Positions 1-64,000 of a stretch of DNA of 64,000 nucleotides are shown here, one piece after another (within the stretch, counting starts at the first letter, position 1; each line of letters starts with the position of its first letter). The notes beneath the pieces are model-generated. The model was not told the DNA's origin. It did no database searches and saw nothing but the letters and a program-made list of their open reading frames with translations. The position numbers and the translations under genes were made by a program. Origin of the DNA: a virus; the IMG/VR virus record IMGVR_UViG_3300048032_000927, positions 51,246-115,245 of that record. One strand, given 5' to 3'.

Positions 1-1
1 T

Positions 2-523
2 GTCTCCGATTTGTTTCCAAGGAGTCACTTTATTAGTCCCGGGATCCATGTATCTCATTTTGAATATTCTTGATATTCTTGGATCAGGATCTTTTGAGGC
101 GATAGACATAACTTTGTCTAGGAATTCTTTGGTGATTGATTTTTCGTTTTCATTTTCTTCCTCAGGTATATCTTTCATCTCTGGCTTGTCTATCTCTATT
201 TCCTTGGAGGATTTATTTTTTGTTTTATTATAAAGGTTTAAACACATCCATCTCGTTTCATTCCCCAAGTATGTTGAGAATTTAGTGTTTTTTGATTCAT
301 CGTATTTCAGAGCGGCTTGATAAATGTAATAATTTTTATCGGAAATAAGCTCTGACTTGTAAGTCGGCGTTGAGCTGGTGACACTTGGCGTATAGTTATG
401 AACCATGGTCATGTATATTCCGCTATGCCGCGAAACTAACTCCATCAGGCATTCACCTGAATTGCTTTCTTGCCTTAAGCTATCAATAAGCTCTGCATCT
501 GACATGTCTTCGATATTTTTCAT
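2..523 (-). CDS. Phage sigma-70-family RNA polymerase sigma factor (C-terminus runs off window start)
   Basis: Manual translation from ATG at 523: MKNIEDMSDAELIDSLRQ...YQAALKYDESKNTKFSTYLGNETRWMCLN (region 2-like) ...RIFKMRYMDPGTNKVTPWKQIGD (start of region 4 HTH); open to the window edge, so absent from the ORF track. Confidence 0.8.
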   Translation of the reverse strand, partial: MKNIEDMSDAELIDSLRQESNSGECLMELVSRHSGIYMTMVHNYTPSVTSSTPTYKSELISDKNYYIYQAALKYDESKNTKFSTYLGNETRWMCLNLYNKTKNKSSKEIEIDKPEMKDIPEEENENEKSITKEFLDKVMSIASKDPDPRISRIFKMRYMDPGTNKVTPWKQIGD

Positions 524-538
524 AATTGAATTTTCTCC

Positions 539-568
539 ATGTTAACATAACATCTATAGTAATGTCAA
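539..568 (-). promoter_or_regulatory. Possible sigma70-type promoter, proximal to sigma gene
   Basis: TTGACA (568-563), N18, TGnTAACAT (hexamer 544-539). Confidence 0.4.
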
Positions 569-617
569 CATTATTATTAGGTTTACGTGAGAATACATAA
601 GATATACGTAAGATATA

Positions 618-639
618 TCCTTAAACTAAAGTTTAAGGA
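618..639. repeat. Perfect inverted repeat (operator or hairpin) in divergent intergenic region
   Basis: TCCTTAAACT-AA-AGTTTAAGGA. Confidence 0.6.
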
Positions 640-644
640 ATAAT

Positions 645-672
645 ATTATAACAGATTTTTAAAAAATGTCAA
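645..672 (-). promoter_or_regulatory. Consensus sigma70 promoter facing the sigma gene
   Basis: TTGACA (672-667), N16, TGnTATAAT (hexamer 650-645). Confidence 0.6.
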
Positions 673-1538
673 CAAAAAAATTTAAAATTATTCTCATAAG
701 TGATTTTAACTGCGATCAAAGTCCCGGCGGGGCGCAAGTAAGCAACGACCTAATTATACAAGAGGGCTTAAAAAGAGGGCACGATATTAGACTTCATAAC
801 TATGATAGCTCGCCAGTGAATTTCTTGAGCAGCTATGACATTGTGATTAGCTCCAACCTGGAGGTTATATATCAGGCGAGTAAAAATATTTTTGATTTCA
901 TCATTGACCACCCAAATCATGTTAGACTAGAACACGATTCATGTCTTTATTTGTCAACAGATGATAGAGTTAAGCTGTTTGAATCATCTAAGTTGAACTT
1001 CTTTCTCTCACAATACCATCTTGATTTTTTTATTTCAATGTATGGCGATATTTTTGGAGAAACAAAAATCGTAAGTGACCCCATAGATACAGATCTGTTC
1101 AATAAAAATAAATCAATTGAAAAGACGTATGATATAATTTATTGCGGACTAATACATGAGCTTAAGGGAATTAACAAACTACTTGAGTTTTCAAATAAAA
1201 ATCCCAACAGACAGATAGATGTTTTTGGTTGGGGTAGGGCAAATATAAAATCAATTTTCGAAAATTATCCTAATATCAATTTTAACGGTAAAATCAAACA
1301 CAGCGAGATGCCAAAAGTATTTCAATCCTGCCAATCGGTTTTTCACAGTCCTATAGTTAATGAGCCTTTCTGTAGAATGGTTGCCGAATCTATATTGTGC
1401 GGAGTTGAAAGTATTATAGGTTCTCCAGAAAGAATTGGATCATATCTTGAGTATAAAAGATTGGGGCTTGATAAATTTAGAGATAATTGCGCAAATGCTC
1501 TAACTAATTTTTGGGAATCGCTGGAGAGTATAACATGA
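666..1538 (+). CDS. GT4-like glycosyltransferase (GT-B)
   Basis: GGAQ N-terminal motif, YCGLIHELKG, EPFCRMVAESILCG. Confidence 0.8.
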   Translation: MSTKKFKIILISDFNCDQSPGGAQVSNDLIIQEGLKRGHDIRLHNYDSSPVNFLSSYDIVISSNLEVIYQASKNIFDFIIDHPNHVRLEHDSCLYLSTDDRVKLFESSKLNFFLSQYHLDFFISMYGDIFGETKIVSDPIDTDLFNKNKSIEKTYDIIYCGLIHELKGINKLLEFSNKNPNRQIDVFGWGRANIKSIFENYPNINFNGKIKHSEMPKVFQSCQSVFHSPIVNEPFCRMVAESILCGVESIIGSPERIGSYLEYKRLGLDKFRDNCANALTNFWESLESIT

Positions 1539-2218
1539 TTACGGTTATATGTTCGGTCTATAACTCGGAAGAGTACCTGCCTAAATACTTAACTTATGTT
1601 AACGAACAATTTCTTAAGTGTTTTGAAATTATTTTTGTAGATGCAAACTCTAACGATAGATCTTTACAATTGATTGAAGATTTTAAATTCAGAGATAACA
1701 TATCAGTGAAGGTAATTAAAGAAAAATCAAGAGTTACAATATACGAAGCATGGAACATAGCCATCAAAAATGCTTCGGGCGAATATATTGTCAATTGGAA
1801 TACAGATGACATACTTTTCCAGTCTTCACTCCAAACATACAAATCGTATACAGAAAAACATCCAGACATAGATTTATTTTACGGACCGTGTTTTCTCTGC
1901 AAGTCTCAAGAAATCTCATCAATATTTAACATATACAATTGGCCTGAATATAGTCACCGAACCCTACTTCAAAGATGCATTTGCGGTCCCTTTCCATTGG
2001 TCAGAAAATCTGCTATCGAGGACGTGAATTATTTTAGTGAAAAATATGTATCAAGCGGAGACTATGAAATGTGGCTTAAATTATCGAAAAACAATTATAA
2101 GTTTCAAAAAATACCCGAAACAATAGGGTGCTTTATGGATCGGCCTAATTCTGTCTCTCAGCAAAAAATACAGTTGGCGCAACAAGAAGATCGAGAAATA
2201 CAAAATAAATATGCCTAG
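1535..2218 (+). CDS. GT2 glycosyltransferase
   Basis: ITVICSVYN, FVDANSND, WNTDD, GDYEMWL; ATG 1535 overlaps upstream stop (ATGA). Confidence 0.85.
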   Translation: MITVICSVYNSEEYLPKYLTYVNEQFLKCFEIIFVDANSNDRSLQLIEDFKFRDNISVKVIKEKSRVTIYEAWNIAIKNASGEYIVNWNTDDILFQSSLQTYKSYTEKHPDIDLFYGPCFLCKSQEISSIFNIYNWPEYSHRTLLQRCICGPFPLVRKSAIEDVNYFSEKYVSSGDYEMWLKLSKNNYKFQKIPETIGCFMDRPNSVSQQKIQLAQQEDREIQNKYA

Positions 2219-2927
2219 ACCATTCGAAGCCTGCAATTATATTGATATAAATGGAATTGACTACATGTATCTCAATGACGATTCCCCAGATCTCGCTTAT
2301 CAATCAAGCGAAATAAGTTTTGTAGCACAACCGATAGCCGATAAAATCACAAACAAGCGTCATAATGTAATAACCGTCCCCCTTATGATGACGGATGAAT
2401 GGGAGATAATAAAAGAAAACCCTGCGTTAATACCAAAACTTAGATCAAATAAAAAAATACACACATTTAATTTTGTCGGTCAGTGCAATTATATGGGTAG
2501 GCACATATTTAAATCACTAAATTTATCTAATTACGATTTCGAGGAAACACAAACAGTCTACAACCTCAAAAAACCAGAAAAAAAACAAAAATTAATCCAC
2601 TTCCTAAATCGAATATCAGAATCTAAGTTCGTATTTTGCCCAAGAGGAATTGGATCCAGTTCTTTTCGAGCATACCAATCGATGATGTCTGGGTCTATTC
2701 CGATCATAACAGGAATGAATGATTATCCATTTGAAGATGAAGTAGACTGGGATGAAATATCAATCAGAGGTAGCTTGGAAAATATTAAATTATTAATTGA
2801 TACTGCTTTAAATATGCAAGATTTTGAATACAATAAAATGAAGAAAAAATGCACTTGGTTTTGGGACAATTACTGCAAGCACGATATGTTATATAATTTT
2901 TTAGCGCAAAAAGTAAATGAGCAATAG
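2211..2927 (+). CDS. Exostosin-like (GT47) glycosyltransferase
   Basis: SKFVFCPRGIGSSSFRAYQSMMSGSIPI, YPFEDEVDW. Confidence 0.75.
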   Translation: MPRPFEACNYIDINGIDYMYLNDDSPDLAYQSSEISFVAQPIADKITNKRHNVITVPLMMTDEWEIIKENPALIPKLRSNKKIHTFNFVGQCNYMGRHIFKSLNLSNYDFEETQTVYNLKKPEKKQKLIHFLNRISESKFVFCPRGIGSSSFRAYQSMMSGSIPIITGMNDYPFEDEVDWDEISIRGSLENIKLLIDTALNMQDFEYNKMKKKCTWFWDNYCKHDMLYNFLAQKVNEQ

Positions 2928-3705
2928 CTTAATAATTAATGGTTCTCGCGCTGGATTCTTTTCTATGTTTAGAGGTACAGTGGGTACACTATTAATATGC
3001 GAACAACAAGCATTAACACCATTCATTGATTGGAAAAATACTCTATATAACGATAGCCCAAACGATAATGCATGGGAATATTATTTTGAAAATATATCTG
3101 ATCTTGATCCTGAAAATTATACTACAGCAAGATGTCACAACATTCTCCCAAGAGAATACAACACTAGACTAACCATGAACAGGTTAATAAATAAATATGT
3201 CAAAATCAAGTCTGATATAAATAAAAAAATCGAAATTATAGTCAAAGAATTAGGAAAAAATCCGCTTGGTGTTCATATAAGGATGACTGATAAAATAAAC
3301 TGCACTTCTCATGGCGAGCCTGAAAGCGGAAAACCAATTTCAATTGATTTATACAAAAAGCATATTGATAAAAATTTACAAGAACATGGCTCTAAATTTT
3401 TTCTAGCAACTGACGATGAGTCTGCGGCTGAAGAAATTAAAACTGAATATGGCGAAAATGTCATAACCACTAATTCAATTAGATCAACAGGCACAAAAAG
3501 CATTCACCATCACTTGGCTGGAAATAACAGAATAAAGGGTGAGCAAGTTTTAATTGACTGCCTTGTATTAAGTAGATGCAAACATATCATTAAAGGTATT
3601 AGTAATGTTGCTTTATGCGCCATGTTCTGGAATCTAGACTTGACATGCGATAATCTCAATTCTATATACAACGGCGACTCGAGAGAAGATTTTGTGCATG
3701 AATAA
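2917..3705 (+). CDS. NodZ/GT23-like fucosyltransferase
   Basis: AGFFS, LGVHIRMTDK, FFLATDD, LIDCLVLSRC, SNV. Confidence 0.7.
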   Translation: MSNSLIINGSRAGFFSMFRGTVGTLLICEQQALTPFIDWKNTLYNDSPNDNAWEYYFENISDLDPENYTTARCHNILPREYNTRLTMNRLINKYVKIKSDINKKIEIIVKELGKNPLGVHIRMTDKINCTSHGEPESGKPISIDLYKKHIDKNLQEHGSKFFLATDDESAAEEIKTEYGENVITTNSIRSTGTKSIHHHLAGNNRIKGEQVLIDCLVLSRCKHIIKGISNVALCAMFWNLDLTCDNLNSIYNGDSREDFVHE

Positions 3706-4549
3706 GATTAGTAGTGAGCCGTTTTTGAGTGGATATACTTATCGTTCACTAGCAAGTCAGGCAATATGTGACAATGGCGATACTCGTTACATGAAATCTA
3801 CATGTAATGGTATAAATCCTAATGAAGTTATTGAAAACGAACTCTTATATGTAACCGGAAATCAAACCAAAAGATTTTTTATAGAAATCGCGCCAAAAAT
3901 TAAAAACAAGTTTTCGGTTATCACAGCTCAAACGGACCCAGGGGTTGATGCTTCTTATGTCAAATTACTCCCAGATAATTTAGTTACTTGGTGGTCAATT
4001 AATGTTCACGTAGATCACTCAAAAATTAAACCAATTCCACTAGGCTTACAAAATTTGCACTGGCGGTATAATGGAAATATTCAAAGTGACCCAGAAACTT
4101 ATAAGAAATACCAACCTAACCCTAAAGAAAAAAAAATACTAGGCTCCTTTTCGGTTCAGAACAACCATCATGAAAGAAGTACATGTTTAAACGCAGCAAA
4201 AAAAATCAACTGTGACTTCAGAATGTTCAAATCCGAAGATAGAAAAAATGAAAGTTACGTTGATGATTATTTTAATACAGTGTCAAGATATAAATTTGTG
4301 CTGTGTCCTTGGGGTGCAGGAATTGACACCCATAGATTATGGGAAACCTTGTATTTAGGTTCAATACCCATCACCAGACGTCACAGAGTTTATCGTGATT
4401 TTGAGGATTTTCCTATATTATTTCTGGACGATTGGCTAGAACTTATTGAAATAGATTTTGAATCAACGTACAATTACTACAAAGAGAAATTACAAACAGA
4501 AAATAGAATTTATTTTGAATACTGGAATAATAAAATTATTTCAACATAA
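3698..4549 (+). CDS. Exostosin-like (GT47-related) glycosyltransferase
   Basis: PIPLG, YKFVLCPWGAGIDTHRLWETLYLGSIPI. Confidence 0.7.
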   Translation: MNKISSEPFLSGYTYRSLASQAICDNGDTRYMKSTCNGINPNEVIENELLYVTGNQTKRFFIEIAPKIKNKFSVITAQTDPGVDASYVKLLPDNLVTWWSINVHVDHSKIKPIPLGLQNLHWRYNGNIQSDPETYKKYQPNPKEKKILGSFSVQNNHHERSTCLNAAKKINCDFRMFKSEDRKNESYVDDYFNTVSRYKFVLCPWGAGIDTHRLWETLYLGSIPITRRHRVYRDFEDFPILFLDDWLELIEIDFESTYNYYKEKLQTENRIYFEYWNNKIIST

Positions 4550-4592
4550 AGAAGAGAAGGCTTCTGTTAATTAGTGAATATAATTATATGAT

Positions 4593-5273
4593 ATGAAAAT
4601 AGGGTTTGTAGTTACAACACATTATAGTGATATTTGTCCAACTGGTATGGATAGTATTATTACTTACATAGATAGTTTCGTAAAGATAAGGAAGAATAAT
4701 TATTTTCTCTACGTGATAGATAATACATCTGTAAAAAAAATAACACACCCTGAAATGGAATTTTCTTGGTTTAATTATGAATATATTGAAGATCAAAAAA
4801 TAAGTGGCTTAACAGGTGCTTGGAACAAAGGGATTAAAAAAGCAATTGATGACAGTTGTGATATTATTTTAAATACTAATAACGATTTAATTTTAAATGA
4901 ATCAACACATTCGTTAATTGAGATAATATCAACGCATGAGCATTCTGATAAATCCTTATACGGTCCAGTTACAACTAGAGATGGTGTTTCTACTGATCAT
5001 CAAGCTAGAAACGGTGTTGGTGATAGACTTATTGAAACATCAGATCATTACGCATTAAACGGATTTTTTAATGCTTTTACAAAAGAATTTTTTAATAATT
5101 TTAATATAGAGGGTAATCTCTACAGTACCGATATAAAAGAAATGTGGTGTGGTCAAGAAGTGGAATTATATAACAGAGGTAAAACAAATGGTATGAAAAG
5201 TTTCATTGTAGAACATTGTTTTGTAGAACATATTAAACATAGGTCTTGGATATCAGCAAAAAATAAATTATAA
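4593..5273 (+). CDS. GT2-like glycosyltransferase
   Basis: VIDN, GLTGAWNKGI, NNDL, C-terminal VEHIK. Confidence 0.65.
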   Translation: MKIGFVVTTHYSDICPTGMDSIITYIDSFVKIRKNNYFLYVIDNTSVKKITHPEMEFSWFNYEYIEDQKISGLTGAWNKGIKKAIDDSCDIILNTNNDLILNESTHSLIEIISTHEHSDKSLYGPVTTRDGVSTDHQARNGVGDRLIETSDHYALNGFFNAFTKEFFNNFNIEGNLYSTDIKEMWCGQEVELYNRGKTNGMKSFIVEHCFVEHIKHRSWISAKNKL

Positions 5274-6268
5274 TGAAAAATATATTAATAACAGGAGTTG
5301 CTGGTTTAATAGGCAGTAGGTTAGCAGATTGGATAATAGATAATACTGACTATAATGTAATTGGTGTCGATAATCTGAGTGGAGGTTACGTTGATAATGT
5401 ACATGAGGGTGTTAAGTTCTATCAGATGGATGTGAAAGATTCGGCGATTGGAGATATTTTTAAAGAATATAAACCTATATATGTTTTCCACTTTGCAGCA
5501 TATGCTGCAGAAGGTTTAAGTCCATTCATTAGATGTTTTAATTATGAAAATAATTTAGTAGCAACTACAAATATCGTCAATAATTGTATTAATTATGATA
5601 CTAAAAGATTGATATTTACATCTACTATGGCAGTATACGGTAAAGGAAATCCACCGTTTAATGAATCTGATCAACCAAATCCAATAGACCCATACGGTGT
5701 TGCTAAATTTGCTTGTGAATCAGATATACAAATCGCTGGTGAACAACATGGGTTAGACTGGTGCATTATTCGACCACATAATGTTTATGGTATTAAACAA
5801 AACATATGGGATAAATATAGAAATGTTTTAGGAATATGGATGTACCAGCACATGAATGATATTAGTATGACTATCTTTGGGGACGGTGAACAAAAACGAG
5901 CGTTTAGTTTTATCGATGATTGTTTAGAACCTTTATGGAAATCAGCAGTTAAGAAAGAAGCTAGTAAAGAAATTATAAATTTAGGTTCTAGTAAATTCTA
6001 TACCATTAACGAAGCCAATAGAATCTTAAAGAGCGTGATTGGTGGTGGTAGTACTAAATATGAGAAAAAAAGACATGAAGTAAAAAATGCGCACCCAACA
6101 TGGGAAAAATCAATGAGGATATTAGATTATCGAGACAAGATTTCGTTAAAAGATGGTTTAAATCTTATGTGGGAATGGGCGAAATCTCAACCGGATAGAG
6201 AAAGATTTGTTTGGAATAAATACGAAATAGAAAGAGGTATCTACGATTTTTGGAAAATAAAAAAATAA
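5273..6268 (+). CDS. NAD-dependent nucleotide-sugar epimerase/dehydratase
   Basis: TGVAGLIG, YGVAK catalytic motif, RPHNVYG. Confidence 0.9.
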   Translation: MKNILITGVAGLIGSRLADWIIDNTDYNVIGVDNLSGGYVDNVHEGVKFYQMDVKDSAIGDIFKEYKPIYVFHFAAYAAEGLSPFIRCFNYENNLVATTNIVNNCINYDTKRLIFTSTMAVYGKGNPPFNESDQPNPIDPYGVAKFACESDIQIAGEQHGLDWCIIRPHNVYGIKQNIWDKYRNVLGIWMYQHMNDISMTIFGDGEQKRAFSFIDDCLEPLWKSAVKKEASKEIINLGSSKFYTINEANRILKSVIGGGSTKYEKKRHEVKNAHPTWEKSMRILDYRDKISLKDGLNLMWEWAKSQPDRERFVWNKYEIERGIYDFWKIKK

Positions 6269-6285
6269 AACAAAGTTTAAAAATT

Positions 6286-6885
6286 ATGGAAAGAAGTGAT
6301 ATAATAAACAAGTATGTTGAAAATTATGGTTATGAGACATATTTAGAGGTTGGATTACAAAGTGGTAGTAATAGAGATAAGATCAAAGTTAACCCTAAAA
6401 ATAAAACCACTGTTGACCCTGATATTACATCTAATAACCCTACACACAGAATGACATCAGATGAGTTTTTTATGGGTAATAATAAAACATTTGATGCAAT
6501 TTTTATTGATGGGTTACATTATTCCGATCAGGTATTAAGAGATATTTTAAATGGGTTAGAGATTCTTAATGAAGGGGGTACAATTTTTTGTCATGATATG
6601 TTACCTGAGAATGAAGATATGGCTAAAGTACCTAGAATTACAAGTACATGGACAGGTGACTGTTGGAAGGCTTGGTTTAAATTATTAGGTACTAGGGATG
6701 ATTTAGAGATGTTCATTGTTGATACTGATTTAGGTGTTGGTGTTATAAGAAGAGGTAAAAATATACCTTTAAAAGAATTAAATATACCTATGGAGAATAT
6801 GCAGTGGAGTCTATTCGCTGAACACTCAATAAAAAATACTATCAATAAAATTAGTACTTCTGAATTTATTGAAAAATGGAAATGA
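6286..6885 (+). CDS. Class I SAM methyltransferase (Methyltransf_24-like)
   Basis: YLEVG, FDAIFIDGLH, GGTIFCHD, WTGDCWK. Confidence 0.8.
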   Translation: MERSDIINKYVENYGYETYLEVGLQSGSNRDKIKVNPKNKTTVDPDITSNNPTHRMTSDEFFMGNNKTFDAIFIDGLHYSDQVLRDILNGLEILNEGGTIFCHDMLPENEDMAKVPRITSTWTGDCWKAWFKLLGTRDDLEMFIVDTDLGVGVIRRGKNIPLKELNIPMENMQWSLFAEHSIKNTINKISTSEFIEKWK

Positions 6886-7583
6886 AACTAATAACAATAT
6901 TCAATTTTCCCAATCAAAATAATTACAACAATCTTTGTCAATGGTGGATTAGTCAATGCCTAAAAAATTCGGAATTAGATATTGAAATTTGGTATAGAGA
7001 CAGCATTGATCACCTTAAAATTTTAGATAAAAGAATCAGGTGCATTAAAAAAGATGAAGTCAAAATATCTAGTCTATTAAAATCAAACTTAATCTCAGAT
7101 AAAGCTCAACATAATATTGGATTCAAGCTTTACAATCTTTGTCAAGAGTCCGATCCCTTTATATTTATAGACGCCGACGCTATTTTATTTAAAGATATTA
7201 CCCCATTAATCAACGCCTCTAAAGATAAGCCTTTTATAGCTATAAACCACCAAGATATACCCGGACACACTTCTCATATACCTTATAAGTTCTTAAATAG
7301 CGGGGTCCAGATTTGCAGTGACTCCAGTGTATTAGATTTTAATGAAATTGTTAAAGCCCAAAATCTTCATGATTATTTTATTGTTCCCGGCACGGATCAA
7401 TCAATGCTTTGGACGTACTTTAACCATATTAAATATAATTATACGCACAAAGATATTGGTCGCGAATGGAATAACTGCGCAGGATTAAAGAGTGGCGAAA
7501 GTGACATTTGCATAAACCATTATTGGTACAACTTTAAACCATGGAATATTAAATGTAAATTCTGGGAATCTTTTTTATCATAG
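6882..7583 (+). CDS. GT8-like GT-A glycosyltransferase
   Basis: FIDADA, NSGV, DQ, WN, INHY. Confidence 0.65.
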   Translation: MKLITIFNFPNQNNYNNLCQWWISQCLKNSELDIEIWYRDSIDHLKILDKRIRCIKKDEVKISSLLKSNLISDKAQHNIGFKLYNLCQESDPFIFIDADAILFKDITPLINASKDKPFIAINHQDIPGHTSHIPYKFLNSGVQICSDSSVLDFNEIVKAQNLHDYFIVPGTDQSMLWTYFNHIKYNYTHKDIGREWNNCAGLKSGESDICINHYWYNFKPWNIKCKFWESFLS

Positions 7584-7588
7584 CATAA

Positions 7589-8620
7589 ATGAAAAAAATA
7601 ATTATTACAGGAGTCACAGGTCAGGACGGCAGTCATATGGCTGACTATTTATTAAAAAATACTAATTTTAAAATCTACGGAGCAGTTCGTCGTCTTAGTG
7701 TTAAGAATCACGAGAACATTTTACATTTAGAAAATGAGCCGCGCTTTGAGTTAATAAATATGGACCTTAACGACGCTCATAGCATGAGAGATGTCATCAT
7801 AGATCTTCAGCCTGATTATTTTATTAATTTCGCCGCCCAATCTTTTGTTGCCGGTAGCTGGGATTACCCAATCCAAACATGGGACACCGATGCAGATGCA
7901 GTTCTGCATATACTAGAATCAATCAGAAGATTTTCGCCAGCTTGTCGTTTTTATAATGCAGGATCCTCCGAAGAATTTGGCGATGTTATTTATAGCCCCC
8001 AAAATGAAGAGCATCCATTACGACCACAATCTCCTTATGGCGCAGCAAAATGCGCGGCTCGTCATATTGTGAGGGTCTACAGAGAATCTTACGGTTTGTT
8101 TGCGATTCAAGGTTGGCTATTTAATCACGAGGGCACAAGAAGAGGTCTCGATTTTGTTACAAGGAAAATCAGCAACGGTGTCGCAAAAATTAAACATGCA
8201 ATTGAAAGCGGTCAAGAAATTCCTACCCTGCAGCTCGGCAATATTGACGCTCAACGAGATTGGACTGACGCAGAAGATTTTATGGAAGGAGTTTGGATGA
8301 TGCTGAACAGAGACAAGCCCAAAAACTATGTTCTCGCTAGCGGCAAGATGTATACTGTTCGTGAGTTTTTGAATGAAAGTTTAAAATGTGCTGATATTAA
8401 ATTTATAGCAAAAGGCTCCGAAGAAAACGAAGAATATTATACCGAAGACGGCAAACTAATCTTTAAGGTTAATTCAAAATTTTATAGGCCCGCTGAAGTT
8501 CATGAGCTTTGCGGAGATTGCTCTCTGGCAGAGCAGGAGATGGGCTGGACTCGTAAAACTGACTTCTACGGTTTGGTTAAAAAAATGTACGATAACGATT
8601 ACAAGCTTCTCTCAAAGTGA
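7589..8620 (+). CDS. gmd: GDP-mannose 4,6-dehydratase
   Basis: TGVTGQDG, AAQSFV, SPYGAAK, FNHE, FVTRKI, RPAEV. Confidence 0.95.
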   Translation: MKKIIITGVTGQDGSHMADYLLKNTNFKIYGAVRRLSVKNHENILHLENEPRFELINMDLNDAHSMRDVIIDLQPDYFINFAAQSFVAGSWDYPIQTWDTDADAVLHILESIRRFSPACRFYNAGSSEEFGDVIYSPQNEEHPLRPQSPYGAAKCAARHIVRVYRESYGLFAIQGWLFNHEGTRRGLDFVTRKISNGVAKIKHAIESGQEIPTLQLGNIDAQRDWTDAEDFMEGVWMMLNRDKPKNYVLASGKMYTVREFLNESLKCADIKFIAKGSEENEEYYTEDGKLIFKVNSKFYRPAEVHELCGDCSLAEQEMGWTRKTDFYGLVKKMYDNDYKLLSK

Positions 8621-9561
8621 AAGAAAGTAAAGTCTTTGTGGCCGGCCATAGAGGAATGGTCGGCTCTGCAGTATTAGATAATCTAAAATCAAAAGGCTAC
8701 AATAACATAGTAACAAAGACTAGAAATGAAGTAGATTTAACTAGTCAGCAAGATGTTGATGAATTATTTGGTAATGAAAGCATCGATTATGTTATTTTAT
8801 GTGCTGCTAAAGTTGGTGGTATATTAGCTAACAATACTTACAGGGGCGATTTCATATATGAAAATTTACAAATAGCCTCAAACATTATCAAGTCATCGCA
8901 AGTTCATGGTGTATCAAAATTAATCAACCTTGGATCTTCATGCATTTACCCAAGAGATGCAAAAATACCCATTAAGGAAGAATCGCTACTTACTGGTATA
9001 CTAGAAAAAACAAATGAGCCTTACGCTATCGCTAAAATAGCGGCGCTTAAAATGTGCGAAGCATTCAATACTCAATACGGTAGTAATTTTTATTCACTTA
9101 TGCCGTGCAATCTTTACGGTCCCCGAGATAATTTTGACCTTAAAACATCCCATGTTCTTCCGGCGTTTATTAATAAAGTTCATGCCGCAAAACTTTCGGG
9201 GCAAAAAGAAATAGAGGTCTGGGGTAGTGGCAAACCGTTAAGAGAATTTCTTTACGTAGATGATTTAGCTAGCGCAGTAATATATTGCTTAGAGAATATT
9301 GAAGCTAAAGATATATACGAGCAAGGAATATCTCACATTAACTGTGGGTCTGAAGACGAGGTTTCGATTTCTGAACTCATGTATATCATACAAGACGCCG
9401 TTAATTATAACGGTAAGATTGTCTTTGATAAAACGAAACCCGACGGAACCTTTCGGAAGAAAATGGATAACACAAGAATACAAAACCTAGGGTATAAAAA
9501 TACTACATCATTAGCAGATGGAATAAAAAAAACATATTCTTGGTTTAAAAATAATTTTTAA
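8617..9561 (+). CDS. fcl: GDP-L-fucose synthase
   Basis: GHRGMVG, AAKVGGI, GSSCIYP, YAIAK, SHVLPA, KPDG. Confidence 0.95.
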   Translation: MKESKVFVAGHRGMVGSAVLDNLKSKGYNNIVTKTRNEVDLTSQQDVDELFGNESIDYVILCAAKVGGILANNTYRGDFIYENLQIASNIIKSSQVHGVSKLINLGSSCIYPRDAKIPIKEESLLTGILEKTNEPYAIAKIAALKMCEAFNTQYGSNFYSLMPCNLYGPRDNFDLKTSHVLPAFINKVHAAKLSGQKEIEVWGSGKPLREFLYVDDLASAVIYCLENIEAKDIYEQGISHINCGSEDEVSISELMYIIQDAVNYNGKIVFDKTKPDGTFRKKMDNTRIQNLGYKNTTSLADGIKKTYSWFKNNF

Positions 9562-9581
9562 CAATTATAATCTAATTAATC

Positions 9582-9839
9582 ATGGCTACTAAAAGTAAAA
9601 AGCAAGAAAAAGCAGAAGCGACTGACGCTGAAGTTCAAAACGAAAACGCCGGAAAAACTTCTATAGTTTTTGACGATAAAGAATACTTCCTTGAAGATAT
9701 GACTCAAGAGCAGCAAGCTATCATCAGTCATATTAGCGACCTAGAAGGAAAGATTCAAAAGGCGCAATTCGACTTAAATCAGCATAACGTTGGTAAACAA
9801 GCGTTTGTTGACATGCTAAAAAAAGCTCTAGAAGCTTAA
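9582..9839 (+). CDS. Small coiled-coil hypothetical phage protein
   Basis: Clean 85-aa ORF with heptad-like C-terminus. Confidence 0.6.
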   Translation: MATKSKKQEKAEATDAEVQNENAGKTSIVFDDKEYFLEDMTQEQQAIISHISDLEGKIQKAQFDLNQHNVGKQAFVDMLKKALEA

Positions 9840-9855
9840 TTTTGTCTTTTTTTAC

Positions 9856-9864
9856 GTGTATAAT
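9856..9864 (+). promoter_or_regulatory. Class II motif (GTGTAnnnT)
   Basis: GTGTATAAT, starts 14 nt before ATG 9870. Confidence 0.6.
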
Positions 9865-9869
9865 TCTGT

Positions 9870-10781
9870 ATGCGTAAAATAAAATCTCTAGTTACTGGTG
9901 GGGCTGGCTTCATAGGCAGTCATCTTGTTGAACGCCTGCTCAAAGCAGGGCACGAAGTCGTAGTGGTTGACGATGAGTCTTCTACTGCTAATTCAAATTT
10001 TAACTGGAGAGACGATACCGAGAATCATAAAGTTGACATTTGTGATTTCGATAAACTTGAACCTTTATTTAAAGGAGTAGATTTAGTTTTTCATTTAGCT
10101 GCAAGATCAAGAATACAGATTTGCGTCCAAGACCCTTCTGACGCAGTTAAAAATAATTCTCTCGGGACCGTTAATGTTTTGCAGTCTGCGAGATTAAACA
10201 AATGCAAGCGAGTAATGTTCGCAGGAACCTCCTCTTGCTATGGTTTAGCGAATCCTATTCCATTAACAGAGGATATGCCAAATGATTGTTTAAATCCATA
10301 TTCAGTCAGTAAAGCTAATTGTGAAGAATTATGCAAAATGTATACAAAGCTTTTTGGGCTTGAAACTGTACTCTTTAGATTTTTTAATGTTTATGGCGAG
10401 CGCCAACCCTTAAGCGGAGACTACGCTCCTGTTGTTGGTTTATTCTTTAGGCAAAAAGAAGCTGGCGAATCGATGACTGTAGTTGGAGACGGCCTTCAAA
10501 CTAGAGATTACACATATGTAAAAGATATAGCTGAAGCGATGTATCTGGCGGGCGAGTCTAAAAATAAAGAAATCATCGGAGAGCTTTTTAATCTAGGTAC
10601 AGGCAGAAATCATTCTGTGTTAGATATAGTTAAACTAGTGGAAGGCGAATATATACACATAGATGCAAGGCCGGGTGAAGCGCGAGAAACCTTAGCTGAT
10701 AATACAAAGGCAAAGGCTATGCTTAATTGGAGCCCTACTCAGATATTTGAAGATTGGGTAAAAAATAACAGGCCTCAATGA
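9870..10781 (+). CDS. NAD-dependent epimerase (UDP-hexose/HexNAc 4-epimerase-like)
   Basis: TGGAGFIG, YSVSK, FFNVYG, GDGLQTRD. Confidence 0.9.
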   Translation: MRKIKSLVTGGAGFIGSHLVERLLKAGHEVVVVDDESSTANSNFNWRDDTENHKVDICDFDKLEPLFKGVDLVFHLAARSRIQICVQDPSDAVKNNSLGTVNVLQSARLNKCKRVMFAGTSSCYGLANPIPLTEDMPNDCLNPYSVSKANCEELCKMYTKLFGLETVLFRFFNVYGERQPLSGDYAPVVGLFFRQKEAGESMTVVGDGLQTRDYTYVKDIAEAMYLAGESKNKEIIGELFNLGTGRNHSVLDIVKLVEGEYIHIDARPGEARETLADNTKAKAMLNWSPTQIFEDWVKNNRPQ

Positions 10782-11608
10782 AAATCGGCGTAATCGGTAA
10801 CGGGTTTGTTGGTTCCGCAATTGCGAACGGATTCATTAATTATGACACAAAAGTCTTTGACAAGAATCCGGACATCTCAAAAAACTCGCTAGAAGAAGTA
10901 TTATCTCAGGATTTTGTTTTCGTTTCTGTGCCGACTCCAATGAAGGATGCTATGGGTGCAGATTGCAATCTTTCAATAATAGAGTCTTGCTTTAATGAGG
11001 TAGAATCCTTGGGTTCAAACGCTGTTTTTATCATCAAATCTACTGTTCCAATAGGTACGACCAAATCCTTGCAGCGTAAACATAAAAACTTAAAGATAAT
11101 ACATTCGCCTGAATTCCTAACTGCTAAATTTGCTAAAGAAGATTTCATTAATGCTGATAGGCATATCATTGGATATACAAACAAGAAATCAATCGGCGAA
11201 AAAGCGATTAAACTTTTCAACAAAGCATTCCCAAATATACAAACAGTATTAATGAAAAGCGATGAATCTGAATCTGTTAAATATATTGCGAATTGTTTCT
11301 TTGCCACCAAGGTTAGTTTTTTTAATGAAGTATATTGTTTAATCGAAAAGCTTGGCCTTGACTGGCATTCAATTATTAACGGAGTTATCAGCGACAAAAG
11401 AATAGGTCAATCGCACTTTCAAGTTCCTGGCCATGATGGAGACAAGGGTTTCGGCGGAACTTGTTTCCCCAAGGATATCAATGCCTTAATTAAAACTTTT
11501 GAAAAAAATGGATTAGACCCTAAATTATTAACGGCGGCTTGGGATGTAAACCTCAATGTAAGAAGTGACTTAGATTGGGCTAGATCAGAATCTGCGGTCA
11601 AAAAATAG
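10778..11608 (+). CDS. UDP-glucose/GDP-mannose dehydrogenase family, short form
   Basis: GNGFVG, VPTP, KSTVP, PEFL, GFGGTCFPKD; ends before the usual C-terminal domain. Confidence 0.85.
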   Translation: MKIGVIGNGFVGSAIANGFINYDTKVFDKNPDISKNSLEEVLSQDFVFVSVPTPMKDAMGADCNLSIIESCFNEVESLGSNAVFIIKSTVPIGTTKSLQRKHKNLKIIHSPEFLTAKFAKEDFINADRHIIGYTNKKSIGEKAIKLFNKAFPNIQTVLMKSDESESVKYIANCFFATKVSFFNEVYCLIEKLGLDWHSIINGVISDKRIGQSHFQVPGHDGDKGFGGTCFPKDINALIKTFEKNGLDPKLLTAAWDVNLNVRSDLDWARSESAVKK

Positions 11609-11636
11609 ATTGTTAATAACTCAGCAAGGATTGTTC

Positions 11637-11665
11637 TTGCAATACACAATTTTCTATGTTATCAT
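11637..11665 (+). promoter_or_regulatory. Sigma70-type promoter upstream of nrdA
   Basis: TTGCAA-N17-TATCAT with TGn extension. Confidence 0.5.
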
Positions 11666-11713
11666 AGGAAAATCAGTCAAATATTTATTTTTTTTGAAAT
11701 CCCAAATACCCCT

Positions 11714-11722
11714 GTGTAAAAT
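11714..11722 (+). promoter_or_regulatory. Class II motif
   Basis: GTGTAAAAT, 15 nt before nrdA ATG. Confidence 0.6.
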
Positions 11723-11728
11723 AGCTTC

Positions 11729-14203
11729 ATGGACATAAAAGTTAAGAAAAGAAATGGTCGCCTAGAAAACTTCGAAGTAGATAAAATCAACGCAAGCGCC
11801 CAAAGAGCATGCGAAGAAATAGAGGACGTTTCAGCGAGTGAAATAGTTCTCGACGCCCAACTTCAACTATTCGATAAAATTACCACAAAAGAGATAGATC
11901 AAGCTCTTATTTTGTCGGCCAGAGAGAAAATCGAAAAAGAACCAAACTATTCTTTCGCTGCAGCAAGGCTTTTATTGAATTGTCTATACAAGGAGGTTTT
12001 CAAAGAAGGCGTTGATTCTGACGCATTCAGACTACAATACAGAAAAAGCTTTATACAAAACATTAAAAAACTAGTTAAACAAAATAGACTAGATAAAAGA
12101 CTACTAGATTTTGATTTAAATAAATTATCAGAAGCAATAAAAATCAGGAGAGATAAAGATTTCAAATACTTAGGTATACAAATATTATTTGATAGATATC
12201 TCCTTAGATCTGAAGATAAAATCATGGAAACTCCTCAGGCTTTCTGGATGAGGGTTGCGATGGGATTATCTATTAATGAAGAAAATAAAGAAGAAAAAGC
12301 TATAGAGTTCTACAATCTCTTTAGTCAGTTCTTATACACTCCCTCTACCCCTACCCTTTTTAACAGTGGAACTACTCACTCACAGCTTAGTTCTTGCTAC
12401 CTTAATACTTTTGATGATAGTATTGACGGCATTTTTGACGGCGCTTGGCAAGAAGCTCGAAAATCAAAGTACGCCGGTGGCCTTGGCCTTGATGTTACCC
12501 CTTTTCGTTCTACAGGTTCTCATATTCAAGGAACTAACGGTATATCTAGCGGCTTGGTGCCTTGGCTTAAAATATACAACGATTTACTGGTAGCAGTTAA
12601 TCAGGGCGGGAAGAGGCCCGGAGCAGGGTGCGCTTACTTAGAGCCTTGGCATTTAGACTTTGAAGATTTCTTGAACTTACGCAGAAATACCGGAGACGAT
12701 AGGTTGCGCTGTCATGATATGAATACAGCCGCTTGGATTCCTGACGAGTTCATGCGTCGCGTTGAGAGTGAAGATGTCTGGTACTTTTTTGACCCAAAAG
12801 ATACCGAAAATGAAGATGGAAAAAATCTTCACGATCTTTTTGGCAAAGATTTCGACGATCACTACAATAAAATGTGTGATGCAGCAGAAGAAGGTTTGAT
12901 TAAGAACTATAGGATAATACCTGCAAAAGAATTATGGAAAAAGATGTTGAAAGTATTATTCGAAACCTCTCACCCTTGGAACACATTCAAAGATCCTTGT
13001 AACATAAGGTATACAAATCAACATGAAGGTACTGTTCATAGCTCTAACCTTTGTACTGAAATCACGCTTCATACCAAAGCATCTAAGTATGAAGAAGGAG
13101 AAAAAACAGAAATTGGAGAAACGGCAGTATGTAATTTAGGTTCAATTAATTTATTTAATCATTTAATTCAAAAGCAAGCTCATGGAGGGTCAGGATGGGC
13201 TATTGATTATGACAAACTAAAGTCTACTATTCATACAGCTATAAGGATACTCGATAATGTAATAGATATAAACTTTTACCCAACCAAAGAGGCTGCTAAT
13301 TCAAATCTGCGCAACAGACCTATTGGCTTAGGCATGATGGGCACACATGATGTTTGCCACAAGTTAAACATAAATATAGATAGCGAAGAAGCGGTTAAAT
13401 TTAGCAATAAGTTGTTTGAGTTTTATTCTCATCATGCTATTTACGCAAGTTCTATACTAGCTAAAGAAAAAGGAAAATACGAAACCTATGAAGGTTCTTT
13501 ATGGAGTCAAAATATACTACCCATCGACTCTTATAACAATTTAACTTCATACCGAGATAAAACAAGGCAATTCTCCACAGGCAAAGGTGAGTCATTGGAA
13601 TCTTGGGCTAAAGTTCGCGAGCACATTAAAGAGTTTGGCATGAGAAACTCTAATGTTATGGCTATTGCTCCCACCGCAACTATTGGTTACATTAACGGAG
13701 TAGAGCAAAGTATTGAGCCAAACTTTTCAGTGCTATTTGTTTACGAAAATAAAAGTGGAAACTTTTACATAACAAATCAACATTTCGTAAATGACATGAA
13801 AGAAAGAGGGTTATGGTCTTCAGAAATTGCGGCTATGGTCAAAGGTGCAGATGGAGATCTTTCTTTACTAAACGGCGCTATACCAGAAGATTTGAAGCAA
13901 AAGTACTGCACCGCTTTTGATAGAGATATGTTAAAACTTGTTGATTGTAATGCGGCTCGGCAAAAATGGGTTGACCAAGCAATAAGCTTCAATTTATACA
14001 ATAAAACGACATCCCTGAAATATTTGAATGATATTTACATATCTTGCTGGAAAGCTGGGCTAAAAACTACTTACTATTTAAGAAATAGAGCGGCGAGTAA
14101 AATTGAAAAATCTACAGGATCAGAAACTTCAGAAACCGCAGAACAATCAGCTTGCAGCATAGAGGCAATGAAAAATGGGGGAACTTGCGAAAGTTGTCAG
14201 TAA
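11729..14203 (+). CDS. nrdA: Ribonucleotide reductase class I alpha subunit with ATP cone
   Basis: VKKRNG ATP cone, SSCY, SNLCTEI, VCNLGS, TTYYLR, C-terminal CESC. Confidence 0.97.
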   Translation: MDIKVKKRNGRLENFEVDKINASAQRACEEIEDVSASEIVLDAQLQLFDKITTKEIDQALILSAREKIEKEPNYSFAAARLLLNCLYKEVFKEGVDSDAFRLQYRKSFIQNIKKLVKQNRLDKRLLDFDLNKLSEAIKIRRDKDFKYLGIQILFDRYLLRSEDKIMETPQAFWMRVAMGLSINEENKEEKAIEFYNLFSQFLYTPSTPTLFNSGTTHSQLSSCYLNTFDDSIDGIFDGAWQEARKSKYAGGLGLDVTPFRSTGSHIQGTNGISSGLVPWLKIYNDLLVAVNQGGKRPGAGCAYLEPWHLDFEDFLNLRRNTGDDRLRCHDMNTAAWIPDEFMRRVESEDVWYFFDPKDTENEDGKNLHDLFGKDFDDHYNKMCDAAEEGLIKNYRIIPAKELWKKMLKVLFETSHPWNTFKDPCNIRYTNQHEGTVHSSNLCTEITLHTKASKYEEGEKTEIGETAVCNLGSINLFNHLIQKQAHGGSGWAIDYDKLKSTIHTAIRILDNVIDINFYPTKEAANSNLRNRPIGLGMMGTHDVCHKLNINIDSEEAVKFSNKLFEFYSHHAIYASSILAKEKGKYETYEGSLWSQNILPIDSYNNLTSYRDKTRQFSTGKGESLESWAKVREHIKEFGMRNSNVMAIAPTATIGYINGVEQSIEPNFSVLFVYENKSGNFYITNQHFVNDMKERGLWSSEIAAMVKGADGDLSLLNGAIPEDLKQKYCTAFDRDMLKLVDCNAARQKWVDQAISFNLYNKTTSLKYLNDIYISCWKAGLKTTYYLRNRAASKIEKSTGSETSETAEQSACSIEAMKNGGTCESCQ

Positions 14204-14606
14204 ATATTCGGCGGGGGTAGCTATACTCTATGGCTCGTCTATCTTGTTGGCAAAAAGATGCGAGTTCTGCAATATTACAGGCAAAAAAGTATCATTCCCA
14301 GGCTACTGGTCTATATTTGCGGGGGCAATGGATAAAGGAGAATCCCCTACTGAATGCGCATCTAGAGAGCTTTTTGAAGAGACTAAAATATCAGTAAACC
14401 CAAATGATCTTAATTTTCTCTCAACGAAGGAAAATTCTCATGGACTACTACATATTTACTCTTTTGATACAGATCAATTACTTATACCTGAATTAAATTT
14501 TGAGCATACTCAATTCGGTTGGTTTAATATAAATGAATTAGATTCTTTTACTGACAAAATAGACATAGAACTAATGCAGCTAATAATAGATAACAAATAT
14601 AAATAA
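14175..14606 (+). CDS. NUDIX hydrolase
   Basis: Nudix box GAMDKGESPTECASRELFEET. Confidence 0.85.
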   Translation: MGELAKVVSKYSAGVAILYGSSILLAKRCEFCNITGKKVSFPGYWSIFAGAMDKGESPTECASRELFEETKISVNPNDLNFLSTKENSHGLLHIYSFDTDQLLIPELNFEHTQFGWFNINELDSFTDKIDIELMQLIIDNKYK

Positions 14607-14614
14607 TTTTTTTT

Positions 14615-14623
14615 GTGTAATCT
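14615..14623 (+). promoter_or_regulatory. Class II motif
   Basis: GTGTAATCT, 15 nt before GTG 14630. Confidence 0.6.
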
Positions 14624-14629
14624 ATAGGC

Positions 14630-14944
14630 GTGAACCTCATTATAGAAGCGCCTCTCTGCGAACCGCCTAGCGAAATTTCTTCGTTTAGAGATATCACACT
14701 GTACGGAAAAACCTTTGTTTTTGAAGATATTGTTCTTCTTTGTCAAAAAGGTACTCGTTCTTTTTACTGGAATTGGTTAAAAGCTCACGGTGCGCATGAC
14801 TTCGTTTCCTACTTAGCTTCAGATCATGAGACAATAGAAGGATTACTAATGCACAGTGAGAGAGGAGACTTTGTGGTAGATAGAATAAATACTGTTAACC
14901 TAAACAAAATAATATGTTTTTTTGAAAAATTAAGATTGCTATGA
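14630..14944 (+). CDS. Hypothetical protein
   Basis: 104-aa ORF with promoter motif; stop overlaps next start. Confidence 0.6.
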   Translation: MNLIIEAPLCEPPSEISSFRDITLYGKTFVFEDIVLLCQKGTRSFYWNWLKAHGAHDFVSYLASDHETIEGLLMHSERGDFVVDRINTVNLNKIICFFEKLRLL

Positions 14945-15216
14945 ATATAAAAGTTTTATTTACTGTCGTGATGTGTTTATTTGTTGGTAATTGTGCTACT
15001 CAAAAACACGTAAATCAATCCTCTTATCATGGTTTATCCGCTGCGGCAAAACCAACCGCTTCATTAAAAGACTCAACGCCTCAATCTAGTATTGAAATAA
15101 ATACAGAAGCTCCACTTCATGCGATAAGCTGGATAGTTGGTGGAATATTTTTATTCTGCTTGACTAATGGAGTAAGTATTTACCTTTATTCTAGGTATAA
15201 AAAAAATAAAAACTGA
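14941..15216 (+). CDS. Small membrane protein: lipoprotein-like signal plus C-terminal TM helix
   Basis: MNIKVLFTVVMCLFVGNC...; AISWIVGGIFLFCLTNGVSIYLY followed by basic tail. Confidence 0.6.
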   Translation: MNIKVLFTVVMCLFVGNCATQKHVNQSSYHGLSAAAKPTASLKDSTPQSSIEINTEAPLHAISWIVGGIFLFCLTNGVSIYLYSRYKKNKN

Positions 15217-15218
15217 TC

Positions 15219-15247
15219 TTGACTTTGGTTTAGTTTCGTAGTATTAT
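15219..15247 (+). promoter_or_regulatory. Class I sigma70 promoter, leaderless nrdB
   Basis: TTGACT-N17-TATTAT; ATG 7 nt after the -10 hexamer. Confidence 0.7.
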
Positions 15248-15253
15248 ACTACT

Positions 15254-16267
15254 ATGTCAGATAAAAATGGTCAACTTCTATCTCAAAATATCGCCGGTGT
15301 AAATCGAATCTTGCCTCATAAGCATAAGTATGCATGGGATCTATTCCTAAAAAGTTGTGCAAACAATTGGATGCCTACAGAGATTTCTATGCAAAACGAT
15401 ATTAATCAATGGAAAAATAATGAAATCACAGAAGACGAAAAACTCTTGGTCAAGCGTTGTTTGGGCTTTTTTGCTGGAAGCGAGTCTCTCGTTGGTAATA
15501 ACTTGCTTCTTTCTGCTTTTAGATATATTACTGACGCTGAATGCCGCCAATATATTTTGCGCCAAGCATTTGAAGAGAGTCTTCACAATCTTACGATAGT
15601 ATACGTTTGTGATAGCTTAGATCTGGATATTGATGAAGTTTTTACTGCTTACGAAACTATCCCTAGTATCAAAGCTAAAGATGACTTTCTTATGGGTATA
15701 ACTGATGATCTTAGCCGCCAAGATTTCGATCCCACAACGACACAAGGGAAGCAAGAAATACTTAGGAATTTCTTAACTTATTGGATTGTCTGCGAGGGTA
15801 CATTCTTTTTTAGCGGTTTCGCTATGCTTCTTGCTTTAGGCAGGCAAAACAAGCTTCAAGGTATTTCTGATCAAATTAAATATACATTAAGAGATGAAAG
15901 TTCCCATATTGCCTTTGGAACTTATTTAATTAATACATTGATCGAGCAAAATCCAGAAATCTGGACAGAAGAAATACAAAATGAATTTATCGAGCATATG
16001 AAAAAAGCCGTAGAGCTAGAGATAGCATATGCGAAAGATGTATTACCAACAGGTATATTAGGATTAAATTCGGAGATGTTTGTTGATTATATGTATTATA
16101 TTGGCAACAGAAGGCTTGAGGCTATTGGTTTAGATTACAGGTTTCCTAGTGATAAAAATCCGTTTCCTTGGCTGGGAGAAGTAGTTGACGTTCAGGCTAT
16201 GGGCAACTTTTTTGAAAGAAGAGTTAGGGAATACCAACAAAGCGGATCTTTAGAAGACGATTTCTGA
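15254..16267 (+). CDS. nrdB: Ribonucleotide reductase beta subunit, class Ic-like
   Basis: W.PTE, GSESLVGNN (Glu first ligand), EESLHNLTI (Ile at the radical-Tyr position), EGTFF, DESSH, FFERRVREY. Confidence 0.93.
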   Translation: MSDKNGQLLSQNIAGVNRILPHKHKYAWDLFLKSCANNWMPTEISMQNDINQWKNNEITEDEKLLVKRCLGFFAGSESLVGNNLLLSAFRYITDAECRQYILRQAFEESLHNLTIVYVCDSLDLDIDEVFTAYETIPSIKAKDDFLMGITDDLSRQDFDPTTTQGKQEILRNFLTYWIVCEGTFFFSGFAMLLALGRQNKLQGISDQIKYTLRDESSHIAFGTYLINTLIEQNPEIWTEEIQNEFIEHMKKAVELEIAYAKDVLPTGILGLNSEMFVDYMYYIGNRRLEAIGLDYRFPSDKNPFPWLGEVVDVQAMGNFFERRVREYQQSGSLEDDF

Positions 16268-16273
16268 TCTTTA

Positions 16274-16282
16274 GTGTAATAT
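16274..16282 (+). promoter_or_regulatory. Class II motif
   Basis: GTGTAATAT, 16 nt before GTG 16290. Confidence 0.6.
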
Positions 16283-16289
16283 ATACGTA

Positions 16290-19052
16290 GTGAGTTGTCC
16301 TCGTATATATACATTATCTAGCATTAGTGGAGAAAGTGGAATTCTCTATAATGTCTCAGGATCTGGACTAAATTACGAAACCGGATTTTTTAATACAATC
16401 AGTGGTTCAGAAATTTCAGGCGAATATATTTACACTCCTGAATTAAGAAATACAAACTTTGTATCAGAAACAGGTGTTTTCACAGATTTGCAGGCTGGAA
16501 ACATAACAGGTAATACAGGTTATTTTGATAGAGCTTACATAGACTATATACATAGCCATACAATATCTAACTCGTATAATATATCTTCTCCCCATTTGTC
16601 GGCCACAAATATTGGCAATACAAATCTTTCTTCTCATAATATTTCGTTATATGATAAAATTTCACTACTTAAATGCGATAAAGCATATCAAGTAAACTAC
16701 CAAAGGCCAGAAGTTACCTGCGAAACTGATTTTTTTTATTCGGGTTGGCGCAACTCAATCGAGGGAGGTAATAATGATTACCTAGGCAATTCATTAGATT
16801 TAAACGATGCAGGAGATTTTTTAGTTATAGGTGGAAATAGATACAACAGTAACGATGGCCTTATAAGAACATATTATTGGGACGGAGGCTCTTGGAATCA
16901 ATCTGGAATAGATATAGTTGGTTCAAGTGCAGAAAGCTTGGGTCACGTTGTTTCATTAAATTCAGATGGAGATATTTTGGTCTCAGCAGGTAATACAGCA
17001 AACTCAAATTCAGGAATTGTTTATGCTTATGATTGGATTGCTAATTCTTGGTCTCAAAGAATTAACCCTATTAGTGGTCAATCAATTGAAGAGTTCGGAT
17101 CTTCTTTGTCTCTAAATGCGGATGGTGATTATATTGTAGTTGGGGCTCCTTTAGCTAACGATAATTCAGGAATCGTGCGCGTTTACAACTGGGATAGCAG
17201 CGAATGGACCCAAATCGGAGATGACATTAGTGGCGTGTTAGACAATGAATCTTTGGGTTATTCTGTAGATATCAATTCAGATGGGAAAATTATATGCGCA
17301 GGAGGTCCTGGAGCAAATACAGACGAAGGAATAACTAGAGCATATCACTACAAAGGAGTTGCAGCGAGCGGCATACTTGATGGACTTCTTTTTACAGCGC
17401 TTGAAGATTCTATTAACTTTAACGGATTATCTATTTCTCTTTCTCAAATTGCTGGTGGTGCATCTTCACCAAATCCACCAACACCCGCCACAGTAGTTTT
17501 TGATTCACCCTCTAGCAGTATCTTAATATCTGGAGATATTAATAACGGTTCCGTAACTTACTCTGGTTTACTTGATGATATTACTGTTGGTTCAAATTTA
17601 ACTGAATTAAATAATGCTGGATTTAGCGCTTCTATTCTTGATGGTTTTGACGAAAATCCAATTAGTACTGCAGGGCCTATCATAACACAAGGCGGTCAAG
17701 ATCCCTCTTGGGATATCGTTGGTAAAACTATTAGTGGTGATGCAAACGAAAAATTAGGATATCAAGTATCTTTACATAAAAACGCTTCATACATTATGAC
17801 AAAAGGTATTGGAGGTAACGGAGGTAATGGCACAATTAAACAATATCAATTACATGGATCTTATAATAATTTTTCGGATACTCGCTACTGGACTCATTTA
17901 AATCAAGACGTAGAAGGGAAAACCTTTGATGTTAATGATTCTTTTTCTATATTGGCTGTCGGAATTGACTCTGAAGACTCCAACACCGGAGTCTGTAAAA
18001 TTTATGGCAAACAAGATAATGCTTGGGAGCAAATAGGTGAAGATTTAAATGGGCAATCCTTGAATGAAAGTTTCGGATATTCAGTCGCTTTAAATAGCGA
18101 TGGCGAAGTTCTTTGTATTGCTGGAAGTGAGTACGGATTAAATCAGGGGATAATTCGTCAATATAACTTTGACTATCGAGCAGACATACGGCTAAATTCC
18201 ACAAGAGTTACTGCTGATAATTTAAATTTAGAATATTATGAATTACCTACCTCAGACCCTCTTGTTCGAGGTGATGTCTGGAGAGATGAAAACGATTTCT
18301 TAAAAATCAGTCCAGGCTGGACTCCTGCTATTTTAAACACTATTGCATGGTATGACGCTGCGGATACATTTAGAATCACATCTACTAATAACACAATTAG
18401 TCAAGTTAACGATAAATCGGGTAATAATATAAACTTAACGGTTATTACTGCTGGCACAACTGGACCCAAAACTTCGACAAGAGTATTGAATAATTTAAAT
18501 GTGATAGAATGGTGCGAGCCTCGGCAATTACTAGAGAATAACATATTCTCTCACGATCAAGCGAATAGTGCTCTTTGTATAGCGATTGTTTTTAAGGCTG
18601 ATTTTAATAATTCGCAAGATTTTATTTTTGCCGGCACAGATAGCACTTCCGCAGGAAATCGCATGGCTATTCGCAGGCTCCACACAAACGATAGCGTTCA
18701 AATATTAGGCGGGAGTGGTACAGGTTCTAATATAGCGATTGGTTCCGGAAACGATACTGTCGTGGAAGGTCAAGATTATATAGTGGTTGTTAAACTTAAT
18801 TCCTCAAACTCCACTATCAGATTAAACGGACAGCTTAAAAAAACTGGAGATATAGGTACAAATCAAATAACATCTATAAATATGGGTGGGAACGCAATAG
18901 GATCTCAAAATATAAACGGCTACATAGCTGAATTTATAGCCTTTCTAGATACTGATCAACAAGAAAAAATCGAAGGTTATTTAGCTCACAAATGGAGCCT
19001 TGCTTCAAATTTGCCCGGAAATCATCCGTATAAAACATATTGGCCATTTTAA
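16290..19052 (+). CDS. Putative virion/receptor-binding protein: SG/TG-rich N-terminus, FG-GAP-like propeller repeats, LamG-like C-terminus
   Basis: Repeats E.(L/F)G.SV.LNSDG; LPTSDP fibre motif; WYDAAD...DKSGN...GYIAE...IEGYLAHKW. Confidence 0.7.
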   Translation: MSCPRIYTLSSISGESGILYNVSGSGLNYETGFFNTISGSEISGEYIYTPELRNTNFVSETGVFTDLQAGNITGNTGYFDRAYIDYIHSHTISNSYNISSPHLSATNIGNTNLSSHNISLYDKISLLKCDKAYQVNYQRPEVTCETDFFYSGWRNSIEGGNNDYLGNSLDLNDAGDFLVIGGNRYNSNDGLIRTYYWDGGSWNQSGIDIVGSSAESLGHVVSLNSDGDILVSAGNTANSNSGIVYAYDWIANSWSQRINPISGQSIEEFGSSLSLNADGDYIVVGAPLANDNSGIVRVYNWDSSEWTQIGDDISGVLDNESLGYSVDINSDGKIICAGGPGANTDEGITRAYHYKGVAASGILDGLLFTALEDSINFNGLSISLSQIAGGASSPNPPTPATVVFDSPSSSILISGDINNGSVTYSGLLDDITVGSNLTELNNAGFSASILDGFDENPISTAGPIITQGGQDPSWDIVGKTISGDANEKLGYQVSLHKNASYIMTKGIGGNGGNGTIKQYQLHGSYNNFSDTRYWTHLNQDVEGKTFDVNDSFSILAVGIDSEDSNTGVCKIYGKQDNAWEQIGEDLNGQSLNESFGYSVALNSDGEVLCIAGSEYGLNQGIIRQYNFDYRADIRLNSTRVTADNLNLEYYELPTSDPLVRGDVWRDENDFLKISPGWTPAILNTIAWYDAADTFRITSTNNTISQVNDKSGNNINLTVITAGTTGPKTSTRVLNNLNVIEWCEPRQLLENNIFSHDQANSALCIAIVFKADFNNSQDFIFAGTDSTSAGNRMAIRRLHTNDSVQILGGSGTGSNIAIGSGNDTVVEGQDYIVVVKLNSSNSTIRLNGQLKKTGDIGTNQITSINMGGNAIGSQNINGYIAEFIAFLDTDQQEKIEGYLAHKWSLASNLPGNHPYKTYWPF

Positions 19053-19084
19053 AATAGGCGTTTTTTCTTTATAATAAGTTTATA

Positions 19085-19618
19085 TTGGACGGATATAAAC
19101 AGAAATTAATCAGGAAATTAAAGACTCGTTGCTCTGAATTAAACGAAGAGCTCTGCGAGGTAGAATCTTTGTTTAATCAGGCCGTACCTCTTTTTTGCGC
19201 TGCAGTAGATAACTTCTGCAAATCTAATGATTTAGAAAACCCGTTAAATTCATTAAAAGATGATAAAGAAGAGGAAAAAATACAATTTTCTTCTAATTTT
19301 AAATCTGTTTATCGTAAAATAGCAATCGAAACCCACCCGGACAAAGGTATTGAAGATGATAAAAAACTAGAATTATACCATGATGCCACAGATGCAAAAA
19401 AAAATCAACAAATTGATAAAATTATCAGTATAGCAAAAGACTTAAAAATAGACATTTATGACTTTAGTTTCGAGGATATAAAGTTGATCGAGCAATCTAT
19501 GTCTGATACAGAAGAAAAAATTAACAAAATACGCTCAAGCTACCCGTGGGCCTGGTTCTTTTCTAATGTAAAAAAAAGAGATGATATTATATCTGGGTTC
19601 GTGCTTAATAAAGTGTAA
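19085..19618 (+). CDS. J-domain (DnaJ-like) co-chaperone protein
   Basis: VYRKIAIETHPDK (HPD motif); TTG start. Confidence 0.75.
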   Translation: MDGYKQKLIRKLKTRCSELNEELCEVESLFNQAVPLFCAAVDNFCKSNDLENPLNSLKDDKEEEKIQFSSNFKSVYRKIAIETHPDKGIEDDKKLELYHDATDAKKNQQIDKIISIAKDLKIDIYDFSFEDIKLIEQSMSDTEEKINKIRSSYPWAWFFSNVKKRDDIISGFVLNKV

Positions 19619-19621
19619 TAC
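19613..19621 (+). promoter_or_regulatory. Class II motif overlapping upstream stop codon
   Basis: GTGTAATAC, 16 nt before ATG 19629; heads the second glyco block. Confidence 0.5.
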
Positions 19622-19736
19622 ATAATTTATGGACTGTAGCCTTATAATTTGTATCTTTTTTAATCTTTTTTTTTAATCTACTTATGAATCTTAAGGTATA
19701 TGGAGTATTGCGTAATCACTTGGTTTAAGGAAATAA

Positions 19737-19829
19737 ATGGCCCGTTTAATTATAAAGAGGACTGCTACTTTGATAGTAAAGAAGCTATCTCGTCTTTTGG
19801 TTAAAGAGGTGCCTGCTCCACCTACGTAA
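19737..19829 (+). CDS. 30-aa basic peptide (below ORF-track cutoff)
   Basis: MARLIIKRTATLIVKKLSRLLVKEVPAPPT; AAGGA upstream; stop 4 nt before next ATG. Confidence 0.45.
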   Translation: MARLIIKRTATLIVKKLSRLLVKEVPAPPT

Positions 19830-19833
19830 TTTT

Positions 19834-20475
19834 ATGATAAATTTAGTAAAGCAAGCCATAAATAAAGCAAAATGTGTATATGAAAATAAAAGCATACAAA
19901 TACTCGAATACCTCGATAAAGAAATCAAATACGAACAATCTTTAAAATATTATACAGACCAGAATCACATAAATAAATTAACAATGGAATACGAAGCTTA
20001 TCCTTTTAACGAATCAATTCATAGTCTTAGCTGTATGCCCGAGCCAGCTATAGAAGAAATTATCAGGGTTAATAAACGAATCACAGAACATACTTGGGGC
20101 GTTATATTAGAATCAGATAAAATTTCCGATTTAAATGTTTATATTGCGCAAATGAATAAAGTTCAAATTAATGCAAGACAAGCTAATTTTTTTGTTGTTA
20201 CAGATTCAGAAGAAGTATTATTAAAATTACATGATATATTCAACTGGATGAATAAAGTTTTTTATATTGTACCCAATACATACAATAGTAATATAGAAGA
20301 AGAATACAGAGCAAGTATTAATTTTCATTGCTTGAAACATCTAGACAAGCATATCTCTACCCCAAACTCTACATACATGAATATGTTAAAGCAAATTGGA
20401 GGTAAACAGGTTACAGTCCCAAGCCTTAGTAGAGTATTTTGTTTTAACGCCAAAAGATTAGTGCCAGAAGAATGA
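19834..20475 (+). CDS. Degenerate fucosyltransferase-like protein
   Basis: FFVVTDS and STPNSTY resemble the C-terminal motifs of GT11/GT23; lacks the GVHxR motif. Confidence 0.4.
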   Translation: MINLVKQAINKAKCVYENKSIQILEYLDKEIKYEQSLKYYTDQNHINKLTMEYEAYPFNESIHSLSCMPEPAIEEIIRVNKRITEHTWGVILESDKISDLNVYIAQMNKVQINARQANFFVVTDSEEVLLKLHDIFNWMNKVFYIVPNTYNSNIEEEYRASINFHCLKHLDKHISTPNSTYMNMLKQIGGKQVTVPSLSRVFCFNAKRLVPEE

Positions 20476-21401
20476 AAAGAATATCGTACATAGTTTGCTC
20501 TCGTAATGATAATTATAACGGCGATTCTGTGGGCAGATGCATCAACACGGTTAATCACGCTTGTGAAATTATCAAAAAAAATAATGTAGAAGATGAATCT
20601 GAAGTTTTGCTTATTGACTGGTGTTCAAGAAATGTGCCAATGAAAGATGCTATCACTAGCGGATTGGTTCCAGAAACTCAAGGCTTGCTTAAAATTGTGA
20701 CCGTTCCACCTGATATAGCGGACAAGCATCAAGGCGACTCACCATTCTCTGAGGTTCATGCCATGAATGTAGGTTTCCGCCAGATGGAAGGTAAACATTT
20801 TGCTCGCATCGATCAAGATACATTAATAGGTCAGCGTTTCATGGATTGGTTTCATCATGAATTTGAAGTTAAAGATTATGGTTGGCCGTGGCCCCGTGCA
20901 TCTTTCTGCAGCCGCCGAAATTTAGATGAATCACAGTCCCATCATTCTGTTTTTCGTGATTTTATATATGACCAACAACTTTCTTACAAGGTTGAGATTT
21001 GTCACGAGCACAATCATTACAGTCGATTGATGCCAAATAAGCAGGTCTTTCCTTTTTACGGTGGAGCAGTTGGCGTCATGATGGTTGAAAGAGAGTGTTA
21101 TCTAGAGCATAAAGGCTTCAACGAGCAACTTGTATACATGAACAGTATGGATACCGAATTCATGAACAGGATTGCTGCAAAAGAAGATATCTACAATCTA
21201 TGTCTAGCGATTGATGCAGATTTCTATCATCAATTTCATGGTCGTGATGATGGCGCGTCAAATGATACTACTCAGCCACACGCACAACAAGAAGGTGCTA
21301 GGAAAACTAATTCTTTAGACATTAGAAACAAGTTACTAGATAACCCCAACCCAGATAATTGGGGTTTGCTTGACGAAGACTTGGAGGTTACAGCCTTATG
21401 A
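20472..21401 (+). CDS. GT-A fold glycosyltransferase (GT2/GT7-like)
   Basis: RNDNYNG, LIDW, MNVG, IDQD, GFNE...DTEF, YHQFH. Confidence 0.65.
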   Translation: MKRISYIVCSRNDNYNGDSVGRCINTVNHACEIIKKNNVEDESEVLLIDWCSRNVPMKDAITSGLVPETQGLLKIVTVPPDIADKHQGDSPFSEVHAMNVGFRQMEGKHFARIDQDTLIGQRFMDWFHHEFEVKDYGWPWPRASFCSRRNLDESQSHHSVFRDFIYDQQLSYKVEICHEHNHYSRLMPNKQVFPFYGGAVGVMMVERECYLEHKGFNEQLVYMNSMDTEFMNRIAAKEDIYNLCLAIDADFYHQFHGRDDGASNDTTQPHAQQEGARKTNSLDIRNKLLDNPNPDNWGLLDEDLEVTAL

Positions 21402-22249
21402 GTAATGTTATTTATGTAATTAACGATTTACCAAAGGACACTGACTTTGCGAATCCTGGCTATAAAGACATGGCATGGGTTCCTCATTGCCTTGGATCTA
21501 TTGAAAAGTATGCAGAGAAAATTGGTTGCGATTTAAAGACTATATCAATGTCAGACTTTCCTGGCTATCAAGATATACATCAATATACGTTTAGTCATTA
21601 CCAGAAGAGTACGTTTGTTAAGGTTCTGTTTTTGCATGAGTTCCTAAAGACTGATTATGATAAATTCGCATTGCTTGATCTTGATATGGTTGTAAGCAAA
21701 ACTGCCCCCGACATTTTTGAGTATCACAAAGATGATGAATTCATGATGCAGTATGGTTTTAACGAAGCAGTAGTCAAAAAGAATGAAGTATTTTTAAAAG
21801 AATATTTAAAGGCTATCCCTCAAGACGAAGACGTCTACTGGTTTAATGAAAAAAGCCAACGCAATATACCTAAGTATAATTTAAACTTAGGCTGCTACAT
21901 TATGAGCCGCAAGATTGTATCCGAGATGGTTGAGGTATTACCAGACCAATATTCTATCGTAGATTTCCTAAAAGAGCATAACTTAATTGATAACCCAGTT
22001 TTGGAAATACTTGGGGAGCGCAAAGATTTCATTGATCAAGACATGTACGGCTATGCATATGCCAAAACAACCGTTACCGATTATCATAAACCTCTTCAAT
22101 GGGTGTGGAATGCGAACTATCAGGCTTGCTTCCAAAAAGGTAAAGATAATAAAGATTTTTACTTATGCCATCTTTGCGGTGAAGACGGAAAGGAGTTCTT
22201 GCTAGACAATTTAAATAACCCCGAAGTCATGGAGAAAATCGATGTATAG
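21398..22249 (+). CDS. GT-A fold glycosyltransferase (GT8/GT34-like)
   Basis: YAEKIGCD, LDLDM, NLG, DQD, WN, HLCG. Confidence 0.65.
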   Translation: MSNVIYVINDLPKDTDFANPGYKDMAWVPHCLGSIEKYAEKIGCDLKTISMSDFPGYQDIHQYTFSHYQKSTFVKVLFLHEFLKTDYDKFALLDLDMVVSKTAPDIFEYHKDDEFMMQYGFNEAVVKKNEVFLKEYLKAIPQDEDVYWFNEKSQRNIPKYNLNLGCYIMSRKIVSEMVEVLPDQYSIVDFLKEHNLIDNPVLEILGERKDFIDQDMYGYAYAKTTVTDYHKPLQWVWNANYQACFQKGKDNKDFYLCHLCGEDGKEFLLDNLNNPEVMEKIDV

Positions 22250-22928
22250 CCACGATCATAAATTCATTTACGTTCATATCCCAAAATCGGGTGGCACATT
22301 TATTAAGCATTATCTTTTATCAAACATAGAGCCTGATTACGAGAATAATCAAAATCAGCAGGACTATGATGATAAATATAAAACTACATGCGAAAGAGCC
22401 ATTAATGGAATACTTTGGGAGGTTCCTGATTACAAAGATTATTTTAAATTTACTGTAGTTCGCAATCCTTTTGACCGCGTAGTCTCCATGTTTTCATATC
22501 TTGGCGGCTGGAAATATGATTATTTTGTAGAGAATAATATCGACTCTCCTAAAATGCCTTATGTGCAAAAGTTTCATGATTTTTATATCAGAGACGACTT
22601 TGACGGTTTTATTGATTACGCTTACGAACAAAAAGCCATTAAAGAGTTTCACGCGGGATATTATGAAACTAACTTAAACAGGGTAACAGTTAGAGGTAGA
22701 GTGGAAATAGATAAATTTTTTAAAGTGGAAGACATGCAAAAGTGCTTATTCCAGTTGCAAATGAAACTTGGCTTTGAAAGCCGAAAGGGATTTGATGACT
22801 GGCGAAAGAATAGTAGCGCAGAGTATAAAAAGAAACAAGACTACAAAGATTATTATTCAACATACAGCAAAGACTATATAGAAAAACATTTTGCAGAAGA
22901 TTTAATTTATTTTAATTATGGATTCTAA
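22242..22928 (+). CDS. Sulfotransferase (Sulfotransfer_2)
   Basis: HIPKSGGT (5'-PSB), VRNPFDRVVS (3'-PB), D...FNY. Confidence 0.85.
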   Translation: MYSHDHKFIYVHIPKSGGTFIKHYLLSNIEPDYENNQNQQDYDDKYKTTCERAINGILWEVPDYKDYFKFTVVRNPFDRVVSMFSYLGGWKYDYFVENNIDSPKMPYVQKFHDFYIRDDFDGFIDYAYEQKAIKEFHAGYYETNLNRVTVRGRVEIDKFFKVEDMQKCLFQLQMKLGFESRKGFDDWRKNSSAEYKKKQDYKDYYSTYSKDYIEKHFAEDLIYFNYGF

Positions 22929-23718
22929 ATTTGTAGTTTTCGGTCAAGAAAGGGCAGGAACCACAAGTTTAATTGCCGCTCTTAACAAGAATGATCGGAT
23001 TGTTCATGAGCCGCTATCTTCTTTGACTGGCGATCTTGAGCATAACTCACGGTACGCTAAGATTATTGAAGAACATGGAATGAATCCAGAATATTTACCA
23101 AAGTCAGACCATATACCGTATTTCAATAAATTTAATAATATATCGGAAGACAAAGATAAGCTTTGGGATTTTTTAGATGATTTATTTAAAACTTTTGATG
23201 GAGTTAAACATGTCTGGTGTACAGTTTCAGAAGTAGGTAACGAAAACTTTATATATTACTGCGCGGCACACGGCATAAAAATTATATACCAATATAGAGA
23301 AAGTGCATTTTATCCTGCAGTTTCGTGGCAGCTTGCTAACCAAGTTCAAGTTTGGCAGCTGGGCGAACAAAAAGAGCACAAAGAAAAAGTTGACTCATTC
23401 AACTACCAAGAATTAGAAGAGCCACCTATACAAAGAAGAATTAAATGGTATAAAAAATACTTACCACATTATCATGGGCTACTTCCTCCTGATGCCTACA
23501 TCTCTAAATACGAAGATCTTTACGGCTTAGAAACTTATCAACAAAGGCTTGCTCAATTTGATAATATAGCCGCATATCTTGATATAGAGGTTGATTATAA
23601 TAATGTTGAGAATTTCTTGGGTACAGACAGAAGAGTATTTGGTAAAAAAGCATATAAAAAAATACCAAACTATCAAGAAATGTTTGATAAATATGGAGAT
23701 GAGAAGATTATATTGTGA
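22918..23718 (+). CDS. Sulfotransferase (Stf0/Sulfotransfer_1-like)
   Basis: GQERAGTT, HEP, R...AVS, YEDL. Confidence 0.7.
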   Translation: MDSKFVVFGQERAGTTSLIAALNKNDRIVHEPLSSLTGDLEHNSRYAKIIEEHGMNPEYLPKSDHIPYFNKFNNISEDKDKLWDFLDDLFKTFDGVKHVWCTVSEVGNENFIYYCAAHGIKIIYQYRESAFYPAVSWQLANQVQVWQLGEQKEHKEKVDSFNYQELEEPPIQRRIKWYKKYLPHYHGLLPPDAYISKYEDLYGLETYQQRLAQFDNIAAYLDIEVDYNNVENFLGTDRRVFGKKAYKKIPNYQEMFDKYGDEKIIL

Positions 23719-24602
23719 ACGATTATTATTATTTTTCTCGTGATACTGGCTGGGGCGATACTTTGTGGCATCTCACAAATGCCTTAATGTATTGTGAGCA
23801 GAATAACAAAGGTATGCTTATTGATATGCGCGGGCATTGGGCCAGCAAAGGTGATAGTAATTTGTTCACCGAATACTTTCACCATATTGATACAGACATC
23901 GAAGTCATCATAAATGAAGAATACATAGACCAACTCAAAAAAGATGCCGAAAAACATTCTGACTCTAGATTAGTAATAAAAAACCCACTTAAATCTAAAG
24001 AAGAGTCTAAAAAATTTTATGATACATTTGATCGAATCAGCGTTCACGGAACTATCGCCAAAGAAATAGATGAGATACGTGAAAAATATTTTGCCGCGAA
24101 TTATATAGTTGGAGTTCATGCCAGAACATCAAACGGAGAAGTTTTGCCGCTAAGAACCGGAAACTCAAATCGTTTTCAGGGAGAAAGAAATGCAATACAA
24201 ACTATTTTTGATATTTACAAAGAGAAAATAGATCAGGTATTATTTGATGATCCTCGTGCATTTTTAAAAGCTTGTGATAATTATAAATTTTTTGTGGCCA
24301 CAGATTCAAAGCAGTTTGTTGATTTGTTTGAAAAAGAATACGGTAATACAATCGTAACCGAAAGGTATTTTGCCCCTCCAGGTTGTGGCACTGGCCACGA
24401 AAAAGGCGAACAATCCACAGAGATACAAATTCAGATGGAAGAAAAATATGGACGCATAAACATAGCTAAAGAAGCTTTGGTTGACTTTTACTTATTACAG
24501 TATACAAATTTTTTATTTAAAAACTTTAGCAGGTTTAATGAATTTTGTTTGTACAAAGGAATACCAAATTTTCACATTAATTTTCAGGAGAAGTGTTATT
24601 AA
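23715..24602 (+). CDS. NodZ-like fucosyltransferase
   Basis: TGWGD, VGVHARTSNGE, FVATDS, ALVDFYLL, SRF. Confidence 0.75.
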   Translation: MNDYYYFSRDTGWGDTLWHLTNALMYCEQNNKGMLIDMRGHWASKGDSNLFTEYFHHIDTDIEVIINEEYIDQLKKDAEKHSDSRLVIKNPLKSKEESKKFYDTFDRISVHGTIAKEIDEIREKYFAANYIVGVHARTSNGEVLPLRTGNSNRFQGERNAIQTIFDIYKEKIDQVLFDDPRAFLKACDNYKFFVATDSKQFVDLFEKEYGNTIVTERYFAPPGCGTGHEKGEQSTEIQIQMEEKYGRINIAKEALVDFYLLQYTNFLFKNFSRFNEFCLYKGIPNFHINFQEKCY

Positions 24603-25247
24603 ATGATTGGTCACAAAAATAAATGCATATTTATACATATTCCTAAAGCCGCAGGAACTTCTGTGGAGAACTTCTTAAGGCAAATCGACCCAGAGATACC
24701 ATCAAAGGTTTTAAGAAAGAGAGGTTTTAGTAAATTTTTCAACGATCATTTAGATTACTATGTTTTTTCTTTTGTTCGCAACCCATATAATCGTTTTGTT
24801 TCTGCATGGAAGTGGGGCGAACTACAGTATCGAGTACATCCAGACATAAAATTTTATCAAAAAAAGAGGTCTGTATCTTTTGACGAGTATGTCCAATTAA
24901 CCGTAGATGATGAATATAGAATGTTCAATAAAGACCTTTGGAGTGAGTATGACAGTTATCATACCTTGCCTCAGTTTGAGTTTTTTCCTCACTTAAATGG
25001 TGGCCACTATTTTACAGATAAAATTAACCCTGATTTTACTTGTAATTTTATTGGTAGGTTTGAGAACTTGCACGAAGATTTCAATAAAGTTTGCACTAAT
25101 ATAGGCATAAAGGAATTAAAACTTCCACATGCATATAATTCAAAAAACTTTAAGGAAGAATTTGAATGGAGCGACTTATCAAGAGACAAAATATATAACT
25201 ACTACAAAAAAGACTTTGAATTATTTTATTCAGATATAGATAAGTAA
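24603..25247 (+). CDS. Sulfotransferase (Sulfotransfer_2)
   Basis: HIPKAAGTS, VRNPYNRFVS, IGRFENL. Confidence 0.88.
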   Translation: MIGHKNKCIFIHIPKAAGTSVENFLRQIDPEIPSKVLRKRGFSKFFNDHLDYYVFSFVRNPYNRFVSAWKWGELQYRVHPDIKFYQKKRSVSFDEYVQLTVDDEYRMFNKDLWSEYDSYHTLPQFEFFPHLNGGHYFTDKINPDFTCNFIGRFENLHEDFNKVCTNIGIKELKLPHAYNSKNFKEEFEWSDLSRDKIYNYYKKDFELFYSDIDK

Positions 25248-25249
25248 AA

Positions 25250-26026
25250 ATGAAAATTACTAATTATAGCAAGCATGGTCTTTTTGGTTCCACAATGAAT
25301 TGGATTAATGCAAGGCTACCTTATTTATATAAAAATCAAATTTACCCAGAATGGGACATAAAAAATCTTAATCACGGCAATCCGTTGGATCAGGATAGGA
25401 TTATTCCATATATTATCAGTCCTAAAAAACAAAACCCCTCAACCGGTGAAACTATTGAGTTAACAGATATAGATAGATATACTTATACGGATTTTAAAGA
25501 GGCTAGTTTTTACTTTAACCATTATTTTGAATTCAGCAAAGAGATTATTGATTTATCTAACACCATATCAAAAGATTTTAAAAATTGCCTCGGCGTACAT
25601 TTAAGGGGTTATGATAAATTAAGAGTTAACGATAAAGAAAACATCCCCATAAGCAATAAAGAGTATATAAAAAAAATACTTAATCTTTCCAAAACTAAAT
25701 CATTTCAAAGTGTTTTTATTTTGTCTGATGATGCTAAACTAAAATCTTTCTTGGCTCGAGAAATTTCCATTAACTTTAAGGCGCCAATCCATCAAACTCC
25801 TTTTAAAACAATTTATCATATTGATCAAAAGAATAGATCAGACAAACTTGAATTAACAAAAGAATCTGTGGCTGAAATGTTAGCATTGTCAAAATGTAAA
25901 TTTGCTATAAAAAATCATTCTGCTTTTTCTAGTTGGGCGAAAATAATTAATCCTTCTATTGATATGTATCGAGTTACGCAATGTAAGCAAAAATGGTTCC
26001 CTGATTACTATCTACCCGAATTATGA
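25250..26026 (+). CDS. NodZ/O-fucosyltransferase-like protein
   Basis: GLFG, LGVHLRGYDK, FILSDD, LSKC, SAFS. Confidence 0.7.
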   Translation: MKITNYSKHGLFGSTMNWINARLPYLYKNQIYPEWDIKNLNHGNPLDQDRIIPYIISPKKQNPSTGETIELTDIDRYTYTDFKEASFYFNHYFEFSKEIIDLSNTISKDFKNCLGVHLRGYDKLRVNDKENIPISNKEYIKKILNLSKTKSFQSVFILSDDAKLKSFLAREISINFKAPIHQTPFKTIYHIDQKNRSDKLELTKESVAEMLALSKCKFAIKNHSAFSSWAKIINPSIDMYRVTQCKQKWFPDYYLPEL

Positions 26027-26655
26027 TTAGCCACAAACATAAATATATTTTTGTTCACACCCCCAAGTGCGCAGGAACTTCGATAGAGAAGGTCTTACTT
26101 GATTATGAAGGCGTTAACATAGATGCTGACGATAAATTTTATTTAAATTCCATACCTGAGTCAATTAAGAAGAAATATTTACTAGACTACCCACTACACT
26201 CTTACAGTCAACATTTTTATCTTGATCAATATAATCAAAGCTTAGCTAGCTCTTACTATTGCTTTACTTTTGTTAGAAACCCATGGGACTTAATGGTTAG
26301 TGAATATTTTTATATTTTAAACAACTACGAAATAAATTTATCTTTTGAAGATTTTATTAAAATAGGGGACGGACTGAAAGAAGTTAAAGGGTTTACATGG
26401 TTTGTCGAAAGAGGTCACCATCTGCTGCCTCAAGTTAATTTCTTAAATAAAAATATGAATTTTATTGGAAAATTCGAAAACCTACAAGATGATTTCAATG
26501 TTGTTTGCGATTCTATAAAAATATCAAGAATTGACCTTCCGTATTACAACTCCACAAAGCATAACCACTATACTAGATATTATAATAACTTAACTCGTGA
26601 TATTATCGCAAAACGATACAAAGAAGATATTGAGTATTTTAATTTTAAATTTTAA
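26023..26655 (+). CDS. Sulfotransferase (Sulfotransfer_2)
   Basis: HTPKCAGTS, VRNPWDLMVS, IGKFENL. Confidence 0.88.
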   Translation: MISHKHKYIFVHTPKCAGTSIEKVLLDYEGVNIDADDKFYLNSIPESIKKKYLLDYPLHSYSQHFYLDQYNQSLASSYYCFTFVRNPWDLMVSEYFYILNNYEINLSFEDFIKIGDGLKEVKGFTWFVERGHHLLPQVNFLNKNMNFIGKFENLQDDFNVVCDSIKISRIDLPYYNSTKHNHYTRYYNNLTRDIIAKRYKEDIEYFNFKF

Positions 26656-26666
26656 ATATAATTAAC

Positions 26667-27182
26667 ATGCCAACATTTGGTAGATTTTCATATGGAAAGC
26701 CTAGGCTTTTTTGGGATAACGATGATGCAGACCTCATTGTTGGTAACTTTTGCTCGATTGCTCAAGGTTGTAGTGTTTTTTTGGGAGGTAATCACAGAAC
26801 TGATTGGGTAACTACTTTTCCATTCGGCCATGTCAACAAACATAAATTTAATAACTTTAATGGGTTAGGTCACCCAGCAACAAATGGCAATGTTGTAATA
26901 GGGCATGATGTATGGATTGGAGGTAATGTTACAATCATGTCTGGTGTATCTATTGGTTCTGGGGCTGTCATAGCGAATAATAGTCATGTTGTTAAAGATG
27001 TAGATGCATATAGTATTTCAGGGGGAAATCCGGCCAAACATATAAAATTTAGATTTAATCAGGATCAAATTAGTGCATTACTATTAATTCAGTGGTGGCA
27101 CTGGCCTGAAGAAAAAATTAATAAAAATCTACCCTTATTATGTGACTCCAACATAGACAAGTTTATTGATATCCACGTTTAA
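26667..27182 (+). CDS. Hexapeptide-repeat O-acetyltransferase (CatB/Vat-like)
   Basis: GNFCSIA, GGNH, IGHDVWIG, GGNPAK, WWHW. Confidence 0.9.
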   Translation: MPTFGRFSYGKPRLFWDNDDADLIVGNFCSIAQGCSVFLGGNHRTDWVTTFPFGHVNKHKFNNFNGLGHPATNGNVVIGHDVWIGGNVTIMSGVSIGSGAVIANNSHVVKDVDAYSISGGNPAKHIKFRFNQDQISALLLIQWWHWPEEKINKNLPLLCDSNIDKFIDIHV

Positions 27183-27192
27183 AATTTATATC

Positions 27193-27810
27193 ATGAAATA
27201 CGAAACATATATCTTATCTCTACTAACCCCAGAAAGATTAGAGTACATAAATAAAACACGCAAGCTTTTTCCTTTTGTTAAAATTTTTAATTCTGTCAAT
27301 GGTTACAATAAAGAAGAAACAATAAAAGAATTCTTGGACCTAAATCTTAATTTCCATAATTTAAAAATAGGCCCAAAAAATAATTTTAATAATTACGGAA
27401 CTCTTGCATGTTGGATCACTAAAGTTAAGTTTCTTAAGCTTCAAGTCTCAAACGAAATTCCTTATGCACTTTTTCTCGAAGATGATGCTAAACTTTTACC
27501 CGGGTTTTTTGATGCACTTGACGATCAAATGAAAGATAAATGGAAAACGCTTGATCAAGAAGTAAATGTAATCAGGCTATTTCAATGGGGGGAAGGCTAC
27601 ATAACATCTTTATCAAGCGCTCGCAGGCTGCTTGACACAATTAAACAAGCAGGGGTTATTGACAACATTGATAACCAACTTAGAGAAAGATCTGGGCCAG
27701 AACTGAAGCTTAACTTTAACAATTTTTACAGAAAATGGGTAAAAACAAATGAGGGCGATATATTAAAAACAGAGCCACTTGATAAATATTTTTTTGATTC
27801 AATACAATGA
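27193..27810 (+). CDS. GT25-like glycosyltransferase
   Basis: PERL, NSVNG, GTLACW, LEDDA, YI...AR, ID. Confidence 0.7.
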   Translation: MKYETYILSLLTPERLEYINKTRKLFPFVKIFNSVNGYNKEETIKEFLDLNLNFHNLKIGPKNNFNNYGTLACWITKVKFLKLQVSNEIPYALFLEDDAKLLPGFFDALDDQMKDKWKTLDQEVNVIRLFQWGEGYITSLSSARRLLDTIKQAGVIDNIDNQLRERSGPELKLNFNNFYRKWVKTNEGDILKTEPLDKYFFDSIQ

Positions 27811-28442
27811 GTTCTGTCGCTGTAATATCTTTTGAATGTCCTCCGGCGGATTACTCTAAAATTTCTTTTCCTAATAAAAGTAGGTATTGCGCTATCCACG
27901 GTTATGACTTTCACTCCTTTTCTAATAAAATTTCTTCAAGACCTGCTTCTTGGATCAAGATTTTATATATACAGCAAATCTTAAATAATTACGACTGGGT
28001 CCTCTGGTCTGATGCTGACAGTTATGTGGTTGATGGTAGCAGAAAGGTTGAAGATTTTATAGACGACTCAAAGGATTTAATCTTATGTGAAGATGATGTT
28101 GGTATTAATTTTGGCGTGTTTTTAATAAAGAATAGCGAATGGTCCAAGTGGCTTCTTAATGAAATTTGGGACTTTAAAAAATACGGAAACAATGTCTTGG
28201 GAACAACTACACATTTCGTCCCAAGAACACAAAAACATGCTACCTATAACACATGGGAACAAACAAATCTTCATTCCATAGTAGGCCTTCATGGTGAAAA
28301 CTTTCCAGGAAACATTTTATGTTTACCAGAGAAAGGTGATCATTTTAATGTAAGGCCAGACCTTGCCACAAAACAGTCTTTTATAGTTCACCATAAGGGA
28401 GGATGGAGAAAGCACAAAGATTTTTTAAAATATATATTATGA
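27807..28442 (+). CDS. GT34-like (galactosyl/xylosyl) transferase
   Basis: YCAIHGY, SWIKI, WSDAD, INFGVFLIKN, WEQ. Confidence 0.8.
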   Translation: MSSVAVISFECPPADYSKISFPNKSRYCAIHGYDFHSFSNKISSRPASWIKILYIQQILNNYDWVLWSDADSYVVDGSRKVEDFIDDSKDLILCEDDVGINFGVFLIKNSEWSKWLLNEIWDFKKYGNNVLGTTTHFVPRTQKHATYNTWEQTNLHSIVGLHGENFPGNILCLPEKGDHFNVRPDLATKQSFIVHHKGGWRKHKDFLKYIL

Positions 28443-29185
28443 GCTTGAAAATTATATCTTTCTGCAATTACCCCTATAGAGAAATAGCTCTCAACTGGGT
28501 TAAACATCTCGAGGAACTATCTATAGATAATTATGAGGTTTTATGCCTTGATCCTGAATCAGATGAATATCTAAAATCTCACCGATGCCACTCAAGAGTT
28601 CTTGATGAATTTAATGATGACTGGATTTCTGGATGTAAGCATACTATGCGCAGGACATTTATTTTTAAAAAATATTTAGAAGAAGGTTTTGATATAATCC
28701 ATTCCGATACTGATGCTCTTTGGTTTAAAAACCCAATACCTGAATTAATCGAACCAAACACTCAAGATATCATCGTCTCTACGGTTCGCCATAAAGAAGC
28801 ATTTCCACCAGAAGTTCGCAAAGCCTTTGGATTTACATGCTGTATGGGCTGGATTTTCTTCCGTAGTAATGACAGGACAATAAGTTATCTAGACAGATTT
28901 CTTAATACTAGGGAAATAAAAGGCTCTGATCAGAAAAATTTTAATCAATTTTTATTAAAAAATGCACCAACTTCTAAACCGCACCAATTTGGTGATGAGT
29001 TAACGATAGATAATACTGCCGACCAAGATTATAATTACAACGAGCTCTCCTTACTAGCTTTAAGTAAACCTCTAGTAAAGCGAGGTCCTATAGAAAACGA
29101 AACATATGTATGGCATCCAAATACAAGAAAAGAGGCTGAGCACAAAAAACAATCATTCATTGACAGAGGCAAATGGAAAATTTAA
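28439..29185 (+). CDS. GT77-like nucleotide-diphospho-sugar transferase
   Basis: LNW, SDTDALWFKNP, CMGWIFFR, DQ, WHPN. Confidence 0.75.
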   Translation: MSLKIISFCNYPYREIALNWVKHLEELSIDNYEVLCLDPESDEYLKSHRCHSRVLDEFNDDWISGCKHTMRRTFIFKKYLEEGFDIIHSDTDALWFKNPIPELIEPNTQDIIVSTVRHKEAFPPEVRKAFGFTCCMGWIFFRSNDRTISYLDRFLNTREIKGSDQKNFNQFLLKNAPTSKPHQFGDELTIDNTADQDYNYNELSLLALSKPLVKRGPIENETYVWHPNTRKEAEHKKQSFIDRGKWKI

Positions 29186-29646
29186 TATCACACCTCGAAG
29201 GCCCGAACAAGCACATCATCAATTTAATCAAGCTTGATAGCGGTGAAGTTGTCAACTCGACAAGCAAATGGTTAACTGATCGTTGGTTCTTAAGGGAATC
29301 TAATTTTGAAAAAAACTTAACATGTATTGAAATTAGTCCATTCAAAAACAATAAAGACTCTAATACATTTGTTGGTAAAAAATATCTTGAACATAAAGTT
29401 TACAATTCTTTTGATAATGCCCCTGATGACATAGATTTTCTTTCTATAATAGACCCCGACAATGCTTTTGAGGTTCTTAAATCCATCGATCATTCTAAAT
29501 ATAAAATTAAATATCTTTGTGTAGCTATTAATCCACTAAAAAACAAAAATTTTAAAGAAAATAAAAAAGACATAGAGTTACTACTTAAAGGTAAATACAA
29601 ATTTATCAAACAAAACAGGACAGAGTTATTATATAGTGTAATATAA
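29173..29646 (+). CDS. Degenerate FkbM-like methyltransferase fragment
   Basis: IDFLSI...EVLKSID.SKYKIK matches the FkbM C-terminus; SAM-binding Gly motif absent. Confidence 0.45.
   Translation: MENLISHLEGPNKHIINLIKLDSGEVVNSTSKWLTDRWFLRESNFEKNLTCIEISPFKNNKDSNTFVGKKYLEHKVYNSFDNAPDDIDFLSIIDPDNAFEVLKSIDHSKYKIKYLCVAINPLKNKNFKENKKDIELLLKGKYKFIKQNRTELLYSVI
29636..29644 (+). promoter_or_regulatory. Class II motif
   Basis: GTGTAATAT, 16 nt before ATG 29652. Confidence 0.55.
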
Positions 29647-29651
29647 TCTTG

Positions 29652-30272
29652 ATGCAAAAACCAATACCAACATATAGAAATCGGGTTCATTTGTTATATT
29701 TATTAAATGAACGTAAAATCAAACATGCATGCGAAGTCGGCGTATTCAGGGGTGGCTACAGTAGAGAAATCTTAGGAAGAATTCACAGTTTGGAAACACT
29801 TTACCTAGTGGATCTTTGGGAAAATCAAACTAATTACCACGACCTATGCAATGGAACCCAAGAAGAAATGAATGAGCATTTCTTAAAAACACTAGATAAT
29901 ACATCTAAATGGAAGGATAAAACTAAAGTTTTAAAAGGTTACTCTACTTCTGTTTGCAATAAAATACCGGACAATAGTCTTGATTGGGTTTATATAGATG
30001 CGAGACATGATTATCTTGGATGTAAAGAAGATATTCATGCATATTGGCCAAAATTAAAATCCAACGGGATTATGAGTGGTCACGATTACATTGAAAATCA
30101 CGAATTACAAAAAATGCAGCCCAATAATGATTGGTCAATTTGCTATGACGGATCTTTTCATCCTGGGGCAGTTAAAGGCGCCGTAGACGAATTTGCTAAC
30201 GATAATAACCTACAAGTTATAGTTGGATACAAAGAGCCAGATTATCCTAGTTGGTCAATCCTGAAACCATAG
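29652..30272 (+). CDS. Methyltransf_24-like SAM methyltransferase
   Basis: EVGVFRG, VDLW, LDWVYIDARHDY, GHDY, VKGAVDEF. Confidence 0.85.
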   Translation: MQKPIPTYRNRVHLLYLLNERKIKHACEVGVFRGGYSREILGRIHSLETLYLVDLWENQTNYHDLCNGTQEEMNEHFLKTLDNTSKWKDKTKVLKGYSTSVCNKIPDNSLDWVYIDARHDYLGCKEDIHAYWPKLKSNGIMSGHDYIENHELQKMQPNNDWSICYDGSFHPGAVKGAVDEFANDNNLQVIVGYKEPDYPSWSILKP

Positions 30273-30276
30273 AAAC

Positions 30277-32049
30277 ATGAACAATATACAGATCAAAACT
30301 GGAGCCAACTTAAGCAGGCTCCTTCAATCTACAGTAAACATACCTCAAGCTTTTACTGAGCTTATTAAAAATTCCATTCAAAACTTCGCAACATCCTGCT
30401 CTATTGAATTGCAACACCCTTACTATGGTGACACGAATTGCTGCGCCATCATAACTGATAATGGCCAAGGATTTGATCATATTCCTGATGAAAATGGAAT
30501 GAACGCTTTTGACAAGTATTTTGTTTTTGGAAATTCATACGATACTACTGGCGGCAAAGGTGTTCAACTAGGTCAAATGGGTATAGGAGGGAAGCTGGCT
30601 AATGACAAACTTTCTCATGAAACAGAAATTCACTGGACAATTGAGACCAAAAATGTTCATGGCAAATGTTTTCTCTTAGAATATAAACCAACCAATGTCA
30701 CATTCTTAAACGAATACTCTCCATCTTTTAGAGAACTTAGCCTACAAGAATCTTCTATTAAAAGTGACACCGGAACAAGAATAACAATACAAAAAGTTAA
30801 ACGAAAAATTGAAGCAAATAGCTGGAACAAAGAAATCATCAAGAATGAGCTCCGCACATTTTTTGGGCATCTTATTCCTCAATTACAGAAAGATGGCAAA
30901 AAGTTTGACCTCACCTTGAACGGAGAGAGTTTAGAATTTATCTACAAACTTCCAGGATCTAATATTCCAGTAATTAATAGAGAATTTGAGTATGATTACT
31001 ATGGCCAAAAGAAGAAAGCCAATATTGAACTTAGACTGTCTTTGGTTTATAACAGATCTTTAATCAAAAACCATCCCCTCAAAAACATTGATATTATTTC
31101 GAAAGTCAAAATATGCCCATTTCATCTATCAGACCAAGACTTACTTGCATCAACAATAAGCTGGGTTGAATCCAAGAATAAAGAAGAATGTTTGGACCGC
31201 GACAAAATACATAATATATTTAATAAATTAGTTGGATTCATTTCTTGCGATGCTCTCTCTGAAGTTCTTGACGATACGGGCATGCCCGCTAAAGATTTAT
31301 CTCACCATAGTTTAAGAGATGACCACCCAATCACTAAGCCTTTTCTCGAAAAATGTTATAGGGTAGTTATTGAATGGATCATTGAATATATTAAATTAAA
31401 TCAAGAGGAAAAAATGAATATACTTGATGCTTTAGCTAACGAAGTGTCAACTATGCTTGCTGAATATTTTGACGAAGAAGATTTTTCGGACCTTTGGCAA
31501 AACGACGAAGGTGAAGACGAAGAAGAAGAGGAAGAGTTAACGGAAGAAGAAGAGCAAGAGGAAAAAGAAAAAGAAGAGCTTAAAGAGCTTGCCGAGATTG
31601 TTGCCAGAAGAGAATTCGATTTTCAACCCGAAGAAGAGGAAGAACCTGAAGAAGAGGAAGAGGAGGAAGAAGAGGAAGAGGAGGAAGAAGAACCTGAACC
31701 GGAAAATAACATTCCTCCACTATGGAATAGATTTAAAAATCAAAAACTTAAGAAATCGAAGAGGATTAGATATATAATTATCGATTTTGGTGAAGAAGAG
31801 AAAAACCTAATGTCAAGAGTGGATGATAATGAAAATTTCACTATATTAATCAACGAAGGCAATCCGAAGTTTTCAAGATTAAAAGAAGAGAATTCTCCTT
31901 TTTTATTGGCTCTTCACATTTCTGAGCTTTTAATTAGAGAGATTACGGTATACAAAAACCCCCTAGCTTCCCCATCTGATTTAGATGAAGCTATTAGTAA
32001 TTTCTATAGCGATAAATACTCTCAAGTAAAAACGAAAAGTGAGCTCTGA
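30277..32049 (+). CDS. GHKL (MORC/Hsp90-like) ATPase with long acidic tract
   Basis: ELIKNS, DNGQG, GQMGIGGK, GTRI; poly-Glu at ~31500-31700; ILINEGNP C-terminal motif. Confidence 0.8.
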   Translation: MNNIQIKTGANLSRLLQSTVNIPQAFTELIKNSIQNFATSCSIELQHPYYGDTNCCAIITDNGQGFDHIPDENGMNAFDKYFVFGNSYDTTGGKGVQLGQMGIGGKLANDKLSHETEIHWTIETKNVHGKCFLLEYKPTNVTFLNEYSPSFRELSLQESSIKSDTGTRITIQKVKRKIEANSWNKEIIKNELRTFFGHLIPQLQKDGKKFDLTLNGESLEFIYKLPGSNIPVINREFEYDYYGQKKKANIELRLSLVYNRSLIKNHPLKNIDIISKVKICPFHLSDQDLLASTISWVESKNKEECLDRDKIHNIFNKLVGFISCDALSEVLDDTGMPAKDLSHHSLRDDHPITKPFLEKCYRVVIEWIIEYIKLNQEEKMNILDALANEVSTMLAEYFDEEDFSDLWQNDEGEDEEEEEELTEEEEQEEKEKEELKELAEIVARREFDFQPEEEEEPEEEEEEEEEEEEEEEPEPENNIPPLWNRFKNQKLKKSKRIRYIIIDFGEEEKNLMSRVDDNENFTILINEGNPKFSRLKEENSPFLLALHISELLIREITVYKNPLASPSDLDEAISNFYSDKYSQVKTKSEL

Positions 32050-32983
32050 TTTTGCACCATACAGAATTATAGGAAAACCTTTTGATTTTGACCTTATTTG
32101 CGAAGAGGATCGCTTTCGGTTTGGCAGGGTTGTAGTTGAAAAAAAGAATGGTTCATTATTAAACCATTACTATGATCACTCTCCATGGAAATTTGATGCA
32201 AAAAACTCAAAAGCAGTTAGCTTTATCAAGCAGATTGAAAGGGCTGATGCGGCTCTAAACTTTCCAGACTTCAATCCAGTTAAAATTTATTTTATAGATG
32301 TCCCACCCAAAGCTGATATCATCAATCAATCAGCTGATCCCATTTTATTTCAGTCTTACATTGATAAAAACGAACCGGAATGCCCCCTCAGCCTAAGGAA
32401 TCATCCAGATTTTATTTGTTGCCCCGATTTTACTTTTTGGGATTGGTGCGGAATGAAATATGATCGTTACTTTAGTAAAATCCGTACTGCTGGAGAGTCA
32501 AAGCCAGTTTCCTTAAAACTGTTTTGGCGCGGCACAAAATACCCAAAACTTCGCGGCCCCTTAGTTGATCTTAGCGAGCAGTATCCAGATATAATTGATG
32601 CAAAATTTGCAAAGCCTAATAAAAACGACCAAAACTTTATTTCTTTAGAAGATGCAGTTCTTGGTTACAGTTATTTTATTGACCTGCAGGCTTCTGGCTG
32701 GAGCCCAAGAGTTAAATACTTCCTTCAGTCTCATCGTTTGACATTTTTACAGGAGCGCTTTCATAAAGCATACTATGAAAAAGATTTGGTTCCCATGGAG
32801 CATTACATACCAATCAAAAAAGATCTATCCGATCTTGTTGATAAAATTAATTGGGCAAACAGCAATCCTAAAGCGGTTTCAGAAATTATAGAAAATGCTT
32901 TCAATTTCAGTATAATAAATTTCTCTATAGACGCCGTAAACAAAAAGTGGCTAGAAGTAATAGAGTATTCACAAAGAGGTTAA
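32039..32983 (+). CDS. GT90/CAP10-like glycosyltransferase
   Basis: PDFTFWDW, LFWRG, YFIDLQASGWSPRVKY, LVPMEHYIPI...DL. Confidence 0.8.
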   Translation: MSSDFAPYRIIGKPFDFDLICEEDRFRFGRVVVEKKNGSLLNHYYDHSPWKFDAKNSKAVSFIKQIERADAALNFPDFNPVKIYFIDVPPKADIINQSADPILFQSYIDKNEPECPLSLRNHPDFICCPDFTFWDWCGMKYDRYFSKIRTAGESKPVSLKLFWRGTKYPKLRGPLVDLSEQYPDIIDAKFAKPNKNDQNFISLEDAVLGYSYFIDLQASGWSPRVKYFLQSHRLTFLQERFHKAYYEKDLVPMEHYIPIKKDLSDLVDKINWANSNPKAVSEIIENAFNFSIINFSIDAVNKKWLEVIEYSQRG

Positions 32984-32995
32984 AACATTTTCCCT

Positions 32996-33661
32996 ATGTA
33001 CGATTTAATTATATTAACTACAGCGATTGATAGGCCTGATTTACACAACCAGACCTTGCGGCCATTTTTTAATATGCTTGAAAAACAGGGGATTAATCAC
33101 AAGTGGATTGTTAATTTAGATTCTCCATTTAATAAAAGAGAAGCAGCATTAAATAATCTTAAAACGTTTAATTATAGCTACCATGGTCATGATATACATA
33201 TGTCAAATAAGGCGTGCTTTTACTCAGCAGCAAAACATGTTATAACTGCTGCATACGATGATCTAGTCGATCTTGATGGATATGTAATGTGGCTGGAGGA
33301 TGACTGGGATTTACTTGTCCCATTTAACATGCGAGAGTTAATAGATAGCGACTACGAATATATTGGCTTTCACTTTCATCACTTTTTTGAATTCTCCTTC
33401 AACCCAACTATTTGGAGTCAAGATTTCTTTGTAAAAAATGTATATGAGCCCTTTGCTTCCTCAGAAGAGTCTATAGACCCAGAGCAACTTCTTATTAACC
33501 ACCACAAAAAAACTAGAGCAGAAGACCCCAGCCATTTAAAAAATGTAAAACGCATCAATTTTAATGGTGTGTTTGAAGATGCTGGCAGAAAATGGGGCGA
33601 GCAATATAATTTAAAAAAATGGAATAAAAATAAAACAGGAGGAAGTGTTAGTTATGTATAA
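32996..33661 (+). CDS. GT-A-like glycosyltransferase
   Basis: TAIDRP, WLEDDW, SFNPTIW, DPE. Confidence 0.55.
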   Translation: MYDLIILTTAIDRPDLHNQTLRPFFNMLEKQGINHKWIVNLDSPFNKREAALNNLKTFNYSYHGHDIHMSNKACFYSAAKHVITAAYDDLVDLDGYVMWLEDDWDLLVPFNMRELIDSDYEYIGFHFHHFFEFSFNPTIWSQDFFVKNVYEPFASSEESIDPEQLLINHHKKTRAEDPSHLKNVKRINFNGVFEDAGRKWGEQYNLKKWNKNKTGGSVSYV

Positions 33662-34385
33662 AGCTTCTATCATATTATCGTCCTACAATAATTTATCTGC
33701 ACTAAAGTTAAGCATTGAAAGTTTAAAATACCAAACAGAAAAAGATTTTGAAATTATTATAGCAGACGATGGATCAACAGATGGAACAATAGAATACTTG
33801 GAAAAAGAAAACATAAAGTATTTTAGCCATCCAAACGAAGGATATAGACTTGCATATATATGGAATCGCGGCGCCGAACTAGCAACTGGAGATAGATTAA
33901 TTTTTGGTAATGCGGATATTATATCTCACCCCAAAAGAATTGAAGAGCATTTAAAGTTTAGCAATAATTTAGTTGCTGGTATTTATCCATCAATCCCAAT
34001 TGATAAAGTCTCCTCTATTACAAATCATATGATTGCTGATAAATTTGAAGATGTCACTTCACTTGCAACACACGATAGAAGAAAAGATTTTATCGATAAA
34101 ATTAAGCGCCCATACTTAGTTCATGGTAAAAAAATTCCACCACGGTATATGTATGGCGGTAATTGGTCTTGTCCCGCCAACACTTTCATAAAGCTTGGCG
34201 GTCTAGACGAAGGCTTTAGAGGCTGGGGAGGAGAAGATTTTGACTTTGCTAGAAGAGCGGAGTTAGACGGCAACGATATTATACTCAATACTAATTGCAT
34301 AGGTTACCACCTGGACCACGAGACCATTAATAGGGATAGCACCAAATCAATCGGCAAAGGGTATTTTAATAAAAAATGGAATTAA
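33654..34385 (+). CDS. GT2 glycosyltransferase
   Basis: SYN, ADDGSTD, GGLDEGFRGWGGED, YHLDH. Confidence 0.88.
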   Translation: MYKASIILSSYNNLSALKLSIESLKYQTEKDFEIIIADDGSTDGTIEYLEKENIKYFSHPNEGYRLAYIWNRGAELATGDRLIFGNADIISHPKRIEEHLKFSNNLVAGIYPSIPIDKVSSITNHMIADKFEDVTSLATHDRRKDFIDKIKRPYLVHGKKIPPRYMYGGNWSCPANTFIKLGGLDEGFRGWGGEDFDFARRAELDGNDIILNTNCIGYHLDHETINRDSTKSIGKGYFNKKWN

Positions 34386-34406
34386 CATTTAAAGAGTGGA
34401 TCGATA

Positions 34407-35063
34407 ATGAAAAAAATTCTTAAAGTTTTTGTATGCTGTCACAAATACATCCATAGAGTTGAAGAGATAAAAGCTCGCGTTAATAAATGGTGCCTTGGCG
34501 ATTATTTAATTTTTATTGGCGGCGAAGAAGAACAAGAATTAGAAGAAAATGTTATTCAATTAAAATGCAGGGATCTATACGAAGACCTTCCAGAGAAAAT
34601 GTTTGCGATTTATACTTATCTATCTAACCTTGGATATACAGACCTTTATGACTATTTCTGGAAAATAGATGACGACATAGGCTTCATTAAATGGAATGTT
34701 CATCGCGAAGCAAATCTATACAATGAATTAAAGAACCATCACTATTGCGGTTTTAAACTTAAGCCTGGGAGCAAAGGGGGTAAAAGAGGCTGGCACATTG
34801 GCAGAGTAAAAGAAGATTCTCCTTGGTACAACAAGCGATACGATGGAGAGTACATAGACTGGATTGATGGCGGTACTACTTATTTCCTAAGCTCGCATGC
34901 ATTAAACAAATGGAAAGGTTTTGCTGGGCTTAATCAAGTTAGATACAATGATATATACGAAGACCTTGCAGTGGCAAAATATTTATCTAAGTTTGATATT
35001 GTTCCATCAGAAATTGATCCCTGGCAAGGTAAGACTATTTTAAAATTCAACATTAATAAATGA
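34407..35063 (+). CDS. GT31-like galactosyltransferase
   Basis: DLYEDLPEK, KIDDD, GGTTYFLS, YEDLAV. Confidence 0.75.
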   Translation: MKKILKVFVCCHKYIHRVEEIKARVNKWCLGDYLIFIGGEEEQELEENVIQLKCRDLYEDLPEKMFAIYTYLSNLGYTDLYDYFWKIDDDIGFIKWNVHREANLYNELKNHHYCGFKLKPGSKGGKRGWHIGRVKEDSPWYNKRYDGEYIDWIDGGTTYFLSSHALNKWKGFAGLNQVRYNDIYEDLAVAKYLSKFDIVPSEIDPWQGKTILKFNINK

Positions 35064-35863
35064 ACAAAAATATTTTCTTACTATGTCTGCAAGGATGGGA
35101 CAATGCTCCATGGTTATATCGCGAAGTGTCTGAATCCTGGGAAATCAATAACCCAGATTGGAAAATTCATTATATAGATTTTAATAATTTAAAAGATTAC
35201 GTTGATGACATAGATTATATTTATGATAAAACTAAAGATATAAGGAAACCTGCTCAAAGCGATATTATACGTTTATCTTTATTGAAAAATTACGGGGGTG
35301 TATGGGTTGACGCTACTTTGCTTTGCATGCAACCCTTAGACCATTGGGCTCAAGAAGCCGTATCCCATTCAGGTATATGGATGTATCATGCATGCATTGA
35401 CCCAAAGACTAATTTTATAGGGGGTGCTAGTTGGTTTATATTGTCAGAAAAATCTTCCTACATTATCAATAAATGGAAAGAGGGGTGTGATATTTATTGG
35501 GGTAAAATGAACAAGATGCACACGTTTTTATGGATGGATTCTATTTTTAAAGATTTATTTTTTGCTGATAATAAATTTAGAGATGAATGGGTTGATTGTT
35601 GCTACGCAAAAGGTTTAGACATGAATTCTGAATATGGCTCCAGGGCTGAATCGCCAAATTGGCTTAACGATAATAAATTCAGGTCAGATATATTTTTAAA
35701 TACCCCTCCTTATGCCGTTAAATTAACTAAATTCTTTATGGATTCATTTCCTGACCCTACTTCTGTTGATTTTAAAAATTCCAGCATTTATAATGCAATA
35801 AAAATGAGTAAAAGAAAATTTGTATACAAACATCCTTGGGAAACTCCTAAGAAGTGTAATTAA
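35060..35863 (+). CDS. GT32/capsular-polysaccharide-synthesis-like transferase
   Basis: QGWDNAP, SW...NPDW, SDIIRLSLLKNYGGVWVDAT. Confidence 0.8.
   Translation: MNKNIFLLCLQGWDNAPWLYREVSESWEINNPDWKIHYIDFNNLKDYVDDIDYIYDKTKDIRKPAQSDIIRLSLLKNYGGVWVDATLLCMQPLDHWAQEAVSHSGIWMYHACIDPKTNFIGGASWFILSEKSSYIINKWKEGCDIYWGKMNKMHTFLWMDSIFKDLFFADNKFRDEWVDCCYAKGLDMNSEYGSRAESPNWLNDNKFRSDIFLNTPPYAVKLTKFFMDSFPDPTSVDFKNSSIYNAIKMSKRKFVYKHPWETPKKCN
35854..35862 (+). promoter_or_regulatory. Class II motif
   Basis: GTGTAATTA, 15 nt before ATG 35869. Confidence 0.5.
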
Positions 35864-35868
35864 ACGAA

Positions 35869-36678
35869 ATGAAGCCTGTTAAAGTTACCAATGAGCGCAC
35901 TGGAGGGAATTTATTCCACTATGCACATTTTATTTGTGATTGCTTGTATCCTGAATTTTTATCTGGAGTTTTTGATTATACCGATGTCTTCAGATTAAAA
36001 AGCATTCATCAAACATTAGGAAACTTCGCATCTTTTTACGAAGAAATCTCTGGAGCAAAAAATCACGAATTAGTGCTAGATTCCTTTGATTCTCTTGATT
36101 ATGAACATATTGTTTGCCAAAGAAAAGAAGACGAAAATGACTTTGCTAATTTTGAATCTTTCAGGAAATTTATATTCAACCGTTTAGATATTAAAGCTTT
36201 GATTGATCAAATGGACGATCTTAATTGTTCGGCCCCTGAAATATTATTAATCAAAAGGGGAGAGCCTACCGAACTAATAAGTGACGAAGAATTAAAACTA
36301 GAGAACCCCAATCAAACTAACGGAAAAGAAAGGCGAGAAATATTAGGGGTGGGCAAAGTTGAAGAAAAATTAAAAAATATATACGGAAGTCGGATGCGCT
36401 CTGTTGTTCTCGAAGAAATGCCTTTTCGAATGCAGGTTTTTTTATTCAATCAAGCTAAATTTATTATCTGTGCACACGGAGCATGCATGAGTAATTTATT
36501 TTTTTGCGAACCAGGCACTAAAATATTAGAAGTACAAGCTCAAACCGCTCAAGATAGGGTTATTGGTGCAGGCTGTTATCCGTTTTTTGATTACATTTCA
36601 AAAACACTAGATCTAGATCAGCACAAAACAAAAAATAATCCCTTCATGGTTATAAAGACTGCCCAAAAAATACATTAA
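35869..36678 (+). CDS. GT61-like glycosyltransferase
   Basis: LFHYAHF..D, RREI, AHGACMSNLFF...G..ILE. Confidence 0.8.
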   Translation: MKPVKVTNERTGGNLFHYAHFICDCLYPEFLSGVFDYTDVFRLKSIHQTLGNFASFYEEISGAKNHELVLDSFDSLDYEHIVCQRKEDENDFANFESFRKFIFNRLDIKALIDQMDDLNCSAPEILLIKRGEPTELISDEELKLENPNQTNGKERREILGVGKVEEKLKNIYGSRMRSVVLEEMPFRMQVFLFNQAKFIICAHGACMSNLFFCEPGTKILEVQAQTAQDRVIGAGCYPFFDYISKTLDLDQHKTKNNPFMVIKTAQKIH

Positions 36679-36679
36679 G

Positions 36680-37447
36680 ATGAATTTTAAATCTTACATG
36701 ATCACTTTCACTAAAGACCAGAATCGCCTTATTAATTTCAATCAGGCTAAATTAAAGTTGGATAATTTAGAATTATTTAATGCGGTAAATGCTATTGATC
36801 ATTACAGTCATTTCGAATCAATTGATAGAAAAAATAATTATCATACTGATCAATATATTGATCAGTGGAAATGGCTTCCTGGCAAACTGGGATGTAATTT
36901 GTCTTATGTTAAGTTGTTGAAAGATTATCATCGTAATTATAATTTTTATCCCGACTTCCCTTCTTGGCTTCTTGTTATAGAAGATGATGTTGAAATTAAA
37001 ATAGAGGACGCCACTTCTGTATTTTCTTCCATATTAAACAAGGCATCTGATTTAAGTTTTGACTTTGTTAAATTTTTCATAACAACGGGCAAAGAAAATA
37101 TTAACGGGAAAATTATAGAGTTTTCACCTGAATTGCAATTTGATGAATCGAGACATATATCTGACGGTTTTTATAAACTTATGCCATCGTGGGGTACAGC
37201 TGCTCAAGCTTTTCATATTAATTCTGTATCTAAAATATTAAAGCAGTTGCCATGGAATGACCACATTGATCAAATACTTATGAGACCTCCATTATTTGAC
37301 TCACTAAATAGCGCTGCTTACAAACAAGATTTTTTAAACTATTGCGGTGCTAAAAGTTTAGAAGAAGCCGACGAGGGTTACGGAAGTCTTATATTTAACA
37401 ACTCAACTGATGGCAAGGTTGACTGGAGAAAACTCACAAGAATATGA
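36680..37447 (+). CDS. GT25-like glycosyltransferase
   Basis: NR, FNAVN, GKLGCNLSY, IEDD, WGTAA, HID. Confidence 0.75.
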   Translation: MNFKSYMITFTKDQNRLINFNQAKLKLDNLELFNAVNAIDHYSHFESIDRKNNYHTDQYIDQWKWLPGKLGCNLSYVKLLKDYHRNYNFYPDFPSWLLVIEDDVEIKIEDATSVFSSILNKASDLSFDFVKFFITTGKENINGKIIEFSPELQFDESRHISDGFYKLMPSWGTAAQAFHINSVSKILKQLPWNDHIDQILMRPPLFDSLNSAAYKQDFLNYCGAKSLEEADEGYGSLIFNNSTDGKVDWRKLTRI

Positions 37448-38031
37448 TTTCTCATGAATTAAAATGTATCTTCATACATATACCTAAATGTGCGGGCAGC
37501 TCTATAAATCAACAGCTTAAATTAGATTCAGTAGGATTCTCTGGTCATTCGCCAGCATCATACCATTCTGAATACAAAGATTATTTTTCTTTCACTTTTG
37601 TAAGGAATCCATATGATCGAATAGTTTCGGCGTATAAATATTTCCGCAAACTTAAACCAGGGCATCGTTGGTATAAAAGAAACAGTATAATATCTGATGC
37701 CGCAAATGACATGGAGTTCAATGATTTTGCTCATCACATCAATGATTTTATGAAGCTGATGAAACGAGAAGAAGGTTCATTTGAATCTGGCATCCACTTT
37801 CAACCTTTTCATTATTTTATTGATCAGCCGATTGATTTTGTTGGTCGCTTTGAAAATATTCAACAAGACTATTTTAAGATTTTATCTCATTTAAAACTTT
37901 CTATCAAGCCCCTTCGCAAAACCAACTCAACAAATAATTCAGATTATAGACGATTATATATGGAAGATAGTAAAAGAGAGGTGTACAATATATATGAAGA
38001 AGACATTAACAAATATAAATATAAATTTTAA
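37444..38031 (+). CDS. Sulfotransferase (Sulfotransfer_2)
   Basis: HIPKCAGSS, VRNPYDRIVS, VGRFENI. Confidence 0.88.
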   Translation: MISHELKCIFIHIPKCAGSSINQQLKLDSVGFSGHSPASYHSEYKDYFSFTFVRNPYDRIVSAYKYFRKLKPGHRWYKRNSIISDAANDMEFNDFAHHINDFMKLMKREEGSFESGIHFQPFHYFIDQPIDFVGRFENIQQDYFKILSHLKLSIKPLRKTNSTNNSDYRRLYMEDSKREVYNIYEEDINKYKYKF

Positions 38032-38034
38032 CTT

Positions 38035-38613
38035 ATGACTGATCAATTTCCACTTCCTTATTATTTTAAATTATCTAGTGGTCGAAAATCCTTGTTAGAA
38101 CTAATTACCCCCAACTCTAAATGCGTAGAAGTCGGAGTATTTAAAGGTGATTTTACGTCTTGCATTTTAGATCAATCTCCTGCAGAATTAAATCTAATTG
38201 ACCCTTGGGATAGTATTATCGATGTTCCTGCTAGATGGCATGCTATTCCACAAGATGATATGGATGAAATTTTCAAAGAAGTTTCCTCTAGATTTTCTAC
38301 AGAGTCAAAGGTAAATATCATTAAAAAATATTCTGTTGATGCGCTTGATCAATTTGAAGACGAATCACTAGATTGGGTATACTTGGATGCAAACCACTCT
38401 TATTCTTTTGTAAACCAAGACCTCGAAGGCTGGTGGCCTAAATTAAAACCTCAAGGGTTTTTATGTGGTAATGCATATATCGACGGTGATGCTCAATTAA
38501 GATTATTGGATTTCGGTGTAATACCTGCAGTTGATAGTTTCCTCGAAGATCGTTTTGATGAAATAGAGGATTTTGACAACCAGCAAGACCAATTCTGCAT
38601 TCAAAAAAAGTAA
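38035..38613 (+). CDS. Methyltransf_24-like SAM methyltransferase
   Basis: EVGVFKG, IDPW, LDWVYLDANHSY, WPKLK. Confidence 0.85.
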   Translation: MTDQFPLPYYFKLSSGRKSLLELITPNSKCVEVGVFKGDFTSCILDQSPAELNLIDPWDSIIDVPARWHAIPQDDMDEIFKEVSSRFSTESKVNIIKKYSVDALDQFEDESLDWVYLDANHSYSFVNQDLEGWWPKLKPQGFLCGNAYIDGDAQLRLLDFGVIPAVDSFLEDRFDEIEDFDNQQDQFCIQKK

Positions 38614-38621
38614 CCCTTCCA

Positions 38622-39446
38622 ATGGAAGACATACTGCTTTTATTTAACGAAACCTTTTTAAAAAAAAACGGTATCATTACCGTTAACTCTACCAAAGATA
38701 TACCAAATCAAGATTCTATTCTTTTTATTGGCAGTCATAGGTATACTTTTAACCCCCAAAAGATACTTGAATATTTTGAACCTATATCTAAAAAACCTTT
38801 TACTTATTCAATTATTTGCGGCAAAACAGATCGCTGCTTAAGTAAAGATATAGATATACCTGATAACATTAAAAAAATTTATTGCAATAACGTCGACTAT
38901 TCTCACGATATTATTAAGTTCTTTCCAATGGGTAGGGATTTCAGGGCAAGAGATTGTTTTCATAAAAATACCGAAAACAGAGATCGAGATATTTTAGTTT
39001 ATGGTAATTTTTCATTAAATACAAGCTGGATAAGAAAAGCTATTTATTTGTTTACAAAAGACAATCCCATGTATACTCTTGAAAATATTGGCTCAAGAGG
39101 AACAAGAGGAGAAAAACGTTCTTGGTTTATGCCTAATGATCAATTTTTTAATAGATTGCGAAGCAGTAAATTTGTAATGTGTCCGCGAGGAACGGCACCT
39201 GATTCTTTCAGGTTTTATGACACTCTTTATTGCGGTGCAATTCCTATTGTCGTTAAAGACTCGATGTACGATCAATTTGATCACTCAGAGTTACCAATTC
39301 TTTTCCTGGATCATCAAAAAGATTATCAAAAAATTAGTGAAGATTTTTTAAATGAGCAATATAATATATTATCTCAAAAAATAAAACCTTATTATAAAAC
39401 ATTAGATTTCAATCATTGGATAAAAAGAATTAAATTAGAATTATGA
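38622..39446 (+). CDS. Exostosin-like (GT47-related) glycosyltransferase
   Basis: SKFVMCPRGTAPDSFRFYDTLYCGAIPIV. Confidence 0.72.
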   Translation: MEDILLLFNETFLKKNGIITVNSTKDIPNQDSILFIGSHRYTFNPQKILEYFEPISKKPFTYSIICGKTDRCLSKDIDIPDNIKKIYCNNVDYSHDIIKFFPMGRDFRARDCFHKNTENRDRDILVYGNFSLNTSWIRKAIYLFTKDNPMYTLENIGSRGTRGEKRSWFMPNDQFFNRLRSSKFVMCPRGTAPDSFRFYDTLYCGAIPIVVKDSMYDQFDHSELPILFLDHQKDYQKISEDFLNEQYNILSQKIKPYYKTLDFNHWIKRIKLEL

Positions 39447-40435
39447 AAATATTAGTTGGAGGAGCAGGCGGCTTTATAGCCGGTTATTTAGTTAAAGATT
39501 TATTGGCACAAGGGCATGAAGTTATCGCCGCCGACATTAAGCCCGCAGATATGTGGTATCAGACGTTTGATGGTGCAGAAAATCATGCGGATTGTAATCT
39601 GCAAGAAAAAGATCATTGTTACAAATTAAGTGTCGGTGCTGATCGCATCTACAATCTTGCCTGCAATATGGGCGGCATGGGGTTTGTTGAAAACAATCAA
39701 GCTCTTTGCATGGAGAACGTTCTTATTCAGACTCACATGATGATGGCTGCGAGAGACAATGGTGTCAAAGAAGTTTTATATAGCTCAACTGCTTGTGTTT
39801 ATCCAGCCGCAATTCAATCTGAAATTAAAGACGAATCATCTCAGGCACTTAAAGAATCTGATGTATTTCCAGCTAATCCAGATGATGGATATGGTTGGGA
39901 AAAATTATTTAGTGAATTGATTACTTATTATTACGGAAAAGATTTTGGTATTGATTCACGCACTTGTCGCTACCATAATGTTTATGGGCCATTTGGAACA
40001 TGGCGTGGTGGTCGTGAAAAAGCTCCTGCTGCAATTTGTCGTAAAGTTATAGAAGCCAAGATGAGTGGTAAGCACGAAATTGAAATCTGGGGTGATGGCG
40101 AACAAACTCGTTCATTTATGTTTATTAATGACTGCTTGACCGGTATGGATTTAATGTGGGAAAAAGGTGACTCTCGCCCACTCAACCTTGGAAGTGATCG
40201 TATGGTTTCTATCAATCAGCTTGTTGATATTGTAGAAAATATCGGCGGCATTAAATTAAAAAGAAACTACAATTTAGATGCACCTCAAGGTGTCCGTGGT
40301 CGCAATAGCGACAACACTATGATCAAAGAGGTTTTAGGTTGGGCTCCTTCTATTACACTAGAAGATGGACTTGAAAAAACATATGAGTGGATTTACAATC
40401 AAATGCAGAATTGCAAAGATTCTGATGGATATTAA
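39443..40435 (+). CDS. GDP-mannose 3,5-epimerase-like SDR
   Basis: GAGGFI, MGGMGF, YGWEKL, GGREKAPAAICRK, GVRGRNSDN. Confidence 0.88.
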   Translation: MKILVGGAGGFIAGYLVKDLLAQGHEVIAADIKPADMWYQTFDGAENHADCNLQEKDHCYKLSVGADRIYNLACNMGGMGFVENNQALCMENVLIQTHMMMAARDNGVKEVLYSSTACVYPAAIQSEIKDESSQALKESDVFPANPDDGYGWEKLFSELITYYYGKDFGIDSRTCRYHNVYGPFGTWRGGREKAPAAICRKVIEAKMSGKHEIEIWGDGEQTRSFMFINDCLTGMDLMWEKGDSRPLNLGSDRMVSINQLVDIVENIGGIKLKRNYNLDAPQGVRGRNSDNTMIKEVLGWAPSITLEDGLEKTYEWIYNQMQNCKDSDGY

Positions 40436-40449
40436 ACCCCGAACTTATC

Positions 40450-40644
40450 ATGATTGAATTTTACAATGTAAAAAAGAAGGAAAAGGTTCAGATTGATGAA
40501 TCTAAAATTACAAAACAGTCAATGGAGCGCACTACAAAAACAGGCAAAATTTCTATTCGCTATGCTTTACGAGCCGTTGATGATGACGGCATGAAGCTCA
40601 CTAAGTTTTGTAGCAAAGCCGATTACGATAAAATACCCGATTAA
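40450..40644 (+). CDS. Small basic beta-rich protein (DUF5679-like, possible nucleic-acid binder)
   Basis: 64 aa, Lys-rich; FYNVKKKEK...DDGMKLTKF. Confidence 0.55.
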   Translation: MIEFYNVKKKEKVQIDESKITKQSMERTTKTGKISIRYALRAVDDDGMKLTKFCSKADYDKIPD

Positions 40645-41078
40645 TGGGTCCGATTCTCAATACTATTATAGGCGCAGGAATCAAACTGGCCTGTAATCTT
40701 ATTAACGCTTGGCTTGAGCAGCGTCGCCATAATCAAATTTTATTGGCAGCTCGGGACAATGAGATGCTGCAGGCTTTAATCTCTAATCAATCCGAGCAGG
40801 CTAGTGACTCTTTTGTTAAGGTTACTCGGCGAGTACTGTTTATGAGTATTACATTTACAATGTGTTACCTCATGGTCTATTATGCACATAACCCCGGGAT
40901 TACTTATGACATTATTGTGCCAAAAGGAGAAAACGCCAGATGGGGTTTTTTTAGTTACCTTTTTGGAGCTAAAGAATGGGATGTCGTTGAAATGACAGGT
41001 GGATTAATGCTATCGTCATTTATGGATCTTTGCTTTATGGTTATTGGCTTTTATGCGATACCAAGTAAAAGAAGGTAA
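40644..41078 (+). CDS. Membrane protein, possible holin
   Basis: N-terminal amphipathic segment, two hydrophobic helices, C-terminal GFY...KRR. Confidence 0.5.
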   Translation: MGPILNTIIGAGIKLACNLINAWLEQRRHNQILLAARDNEMLQALISNQSEQASDSFVKVTRRVLFMSITFTMCYLMVYYAHNPGITYDIIVPKGENARWGFFSYLFGAKEWDVVEMTGGLMLSSFMDLCFMVIGFYAIPSKRR

Positions 41079-41093
41079 ATAATCTGATTTTAG

Positions 41094-41102
41094 GTGTATA
41101 CT
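41094..41102 (+). promoter_or_regulatory. Class II motif (leadered)
   Basis: GTGTATACT, 37 nt before ATG 41131. Confidence 0.5.
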
Positions 41103-41130
41103 TATTCTGTATAATTAACATTTTTTAGCT

Positions 41131-42900
41131 ATGTCATATTCAAATCCTTATTTCAGTGGAAGCTCTCAAGCAGTAAGCTCACCAAACGTCGGTCTTCAAT
41201 ATCTTTGGGATGGCGGTCTTAACAATAACAATGGGGGTTGGCGCCCGATTACTACAGGCGATCTTTTGACAGTTACCCTTGAAGGGGCTCAAGTCAATGT
41301 TAATCTTAAAAAAGACGAAGATACTGTAAATATTTACACGGACAAAGGTCAAGGTATAGATATACTTCAGACTGGTGACGCTGATAACTTTAACACTAAC
41401 GCCAACCTACAAGTTGGTGATACAGATGTTTCTGACAGTAATCCAGTTCCAGTTAAAACCGAGTACCTCAACGACTCTATTGAAACTTTTCAATTTACTC
41501 ACGATAATCTTAACGCTAATGTCAACCTACAAGTTGGTGATACAGATGTTTCTGACAGTAATCCAGTTCCAGTTAAAACCGAGTACCTCAACGACTCTAT
41601 TGAAACTTTTCAATTTACTCACGATAATCTTAACGCTAATGTCAACCTACAAGTTGGTGATACAGATGTTTCTGACAGTAATCCGGTTCCTGTAAAAACA
41701 GATTATCAAAACGATTCAATAGAAGTTTTTCAAACAGGCCATGACAATTTAAACGCAAACGCTAATTTACAGATTGGGGATGCAGATGTCTCAGTGTCAA
41801 ATCCCGTGAACACACAACCTGTTTGTCCTGTCTTATCAAACGACGAAAGCCTATTCGCCACAACAGCTAGTTTCAATGGAAATGGTGATATTGATAACGG
41901 AGTTGAATATTATTCGTTACAAGCAAACACAAGAGGTTCTGCGGGAAATAAAACGATCACTGGTAATGGTTTGACTACAATGTCCGCGTTTGCTTCCCAA
42001 AATAATTTTACCGCCAACTCTGGGAATACAAATCTAGTACCTGACAATGGAACAGCATTTTCTTTTACTGGCGGCGCAGACGCAACGAAAGCTGGCGCCA
42101 CGCTTAACGGAATTTTGTATGAGTATTACCAAGAAGGTGCCATTGGAAATACTAAAGGTGTTCAAATCTCTGATGGTAGCTCCCTCTCTCATTATGTTGG
42201 CACTTATACTATTCAAATATTTATTAATACGGGAACCACTAGCCGGGGAGACCTAGTTAATTATATAACCAACAATGTTACTGAACTTAATGCGCTAACT
42301 ACTACCGGCGGCACCCTTGCTCAAGCAGGATTCACTCAATTTAGCAATGGATCTGATGGCGATTTCGCTATATTTACTGGTAGTATAGCTGTTGAGTCAA
42401 AATATCAGAACATACAAATCACTGCAAACTCATCAGGGTCTTCCGGAAATGTTACGCTTACGGGCGATGATACTAGTACAATTACTGATTTAGTTAACGC
42501 TCATAATGGTGTCGCAGGAAATACGCAATTAACCGTCAACCTCGGAGGGCCTTACGTTTTAAATAATGGTGCATCTATAGCGCTCAATGGAGGCTCTGAT
42601 GCAGTATCGACTGCCCAAGAATTTCATGATTCCACTAATAATTTTTATTACACAAAGCATAGTTACGTTATTAAATTAAAAGGCACCGGCAGTTCTGCGT
42701 CTGCAGACGTTACTTTCTTAGTAAAAAACAATGGGATCAATGATTTTGCATCAATTAAAAATGAAACTGTCACATGGAACCCTTCGACTGATGGAGATCA
42801 ATATTTAACTTATTTTGATGAATTTAATTTTAGTTTTGCAAAAGTTTTCTTTGATTTAGATAACTGCACAGTTGATATAGCTGAAACTCATACTGGTTAA
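41131..42900 (+). CDS. Putative virion structural protein with 40-aa repeats
   Basis: N/T/G/S-rich; repeat NLQVGDTDVSDSNPVPVK; modules ending in GG.D. Confidence 0.65.
   Translation: MSYSNPYFSGSSQAVSSPNVGLQYLWDGGLNNNNGGWRPITTGDLLTVTLEGAQVNVNLKKDEDTVNIYTDKGQGIDILQTGDADNFNTNANLQVGDTDVSDSNPVPVKTEYLNDSIETFQFTHDNLNANVNLQVGDTDVSDSNPVPVKTEYLNDSIETFQFTHDNLNANVNLQVGDTDVSDSNPVPVKTDYQNDSIEVFQTGHDNLNANANLQIGDADVSVSNPVNTQPVCPVLSNDESLFATTASFNGNGDIDNGVEYYSLQANTRGSAGNKTITGNGLTTMSAFASQNNFTANSGNTNLVPDNGTAFSFTGGADATKAGATLNGILYEYYQEGAIGNTKGVQISDGSSLSHYVGTYTIQIFINTGTTSRGDLVNYITNNVTELNALTTTGGTLAQAGFTQFSNGSDGDFAIFTGSIAVESKYQNIQITANSSGSSGNVTLTGDDTSTITDLVNAHNGVAGNTQLTVNLGGPYVLNNGASIALNGGSDAVSTAQEFHDSTNNFYYTKHSYVIKLKGTGSSASADVTFLVKNNGINDFASIKNETVTWNPSTDGDQYLTYFDEFNFSFAKVFFDLDNCTVDIAETHTG
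41403..41684 (+). repeat. Perfect 120-bp tandem repeat (about 2.35 copies, degenerate flanks)
   Basis: 41403-41522 identical to 41523-41642; match continues to 41684. Confidence 0.95.
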
Positions 42901-42909
42901 AATAAATTC

Positions 42910-42938
42910 TTGACTTTTTTACTTATTTATTCTATCAT
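42910..42938 (+). promoter_or_regulatory. Class I sigma70 promoter, leaderless
   Basis: TTGACT-N17-TATCAT; GTG 42945 is 7 nt after the hexamer. Confidence 0.7.
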
Positions 42939-42944
42939 TGCGGA

Positions 42945-43277
42945 GTGACTCACTCTGAGAAGAAAAAAATAATTGAAAAATTAGTTGTCGTACCAGACAA
43001 ACAAAAGCGCAATTTTTGGGGTAGAGAAATAAAATCCCTCAACATCTTGCTTGAAAAGTATTCTGAAGAAAATTTCTGGAAAGGCTTGACTTTCTCTGAA
43101 AAATTTGATAGTATTATTGTTCTTCGCTCTGGTTATTTTGCCAATGAGCTTAAAAAAAAGTACAAAAGATACAAATATAATATACCTCAACAAAAAAAAC
43201 TTGAATTAGGAGGAAAAGTAGGAGATGATTATAAAAAACAAGTTAAACCCAAAAACCTTAGAGAATTTTTATCATGA
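42945..43277 (+). CDS. Basic hypothetical protein upstream of recA
   Basis: 110 aa, Lys-rich, ATGA-coupled to recA. Confidence 0.65.
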   Translation: MTHSEKKKIIEKLVVVPDKQKRNFWGREIKSLNILLEKYSEENFWKGLTFSEKFDSIIVLRSGYFANELKKKYKRYKYNIPQQKKLELGGKVGDDYKKQVKPKNLREFLS

Positions 43278-44395
43278 GTAAAACAGCAGATATTGAATCA
43301 AAAGATTCCCTCAAAAGCTTTCTTAAGCAAAACGAAGACCATCATTACAACTTTGAAGACGAAATTGATTATAAAGTTTCTTGTGGAAGCTTAAAGGTTG
43401 ATTTTGAACTGAATGGTGGACTAGGCCCCGGACTTCATAGATTTACAGGCATGAATGAGGGTGGCAAAAGCTCTGAAGCTCTAGAGGTCATGAAGAATTT
43501 TCTAAAAATGGATAATGCCAAAGGGGTTTATATTAAAGCAGAAGGTCGTTTATCAAAAGAGATGCGCGAAAGATGTGGTATCGATTTTACATATGAAGAA
43601 GACGCATGGGACGCAGGAAAATGCTTTATCTTTGATTGCAACATTTATGAGACCGTACTTGACTTGATGAGAGTTCTTGTGGCTAAAAACCCCGAAGGAA
43701 CAAAATATTGCTTTATCTTAGATTCTTTAGATGGTTTGATTATGAAAGATGATCTAATTAAAGGATTTGAAGATTCTCATAAAGTGGCTGGCGGAGCACT
43801 TCTTGGCGCTAAGTTTATGCAAAAAATGAGCATTGCTTTAGCTAAGCGAGGGCATATGGCTATTTTCATATCTCAAGTTCGGGCCGATATCAAGCTTGAC
43901 CCTTACAGCAAGGCCCCGATCAGACAAACAACAGCAACAGGAGGGAATGCTCTTCTTCATTTTGCTAATTACATTCTAGAGTTTGAGCCTAGATTCAAAA
44001 AAGACTTAATCCTAGAGAATCCCACCCAACCAATTGATCAGCAAAAGAATAAAATACTTGGCCATATAGCCAAAATCACTGTCAAAAAATCCCCAAATGA
44101 AAAGACAAATTATACATTAGAGTATCCAATTAAATACGGAAGAACCAAGGGGACTTCTATTTGGGTTGAAAAAGAAGTAATTGACATGCTGTATCTTTGG
44201 GGTTATGTCAACAAGAAAGGTGCATGGATATCTGCAGAGCAAGACTTCTTGGATCTCGTAAAAGATAATAAGTTAGATTTTCCTGAGAAAGTTCAAGGTG
44301 AGCCTAAACTAAATTCATTACTTGAAAGCAATCCAGACTTAACTACGTTTTTAATTAATCACTTCAAGGAGCTTATCTACAAAGAACATAATTAA
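43274..44395 (+). CDS. recA: RecA/UvsX-like recombinase
   Basis: GMNEGGKS Walker A, ILDSL, FISQVR, TGGNALLHFA. Confidence 0.88.
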   Translation: MSKTADIESKDSLKSFLKQNEDHHYNFEDEIDYKVSCGSLKVDFELNGGLGPGLHRFTGMNEGGKSSEALEVMKNFLKMDNAKGVYIKAEGRLSKEMRERCGIDFTYEEDAWDAGKCFIFDCNIYETVLDLMRVLVAKNPEGTKYCFILDSLDGLIMKDDLIKGFEDSHKVAGGALLGAKFMQKMSIALAKRGHMAIFISQVRADIKLDPYSKAPIRQTTATGGNALLHFANYILEFEPRFKKDLILENPTQPIDQQKNKILGHIAKITVKKSPNEKTNYTLEYPIKYGRTKGTSIWVEKEVIDMLYLWGYVNKKGAWISAEQDFLDLVKDNKLDFPEKVQGEPKLNSLLESNPDLTTFLINHFKELIYKEHN

Positions 44396-44805
44396 TGGTA
44401 TTTAAAACACTAACCGGATCTTCAAAAAGAGTAAAAAAACCCAAGAATTATCTAATAAAATGGGACGGTCAAAGCCTGAGTAAATTACAATTTTCCACAA
44501 AACAGTTTCTAAAAAACCATTGGGATGTAGATATTGTGTTCGAAGAATTTCCAATCCCGGGAACAAGAATGCGCTTTGATTTCTATAATTCTAATAAAAA
44601 TATCGCTGTCGAAGTTCAAGGAGGCCAGCATCTAAAGTACACCCCGTTCTTTCACGGCAAATCAAAGTCTACATTTCTTAGCCAAATACGAAGAGACAAT
44701 GATAAACAAAAATTTTGCGAATTGAATGATATAAAATTAGTCGAAATTTATCCTAATGATGAATTGTCAGTTGATTTATTTAAATCTTTTGGCGTTATAC
44801 TCTAA
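44395..44805 (+). CDS. DUF559/Vsr-like PD-(D/E)XK endonuclease
   Basis: EEF...RFDF...AVEVQGGQH...RDNDK. Confidence 0.75.
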   Translation: MVFKTLTGSSKRVKKPKNYLIKWDGQSLSKLQFSTKQFLKNHWDVDIVFEEFPIPGTRMRFDFYNSNKNIAVEVQGGQHLKYTPFFHGKSKSTFLSQIRRDNDKQKFCELNDIKLVEIYPNDELSVDLFKSFGVIL

Positions 44806-44810
44806 CATAT

Positions 44811-44819
44811 GTGTAATAT
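44811..44819 (+). promoter_or_regulatory. Class II motif
   Basis: GTGTAATAT, 15 nt before GTG 44826. Confidence 0.6.
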
Positions 44820-44825
44820 AAAATA

Positions 44826-45107
44826 GTGAGCAATAATATTGATCCAGAAAATCTAAATGTTTTTTCCATTCCGGAATCTATGCTTGAAAAACTCTTTGAG
44901 TTTACGGGTGACGCAGATCACAGCAAAGGATTCATCTTAGCTTATGTAGACCAAGAAGGAAAGCCTATGGTTTATACTCGCAGCCAAAATCAAATTATTG
45001 AGATGGGGTTGCGTAAAGCTTTGGAGAAATATTTGATTACATTAGAAGAGGCCGAAAGTATGTATGGGGCAGAAAATGATGACCCCGACAATAAAGGCCT
45101 TGACTGA
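44826..45107 (+). CDS. Small acidic hypothetical protein
   Basis: 93-aa ORF with own promoter motif. Confidence 0.6.
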   Translation: MSNNIDPENLNVFSIPESMLEKLFEFTGDADHSKGFILAYVDQEGKPMVYTRSQNQIIEMGLRKALEKYLITLEEAESMYGAENDDPDNKGLD

Positions 45108-45128
45108 TTCGTTTTTTTCTGATAACAT
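45100..45128 (+). promoter_or_regulatory. Class I sigma70 promoter, leaderless dnaB
   Basis: TTGACT-N17-TAACAT with TGn; ATG 45135 is 7 nt after the hexamer. Confidence 0.7.
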
Positions 45129-45134
45129 AGTTCA

Positions 45135-46631
45135 ATGATATATTCTCCTGAAGTAGAGAAACAGCTTCTTGCTGGTTTATTAAATTACCCAGATAAATAT
45201 GTAGAGATAGCAATGTTTGTTGGTTCTAAAGATTTCTTCTTTGATCCTCATCAAATTATCTATAGTTTTATCAAGTCTGATTACGAAGCGGGAAACCATA
45301 TAGATGACATTATACTTTCTGAACGAATTAAGCTTTCAGGCATTTCTTTTGAAGACAATATTAATGTAGCTGATTATTTAAGAGCTTTAAAGCTTAAAAA
45401 GTCATCGAAAGAATCTGTAATTGAGTGCGCTAAAGAGCTTTGTAAACTTTCGGCGCGTAGATCTTTATCTAAAACAGGTCAAGAGATGCAGAAGGCAATG
45501 AAAAACATTGACCCTTCAAAAAGTTTAAATGAAATCATTGAGTCATGCGATAAAATTTATTCATCAAACATTGATCTGTATGAAAATGGAGAAAACTTTC
45601 CTCAAAATATCTATTCGGATATGGAAGAGATTATTGAGCTTCGAGGCAACAACCCTCAAGATAACTTTGGTCCTGTCGGACCTCATCCAAGATTGCATGA
45701 GCTCTATGGTTCTCTTTTGCGCCCAGGAAACATAACGACTATAGTGGCAAGAACTGGTGTTGGTAAAACTCAATTCGTTATGGATTTTTGCAATAAAGTT
45801 TCGGCGTCTGAAGGGATACCTGTTCTTCATCTAGATAATGGAGAAATGAGTAAGGAAGAATTAATTATGAGACAATGCTCATCTCTCTCAGGCGTACCTC
45901 TTTCTCTTCTTGAGACGGGTCGATGGAGAAATGCAGGACAAGAAGTTGTCGATAAAGTTAGAAGAGTGTGGAATATAGTAAAAAATTATCAGTTTTATTA
46001 TCAAAATGTTGGCGGCATGGATTCAGATGCAATTATGCAGCTAGTCAAGCATTTCTATTTTGGTCAAGTTCAGAGAGGCAATGAAATGATTCTATGTTAT
46101 GATTATATCAAAACTAGTTCAGAGAAAATGGGTAATAAAGCCGAGTATCAAGTAGTTGGCGAAACTGTTGATAAATTCAAAAGGCTAATTCAAAGAGAGA
46201 TAGTATTTAACGACAAACCTATGATCTCTATGATGACCAGCGTTCAGAGTAATCGGGCTGGAATAACAAATAATAGAACCTCAGACAATATTGTCGAAGA
46301 TGAGAGTATCGTATCGCTATCAGATAGAATTACTCAATTCAGCTCGCACTTGCTCTCATTAAGGCAAAAGACTACAGATGAATTAGCGGAAGAAGATAAT
46401 ATGTTTGGAACGCATAGATTAACTTGTTTTAAATATAGACACTTAGGCGACAATGTTCACAGGGCTATACAACCAGTAAGAATGCCCAATGGAGACTTAA
46501 AAAGAAACTTCATTAATTTAAGCTTTGAAAATTTTAATATTACTGAACTTGGAGACCTACAAGATATGGTAGATTCTCAAGTTGATGTTGGGCTTGTTAA
46601 TGGTCAAGGAGCATCAGATATTGATATATGA
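45135..46631 (+). CDS. dnaB: DnaB-like replicative helicase
   Basis: N-terminal E.QLLAGLL domain, ARTGVGKT, GEMS, YDYI, SVQSNR. Confidence 0.9.
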   Translation: MIYSPEVEKQLLAGLLNYPDKYVEIAMFVGSKDFFFDPHQIIYSFIKSDYEAGNHIDDIILSERIKLSGISFEDNINVADYLRALKLKKSSKESVIECAKELCKLSARRSLSKTGQEMQKAMKNIDPSKSLNEIIESCDKIYSSNIDLYENGENFPQNIYSDMEEIIELRGNNPQDNFGPVGPHPRLHELYGSLLRPGNITTIVARTGVGKTQFVMDFCNKVSASEGIPVLHLDNGEMSKEELIMRQCSSLSGVPLSLLETGRWRNAGQEVVDKVRRVWNIVKNYQFYYQNVGGMDSDAIMQLVKHFYFGQVQRGNEMILCYDYIKTSSEKMGNKAEYQVVGETVDKFKRLIQREIVFNDKPMISMMTSVQSNRAGITNNRTSDNIVEDESIVSLSDRITQFSSHLLSLRQKTTDELAEEDNMFGTHRLTCFKYRHLGDNVHRAIQPVRMPNGDLKRNFINLSFENFNITELGDLQDMVDSQVDVGLVNGQGASDIDI

Positions 46632-47677
46632 CATCAGATAAGATAAAAGATATACTCACAAATCTTGGCTACAAACTTACTGATTGTGGAAATCACTGGA
46701 GAACTAGCGCCTTATACCGAGGCGGAAGTAATCCTACCGCAGTGCAAGTTTACAAAGATTCTGGTGTTTGGCTAGATTATGTTAAAAACTCTCAAGCGTT
46801 ACCTCTTGAATCTCTTATTCAAGCGACACTTCAGACTAATGACAAAGAGCAAATTAAAAAAATCACAGGAGGCTACGATTTTTCTATTACCAGAACAGAA
46901 GTTGTCGAACGCCCAAAACTTACCATGGAAAAAACATACCCAGAATCAATGCTTGACAAACTGCTTCCTCACTATAAATTCTACAACAACAGAGGGATTT
47001 CTAGCGAAACCCTCATGTTTTTTAGGGGTGGGCTAGCTACGGAAGGAGCCATGTATCAGCGCTTTGTTTTTCCAATATATAACGAAGATGGCCAAATTTA
47101 TGGATTTAGCGGGAGAGACATGACTACATCTAATCCTAATCGCCCTAAATGGAAACATATAGGTAAAAAATCGAATTGGATTTATCCTTACTATGTGCCA
47201 AATGACTCATACAATATTACCCAACAAGCTATTTCCGATCAAGATTTAGTTATATTAGTTGAAAGTATAGGCGATTTACTGCAATTACATGAACAAGGAA
47301 TTAAAAACGTGCTAGTGACTTTTGGCACGTCTTTATCTTCTAAATTGTTATGCTTTTTAGTTTCTGCGGGTTGCTCTAAAATTGCACTATCATTAAACAA
47401 CGACTCCAACCAAGAACACAACCGAGGAAGAATAGGCTCATTTAAGTCTTACTTAAAATTATTGAATTATTTCCCTCAAGATAGTATAATAATACATCCG
47501 CCTACTGAAAAAGATTTTGGCGAAATGAAACAAGAGCAATTTCCAGAATGGCTGCAATATCTAGAAACCGAAGCATACAAAGATGATCAACTTAATTACC
47601 AGAAAGAAGTTCTTGAATTAATCGACCAAAAAGAGATACCATCTTCTTTGTACAAAAAAAAGTATTTTGATGCCTAA
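46628..47677 (+). CDS. dnaG: DnaG-like primase
   Basis: RFVFPI...GFSGR, PKW, Toprim LVESIGD, LNND, KDFGE. Confidence 0.85.
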   Translation: MTSDKIKDILTNLGYKLTDCGNHWRTSALYRGGSNPTAVQVYKDSGVWLDYVKNSQALPLESLIQATLQTNDKEQIKKITGGYDFSITRTEVVERPKLTMEKTYPESMLDKLLPHYKFYNNRGISSETLMFFRGGLATEGAMYQRFVFPIYNEDGQIYGFSGRDMTTSNPNRPKWKHIGKKSNWIYPYYVPNDSYNITQQAISDQDLVILVESIGDLLQLHEQGIKNVLVTFGTSLSSKLLCFLVSAGCSKIALSLNNDSNQEHNRGRIGSFKSYLKLLNYFPQDSIIIHPPTEKDFGEMKQEQFPEWLQYLETEAYKDDQLNYQKEVLELIDQKEIPSSLYKKKYFDA

Positions 47678-48734
47678 ATTAACTCCATTATCCGCCAGTA
47701 GAATAAAAAAAGCTCAAAGCTGCTCATGGAGCTACTGGGCTAGTTATATACTAAAAGTCCCAGATAAAAGTAACGACGGCGCAAGTCGTGGATGGATCTG
47801 TCACTTAATCTTTGAATTATTAGGCAACCCTCGCCACCGACCAATATACGACGAGTTAATATTAAAAGATGATATTTTTGCTTGTGAACCGATACGAAGA
47901 TTGGTCGGATATCACGCTAGAAAATTGAATGTAAACGATAAAGAAAACCTGCAGTTAATCAACGACATGACCTTAGCGGGTTTGCATTTTGATTTCTTTG
48001 GAGGAGCAAGAGGTGAGCCTGACGAAGCTATATCTGAGCAAGAGTTCAACATCACAGTGGACGAGGCAGATAAACTTTATAGATTAAGAGGCTTCATAGA
48101 TAAACTATTCTTCTATAAAGATCAAGAGCTAGCTGTAATTAGAGACTTTAAAAGTAGCAAGGCAGTATTTAAGGGTAAAGAATTATCAGACAATCTACAA
48201 GATTTATTATATACTTTAGCGGTTAAAAAACTATTCCCTCATTACAAAAAAAGACAAGTAGAATTTTTATTTTTGAAATTTGACCTGCATGCTTCTGGTA
48301 ATGTTAGAATGGAAGAAATTACAGATGAAGAGTTAGAGGGCTTAGAATACTATCTAACAGAGATACAAGAATTTATTGATAACTTCGATGAAGAAGATGC
48401 GCGCAGTAATTTCGCAGGGGCGCAAGGTTACCCTTCCGACGGAACATTTGGAGGTCCCTTAATGTGCGGTAAAGATGGATATAAAATATCTAAAGGTAGC
48501 CCGCTATTAGATAAAGAAGGGAACCCTATTGTCGCATATATATGCCCATACAGAAAGCCGATGACCTATTTTGTGATTAAAAATAAAGACGGCAAAATTA
48601 TTAAATCTGTTTTTGAAAATCAAAAAGATACACTCAAGGCGAATGATTCAGACGGTGAATTTATAGAAGAAATGCGTTACGAAGGTTGCCCGTATTGGAA
48701 CCGCCCATCTGTAGAAATCGACGATTTTCTTTAA
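47670..48734 (+). CDS. PD-(D/E)XK exonuclease, Cas4/AddB-like
   Basis: LSASR...C, GFIDKL, IRDFKS, Q...Y, three C-terminal Cys. Confidence 0.8.
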   Translation: MPKLTPLSASRIKKAQSCSWSYWASYILKVPDKSNDGASRGWICHLIFELLGNPRHRPIYDELILKDDIFACEPIRRLVGYHARKLNVNDKENLQLINDMTLAGLHFDFFGGARGEPDEAISEQEFNITVDEADKLYRLRGFIDKLFFYKDQELAVIRDFKSSKAVFKGKELSDNLQDLLYTLAVKKLFPHYKKRQVEFLFLKFDLHASGNVRMEEITDEELEGLEYYLTEIQEFIDNFDEEDARSNFAGAQGYPSDGTFGGPLMCGKDGYKISKGSPLLDKEGNPIVAYICPYRKPMTYFVIKNKDGKIIKSVFENQKDTLKANDSDGEFIEEMRYEGCPYWNRPSVEIDDFL

Positions 48735-48740
48735 AATTTT

Positions 48741-48749
48741 GTGTACTCT
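48741..48749 (+). promoter_or_regulatory. Class II motif
   Basis: GTGTACTCT, 16 nt before ATG 48757. Confidence 0.55.
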
Positions 48750-48756
48750 GTTATGA

Positions 48757-49026
48757 ATGACAGATACAATTGAGAACATTTGCTATGAATATGCAGAAAA
48801 TTCTTTATTCTCTAAAGACGTTACTATTTTTGGCGCGCCAATAAAGATAATTGTTTACTTGCAATACAAGTATATCGGAGAGCTCTCAAAGTTTTTATGT
48901 AATTACGGTTACGAGATCTCTTCTCAGAAAAATACAGGTAAGCATTTTGGTATAGTTAGGTTTGAACTAACAAATGTGAGCGCTCTTGATTGTTTCTTCG
49001 ACAATAACAAAAGAGGAGGGATTTAA
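48757..49026 (+). CDS. Hypothetical protein
   Basis: 89-aa ORF with promoter motif. Confidence 0.5.
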   Translation: MTDTIENICYEYAENSLFSKDVTIFGAPIKIIVYLQYKYIGELSKFLCNYGYEISSQKNTGKHFGIVRFELTNVSALDCFFDNNKRGGI

Positions 49027-49027
49027 A

Positions 49028-50191
49028 ATGTTTTTAGTGGGGATAATATTTTTATCTGGCATATCAATATCGTTGGTTGCTGCATATTTTAGTATAGTTG
49101 GTTTAGCTACAATGTTTCCGGGTTCTATGGAAGCTATCGTTATAATGGGGGCGGTGCTTGAAATAGGGAAGCTCGTCGCAGCCGTCTGGCTTCACAAAAA
49201 TTGGCATGAAGCTTTTGGTTTCCTCAAGTATTACTTGCTTTTAGCTGTCGTAGTATTAAGTGCTATAACCAGTATGGGCATCTTTGGTTTTCTATCAAAG
49301 TCTCATGTAGAACATGGCGCATCAATTGAAAAAGAACAGGCGGTTGTAGCGCAGATTGAAAGCAAAATAGAAAGAAAACAAACGTTCATCACCCAAAGAA
49401 AAGATCTACTCACTCAGTTTGAAAAACAAACACAGTCTACAAGCGAAGGCTCAGATCAAATCATCAAAAGACTAGACGATAGAATAAAAGCAATAAAAGA
49501 AGAAGAGACCTCTTTATTAAAAACACAAAATGATTTATTGTTAAAATTTGATGCAGATATAAAAATACTAGATCAGGAACTTGAATCATCTAAAAAGAGT
49601 ACAGGTTTTTTTGGCGCCAATAATTTCGATACAGTCAATAACTCGCAAAAGCCTAAGCGAGAACAGATAAATAAAGACAGGAATCTTGCCTTAGAAAAAA
49701 TTGAAACAGTTAAAAAAGAAACTATTCAAAAAATCTCAGATGTTAGATCCCAGATTGACTCAATACAGTTTCAAGATAAACCTACCACAATAGACAATCC
49801 AAAAATATCTCAGTATCAAAACGATATAGAGGAAGCTTATAATGAGATTGGTGAATTAGAGAATGAAAAATTTGAATATGGAGCAGCATTGAGAGCGCTA
49901 GAGACAGAAATTGGGCCAATTAAATATATTGTTGGGGCGCTTGACGAATGGATAGGTTTAGATGTTAATACAGAACAGGCTATTAGAATCATTATAGTTA
50001 TTTTAATTTTTGTTTTTGATCCTTTGGCTATACTTCTTTTGATTGCTGCAACGATCACTTATTCTAAGAATAAAGAAGAAGATCTTCCGCCTGACATAAG
50101 AGATATAAGAAACAAACTCTTAGATGAATTAGAAGAGTATATAAACGAAGGCGGTTTAGCTGAACATTTTATTGAAAGAACAAAGAAATAG
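49028..50191 (+). CDS. Membrane-anchored coiled-coil phage protein
   Basis: Three N-terminal TM helices (AAYFSIVGL, LEIGKL, TSMGIFGFLSK), long coiled coil, EIGPIKY, C-terminal TM FVFDPLA; GGAGG upstream of ATG 49028. Confidence 0.7.
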   Translation: MFLVGIIFLSGISISLVAAYFSIVGLATMFPGSMEAIVIMGAVLEIGKLVAAVWLHKNWHEAFGFLKYYLLLAVVVLSAITSMGIFGFLSKSHVEHGASIEKEQAVVAQIESKIERKQTFITQRKDLLTQFEKQTQSTSEGSDQIIKRLDDRIKAIKEEETSLLKTQNDLLLKFDADIKILDQELESSKKSTGFFGANNFDTVNNSQKPKREQINKDRNLALEKIETVKKETIQKISDVRSQIDSIQFQDKPTTIDNPKISQYQNDIEEAYNEIGELENEKFEYGAALRALETEIGPIKYIVGALDEWIGLDVNTEQAIRIIIVILIFVFDPLAILLLIAATITYSKNKEEDLPPDIRDIRNKLLDELEEYINEGGLAEHFIERTKK

Positions 50192-50192
50192 C

Positions 50193-50221
50193 TTGACTTT
50201 AGGCGGCGCATATGCTAAATT
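50193..50221 (+). promoter_or_regulatory. Class I sigma70 promoter, leaderless polymerase operon
   Basis: TTGACT-N17-TAAATT with TGn; ATG 50228 is 7 nt after the hexamer. Confidence 0.7.
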
Positions 50222-50227
50222 ATATGC

Positions 50228-51001
50228 ATGTTGCTTCCATTATTTAAAAGTCATTTTTCAATAGGAAAATCAATACTAACTCTAGACGCCCCAAAAGAAG
50301 AAGGCAAGGATCAATCATCTGATTCAGTTTTTGATATTGCCTCACAAAATAATCTAGACAAAGTAGTTCTAGTTGAAGATTCTTTTATGGGTTTTTTGCA
50401 GGCTCGTAAAATTTGCTCTGAATTATCTAAGCAGTTAATATTTGGAATTCGATTAGATTTTTGTGAGGACGCCTCTAATATAGAAGACGCGAAAGATGTC
50501 ACATGCAGTCATAAAATTATCATTTTCCCAAAAAACTCTGAAGGGTGCAAAAACCTGAATCATATATACACCCTAGCTAAAACAAAACACAATGGCTGGC
50601 TAGACCTCAATATACTTAAAAAGCATTGGGTAGAAGAAAACCTTGCGCTAGCTGTTCCCTTTTACGATTCTTTTCTTTTTAAAAATTTAACTACTTTTCA
50701 ATCGTGTTTTGTAAATTTCACTTTTACCAAGCCAACCTTTTTCGTAGAAGATAACGGGTTACCGTTTGATTCGATGATCAAGGACTCTGTTTCAAAGTAT
50801 TGCGAAACAAACGATCTAATGACTCAGAAAGTTCAATCAATTTACTATAAAAATAAAAAAGACTTTTCTGCTTATTTAACATACAAATTAATATGTGGCA
50901 GGAATTCGTTTGCAGGAAAAGAGCTTTCATTAGAAAAACCTAACTTTGACCACTTGGGCAGCGATCAGTTTTGTTGGGAAAGCTACATGGAGAAAGTATA
51001 A
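50228..51001 (+). CDS. Stand-alone PHP domain of DNA polymerase III alpha (degenerate)
   Basis: FKSHFSIGKS, VLVED, LIFG, IFPKNSEGCKNL match the DnaE N-terminus. Confidence 0.78.
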   Translation: MLLPLFKSHFSIGKSILTLDAPKEEGKDQSSDSVFDIASQNNLDKVVLVEDSFMGFLQARKICSELSKQLIFGIRLDFCEDASNIEDAKDVTCSHKIIIFPKNSEGCKNLNHIYTLAKTKHNGWLDLNILKKHWVEENLALAVPFYDSFLFKNLTTFQSCFVNFTFTKPTFFVEDNGLPFDSMIKDSVSKYCETNDLMTQKVQSIYYKNKKDFSAYLTYKLICGRNSFAGKELSLEKPNFDHLGSDQFCWESYMEKV

Positions 51002-51003
51002 AA

Positions 51004-51642
51004 ATGGAAGATTTACTAAGATTTAAAAAGCAACAAAAGTATATGGTTTTTGATTTCGAAACCTGTAACTTGAATTTAGTTTCGGAGCACAACAAGCCTT
51101 GGCAGTTAGCGTTTTTAATTTATCATGGAGATAAACTCGTTGAATCAAACGATTACCATATTCATTGGGAAGATTTACGCATGTCCGAAGGAGCGCGAAA
51201 AGTCACAGGTTTTAATGATTCTAAATACAAGCGTTTAGCTAAACCGGCGGAAGAAGTACTAGATCACTTCGAGAAGTATTTATACGATGATGATTACATT
51301 AAGCTTGGTCATAACATATTTGGTTTTGATATTTATATCCACAATATTTTCAGGCGTCTTTTGGGAAGAAAGACAGATTACTCCTACTTGAACTCCTCGA
51401 TTGATACTCTTTGTTTAGCTAAAGCTATATACAAAGAAATAGATCTCAACGAAGATGATCAGTTTTTATCTTGGCAGTTTAAACTAAACTCTATTTACGA
51501 AAGAGGAATGAGGCTAAATTTGGGGGCATGCTGCAAAACTTATGAAGTTGATTTTGATCCTGCTAAACTGCACGATGCACTCTATGATATACAAAAAAAC
51601 TACGAAGTCTTTAAAAAAATGCTATGGAAAATCAAAATATGA
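51004..51642 (+). CDS. DEDDh 3'-5' exonuclease (DnaQ/epsilon-like)
   Basis: FDFET, GHNIFGFD, IDTL, HDALYD. Confidence 0.88.
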   Translation: MEDLLRFKKQQKYMVFDFETCNLNLVSEHNKPWQLAFLIYHGDKLVESNDYHIHWEDLRMSEGARKVTGFNDSKYKRLAKPAEEVLDHFEKYLYDDDYIKLGHNIFGFDIYIHNIFRRLLGRKTDYSYLNSSIDTLCLAKAIYKEIDLNEDDQFLSWQFKLNSIYERGMRLNLGACCKTYEVDFDPAKLHDALYDIQKNYEVFKKMLWKIKI

Positions 51643-51860
51643 AAGAAAATATAAATTGCTATCTTGAATTATACTCAAAAGAGATCCATAATCTGATGGA
51701 AGAGTCTACTTATTTATACGAAAAAATAAATTCCAAGCCTAGGTCTTATTGGGAATTTAACAAAAAAGAATATAATAATATTTTGAAACAAATTAAAGAC
51801 ATCGAAACAAGTGGGGAAGCTTTGCTTACTTGCAAAAATGATTGTATAGCAGATTTATGA
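51639..51860 (+). CDS. Small helical hypothetical protein
   Basis: ATGA-coupled to both neighbours. Confidence 0.55.
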   Translation: MKENINCYLELYSKEIHNLMEESTYLYEKINSKPRSYWEFNKKEYNNILKQIKDIETSGEALLTCKNDCIADL

Positions 51861-54433
51861 TATCCTTCGTAGAACAATTCACAGAGTACACTGATTGTAT
51901 ACCGCCAGGTGTTCGCTTACCTAAGATTGAAATCAGCCAAAAGCAGTATGAATCCATCAACGCGGACCCAACTATATCAAATTATGATTTTCTTCGCAAG
52001 TTATGCTTAGCAGGTGTTAAACAAAAAGGTATAAATAAATTCAAAAATGCCCAAGATTACTATGATAGAGTAAAAGAAGAACTTTCAATATTAAAAGAAC
52101 TAGGATTTATAGATTACATATTATTAAATTGGGATATTTTAAACTATTGCCACGAAAGTGACATACCCACGGGGCCAGGAAGGGGCAGTGCCGCTGGATG
52201 CTTAGTGCTCTATTTGATTGATGTAACGAAGATTGATCCAATTAAATATGATTTATTCTTTGAAAGGTTTGTCAGTAAAAGCAGAGCTAAAAAGATAGAA
52301 AAGGATGGCATTACATATCTAGATGGAAGTTTATTAGCAGATGTTGATAATGACATTGCCTATGAACACAGATACAAGGTTATTGATTATATTGAGAACA
52401 AATACCCTGGGCGAACTGCAAAAATTCTAACACTTAACACTTTGAGTAGTAAACTCTGCATCAGAGAATGTGGCAAAATAGTGGGTGGCTTTAACGAGTC
52501 AGACATCAATGCAATTACTGCGCTAATACCTAAAAACTTTGGTAAAGTTTCATCTATCCACGAGGCTATCGAAACAACAGAAAAACTAAAAGAATGGGCC
52601 GAAGATAACATTGAAGTAATTAGAATTTCTAAAAAATTAGAAAATTTAAATAAAAATAGTGGAGTGCATCCATCTGGAATAGCTATTTCGCATGACGAGA
52701 TATCAACCTTATCTCCATTGCAAGCTACCAACGAAGGGGCATTGGTTACTGCTTATGATATGAATTGGGTTGCAGAGCTGATGGTTAAGTTTGATATCCT
52801 TGGTTTAAGGACTCTCAGTGTTGTGTACGATGCTTGTGAATCTCTCGATATTGATCCACTTAAAATTCCACTAGACGACAAAAAGACATACCTACCATTT
52901 CAGGAGCTAGAATATGCTCATGGCTTATTTCAAATAGAAGCGCATACTAACTTTAGTGTTTGTAAAAAAATAAAGCCAACCAACCTAGAACAACTAAGCG
53001 CTGTTGTAGCGATTGCAAGACCTGGAGCACTAGACTTTGCTGACCAATATTCAGACTATGTCAGGACAGGAGATTTTCAAAGCCAACATGAAATATATGA
53101 TGATGTGCTCTCCTATACAGGGGGCATCCCGCTGTACCAAGAACAGCTAATGAAAATGGCCGTAAACATTGGCTTCACACTCGATGAAGCTGAACAGCTC
53201 AGAAGGATCGTTGGCAAGAAAAAAGTTGACCAAATGCCCGCATGGAAAGCTAAGATTGAAGCTAAAATAATAGAAAACAAACTACCGCTTGAGGCAGGAG
53301 ATATATTATGGAGAGTCGCGGAAGACAGTGCGAATTATTCTTTCAACAAAAGCCATTCGATTGCTTATAGCACACTCAGTGCTTGGACCACTTATTTAAA
53401 ATTTAATCACCCTAAAGAGTTTTTTCTTTCTTTGCTAAAAATGACCAAGTTTGAGCCTACGCCACAGGCAGAGGTATCACGAATCAGCCAAGAGTTGCCT
53501 TTCTTTGGTATCAAACTATTACCTCCGAGTATATTACGTTCCAAAATGGACTTCTCAATTGAGGGAGATAATATTAGGTACGGCTTAAGTAGCATCAAAG
53601 GAATTAGTGAAAAGTCTTTGAATGCGCTCCGTAAATTTAGAGACGAAGAAAGTAAAACTAAATTTGATTTATTTTTGGCGGCAAAGTCTGCAGGACTTAA
53701 TATCGGGGTACTATCAGCATTAATACAAGCAGGCGCTCTCACTGACGATCCAACGGATGATAGATCAAAGCTTGTGCTTGAAGCTCAATTGTTTAATATT
53801 CTTACTGACAGGGAGAAACGTAACTTCATAGCTATATCTGAGGCTGATGGAGTGGATCTTTTTGCTATATTTAAAAGAGTTACAGAGTCAAACTTTACTG
53901 AAATAGGCGATGACAACAGATCACTAATTAAAGAATCAAGATACAATACATTAAAAAAGAAATATGATCCTTATAAAAAAATCTATTATAAAAATAGTAA
54001 AAGTCAAAAATTTGCAAATTGGTATTTTGAAAAACAATTATTAGGATTCAGTTATTCCTCTCAATTATCTCAAGTATTTGATCATGATACAAACAAACCT
54101 AAAAATTCTGTTTATTTTAAATCTTTAGAGCCTCGAGAATCTTCCAAGTATATCTTTTCTGTAGCTTTTTCGAAGAAAGATAAATCAAGAAACGGTAATA
54201 TGTATATCAAACTAGAGCTTGAAGATGAGTTTGGCACGGTTAACGCAATCCTTTGCGATACTGCCCGAGAAAAGAAATGCACAAACTATATAGAAAAGCA
54301 TAAAGTGCCCAAAGAAGGCAGCATAGTAACACTACATGGAGAAAAAACCAGAGATGGAGATGCTATTTTTGTAAACAATATGAAGATAGTTGATGAAATG
54401 ATATATATGAACTTAAAAGATCTTAAAGTGTAA
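51857..54433 (+). CDS. dnaE: DNA polymerase III alpha core lacking the PHP domain
   Basis: GPGRGSAAG, FERF, DVDND, HPSG, KFDILGL, YQEQ, YSFNKSH, C-terminal OB fold. Confidence 0.93.
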   Translation: MISFVEQFTEYTDCIPPGVRLPKIEISQKQYESINADPTISNYDFLRKLCLAGVKQKGINKFKNAQDYYDRVKEELSILKELGFIDYILLNWDILNYCHESDIPTGPGRGSAAGCLVLYLIDVTKIDPIKYDLFFERFVSKSRAKKIEKDGITYLDGSLLADVDNDIAYEHRYKVIDYIENKYPGRTAKILTLNTLSSKLCIRECGKIVGGFNESDINAITALIPKNFGKVSSIHEAIETTEKLKEWAEDNIEVIRISKKLENLNKNSGVHPSGIAISHDEISTLSPLQATNEGALVTAYDMNWVAELMVKFDILGLRTLSVVYDACESLDIDPLKIPLDDKKTYLPFQELEYAHGLFQIEAHTNFSVCKKIKPTNLEQLSAVVAIARPGALDFADQYSDYVRTGDFQSQHEIYDDVLSYTGGIPLYQEQLMKMAVNIGFTLDEAEQLRRIVGKKKVDQMPAWKAKIEAKIIENKLPLEAGDILWRVAEDSANYSFNKSHSIAYSTLSAWTTYLKFNHPKEFFLSLLKMTKFEPTPQAEVSRISQELPFFGIKLLPPSILRSKMDFSIEGDNIRYGLSSIKGISEKSLNALRKFRDEESKTKFDLFLAAKSAGLNIGVLSALIQAGALTDDPTDDRSKLVLEAQLFNILTDREKRNFIAISEADGVDLFAIFKRVTESNFTEIGDDNRSLIKESRYNTLKKKYDPYKKIYYKNSKSQKFANWYFEKQLLGFSYSSQLSQVFDHDTNKPKNSVYFKSLEPRESSKYIFSVAFSKKDKSRNGNMYIKLELEDEFGTVNAILCDTAREKKCTNYIEKHKVPKEGSIVTLHGEKTRDGDAIFVNNMKIVDEMIYMNLKDLKV

Positions 54434-54436
54434 CCA
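54428..54436 (+). promoter_or_regulatory. Class II motif overlapping dnaE stop
   Basis: GTGTAACCA, 16 nt before ATG 54444. Confidence 0.5.
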
Positions 54437-54443
54437 TATGGGA

Positions 54444-56852
54444 ATGGATACTTCACCCAACTTTACTCCAAAGGCTCAACAGCTTATTTCTCAAGCTAAG
54501 TTTTTTGCAACATCTTTAAATGATCATGAAGTTGAAGCAGCTCACCTACTCTTAGTTATATTAAACTCTAAGCATTCATTGATTGATGATTTTATCGAAA
54601 GCTTTGGTTTTAGCTCTGAAGAAATTAAAGTTTTCGTGACTACTTTTTGCGGACTTAAAAAGAATGACGCAGAAGTCTACGAGGCTAAATTCTCTGAAGA
54701 GTTTGCGATAGTTCTTTCCAAAGCCCATGAATTTGCTGAAGAAATAAGCGATGCCTATATAGATGTTGAACACTTCTTTTTTGTGTTCTTAAACTCTTTT
54801 GATGGAGCGCTTTATAGTTTCTTTAAGGCTTATGATGTTGATATCGAAACGCTTGTCAAATCTTTTATCATCTTAATTAAAAGTGACGACAGTATGCTCG
54901 GTTTGCAAAAACCGCCACAACAACCTAGGATTCCTCGATCCAATCCAACTGCTTCTAATACCAAGGGCGATAGCATGCTAGAATCATTTGCCGTGAATCT
55001 AAATAACTTGTGCTTGTCTGGAAAGATTGGTGCGATCATAGGTAAAGATTATGAAATTGATCGCGTTTGTGAGATTTTATCGCGGAAGATAAAAAATAAT
55101 CCCCTATTGATAGGCGACCCAGGGGTCGGCAAAACAGCTATAGTTGAAGGCTTGGCTCATAGAATTGTATCATCAAAAGTTCCACCTTTCTTATTAAACA
55201 AAGAAGTTTATGCTGTTGATCTTGCCTCGATGATTGCTGGCACAAAATATAGAGGTCAGTTTGAGCAGAGAATTAAATCATTACTTTCTGAGTGCCAAGA
55301 TAACCCTAATGTTATTCTGTTTATTGATGAGACTCATACTCTTGTGGGTGCTGGCGGCGCAGAAGGAGCAATGGATGCCGCTAACATCTTAAAACCTGCA
55401 TTAGCTAGAGGCGAAGTAACCCTTATCGGCGCGACCACTTTTCCAGAGTTTAAGAAGAATATCGAGAAAGATGTAGCGTTGACTCGTCGGTTTGAAAGCA
55501 TTCATGTACAGGAACCTAGCCCCGAAGAATGCTTGCTGATATTAAAAGGCTTAAAGAAGTCGTATGAAGATTTCCATGATGTAAAATACTCTGTTAAAGT
55601 TTTAAGCGAGATTGTCAAACTCTGCGACTTATATCTTCCCAACAGAAGATTTCCTGATAAAGCAATTGACGTGCTTGATGAAGTCGGCGCCAAAGTAAAA
55701 ATAAGAAACCTCACTCCTCCCAAAGAAATTTCTGAACTAGAAGATAAAATTTACGGAACAATAGACTCGGATGACCATGATATTGATCTTGAAAAAAATT
55801 TAATTGATGAATATGATAAACTTCTCGATGCATGGAGAAAAGAAGAAATAGAAGGGATTGATATAGATGACATCCTAGAGGTTATATCGCAAAAAACAAA
55901 AGTTCCAAAAGAAAATTTAATTCATGATAAAGACGAAAAAACCAAATCAATTCAAAAATCTCTAGCTAAAGATGTAATTAATCAGCCAGAAGCGGTTTCT
56001 TGTATGAGTCGAGCTATTCTTCGTTCTAAAATCGGCCTCAAAGATCATTGCAAACCGATTGGATCGTTTTTATTTTTGGGGGCTACAGGCGTTGGCAAGA
56101 CATGGAGTGCTAAAATGCTTGCAAAACATTACTTTGGTTCAGAAAAAAACATGTTTCGTTTTGATATGTCTGAATATTCGGAAAAAGTTTCATCTGCTAA
56201 ATTAATTGGGGCATCTCCAGGATATGTGGGATATGAAGAGGGCGGCATATTGATCGAGAGTCTAAAGAAAAAACCTCATTGCGTATTGCTGTTTGATGAA
56301 ATAGAGAAGTCTCACCCCGAAGTTCAGCAGTTATTGCTTCAAATCCTGGAAGAAGGTGAAATCGAGGACAATAATGGTCATAAAGCTTACTTCAAAGATA
56401 CCATTGTTATTCTTACCAGCAATATTGGCTCTGAATTAACTACCAAATCGACTCTTGGTTTTGGTCCAAGTCAAGAATCAAACAGCTCTAAGATTCATGA
56501 CGCTGCCAAAAAAATTCTCAGCCCCGAACTTATCAATCGACTTGATGAAATAGTAATATTCAACCATTTAGAGGAAAAAGATCTGCAAAAAATATTCAAA
56601 AAACAAATCAGAGACCTACAAAAGAAATTAAAATCTAAAAAAATTAAAATTAATTATTCAAATGAGGTTATGAATCATATTTGCAAAGATGCGGCTTCCC
56701 AGAAAATGGGCGCTAGACCTCTCAAGCGAATAATACAACAAAATATAGCTGACGAAATCATCAATTTTTATTTTGAATCTGACTCAATTGAGCCAACAAC
56801 ATTTGATTTTCAAGTTTTAAACAACAAAGTAATACATAAGATTGTGAATTAA
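54444..56852 (+). CDS. clpC: ClpC/ClpA-type Hsp100 AAA+ ATPase
   Basis: Clp N domain, [36 protein letters not shown] loop, GARPL; start 54444 or 54438. Confidence 0.88.
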
Positions 56853-56875
56853 TAATCCAATAAGAGCCGTAATAG

Positions 56876-56884
56876 GTGTATAAT
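56876..56884 (+). promoter_or_regulatory. Class II motif heading structural gene block
   Basis: GTGTATAAT, 17 nt before ATG 56893. Confidence 0.6.
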
Positions 56885-56892
56885 AACTTATT

Positions 56893-58002
56893 ATGGCAGA
56901 TAGAAAGATTTCACAATTCGATAATTTCACTGGTGATCAAGGGGCGGATGTATTTTATGTCATAGCGAGTGGGATAACAGAGGATCCTGATGCAAAAAAC
57001 TATAAAGTCCCATTTGATGATTTAGCTGAAGATGTATTAGAAAAAAGCCCATGGAAGACAGGCGAAGGATTTGTTTATACAATGTCTCCAGTTACTTCGT
57101 TCGGAACTACTGGAGACTTAGGTTTATACAGGGTCGATGTTAAAGATGACGCAAGATTCAGGGATGATGTAGTAATTAGTGGCTCTTTAAAGTTTAATGA
57201 TGCTCAATCAATTGGTTTAACTGATGATATCAATTTTAATTCTCCATTAGACGTCGATGGAACAATTAAATATTCTAATAGCTTTTTGACTGAAAGCGAC
57301 CTGCCTTCCGCCGCCCAGTACAATGGAATGTTTGCAAAAGTAACCAACTATAATAATACTAATGCGGGTAAATCATTTTTTTCTCATGCTGGTGGGTGGC
57401 ATAAAATTATAGATTCACTTGATTTAAACACTCAAGAGATTGCAGGATCTTTAGATATAGGGTCTCAATTAAACCCATCCTTATTGACCGTTAATCAAGA
57501 TATTGTTGCTGTTCGCAATATTGAAGCTGGATTAAATATTTCTGGGTTCAATTTTATTGCTCTAAATGATATTACCGCCAGCGAAGATATTGCCGGTAAA
57601 AACGTTAGCGCTTCAGTTGATGTTAGCGCTGGCCAAGATATTGGTGCCACAAGAGATATTGGAGCAGGCCAAGACATTGGGGCAGCCCGAAATATTTCGG
57701 CAGGCCAAAACATAACAGCTACTGCTGGCAGCGTATCGGCAGGAACTACGGTTTCAGCAGGAACAAATGTCAGCGCAACCAATAATGTAACCGCAGGTCA
57801 AAATGTGACAGCTACTGCGGGCGGTGTATCGGCAGGAACAGATGTTACTGCTGGTCAAGATATCGGCGCTACAAGAGATATTGGAGCAGGCCAAGACATT
57901 GGGGCAGCCCGAAATGTTTCGGCAGGAAATGCGGTTTACATAGGGGGCGCAGGTGGAGCGGCGCTTTATCTTGATGGCAACGGCGATTTGGTAATTGGCT
58001 AA
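56893..58002 (+). CDS. Putative virion fibre protein with 6-aa beta-helix-like repeats
   Basis: MADRKISQ start, LPSAAQYNGMFAKV...FSHAGGW motif, (S/G/T)AGQ(D/N)(I/V) repeats. Confidence 0.7.
   Translation: MADRKISQFDNFTGDQGADVFYVIASGITEDPDAKNYKVPFDDLAEDVLEKSPWKTGEGFVYTMSPVTSFGTTGDLGLYRVDVKDDARFRDDVVISGSLKFNDAQSIGLTDDINFNSPLDVDGTIKYSNSFLTESDLPSAAQYNGMFAKVTNYNNTNAGKSFFSHAGGWHKIIDSLDLNTQEIAGSLDIGSQLNPSLLTVNQDIVAVRNIEAGLNISGFNFIALNDITASEDIAGKNVSASVDVSAGQDIGATRDIGAGQDIGAARNISAGQNITATAGSVSAGTTVSAGTNVSATNNVTAGQNVTATAGGVSAGTDVTAGQDIGATRDIGAGQDIGAARNVSAGNAVYIGGAGGAALYLDGNGDLVIG
57649..57915 (+). repeat. 45-bp identical direct repeat, 222 bp apart
   Basis: ACAAGAGATATTGGAGCAGGCCAAGACATTGGGGCAGCCCGAAAT at 57649-57693 and 57871-57915. 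Confidence 0.9.
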
Positions 58003-58004
58003 AA

Positions 58005-60614
58005 ATGGCTCAAAGTCGAAAGATTACTGACCTTAATCGTGCAGAACCGCGCGATGAATTCGCTTTTATTGTAGCTACAGGTATTTCTAATTTTCAAATT
58101 TCCCTGAAAGATATTGCTGACTATAGTTCCACTAACAGGCCAACGGGGGATTTTACAGAAAGTTTAACGATTAGTGGAGTTCCAGTTCTAACTGGTGTAG
58201 AATATATTGATTCTGATATAGATAACATCAACAATGAGATCACAGAGATCAATAATCAGATCAACCAAATAACAAGTGGAACAACGGTAGTTTCTGGAGT
58301 GTCAGCCTCTTCGTTTGCCTTTTTCTCTGACATCGAAAATAATTTAGGTCCAGCTACTAAAACTTATTATGATACTCCAAGTGCCGATACTTTTCTTTCT
58401 GGGGTTACTGTTGATACAGCATCTAATCTTAAGGTTTATTTAAGATGGGATGGGCCCGGTAATGATTATATGGGTACCGGGTTTATTGATGGCATTCAAA
58501 TACCAACCAATCAAGTTATCGAGTTAGGCTCATATACCCGAAGATTTGAGGGTTATCTAGATAATTTATCGTTTACTGGTCAACAATTTATTAGTGGAGA
58601 AGCAAATGGATCGTCTACCTTAATTACTTTAAATGAATTGGGCGCCGGACCAACACCTCTTTCTCTGTCTATTGATAGTATCAGTAACGCTACTCCAAAA
58701 GCTGGGCATAATTTAGGAGCAACTCATTTAAAGGGCGGCGATCAAATCGACGTTTATGCAGTTTTTGACAATAACGATATCGATACTATTGAGGTTTATG
58801 ATTCTGGAATTTCTGATGGAATTTCCGCGCAATCTTATTCTTTAACAAACACTGGGGATGGAAATTATACCGCGACAATACCCATAACTGTAACTAACGG
58901 CAGAAGTAACTCTCAATCAATTGCCATCATTGCAAAAAATAGCTTTGGTACATTTGGAGATCAAACAATATCTTCTAATTCTGTTGATTTAGATCAGGTT
59001 TATCCTGTCATTTCTGCAAGTGATCCAGCTTCATACAACGGAAGAACTGATGGATTAAGAGAAGGAGAGACAACGAGTTTTGCAAATACCGTTTCTAATT
59101 GGTCAAGCTCAACCGACTTTATTGATTATTCCGCTTTAAGTAATGACATTTCTGTTGATAACGATGCGACTTTTGAAAACCCGAAAACCGTTAATTATGT
59201 CGGCGGCATTTACAATAACTCTGATAATGTAGAAATTACTGCCAGTCGAAACGCTAACGGCGCAGTAGATAGTGATAGCGTTAAAGTAAAAATTGCAAAT
59301 GGGCCAGTTATCACAGGTATCGATTTAGATAATTTAGCGACTTCAGCAACTTCTCCAAATATTGTTGGTACTTCTGAAGTCAAGGGCGGAGACACAGTAA
59401 ATGCTGAAATTTATGTAGTCGGAAAAGGTGTTACTTCTAATAATATCAGCTTGTCTATTGCTAATTCTGGGCTTTCAAATGGGTCACAAACCAATTACTC
59501 TAGTTATTCAGTCGTTACATTATCGGACGGCAGTTTTAAATATACCGTTCCAGTCAATGTTACTAGCTCAACTTCAAGAGATGGAGTACAAGCAATCACA
59601 GCTACGGCGCGAAACAATTTCGGCACATTAAGTGATTCCTTCACATCTTCAGCTTCAGCAACAGTCAATAATTCTGTTTATCCTGCGGTTTCTATTGGTT
59701 CCATTTCGTATCCTGGATCGCAACAAGCTTTAAAGAATACTGAGCCTGCTACGGTTTCTAATAGTGCGTCTAATTACGATTCGATATCTTATTCTAGCGA
59801 CAATGGTCAGCTTTCTATAGCTAATGCAACTACATTTGAGGCTTCTAAAACAGCAACAAGAGCTGGAGGTTCTTACAATATATCGAGCAATAACTTTACA
59901 ATTACCGCTACAAAAAATAGCAATGGCAGGGTTGTTTCAACTTCCGCAGTTGTTTACATAGCAAATACCGCAATGTCATTAAGCGTAACCAATCTAGCGT
60001 CTGTACTATCAAGTTCGCCAACTGGATTAAGCGACAACTTTAATTTGGTTTCAAATCAAAGATATTTATCGGCGCCAACATTATCCACAGATGGTGCGCA
60101 AACTTCACCTTCTTCTCTTGCGGTGACTGGATCTGGTACAAACACAAACTCTAATTCTTTTCGCATTACTGTTAGTGATTCAGATACAAAAGGAACTTTC
60201 TCATGGGATGTGAGCGCAACCAATTTAGCTGGGATTGTGACCACAACAATTGCGACAAATCCAAATTATGTACTTGCAGGATTCTCGAGCCGTACAATCA
60301 CTGCATCTCCAACAAGTTTGGGCGCAGGACTAGCTTCTATCGGCACAACCGTCTCGAATACCTCAGATCTTTCTTTCGAAAATGTTAGTGAAGGAGGAAC
60401 TGCACCGAATGGCGGCACAACATACACATATCAATCGTATCCAAACGGTACTCAACTAGATAACAGCTACGATGTAGATAACAAATTTACTATTTGCGAC
60501 TCTAGCGGAGTAACAAGTTCAACAGGAGATCATGTATTCAATTTAGATAAACTAAATCGGGCAGCTAATACATCAACAGCAAATCCCGCTCAATTCGTAA
60601 TCAAGGAAGATTAA
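58005..60614 (+). CDS. Large S/T/N-rich virion protein with Ig-like modules
   Basis: MAQSRKITDL start, short coiled coil, duplicated module (GP...KGGD...NxFGT). Confidence 0.65.
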   Translation: MAQSRKITDLNRAEPRDEFAFIVATGISNFQISLKDIADYSSTNRPTGDFTESLTISGVPVLTGVEYIDSDIDNINNEITEINNQINQITSGTTVVSGVSASSFAFFSDIENNLGPATKTYYDTPSADTFLSGVTVDTASNLKVYLRWDGPGNDYMGTGFIDGIQIPTNQVIELGSYTRRFEGYLDNLSFTGQQFISGEANGSSTLITLNELGAGPTPLSLSIDSISNATPKAGHNLGATHLKGGDQIDVYAVFDNNDIDTIEVYDSGISDGISAQSYSLTNTGDGNYTATIPITVTNGRSNSQSIAIIAKNSFGTFGDQTISSNSVDLDQVYPVISASDPASYNGRTDGLREGETTSFANTVSNWSSSTDFIDYSALSNDISVDNDATFENPKTVNYVGGIYNNSDNVEITASRNANGAVDSDSVKVKIANGPVITGIDLDNLATSATSPNIVGTSEVKGGDTVNAEIYVVGKGVTSNNISLSIANSGLSNGSQTNYSSYSVVTLSDGSFKYTVPVNVTSSTSRDGVQAITATARNNFGTLSDSFTSSASATVNNSVYPAVSIGSISYPGSQQALKNTEPATVSNSASNYDSISYSSDNGQLSIANATTFEASKTATRAGGSYNISSNNFTITATKNSNGRVVSTSAVVYIANTAMSLSVTNLASVLSSSPTGLSDNFNLVSNQRYLSAPTLSTDGAQTSPSSLAVTGSGTNTNSNSFRITVSDSDTKGTFSWDVSATNLAGIVTTTIATNPNYVLAGFSSRTITASPTSLGAGLASIGTTVSNTSDLSFENVSEGGTAPNGGTTYTYQSYPNGTQLDNSYDVDNKFTICDSSGVTSSTGDHVFNLDKLNRAANTSTANPAQFVIKED

Positions 60615-60615
60615 T

Positions 60616-61281
60616 ATGGGAGCTTTCGAAGATTTTGTAAATGCAAACTTAGGTATTCGTAAACCTTTGATTACAGATACCACTACGCCAACATCTAGTT
60701 CAAAAGCTGCCGGCATTGTAGGTACTCATTTTTTAGACTCATCAACCAATTTTCTTTACGAAAAAACTGGCGAAAATAATTCTACTGACTGGGTCAAAAT
60801 AGCATATCTCGGTCAGCCTCGTGGCGGAGCAGGTGGATCGGCTGGCGGCATAGAATCTTCTGTTCAATTTAATAGTGGCGGATTTTTTGGGGGTGATCAA
60901 TACTTACTTTACGATTCTTCTGCCGGCAATTTGAGCGGTATAAGCGGTGATTTTGATTATTATAGCATTGATTTTCTGACTGGATTGAGTGGATATTTTA
61001 ATGATGAAGTATTTGTCGGAGGAGTTGATGATGATGATGTTTTGGTTGTCGAGAGTGGAAACGTTAACATTTATGGTAGCGGATTTTTTCATAATCCAAT
61101 TTCTGGGGGCGCAGCCCAGTTTTCTTCGATCAATTTAAATGGTGGCGATGTTGAATCCCAGCTTAAAGATTATGCGGTAGTTACGGGTGCGTCTATTGAT
61201 TATAACACTCAGACTTTATCACTCTTAAGAGATCTAGGTTCTGGTTCAATAGATATTGATCTTGGGCCGCTTTTTTCATAA
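60616..61281 (+). CDS. Putative virion protein, SG/TG-rich
   Basis: SVQFNSGGFFGG fibre-type motif; LSGISG, LTGLSG. Confidence 0.6.
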   Translation: MGAFEDFVNANLGIRKPLITDTTTPTSSSKAAGIVGTHFLDSSTNFLYEKTGENNSTDWVKIAYLGQPRGGAGGSAGGIESSVQFNSGGFFGGDQYLLYDSSAGNLSGISGDFDYYSIDFLTGLSGYFNDEVFVGGVDDDDVLVVESGNVNIYGSGFFHNPISGGAAQFSSINLNGGDVESQLKDYAVVTGASIDYNTQTLSLLRDLGSGSIDIDLGPLFS

Positions 61282-61315
61282 AGTTTAAAATTAGAAATCC
61301 CTGCGGTTAATTTGA

Positions 61316-61324
61316 GTGTATATT
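61316..61324 (+). promoter_or_regulatory. Class II motif (leadered)
   Basis: GTGTATATT, 36 nt before ATG 61352. Confidence 0.5.
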
Positions 61325-61351
61325 CATTTGAAACCTTAAATTATTTTTATT

Positions 61352-64000
61352 ATGGCTACTAGAAACTTAATACCAAGAGGAAGCGGCGAAGGCGGGCTCG
61401 GAATTGAAACACGACCTTGGGGAACTGCGTTTTTTGACAGCGGAAATTTTACAAGTGGAATCACTGTTGGTGGAAATCCAGTGCCTACTGGTTTTGATAT
61501 TGGTGGAGACGGAGGAGCCGTAATAGAAGGAGACGACGATAATATTAATTTTGGCGGCACAGATCCTGCTGATGCTCGTGATATTAATTTTATGCAGGGC
61601 GGCGAGAATGTTATGATAATTAACGAGCAAGGAAACGTTAATATCGAGAATAACATGAGTGTCAGCGGTACAATAAGTGGTGTTAGTGGTATTTTTGATG
61701 ATAGAGTAGGTATTGGTACTACGAATCCTTCAGATAAGCTTTACATTAAAGGAGACTTTGAACGCTTTGGTGCTACTATTGAAAATCCAACTGCTAACCC
61801 AGCAAGATTAACTTTAACAAATTCAGAAGGTTCAGGTACTGTAGATTGTAATAACAACTTATTGAGATTAGGTAATAATACTAGTGAGGACTTAGTAATC
61901 GACTCCGACGGCAACGTAGGTATTGGTACTACGAATCCTCTTGCTAAATTCGATATTAGAACTAAAGGGGATACTTTTAATGATGGACTAATAGTTAAAA
62001 GTAACACTGGCGGGCAGAGAAGTGTAAGAATTTGGGTTGATGGATCGACTCAAAAGGCTCACATTGGAGCAGGACAAGGAACACAAGATTTAATCTTAAA
62101 TCATGCAGGCGGCAACGTAGGTATTGGTACTACGATTCCTAGCGCGAAGTTGCATATAGAAAATACCACAGGCTCTTCTTTAATTTTGCAAAGTTTAGGT
62201 AGTTACGCAGACGGGCATCAACCTGTTATTATCTTGGCAGGAAAAAATCCAAGTGAAGTTAATAAAAATCTTGCTAGAATTAGGGCTGCTAGTGAAGGCA
62301 CTGAGTTAGGTGCACTTGCATTTGATGTTAGGATGGGTGCAGGTACTCCACATGAAGAAGCGATGCGCATCGACTCCGACGGCAACGTAGGTATTGGTAC
62401 TGCGAGTCCTAGTGCTTTACTTGACATAGTTAAAAGCAACGATAGCTCTGTTGGTATTAATATAGATAACGGCAATGCTGGTACAAATGCTCACGCAAGA
62501 CTTGGTTTAAAAAACAATTCTGATGATACATTTTATCTATTAAACAACGGTTCAGGTAGAACTTTAACAAGATATGGTATCACTATAGCTGATTATTCTG
62601 AAATTTTAGCTCAAGAGAGTATCAATGGTTTGCTTATCGGAACAGGTCTAACAAATACCCCGATTATTTTTGGCAATAATGACTCTGAAAGAATGCGTAT
62701 CAACTCCAACGGCCGAGTAGGTATTGGTACTACGAGTCCTAATGCTCGGCTCGAAGTTAAGACGAGAAACTCGGATGAATTGGCAATTCGAGTAATGTCT
62801 GCTAATGATAATTCATTATTCGATATACGAAAGTCAGATAATGGAGATACTGAGTTTTTAAATACTTACTACAGTGCACCAGAAGGTGGATTATCAGGTG
62901 GTTTTGCATTTAAAACTACTGATAATGCATCGGGCGCAGCAAAACACACTCGTATGAGTATTCTACAAAACGGCAACGTAGGTATTGGTACTACGAATCC
63001 TAGTGCGAAGTTGGAAGTCTCGACGGCATCTGAAAATACTGGAGTGGCATACGGAAACCTAGCTGATTCTTTATTACTAACAAACAAATCTGACGCAGCA
63101 GGGGCTGGGCCTAAGTTAATATTTTACAATACCTCAGATACAGGTAGCGGCACACCTAGTGCATTAATAGGTTTACAGCGTAAAACTGACGCAATAACAG
63201 CAGGGAGCAACGAAGGGAATTTGGTTTTCTGGACAAGAGGCACTGTAAACCCAGAAGAACGTATGCGCATCGACTCCAACGGCAACGTAGGTATTGGTAC
63301 TACGAATCCTAGTGCTCCACTCACTATAACTGAAGTTGCTAATGTAGGATTTAGAATGCTTAAGTCAGACGGGTCAGATTTACTAAGTATCGGCGAAGAT
63401 GGAGCAAGTTCAGTAATATTCAGTGGTGAAAGATTGGGAGGAAAATTGATTTTTAAAACAACCGATGGCACAGGAACCAATGAAGCAATGCGCATCGACT
63501 CCAACGGCAACGTAGGTATCGGTACTACGGATCCTGCAGGCCCCTTACACATTAAGAATACAACTGCTAATCAGATAAACTTAACAAGAGCTTCAGACAT
63601 ACGAGGAAGTTCTAACGGTGCATCTGCAGAGATACATGGAGGCGCATTAGTAAACACTACTCCATCCATGGGCGGTGCGATTGGTTTCACTCTAAAAGAT
63701 TCGGATGGTGCAGGAACTGATACTGACACAGAAGGAGTAATATATTTTAAAGTTAAAGAATCAGGAGCTGGTTTAGTTGAAAAAATGCGCATCGACGCTA
63801 ACGGCAACGTAGGTATTGGTACTACGAATCCAATATTCAAACTAGATGTAACTGACGAAGCTACTTTATCTTTAGGTGCTGACACTTCTGGAACAAGAGC
63901 AGCTGATACACAAAAAACATCAAGGGTAGGAGGTGTCAGATATAATAACGCTTCCCCTGTAAACATGATGATGCATGTCTCTGATTCAACACAGAACAAG
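61352..64000 (+). CDS. Long tail-fibre-like protein with GNVGIGTTNP repeats (runs off window end)
   Basis: Manual translation MATRNLIPRGSGEGG...; nine in-frame (G/D)(N/R)VGIGT..P repeats; no stop seen, so absent from the ORF track. Confidence 0.85.
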   Translation, partial: MATRNLIPRGSGEGGLGIETRPWGTAFFDSGNFTSGITVGGNPVPTGFDIGGDGGAVIEGDDDNINFGGTDPADARDINFMQGGENVMIINEQGNVNIENNMSVSGTISGVSGIFDDRVGIGTTNPSDKLYIKGDFERFGATIENPTANPARLTLTNSEGSGTVDCNNNLLRLGNNTSEDLVIDSDGNVGIGTTNPLAKFDIRTKGDTFNDGLIVKSNTGGQRSVRIWVDGSTQKAHIGAGQGTQDLILNHAGGNVGIGTTIPSAKLHIENTTGSSLILQSLGSYADGHQPVIILAGKNPSEVNKNLARIRAASEGTELGALAFDVRMGAGTPHEEAMRIDSDGNVGIGTASPSALLDIVKSNDSSVGINIDNGNAGTNAHARLGLKNNSDDTFYLLNNGSGRTLTRYGITIADYSEILAQESINGLLIGTGLTNTPIIFGNNDSERMRINSNGRVGIGTTSPNARLEVKTRNSDELAIRVMSANDNSLFDIRKSDNGDTEFLNTYYSAPEGGLSGGFAFKTTDNASGAAKHTRMSILQNGNVGIGTTNPSAKLEVSTASENTGVAYGNLADSLLLTNKSDAAGAGPKLIFYNTSDTGSGTPSALIGLQRKTDAITAGSNEGNLVFWTRGTVNPEERMRIDSNGNVGIGTTNPSAPLTITEVANVGFRMLKSDGSDLLSIGEDGASSVIFSGERLGGKLIFKTTDGTGTNEAMRIDSNGNVGIGTTDPAGPLHIKNTTANQINLTRASDIRGSSNGASAEIHGGALVNTTPSMGGAIGFTLKDSDGAGTDTDTEGVIYFKVKESGAGLVEKMRIDANGNVGIGTTNPIFKLDVTDEATLSLGADTSGTRAADTQKTSRVGGVRYNNASPVNMMMHVSDSTQNK
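61706..63832 (+). repeat. Nine interspersed direct repeats, core GTAGGTATTGGTACT
   Basis: Core starts at 61706, 61916, 62117, 62387, 62717, 62978, 63287, 63512, 63809. Confidence 0.93.

Follow-up and report, generated by a model that had tools for sequence, protein, structure and literature searches.

Several kinds of viral system and one bacterial one are the closest described counterparts of the locus reported here. In chloroviruses, Gmd and GMER enzymes, glycosyltransferases (GTs) without transmembrane (TM) segments and a methyltransferase domain build the capsid glycan (PMC4691112). The mycobacteriophages Che8, Corndog and Myrna glycosylate their virions with their own GTs (Freeman et al. 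2023, as cited in PMC12619734). Marine cyanomyophages and pelagimyophages (P-SSM2, S-SCSM2R and PMP genomes) carry hypervariable regions of GT and LPS genes (PMC7029224, PMC12801897, PMC10611076), and glycan islands in marine phages are already described. On the bacterial side, examples are the xss locus for synechan in Synechocystis (PMC8205485) and the CPS locus of Vibrio sp. KMM 8419 (PMC11641403).

The window analysed here (64,000 nucleotides) is the right half of the virus record IMGVR_UViG_3300048032_000927 (115,245 bp; 82% complete by CheckV). Its glyco genes span positions 666-40435 and form an island of about 40 genes, which takes up about 30% of the contig and likewise about 30% of the genome of a complete 150.8-kb relative, G001 (Table 1). 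The phage context seen in the first-pass annotation is real: the contig carries replication genes (DnaE-type polymerase, DnaB, primase, UvsX-like recombinase, RNR), tail fibre genes and, upstream, lambda-type tail-tip genes, while the capsid gene is not on the 115,245-bp contig. The worry about a cellular chimera was dispelled by G001, with which the island is syntenic; the contig is no chimera. The lineage consists of uncultivated marine tailed phages, presumably lytic.

Table 1. Gene content of the glycan island and its surroundings. Numbers in brackets after enzyme names are ORF starts; "weak" marks GT matches below the Pfam cut-off.
Position in window	Strand	Features	Basis or remark
just upstream		GT9-like (394 aa), GT4/GT1-like (640 aa)	Pfam; fold match
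2..665	-	start of leftward operon and promoter region	runs on upstream of window
666..5273	+	variable cassette of six GT genes: GT1 (666), GT2 (1511), GT47 (2211), NodZ/FUT8-like, GT23 (2917), RXYLT1_C/GT47-like (3692), weak GT2 (4593)	Pfam
5273..7583	+	GalE-like SDR epimerase (5273), Methyltransf_24 (6250), 235-aa ORF (6876)	
7589..9561	+	Gmd (GDP-mannose 4,6-dehydratase; 7589), Fcl (GDP-L-fucose synthase; 8617)	Pfam/NCBIfam
9870..11608	+	extended SDR (303 aa), short UDP-sugar dehydrogenase (276 aa; 10778)	GTGTATA at 9856
11729..16267	+	RNR large subunit, NUDIX, two small ORFs, RNR small subunit	not glyco genes
16290..19052	+	fibre-like protein, 920 aa, FG-GAP/Kelch repeats	inserted in island
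19834..24602	+	mobile cassette: 213-aa ORF, GT2-like (20472), GT8-like (21398), sulfotransferase (22242), 266-aa ORF, NodZ-like fucosyltransferase (23715)	20472 and 21398: language-model leads only
24603..30272	+	sulfotransferase (24603), weak GT11 (25250), sulfotransferase (26023), hexapeptide acetyltransferase (26667), GT25 (27166), GT34 (27807), Nucleotid_trans, GT77 (28403), 157-aa ORF, Methyltransf_24 (29649)	
30277..32049	+	GHKL-type ATPase (HATPase_c_3), 590 aa, inside island	Pfam
32039..40435, first part	+	GT90 (32039), 221-aa ORF, GT2/GT7C (33645), weak GT31 (34407), Caps_synth/GT32 (35060), GT61 (35869), weak GT25 (36680), sulfotransferase (37444)	
32039..40435, last part	+	Methyltransf_24 (38035), GT47 (38622), Fcl-like SDR	

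Like the chlorovirus PBCV-1 and its relatives, whose GTs work in the cytoplasm, the phage encodes Gmd and a GDP-fucose synthase, TM-less GTs and putative sugar O-methylation, with no secretory or export pathway (PMC4691112). Its own nucleotide-sugar enzymes together with GTs free of TM or signal segments are of the chlorovirus type, and the analogy with chloroviruses and mycobacteriophages drawn in the first-pass annotation is reasonable. On the other hand, this is a tailed phage of bacteria and not a eukaryotic virus, and it has far more GT families, shuffled as cassettes, as well as sulfotransferases (STs; four here, up to 11 in relatives), which the chlorovirus review does not mention (PMC4691112). 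The mycobacteriophages named above are likewise tailed phages with their own GTs, whereas sulfation is not mentioned in the passage that cites them (PMC12619734) and the island here, with its roughly 40 genes, lies in the replication module. With the cyanomyophage and pelagimyophage regions the island shares a marine lytic phage background, clustered GTs and nucleotide-sugar genes including gmd and fcl, hypervariability and a function that is predicted. However, the lineage is unrelated, with its DnaE-type polymerase and lambda-type tail tip, and has several STs, a Gmd close to a lineage core gene and about 20 GTs, against a previous count of 13, described as perhaps the most in any marine phage (PMC12801897). 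ST-like ORFs occur in the cultured phages Ralstonia phiRSL1 and Synechococcus ACG-2014f, in one copy each and at 26% identity or less; that of ACG-2014f adjoins a GT25 gene, a further likeness. Deposited phage records that match an ST number 47 of 50,697, and 43 of the 47 are one cyanophage species. Finally, bacterial sulfated capsule and EPS loci, compared by their descriptions only, also combine GTs, PAPS-dependent STs and sugar-nucleotide genes (PMC8205485, PMC11641403), whereas the phage island is without Wzx/Wzy-, ABC- or synthase-type genes for polymerisation or export.

A GT family was matched above the Pfam curated cut-off on 14 ORFs of the island. The total is about 22 with the two genes upstream of the window (about 20 in the island, from at least 12 families), close to the about 23 GT-like genes first counted, although four of them fall below the cut-off and two are language-model leads only. 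Viral proteins make up 65-100% of the clusters that hold the GT-like leads. Against the PDB, the GT90 ORF matched POGLUT2 (E 1.2e-12) and POGLUT1 (E 4e-8), and the GT4-like protein upstream is by fold nearest MshA and BshA and is also structurally near chlorovirus NY2A B736L (3oy2), among other GT4 enzymes. The initial impression of soluble enzymes with neither exporter nor initiator was borne out: a hydropathy scan placed a TM segment in none of the glyco ORFs, and Pfam detected no Wzx, Wzy, ABC, flippase, polymerase, exporter or initiating phosphoglycosyltransferase on the contig, whose sole multi-TM protein, a 401-aa ORF at 48986, is unrelated.

The proposed supply of GDP-L-fucose is well founded, since Gmd (346.9 bits against PF16363; 317.7 bits against TIGR01472) and Fcl (429.6 bits against NF047922) are both full-length profile matches. 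Three further sugar-nucleotide SDRs lie in the island; a specific GDP-mannose 3,5-epimerase was not confirmed, the extended SDRs encoded at 5273 and 39443 having no assigned specificity. The UDP-sugar dehydrogenase is present, but in a conserved short form without the C-terminal domain. The G001 counterparts of the 303-aa SDR and this dehydrogenase are 91% and 87% identical. Four ORFs match Sulfotransfer_2 at 56-60 bits against a Pfam cut-off of 22, and all four contain H-[IT]-PK-x-[AG]-G-[ST] and [VF]-VRNP-x-[DN]-x-x-VS, with HIPKxxGT and RNPxDRxVS in the ST cluster 24603..30272. We take PKxGxT/S to be the 5'-phosphosulfate loop and RxPxxRxxS the 3'-phosphate motif; the four are predicted PAPS-dependent STs with intact PAPS-binding motifs. 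The fifth ST of the earlier count, ORF 22918, was not confirmed (no Pfam or NCBIfam match; hhalign probability 6.6%). Three Methyltransf_24 genes (Pfam) and one hexapeptide acetyltransferase agree with the three to four methyltransferases and the acetyltransferase proposed. Orthologues of the ST at 24603 fall into about 70 clusters (64-93% identity) from phage-sized contigs of up to 222 kb, beyond which identity falls to 43% or less, the first named cellular matches being at about 30%. Such deep phage orthologues, with the viral GT clusters, fit enzymes for phage-specific substrates and not recent host morons.

Across 22 related phage records, Sulfotransfer_2 is found in 18 (1-11 copies), full-length Gmd in 18 and GT2 in 21; judged by its profile matches, Gmd is nearly a lineage core gene. 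The mobile cassette at 19834..24602 is 92% identical to G001 in DNA, against 75.5% for the backbone. For ten island genes G001 offers at best a distant paralogue, while others are 95-99% identical; the six-GT cassette at 666..5273 (GC 0.305-0.336) is missing there, and the G001 island has in addition a pyruvyl transferase, Glf, CMP-sugar enzymes and a sulfatase. Amino-acid identity is 92-99% in glycan cassettes versus 41-64% in tail genes, which indicates that cassettes and tail genes move separately. The glycan content of the cluster differs between close relatives, as in hypervariable islands, and the island is a trait of the whole lineage, part conserved and part swapped as cassettes between phages. 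The 590-aa GHKL-type ATPase has an 82% identical counterpart in G001 and none in four more distant relatives; a PDB sequence search gave no match. The N-terminal 244 aa of the 920-aa fibre-like protein are 52% identical to a 286-aa ORF of the G001 fibre-gene cluster, and the equivalent site in G001 has no gene. This inserted gene is a possible acceptor nearby.

The terms eukaryote-like and proteoglycan are not supported. The former came from the names of Pfam families that were matched modestly and in part (E 1e-9 to 1e-24), and the nearest relatives are phage proteins. As for the latter, neither a Ser-Gly xylosyltransferase (GT14 type) nor GT64 was matched among the island ORFs, no GAG polymerase was recognised (the GT47 matches reach only the C-terminal part of the profile, e.g. 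164-286 of 293, and lack TM segments), and a search of the proteins for a serine/threonine-rich mucin-type tract, a possible acceptor, came up empty.

In systems of the mycobacteriophage type, GT genes lie within or next to virion structural genes. The main island here is flanked by SSB and RecA, with RNR inside; its surroundings are those of the replication and nucleotide-metabolism module rather than of head or tail genes, and its left end adjoins tail-fibre genes. The leftward operon continues beyond the window with SSB and then the GT4-like and GT9-like genes (genome positions 45173-48276), and this arrangement is kept in five of five fetched relatives. These two lineage-core GT genes share the SSB operon behind a consensus sigma70-type promoter, a perfect TTGACA-16-TGT-TATAAT at window 672->645 that is kept in the relatives G001 and G003. 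A promoter-like TTGACT-17-TATTAT stands at 15219, within the RNR segment. Co-transcription with SSB from such a promoter points to early or middle, not late, expression of the core GTs as predicted from the promoter, and the late expression assumed at first is not supported, also in view of the embedded RNR and of a GTGTA copy ahead of the RNR large subunit gene. The GTGTA motif, said to be common to glyco and structural genes, does lie in short gaps ahead of gene starts in five of eight plus-strand copies. However, its count is at chance (13 found vs 15.8 expected), and only one of the five precedes a glyco gene (9870).

That the product of the island is a sulfated glycan containing fucose is highly probable. 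Its enzymes may add sugars singly to an acceptor in the cytoplasm of the infected cell, with GDP-mannose, UDP-sugars and PAPS drawn largely from the host, and the fucose-containing glycan would vary from strain to strain and bear O-sulfate, O-methyl and O-acetyl groups. Proteins of the virion itself, for instance fibres or capsid decoration, are tentatively the likeliest acceptor. We put forward only tentatively the whole reading of a soluble tailoring island that places its glycan on the virion. The shuffling of cassettes against a more diverged backbone, typical of surface-exposed, diversifying glycans, was counted for it. Its counterpoints are the distance of the island from head and tail genes, the core GTs beside SSB, the lack of a mucin-type tract and the separate movement of glycan cassettes and tail genes. 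Moreover, the GTs and STs of bacterial O-antigen and capsule loci are also soluble or peripheral, so that virion glycosylation and recourse to the host's lipid carrier and exporters fit a set of soluble GTs with no exporter equally well.

For the GT-rich hypervariable regions of pelagimyophages and cyanomyophages, published accounts propose remodelling of the host envelope (PMC7029224, PMC12801897). Phage GTs and STs would then act on lipid-linked intermediates from a host phosphoglycosyltransferase, and export by Wzx/Wzy or ABC would give an altered O-antigen or capsule, for example blocking superinfection or changing stickiness. The place of the island among early/middle-type genes, the host-type promoter of the core GTs, a mosaicism like that of O-antigen loci and the pyruvyl transferase, Glf and CMP-sugar enzymes of G001, typical of capsule loci, are consistent with this. 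On the other hand, the fetched relatives examined have neither an initiating enzyme nor a flippase, polymerase, ligase or exporter, the enzymes form deep phage-specific clades and are not near copies of cellular genes, and so large a share of the genome would be a very large cost to a presumably lytic phage for a changed host surface alone. We regard envelope remodelling as possible but rather unlikely.

A sulfated polysaccharide or glycoconjugate that is assembled in the cytoplasm, stays free or only loosely bound and leaves the cell at lysis as a matrix, decoy or non-covalent coat would agree with soluble enzymes and no exporter, and the sulfatase of G001 suggests editing of a sulfate pattern. 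In a variant, the product would be a glycosylated small molecule or lipid; the MshA and BshA that the GT4-like core enzyme resembles glycosylate small soluble acceptors. Such a product is improbable, however: none of the enzymes was recognised as a polymerising synthase, the variety of GT families points to a branched oligosaccharide of defined structure and not to a homopolymer, and no precedent is known in phages. Hypermodification of phage DNA by some or all GTs against restriction, as in T-even and 5hmC-glycosylating phages, would agree with the two core GT-B enzymes, whose operon also holds SSB and a possible recombination protein, and with the diverse phage GTs known to hypermodify DNA (10.1101/2023.12.21.572611), but is very improbable because no thymidylate-synthase-like dNMP hydroxymethylase was found in the window record and four relatives (three of the five at least 93% complete), nor a TET/JBP dioxygenase in these five records (a weaker negative, as the search matched no control genome either), while no window ORF has a DNA methyltransferase domain and no known DNA glycan comes near to calling for STs, fucosyltransferase-like GTs and a total of more than 20 GTs.

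The mimicry of algal polysaccharides suggested at first stays conjectural. If, as we tentatively prefer, the virion is the target of the island, each phage strain would wear its own anionic sugar coat.

We propose that the virions of a widespread marine tailed-phage lineage are coated with a genome-encoded, strain-variable glycan, which would be polysulfated, fucosylated, methylated and acetylated. Its cassettes would be swapped between phages, and the activated sulfate may come partly from an APS-kinase-like fusion protein of the phage. Taken as a whole, from the variable polysulfated coat and cassette swapping to a possible phage supply of activated sulfate, this reading is tentative. The gene inventory of the glycan island (window 666-40435) is certain; Pfam, NCBIfam and language-model searches bore out the list of the first-pass annotation almost gene for gene. 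Fourteen glycosyltransferases (GTs) were above the Pfam cut-offs: GT1, two GT2, two GT47, one RXYLT1/GT47-like, two GT23/NodZ, GT25, GT34, GT77, GT90, GT32 and GT61. Four more were sub-threshold (GT2, GT11, GT31 and GT25), with two GT-A-like leads in addition. The tailoring enzymes are four Sulfotransfer_2 sulfotransferases (STs), three Methyltransf_24 methyltransferases and one hexapeptide acetyltransferase of the CatB/Vat class. All four STs retain the 5'-phosphosulfate loop HIPKxxGT and the 3'-phosphate motif RNPxDRxVS. Glycan-related DNA amounts to about 35 kb, or 30% of the contig.

Some single assignments of the first-pass annotation were not confirmed. A GDP-mannose 3,5-epimerase was not obtained as a specific assignment, and a supposed fifth ST (ORF 22918) gave 6.6% probability in hhalign against the STs and nothing in a PDB profile search. 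The homologues of ORF 22918 form a small family, mostly on phage-sized contigs and without a Pfam domain; an R-x-G-T-T-S loop is the only hint of an ST-related fold. The short nucleotide-sugar dehydrogenase covers profile positions 73-296 of 413 and lacks the C-terminal UDP-binding domain, and this short form is kept in the closest complete relative, G001 (87% identity), and in G007 (37%). The view that the enzymes are soluble and come without an exporter was upheld: a Kyte-Doolittle scan detected no transmembrane segment in any glyco ORF, and the family searches matched no flippase, polymerase, ABC exporter, ligase or phosphoglycosyltransferase.

Location of features in the virus record (G000) and in its closest complete relative (G001)
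Feature	Location	Strand	Remarks
Tape measure protein (4098 aa), then lambda-type tail-tip genes	G000 genome 12083-24379		upstream of window; tail-tip set: Phage_min_tail, phrog_18 minor tail protein, JAB+NlpC/P60 (gpK-like), 1750-aa central fibre (gpJ-like)
854-aa fibre-like protein	G000 genome 41856-44420		directly after gpJ-like fibre; no G001 homologue
261-aa protein	G000 genome 44410-45195	minus	end of SSB operon; all relatives, 57-80% identity
GT9-like (394 aa) and GT1/GT4-like (640 aa) genes	G000 genome 45173-48276	minus	upstream of window
Gmd	window 7589		sugar-nucleotide enzyme
Fcl	window 8617		sugar-nucleotide enzyme
Three further extended SDRs	window 5273, 9870, 39443
Short nucleotide-sugar dehydrogenase (276 aa)	window 10778-11608
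GHKL (HATPase_c_3) ATPase (590 aa)	window 30277-32049		mid-island; common only to closest relative
G001-specific cassettes	G001 30242-34378, 48598-57293, 68801-70186
APS-kinase-like fusion (~268 aa)	G001 109793-110599	minus	GLPGSGKTT and LGFSSEDR motifs in N-terminal half

Judged by gene content, the phage identity of G000 is secure, because the window carries replication, ribonucleotide reductase (RNR) and tail-fibre genes and the other half carries tape measure and tail-tip genes. The record (115,245 bp; CheckV completeness 82%), of which the window spans positions 51246-115245, has no terminal repeat. In the window, GC content is 0.31-0.41 and the plus strand carries almost every gene, including those for a DnaE-type polymerase, DnaB-like helicase, primase, exonuclease, UvsX-like recombinase, ClpA-like ATPase and class I RNR, along with tail-fibre-like proteins. 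The tail-tip run also holds a gpM-like domain (within a 1736-aa protein) and a gpL-like gene, and the tape measure and this lambda-type tip together imply that the tail is non-contractile and of extreme length. The PHROG label of 'tail sheath' at window 58005-60614 may be a misnomer. The Moraphage lineage, which has a polymerase of family B and in which no tape measure was detected (PMC12619734), was ruled out for G000 by the DnaE-type polymerase and the 4098-aa tape measure. An FG-GAP protein, compared with the terminal fibre gene for paralogy, showed no significant similarity to it.

The nearest polymerase match among 50,697 deposited phage records is only about 30% identical, and polymerase relatives occur on at least 565 IMG/VR contigs, the best 80 being 58-90% identical; thus, this is a large lineage without a cultured member in the phage collection searched. 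Its contigs have been binned into metagenome-assembled genomes (MAGs) from widely separate phyla, among them those of Flavobacteriaceae, Bacteriovoracaceae, Cellvibrionales, Verrucomicrobiales, CPR, an archaeon and others (GTDB), probably by phage contamination of the bins or binning noise. One such contig, of 210,818 bp and binned with a 'Cellvibrionales' MAG, encodes a polymerase 87% identical to that of G000. No tRNA gene was found in the host-assignment search of G000. The consensus TTGACA/TATAAT promoters suggest a host with canonical -35/-10 recognition and speak weakly against Bacteroidota.

A cellular chimera was ruled out: an independent complete relative has a syntenic island, which recurs throughout a set of 22 related records. 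G001 (150,766 bp, polymerase 90% identical) keeps the order of tail genes, island (44 kb) and replication genes. Sulfotransfer_2 genes were found in 18 of the 22 records (1-11 copies each) and in none of 14 control cellular genomes; full-length Gmd also occurs in 18 records, with one more cut at a contig end, and GT2 in 21. The glycan trait is close to universal in the lineage. Ten island genes of G000 (window 666-5270, 6876, 25250, 26667, 27807 and 35060) are either missing from G001 or matched there by no more than a distant paralogue, and some other island proteins are 95-99% identical. DNA identity between the two reaches 92% in window 19069-24606, in contrast to 75.5% in the replication module and 65-68% in the tail genes, and this cassette was therefore recently exchanged. 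The cassettes specific to G001 encode four more STs, a sulfatase, UDP-galactopyranose mutase, polysaccharide pyruvyl transferase, two cytidylyltransferases (CTP_transf_3 and cytidylyltransferase-like) and an HpcH/HpaI aldolase; a weak MptE/Maf-like domain lies at G001 31003-31725. The sulfatase (461 aa, E 4e-50) is an odd find, being a cytoplasmic enzyme of this kind in a sulfation island. The eight ST genes of one G007 run alternate with others that encode about 190-290 aa, and the run ends beside the APS-kinase-like gene. One 657-aa open frame with three Sulfotransfer_2 domains (G002:C1:27667-29601) looks like a triple ST fusion.

The label 'eukaryote-like' was not supported, because the Pfam matches are partial and modest and the nearest kin of the STs are phage-borne. 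For the ST at 24603, orthologues fall into about 70 clusters of 64-93% identity, carried on contigs that reach 222 kb and derive in part from Tara Oceans; beyond these, identity is at most 43%, and the first named cellular matches (Rubritalea, Aliifodinibius) are about 30% identical. Clusters of the GT-like ORFs of unknown family are 65-100% viral, and the GT90 ORF aligns only to the C-terminal half of POGLUT1 and POGLUT2. The label therefore reflects where the Pfam families were first studied rather than close kinship.

With regard to activated sulfate, neither APS kinase nor ATP sulfurylase was found on the G000 contig. An APS-kinase-like half-domain is present in 9 of the 22 relatives (G001, G002, G007, G009-G011, G013, G015 and G020), not cleanly linked to the STs: G015 has the half-domain without an ST, and G004 has nine STs without the half-domain. 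The C-terminal half of the fusion is an NMNAT-like nucleotidyltransferase region, and the protein may serve either as a compact enzyme for PAPS supply or in NAD salvage.

The leftward operon of SSB, GT4-like and GT9-like genes was kept in all five fetched relatives, including the ST-free G003 and G015, which separates a core (the GT pair and gmd) from a variable shell. The predicted model of the GT4-like protein (pLDDT 68.6) fold-matches MshA, BshA and a chlorovirus NY2A GT. Residues 530-591, at its C-terminus, match the N-terminal domain of a GT9 (3tov). The 394-aa ORF, which overlaps the GT4-like gene by 4 nt, pairs at its N-terminus with the C-terminal domain of heptosyltransferase II (1psw), and the two genes together have the look of a GT9 that was split. 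A further feature of the 640-aa protein is an invariant zinc-ribbon-like insert with four cysteines (Cys4: C271, C274, C289, C292). The 261-aa protein was modelled at low confidence (pLDDT 62.5) as a sheet of three strands that leads into a long helix, and might be a single-strand annealing protein.

A perfect TTGACA-16-TGT-TATAAT precedes this operon (window 645-672, minus strand) and is kept in G001 and G003. TTGACT-17-TATxAT sites lie ahead of the RNR small subunit gene (15219-15247), ORF 42945 (about 42901) and ORF 50228 (about 50192), and another intergenic sigma70-type promoter (TTGACA/T, 16-18 nt spacer, TATAAT-like) is at genome 49224. Such sites suggest early promoters for host RNA polymerase, and the context points to early or middle expression, not the late expression assumed in the first-pass annotation. 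The GTGTA motif, which had been taken to link glyco genes with structural genes, is still a plausible phage promoter element, since five of eight plus-strand GTGTAWA copies lie in short gaps before 9870 (SDR), 11729 (RNR large), 41131, 56893 and 61352. It is not over-represented overall (13 against 15.8 expected), is not confined to structural genes, and stands ahead of a single glyco operon. No RNA element emerged ahead of the 20-kb operon: Rfam matched nothing in the window, and folding of the 215-nt leader was no better than that of shuffled sequences (z = -1.1).

What the glycan is attached to is a separate matter. The virion is a plausible acceptor, if short of a probable one. It is favoured by the deep phage-specific enzyme clades, the fibre-like gene inserted in the island, a complete relative without initiation or export genes, the GT4-like fold match and the precedent of chloroviruses, which combine Gmd/GMER, GTs without transmembrane segments and methylation (PMC4691112). 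Sequence does not separate the virion from the host envelope, because the GTs of bacterial O-antigen and capsule are also soluble. The envelope is possible as acceptor: the island lies within the replication module behind host-type promoters, and the GT islands of pelagimyophages and cyanomyophages have been proposed in print to modify the envelope (PMC7029224, PMC12801897). The lack of any initiation or export gene in the complete G001 argues against it. A free or other product would be improbable. DNA is very unlikely, as neither thymidylate-synthase-like hydroxymethylase nor TET/JBP was found in five records (the TET search matched no control either), no DNA methyltransferase is among the window ORFs, and the island chemistry is far beyond any DNA glycan that we know of. 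As for a mucin-like acceptor, tracts rich in serine/threonine were absent from the proteins scanned; an excess of S/T-G dipeptides (40 against 13.6 expected) is seen in the 854-aa fibre-like protein alone, probably as a fibre repeat.

Neither gmd/fcl genes nor GT islands are new in phages (PMC10611076, PMC7029224). A count of 13 GTs was recently described as perhaps the largest for a marine phage (PMC12801897), whereas the G000 contig has about 20. ST relatives occur in 47 of the 50,697 deposited phage records, as single copies with at most 26% identity, and phage islands with several sulfotransferases did not turn up in our literature search. Should the host envelope receive the glycan, no larger phage programme for remodelling a cell surface would be known. 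Either way, about 30% of a 115-150-kb phage genome is given to glycan chemistry, and the lineage offers a wealth of small soluble GTs and STs for glycoengineering. If the proposal is true, these would be the first bacterial viruses known to bear a sulfated glycoconjugate, and the coat would give phages their own equivalent of O-antigen-like serotype variation. Marine phage particles would then carry variable anionic sugar coats, which may alter their adsorption to hosts, marine gels and algal surfaces, their stability and recognition by hosts, grazers and enzymes, and their entry into organic sulfur and carbon pools.
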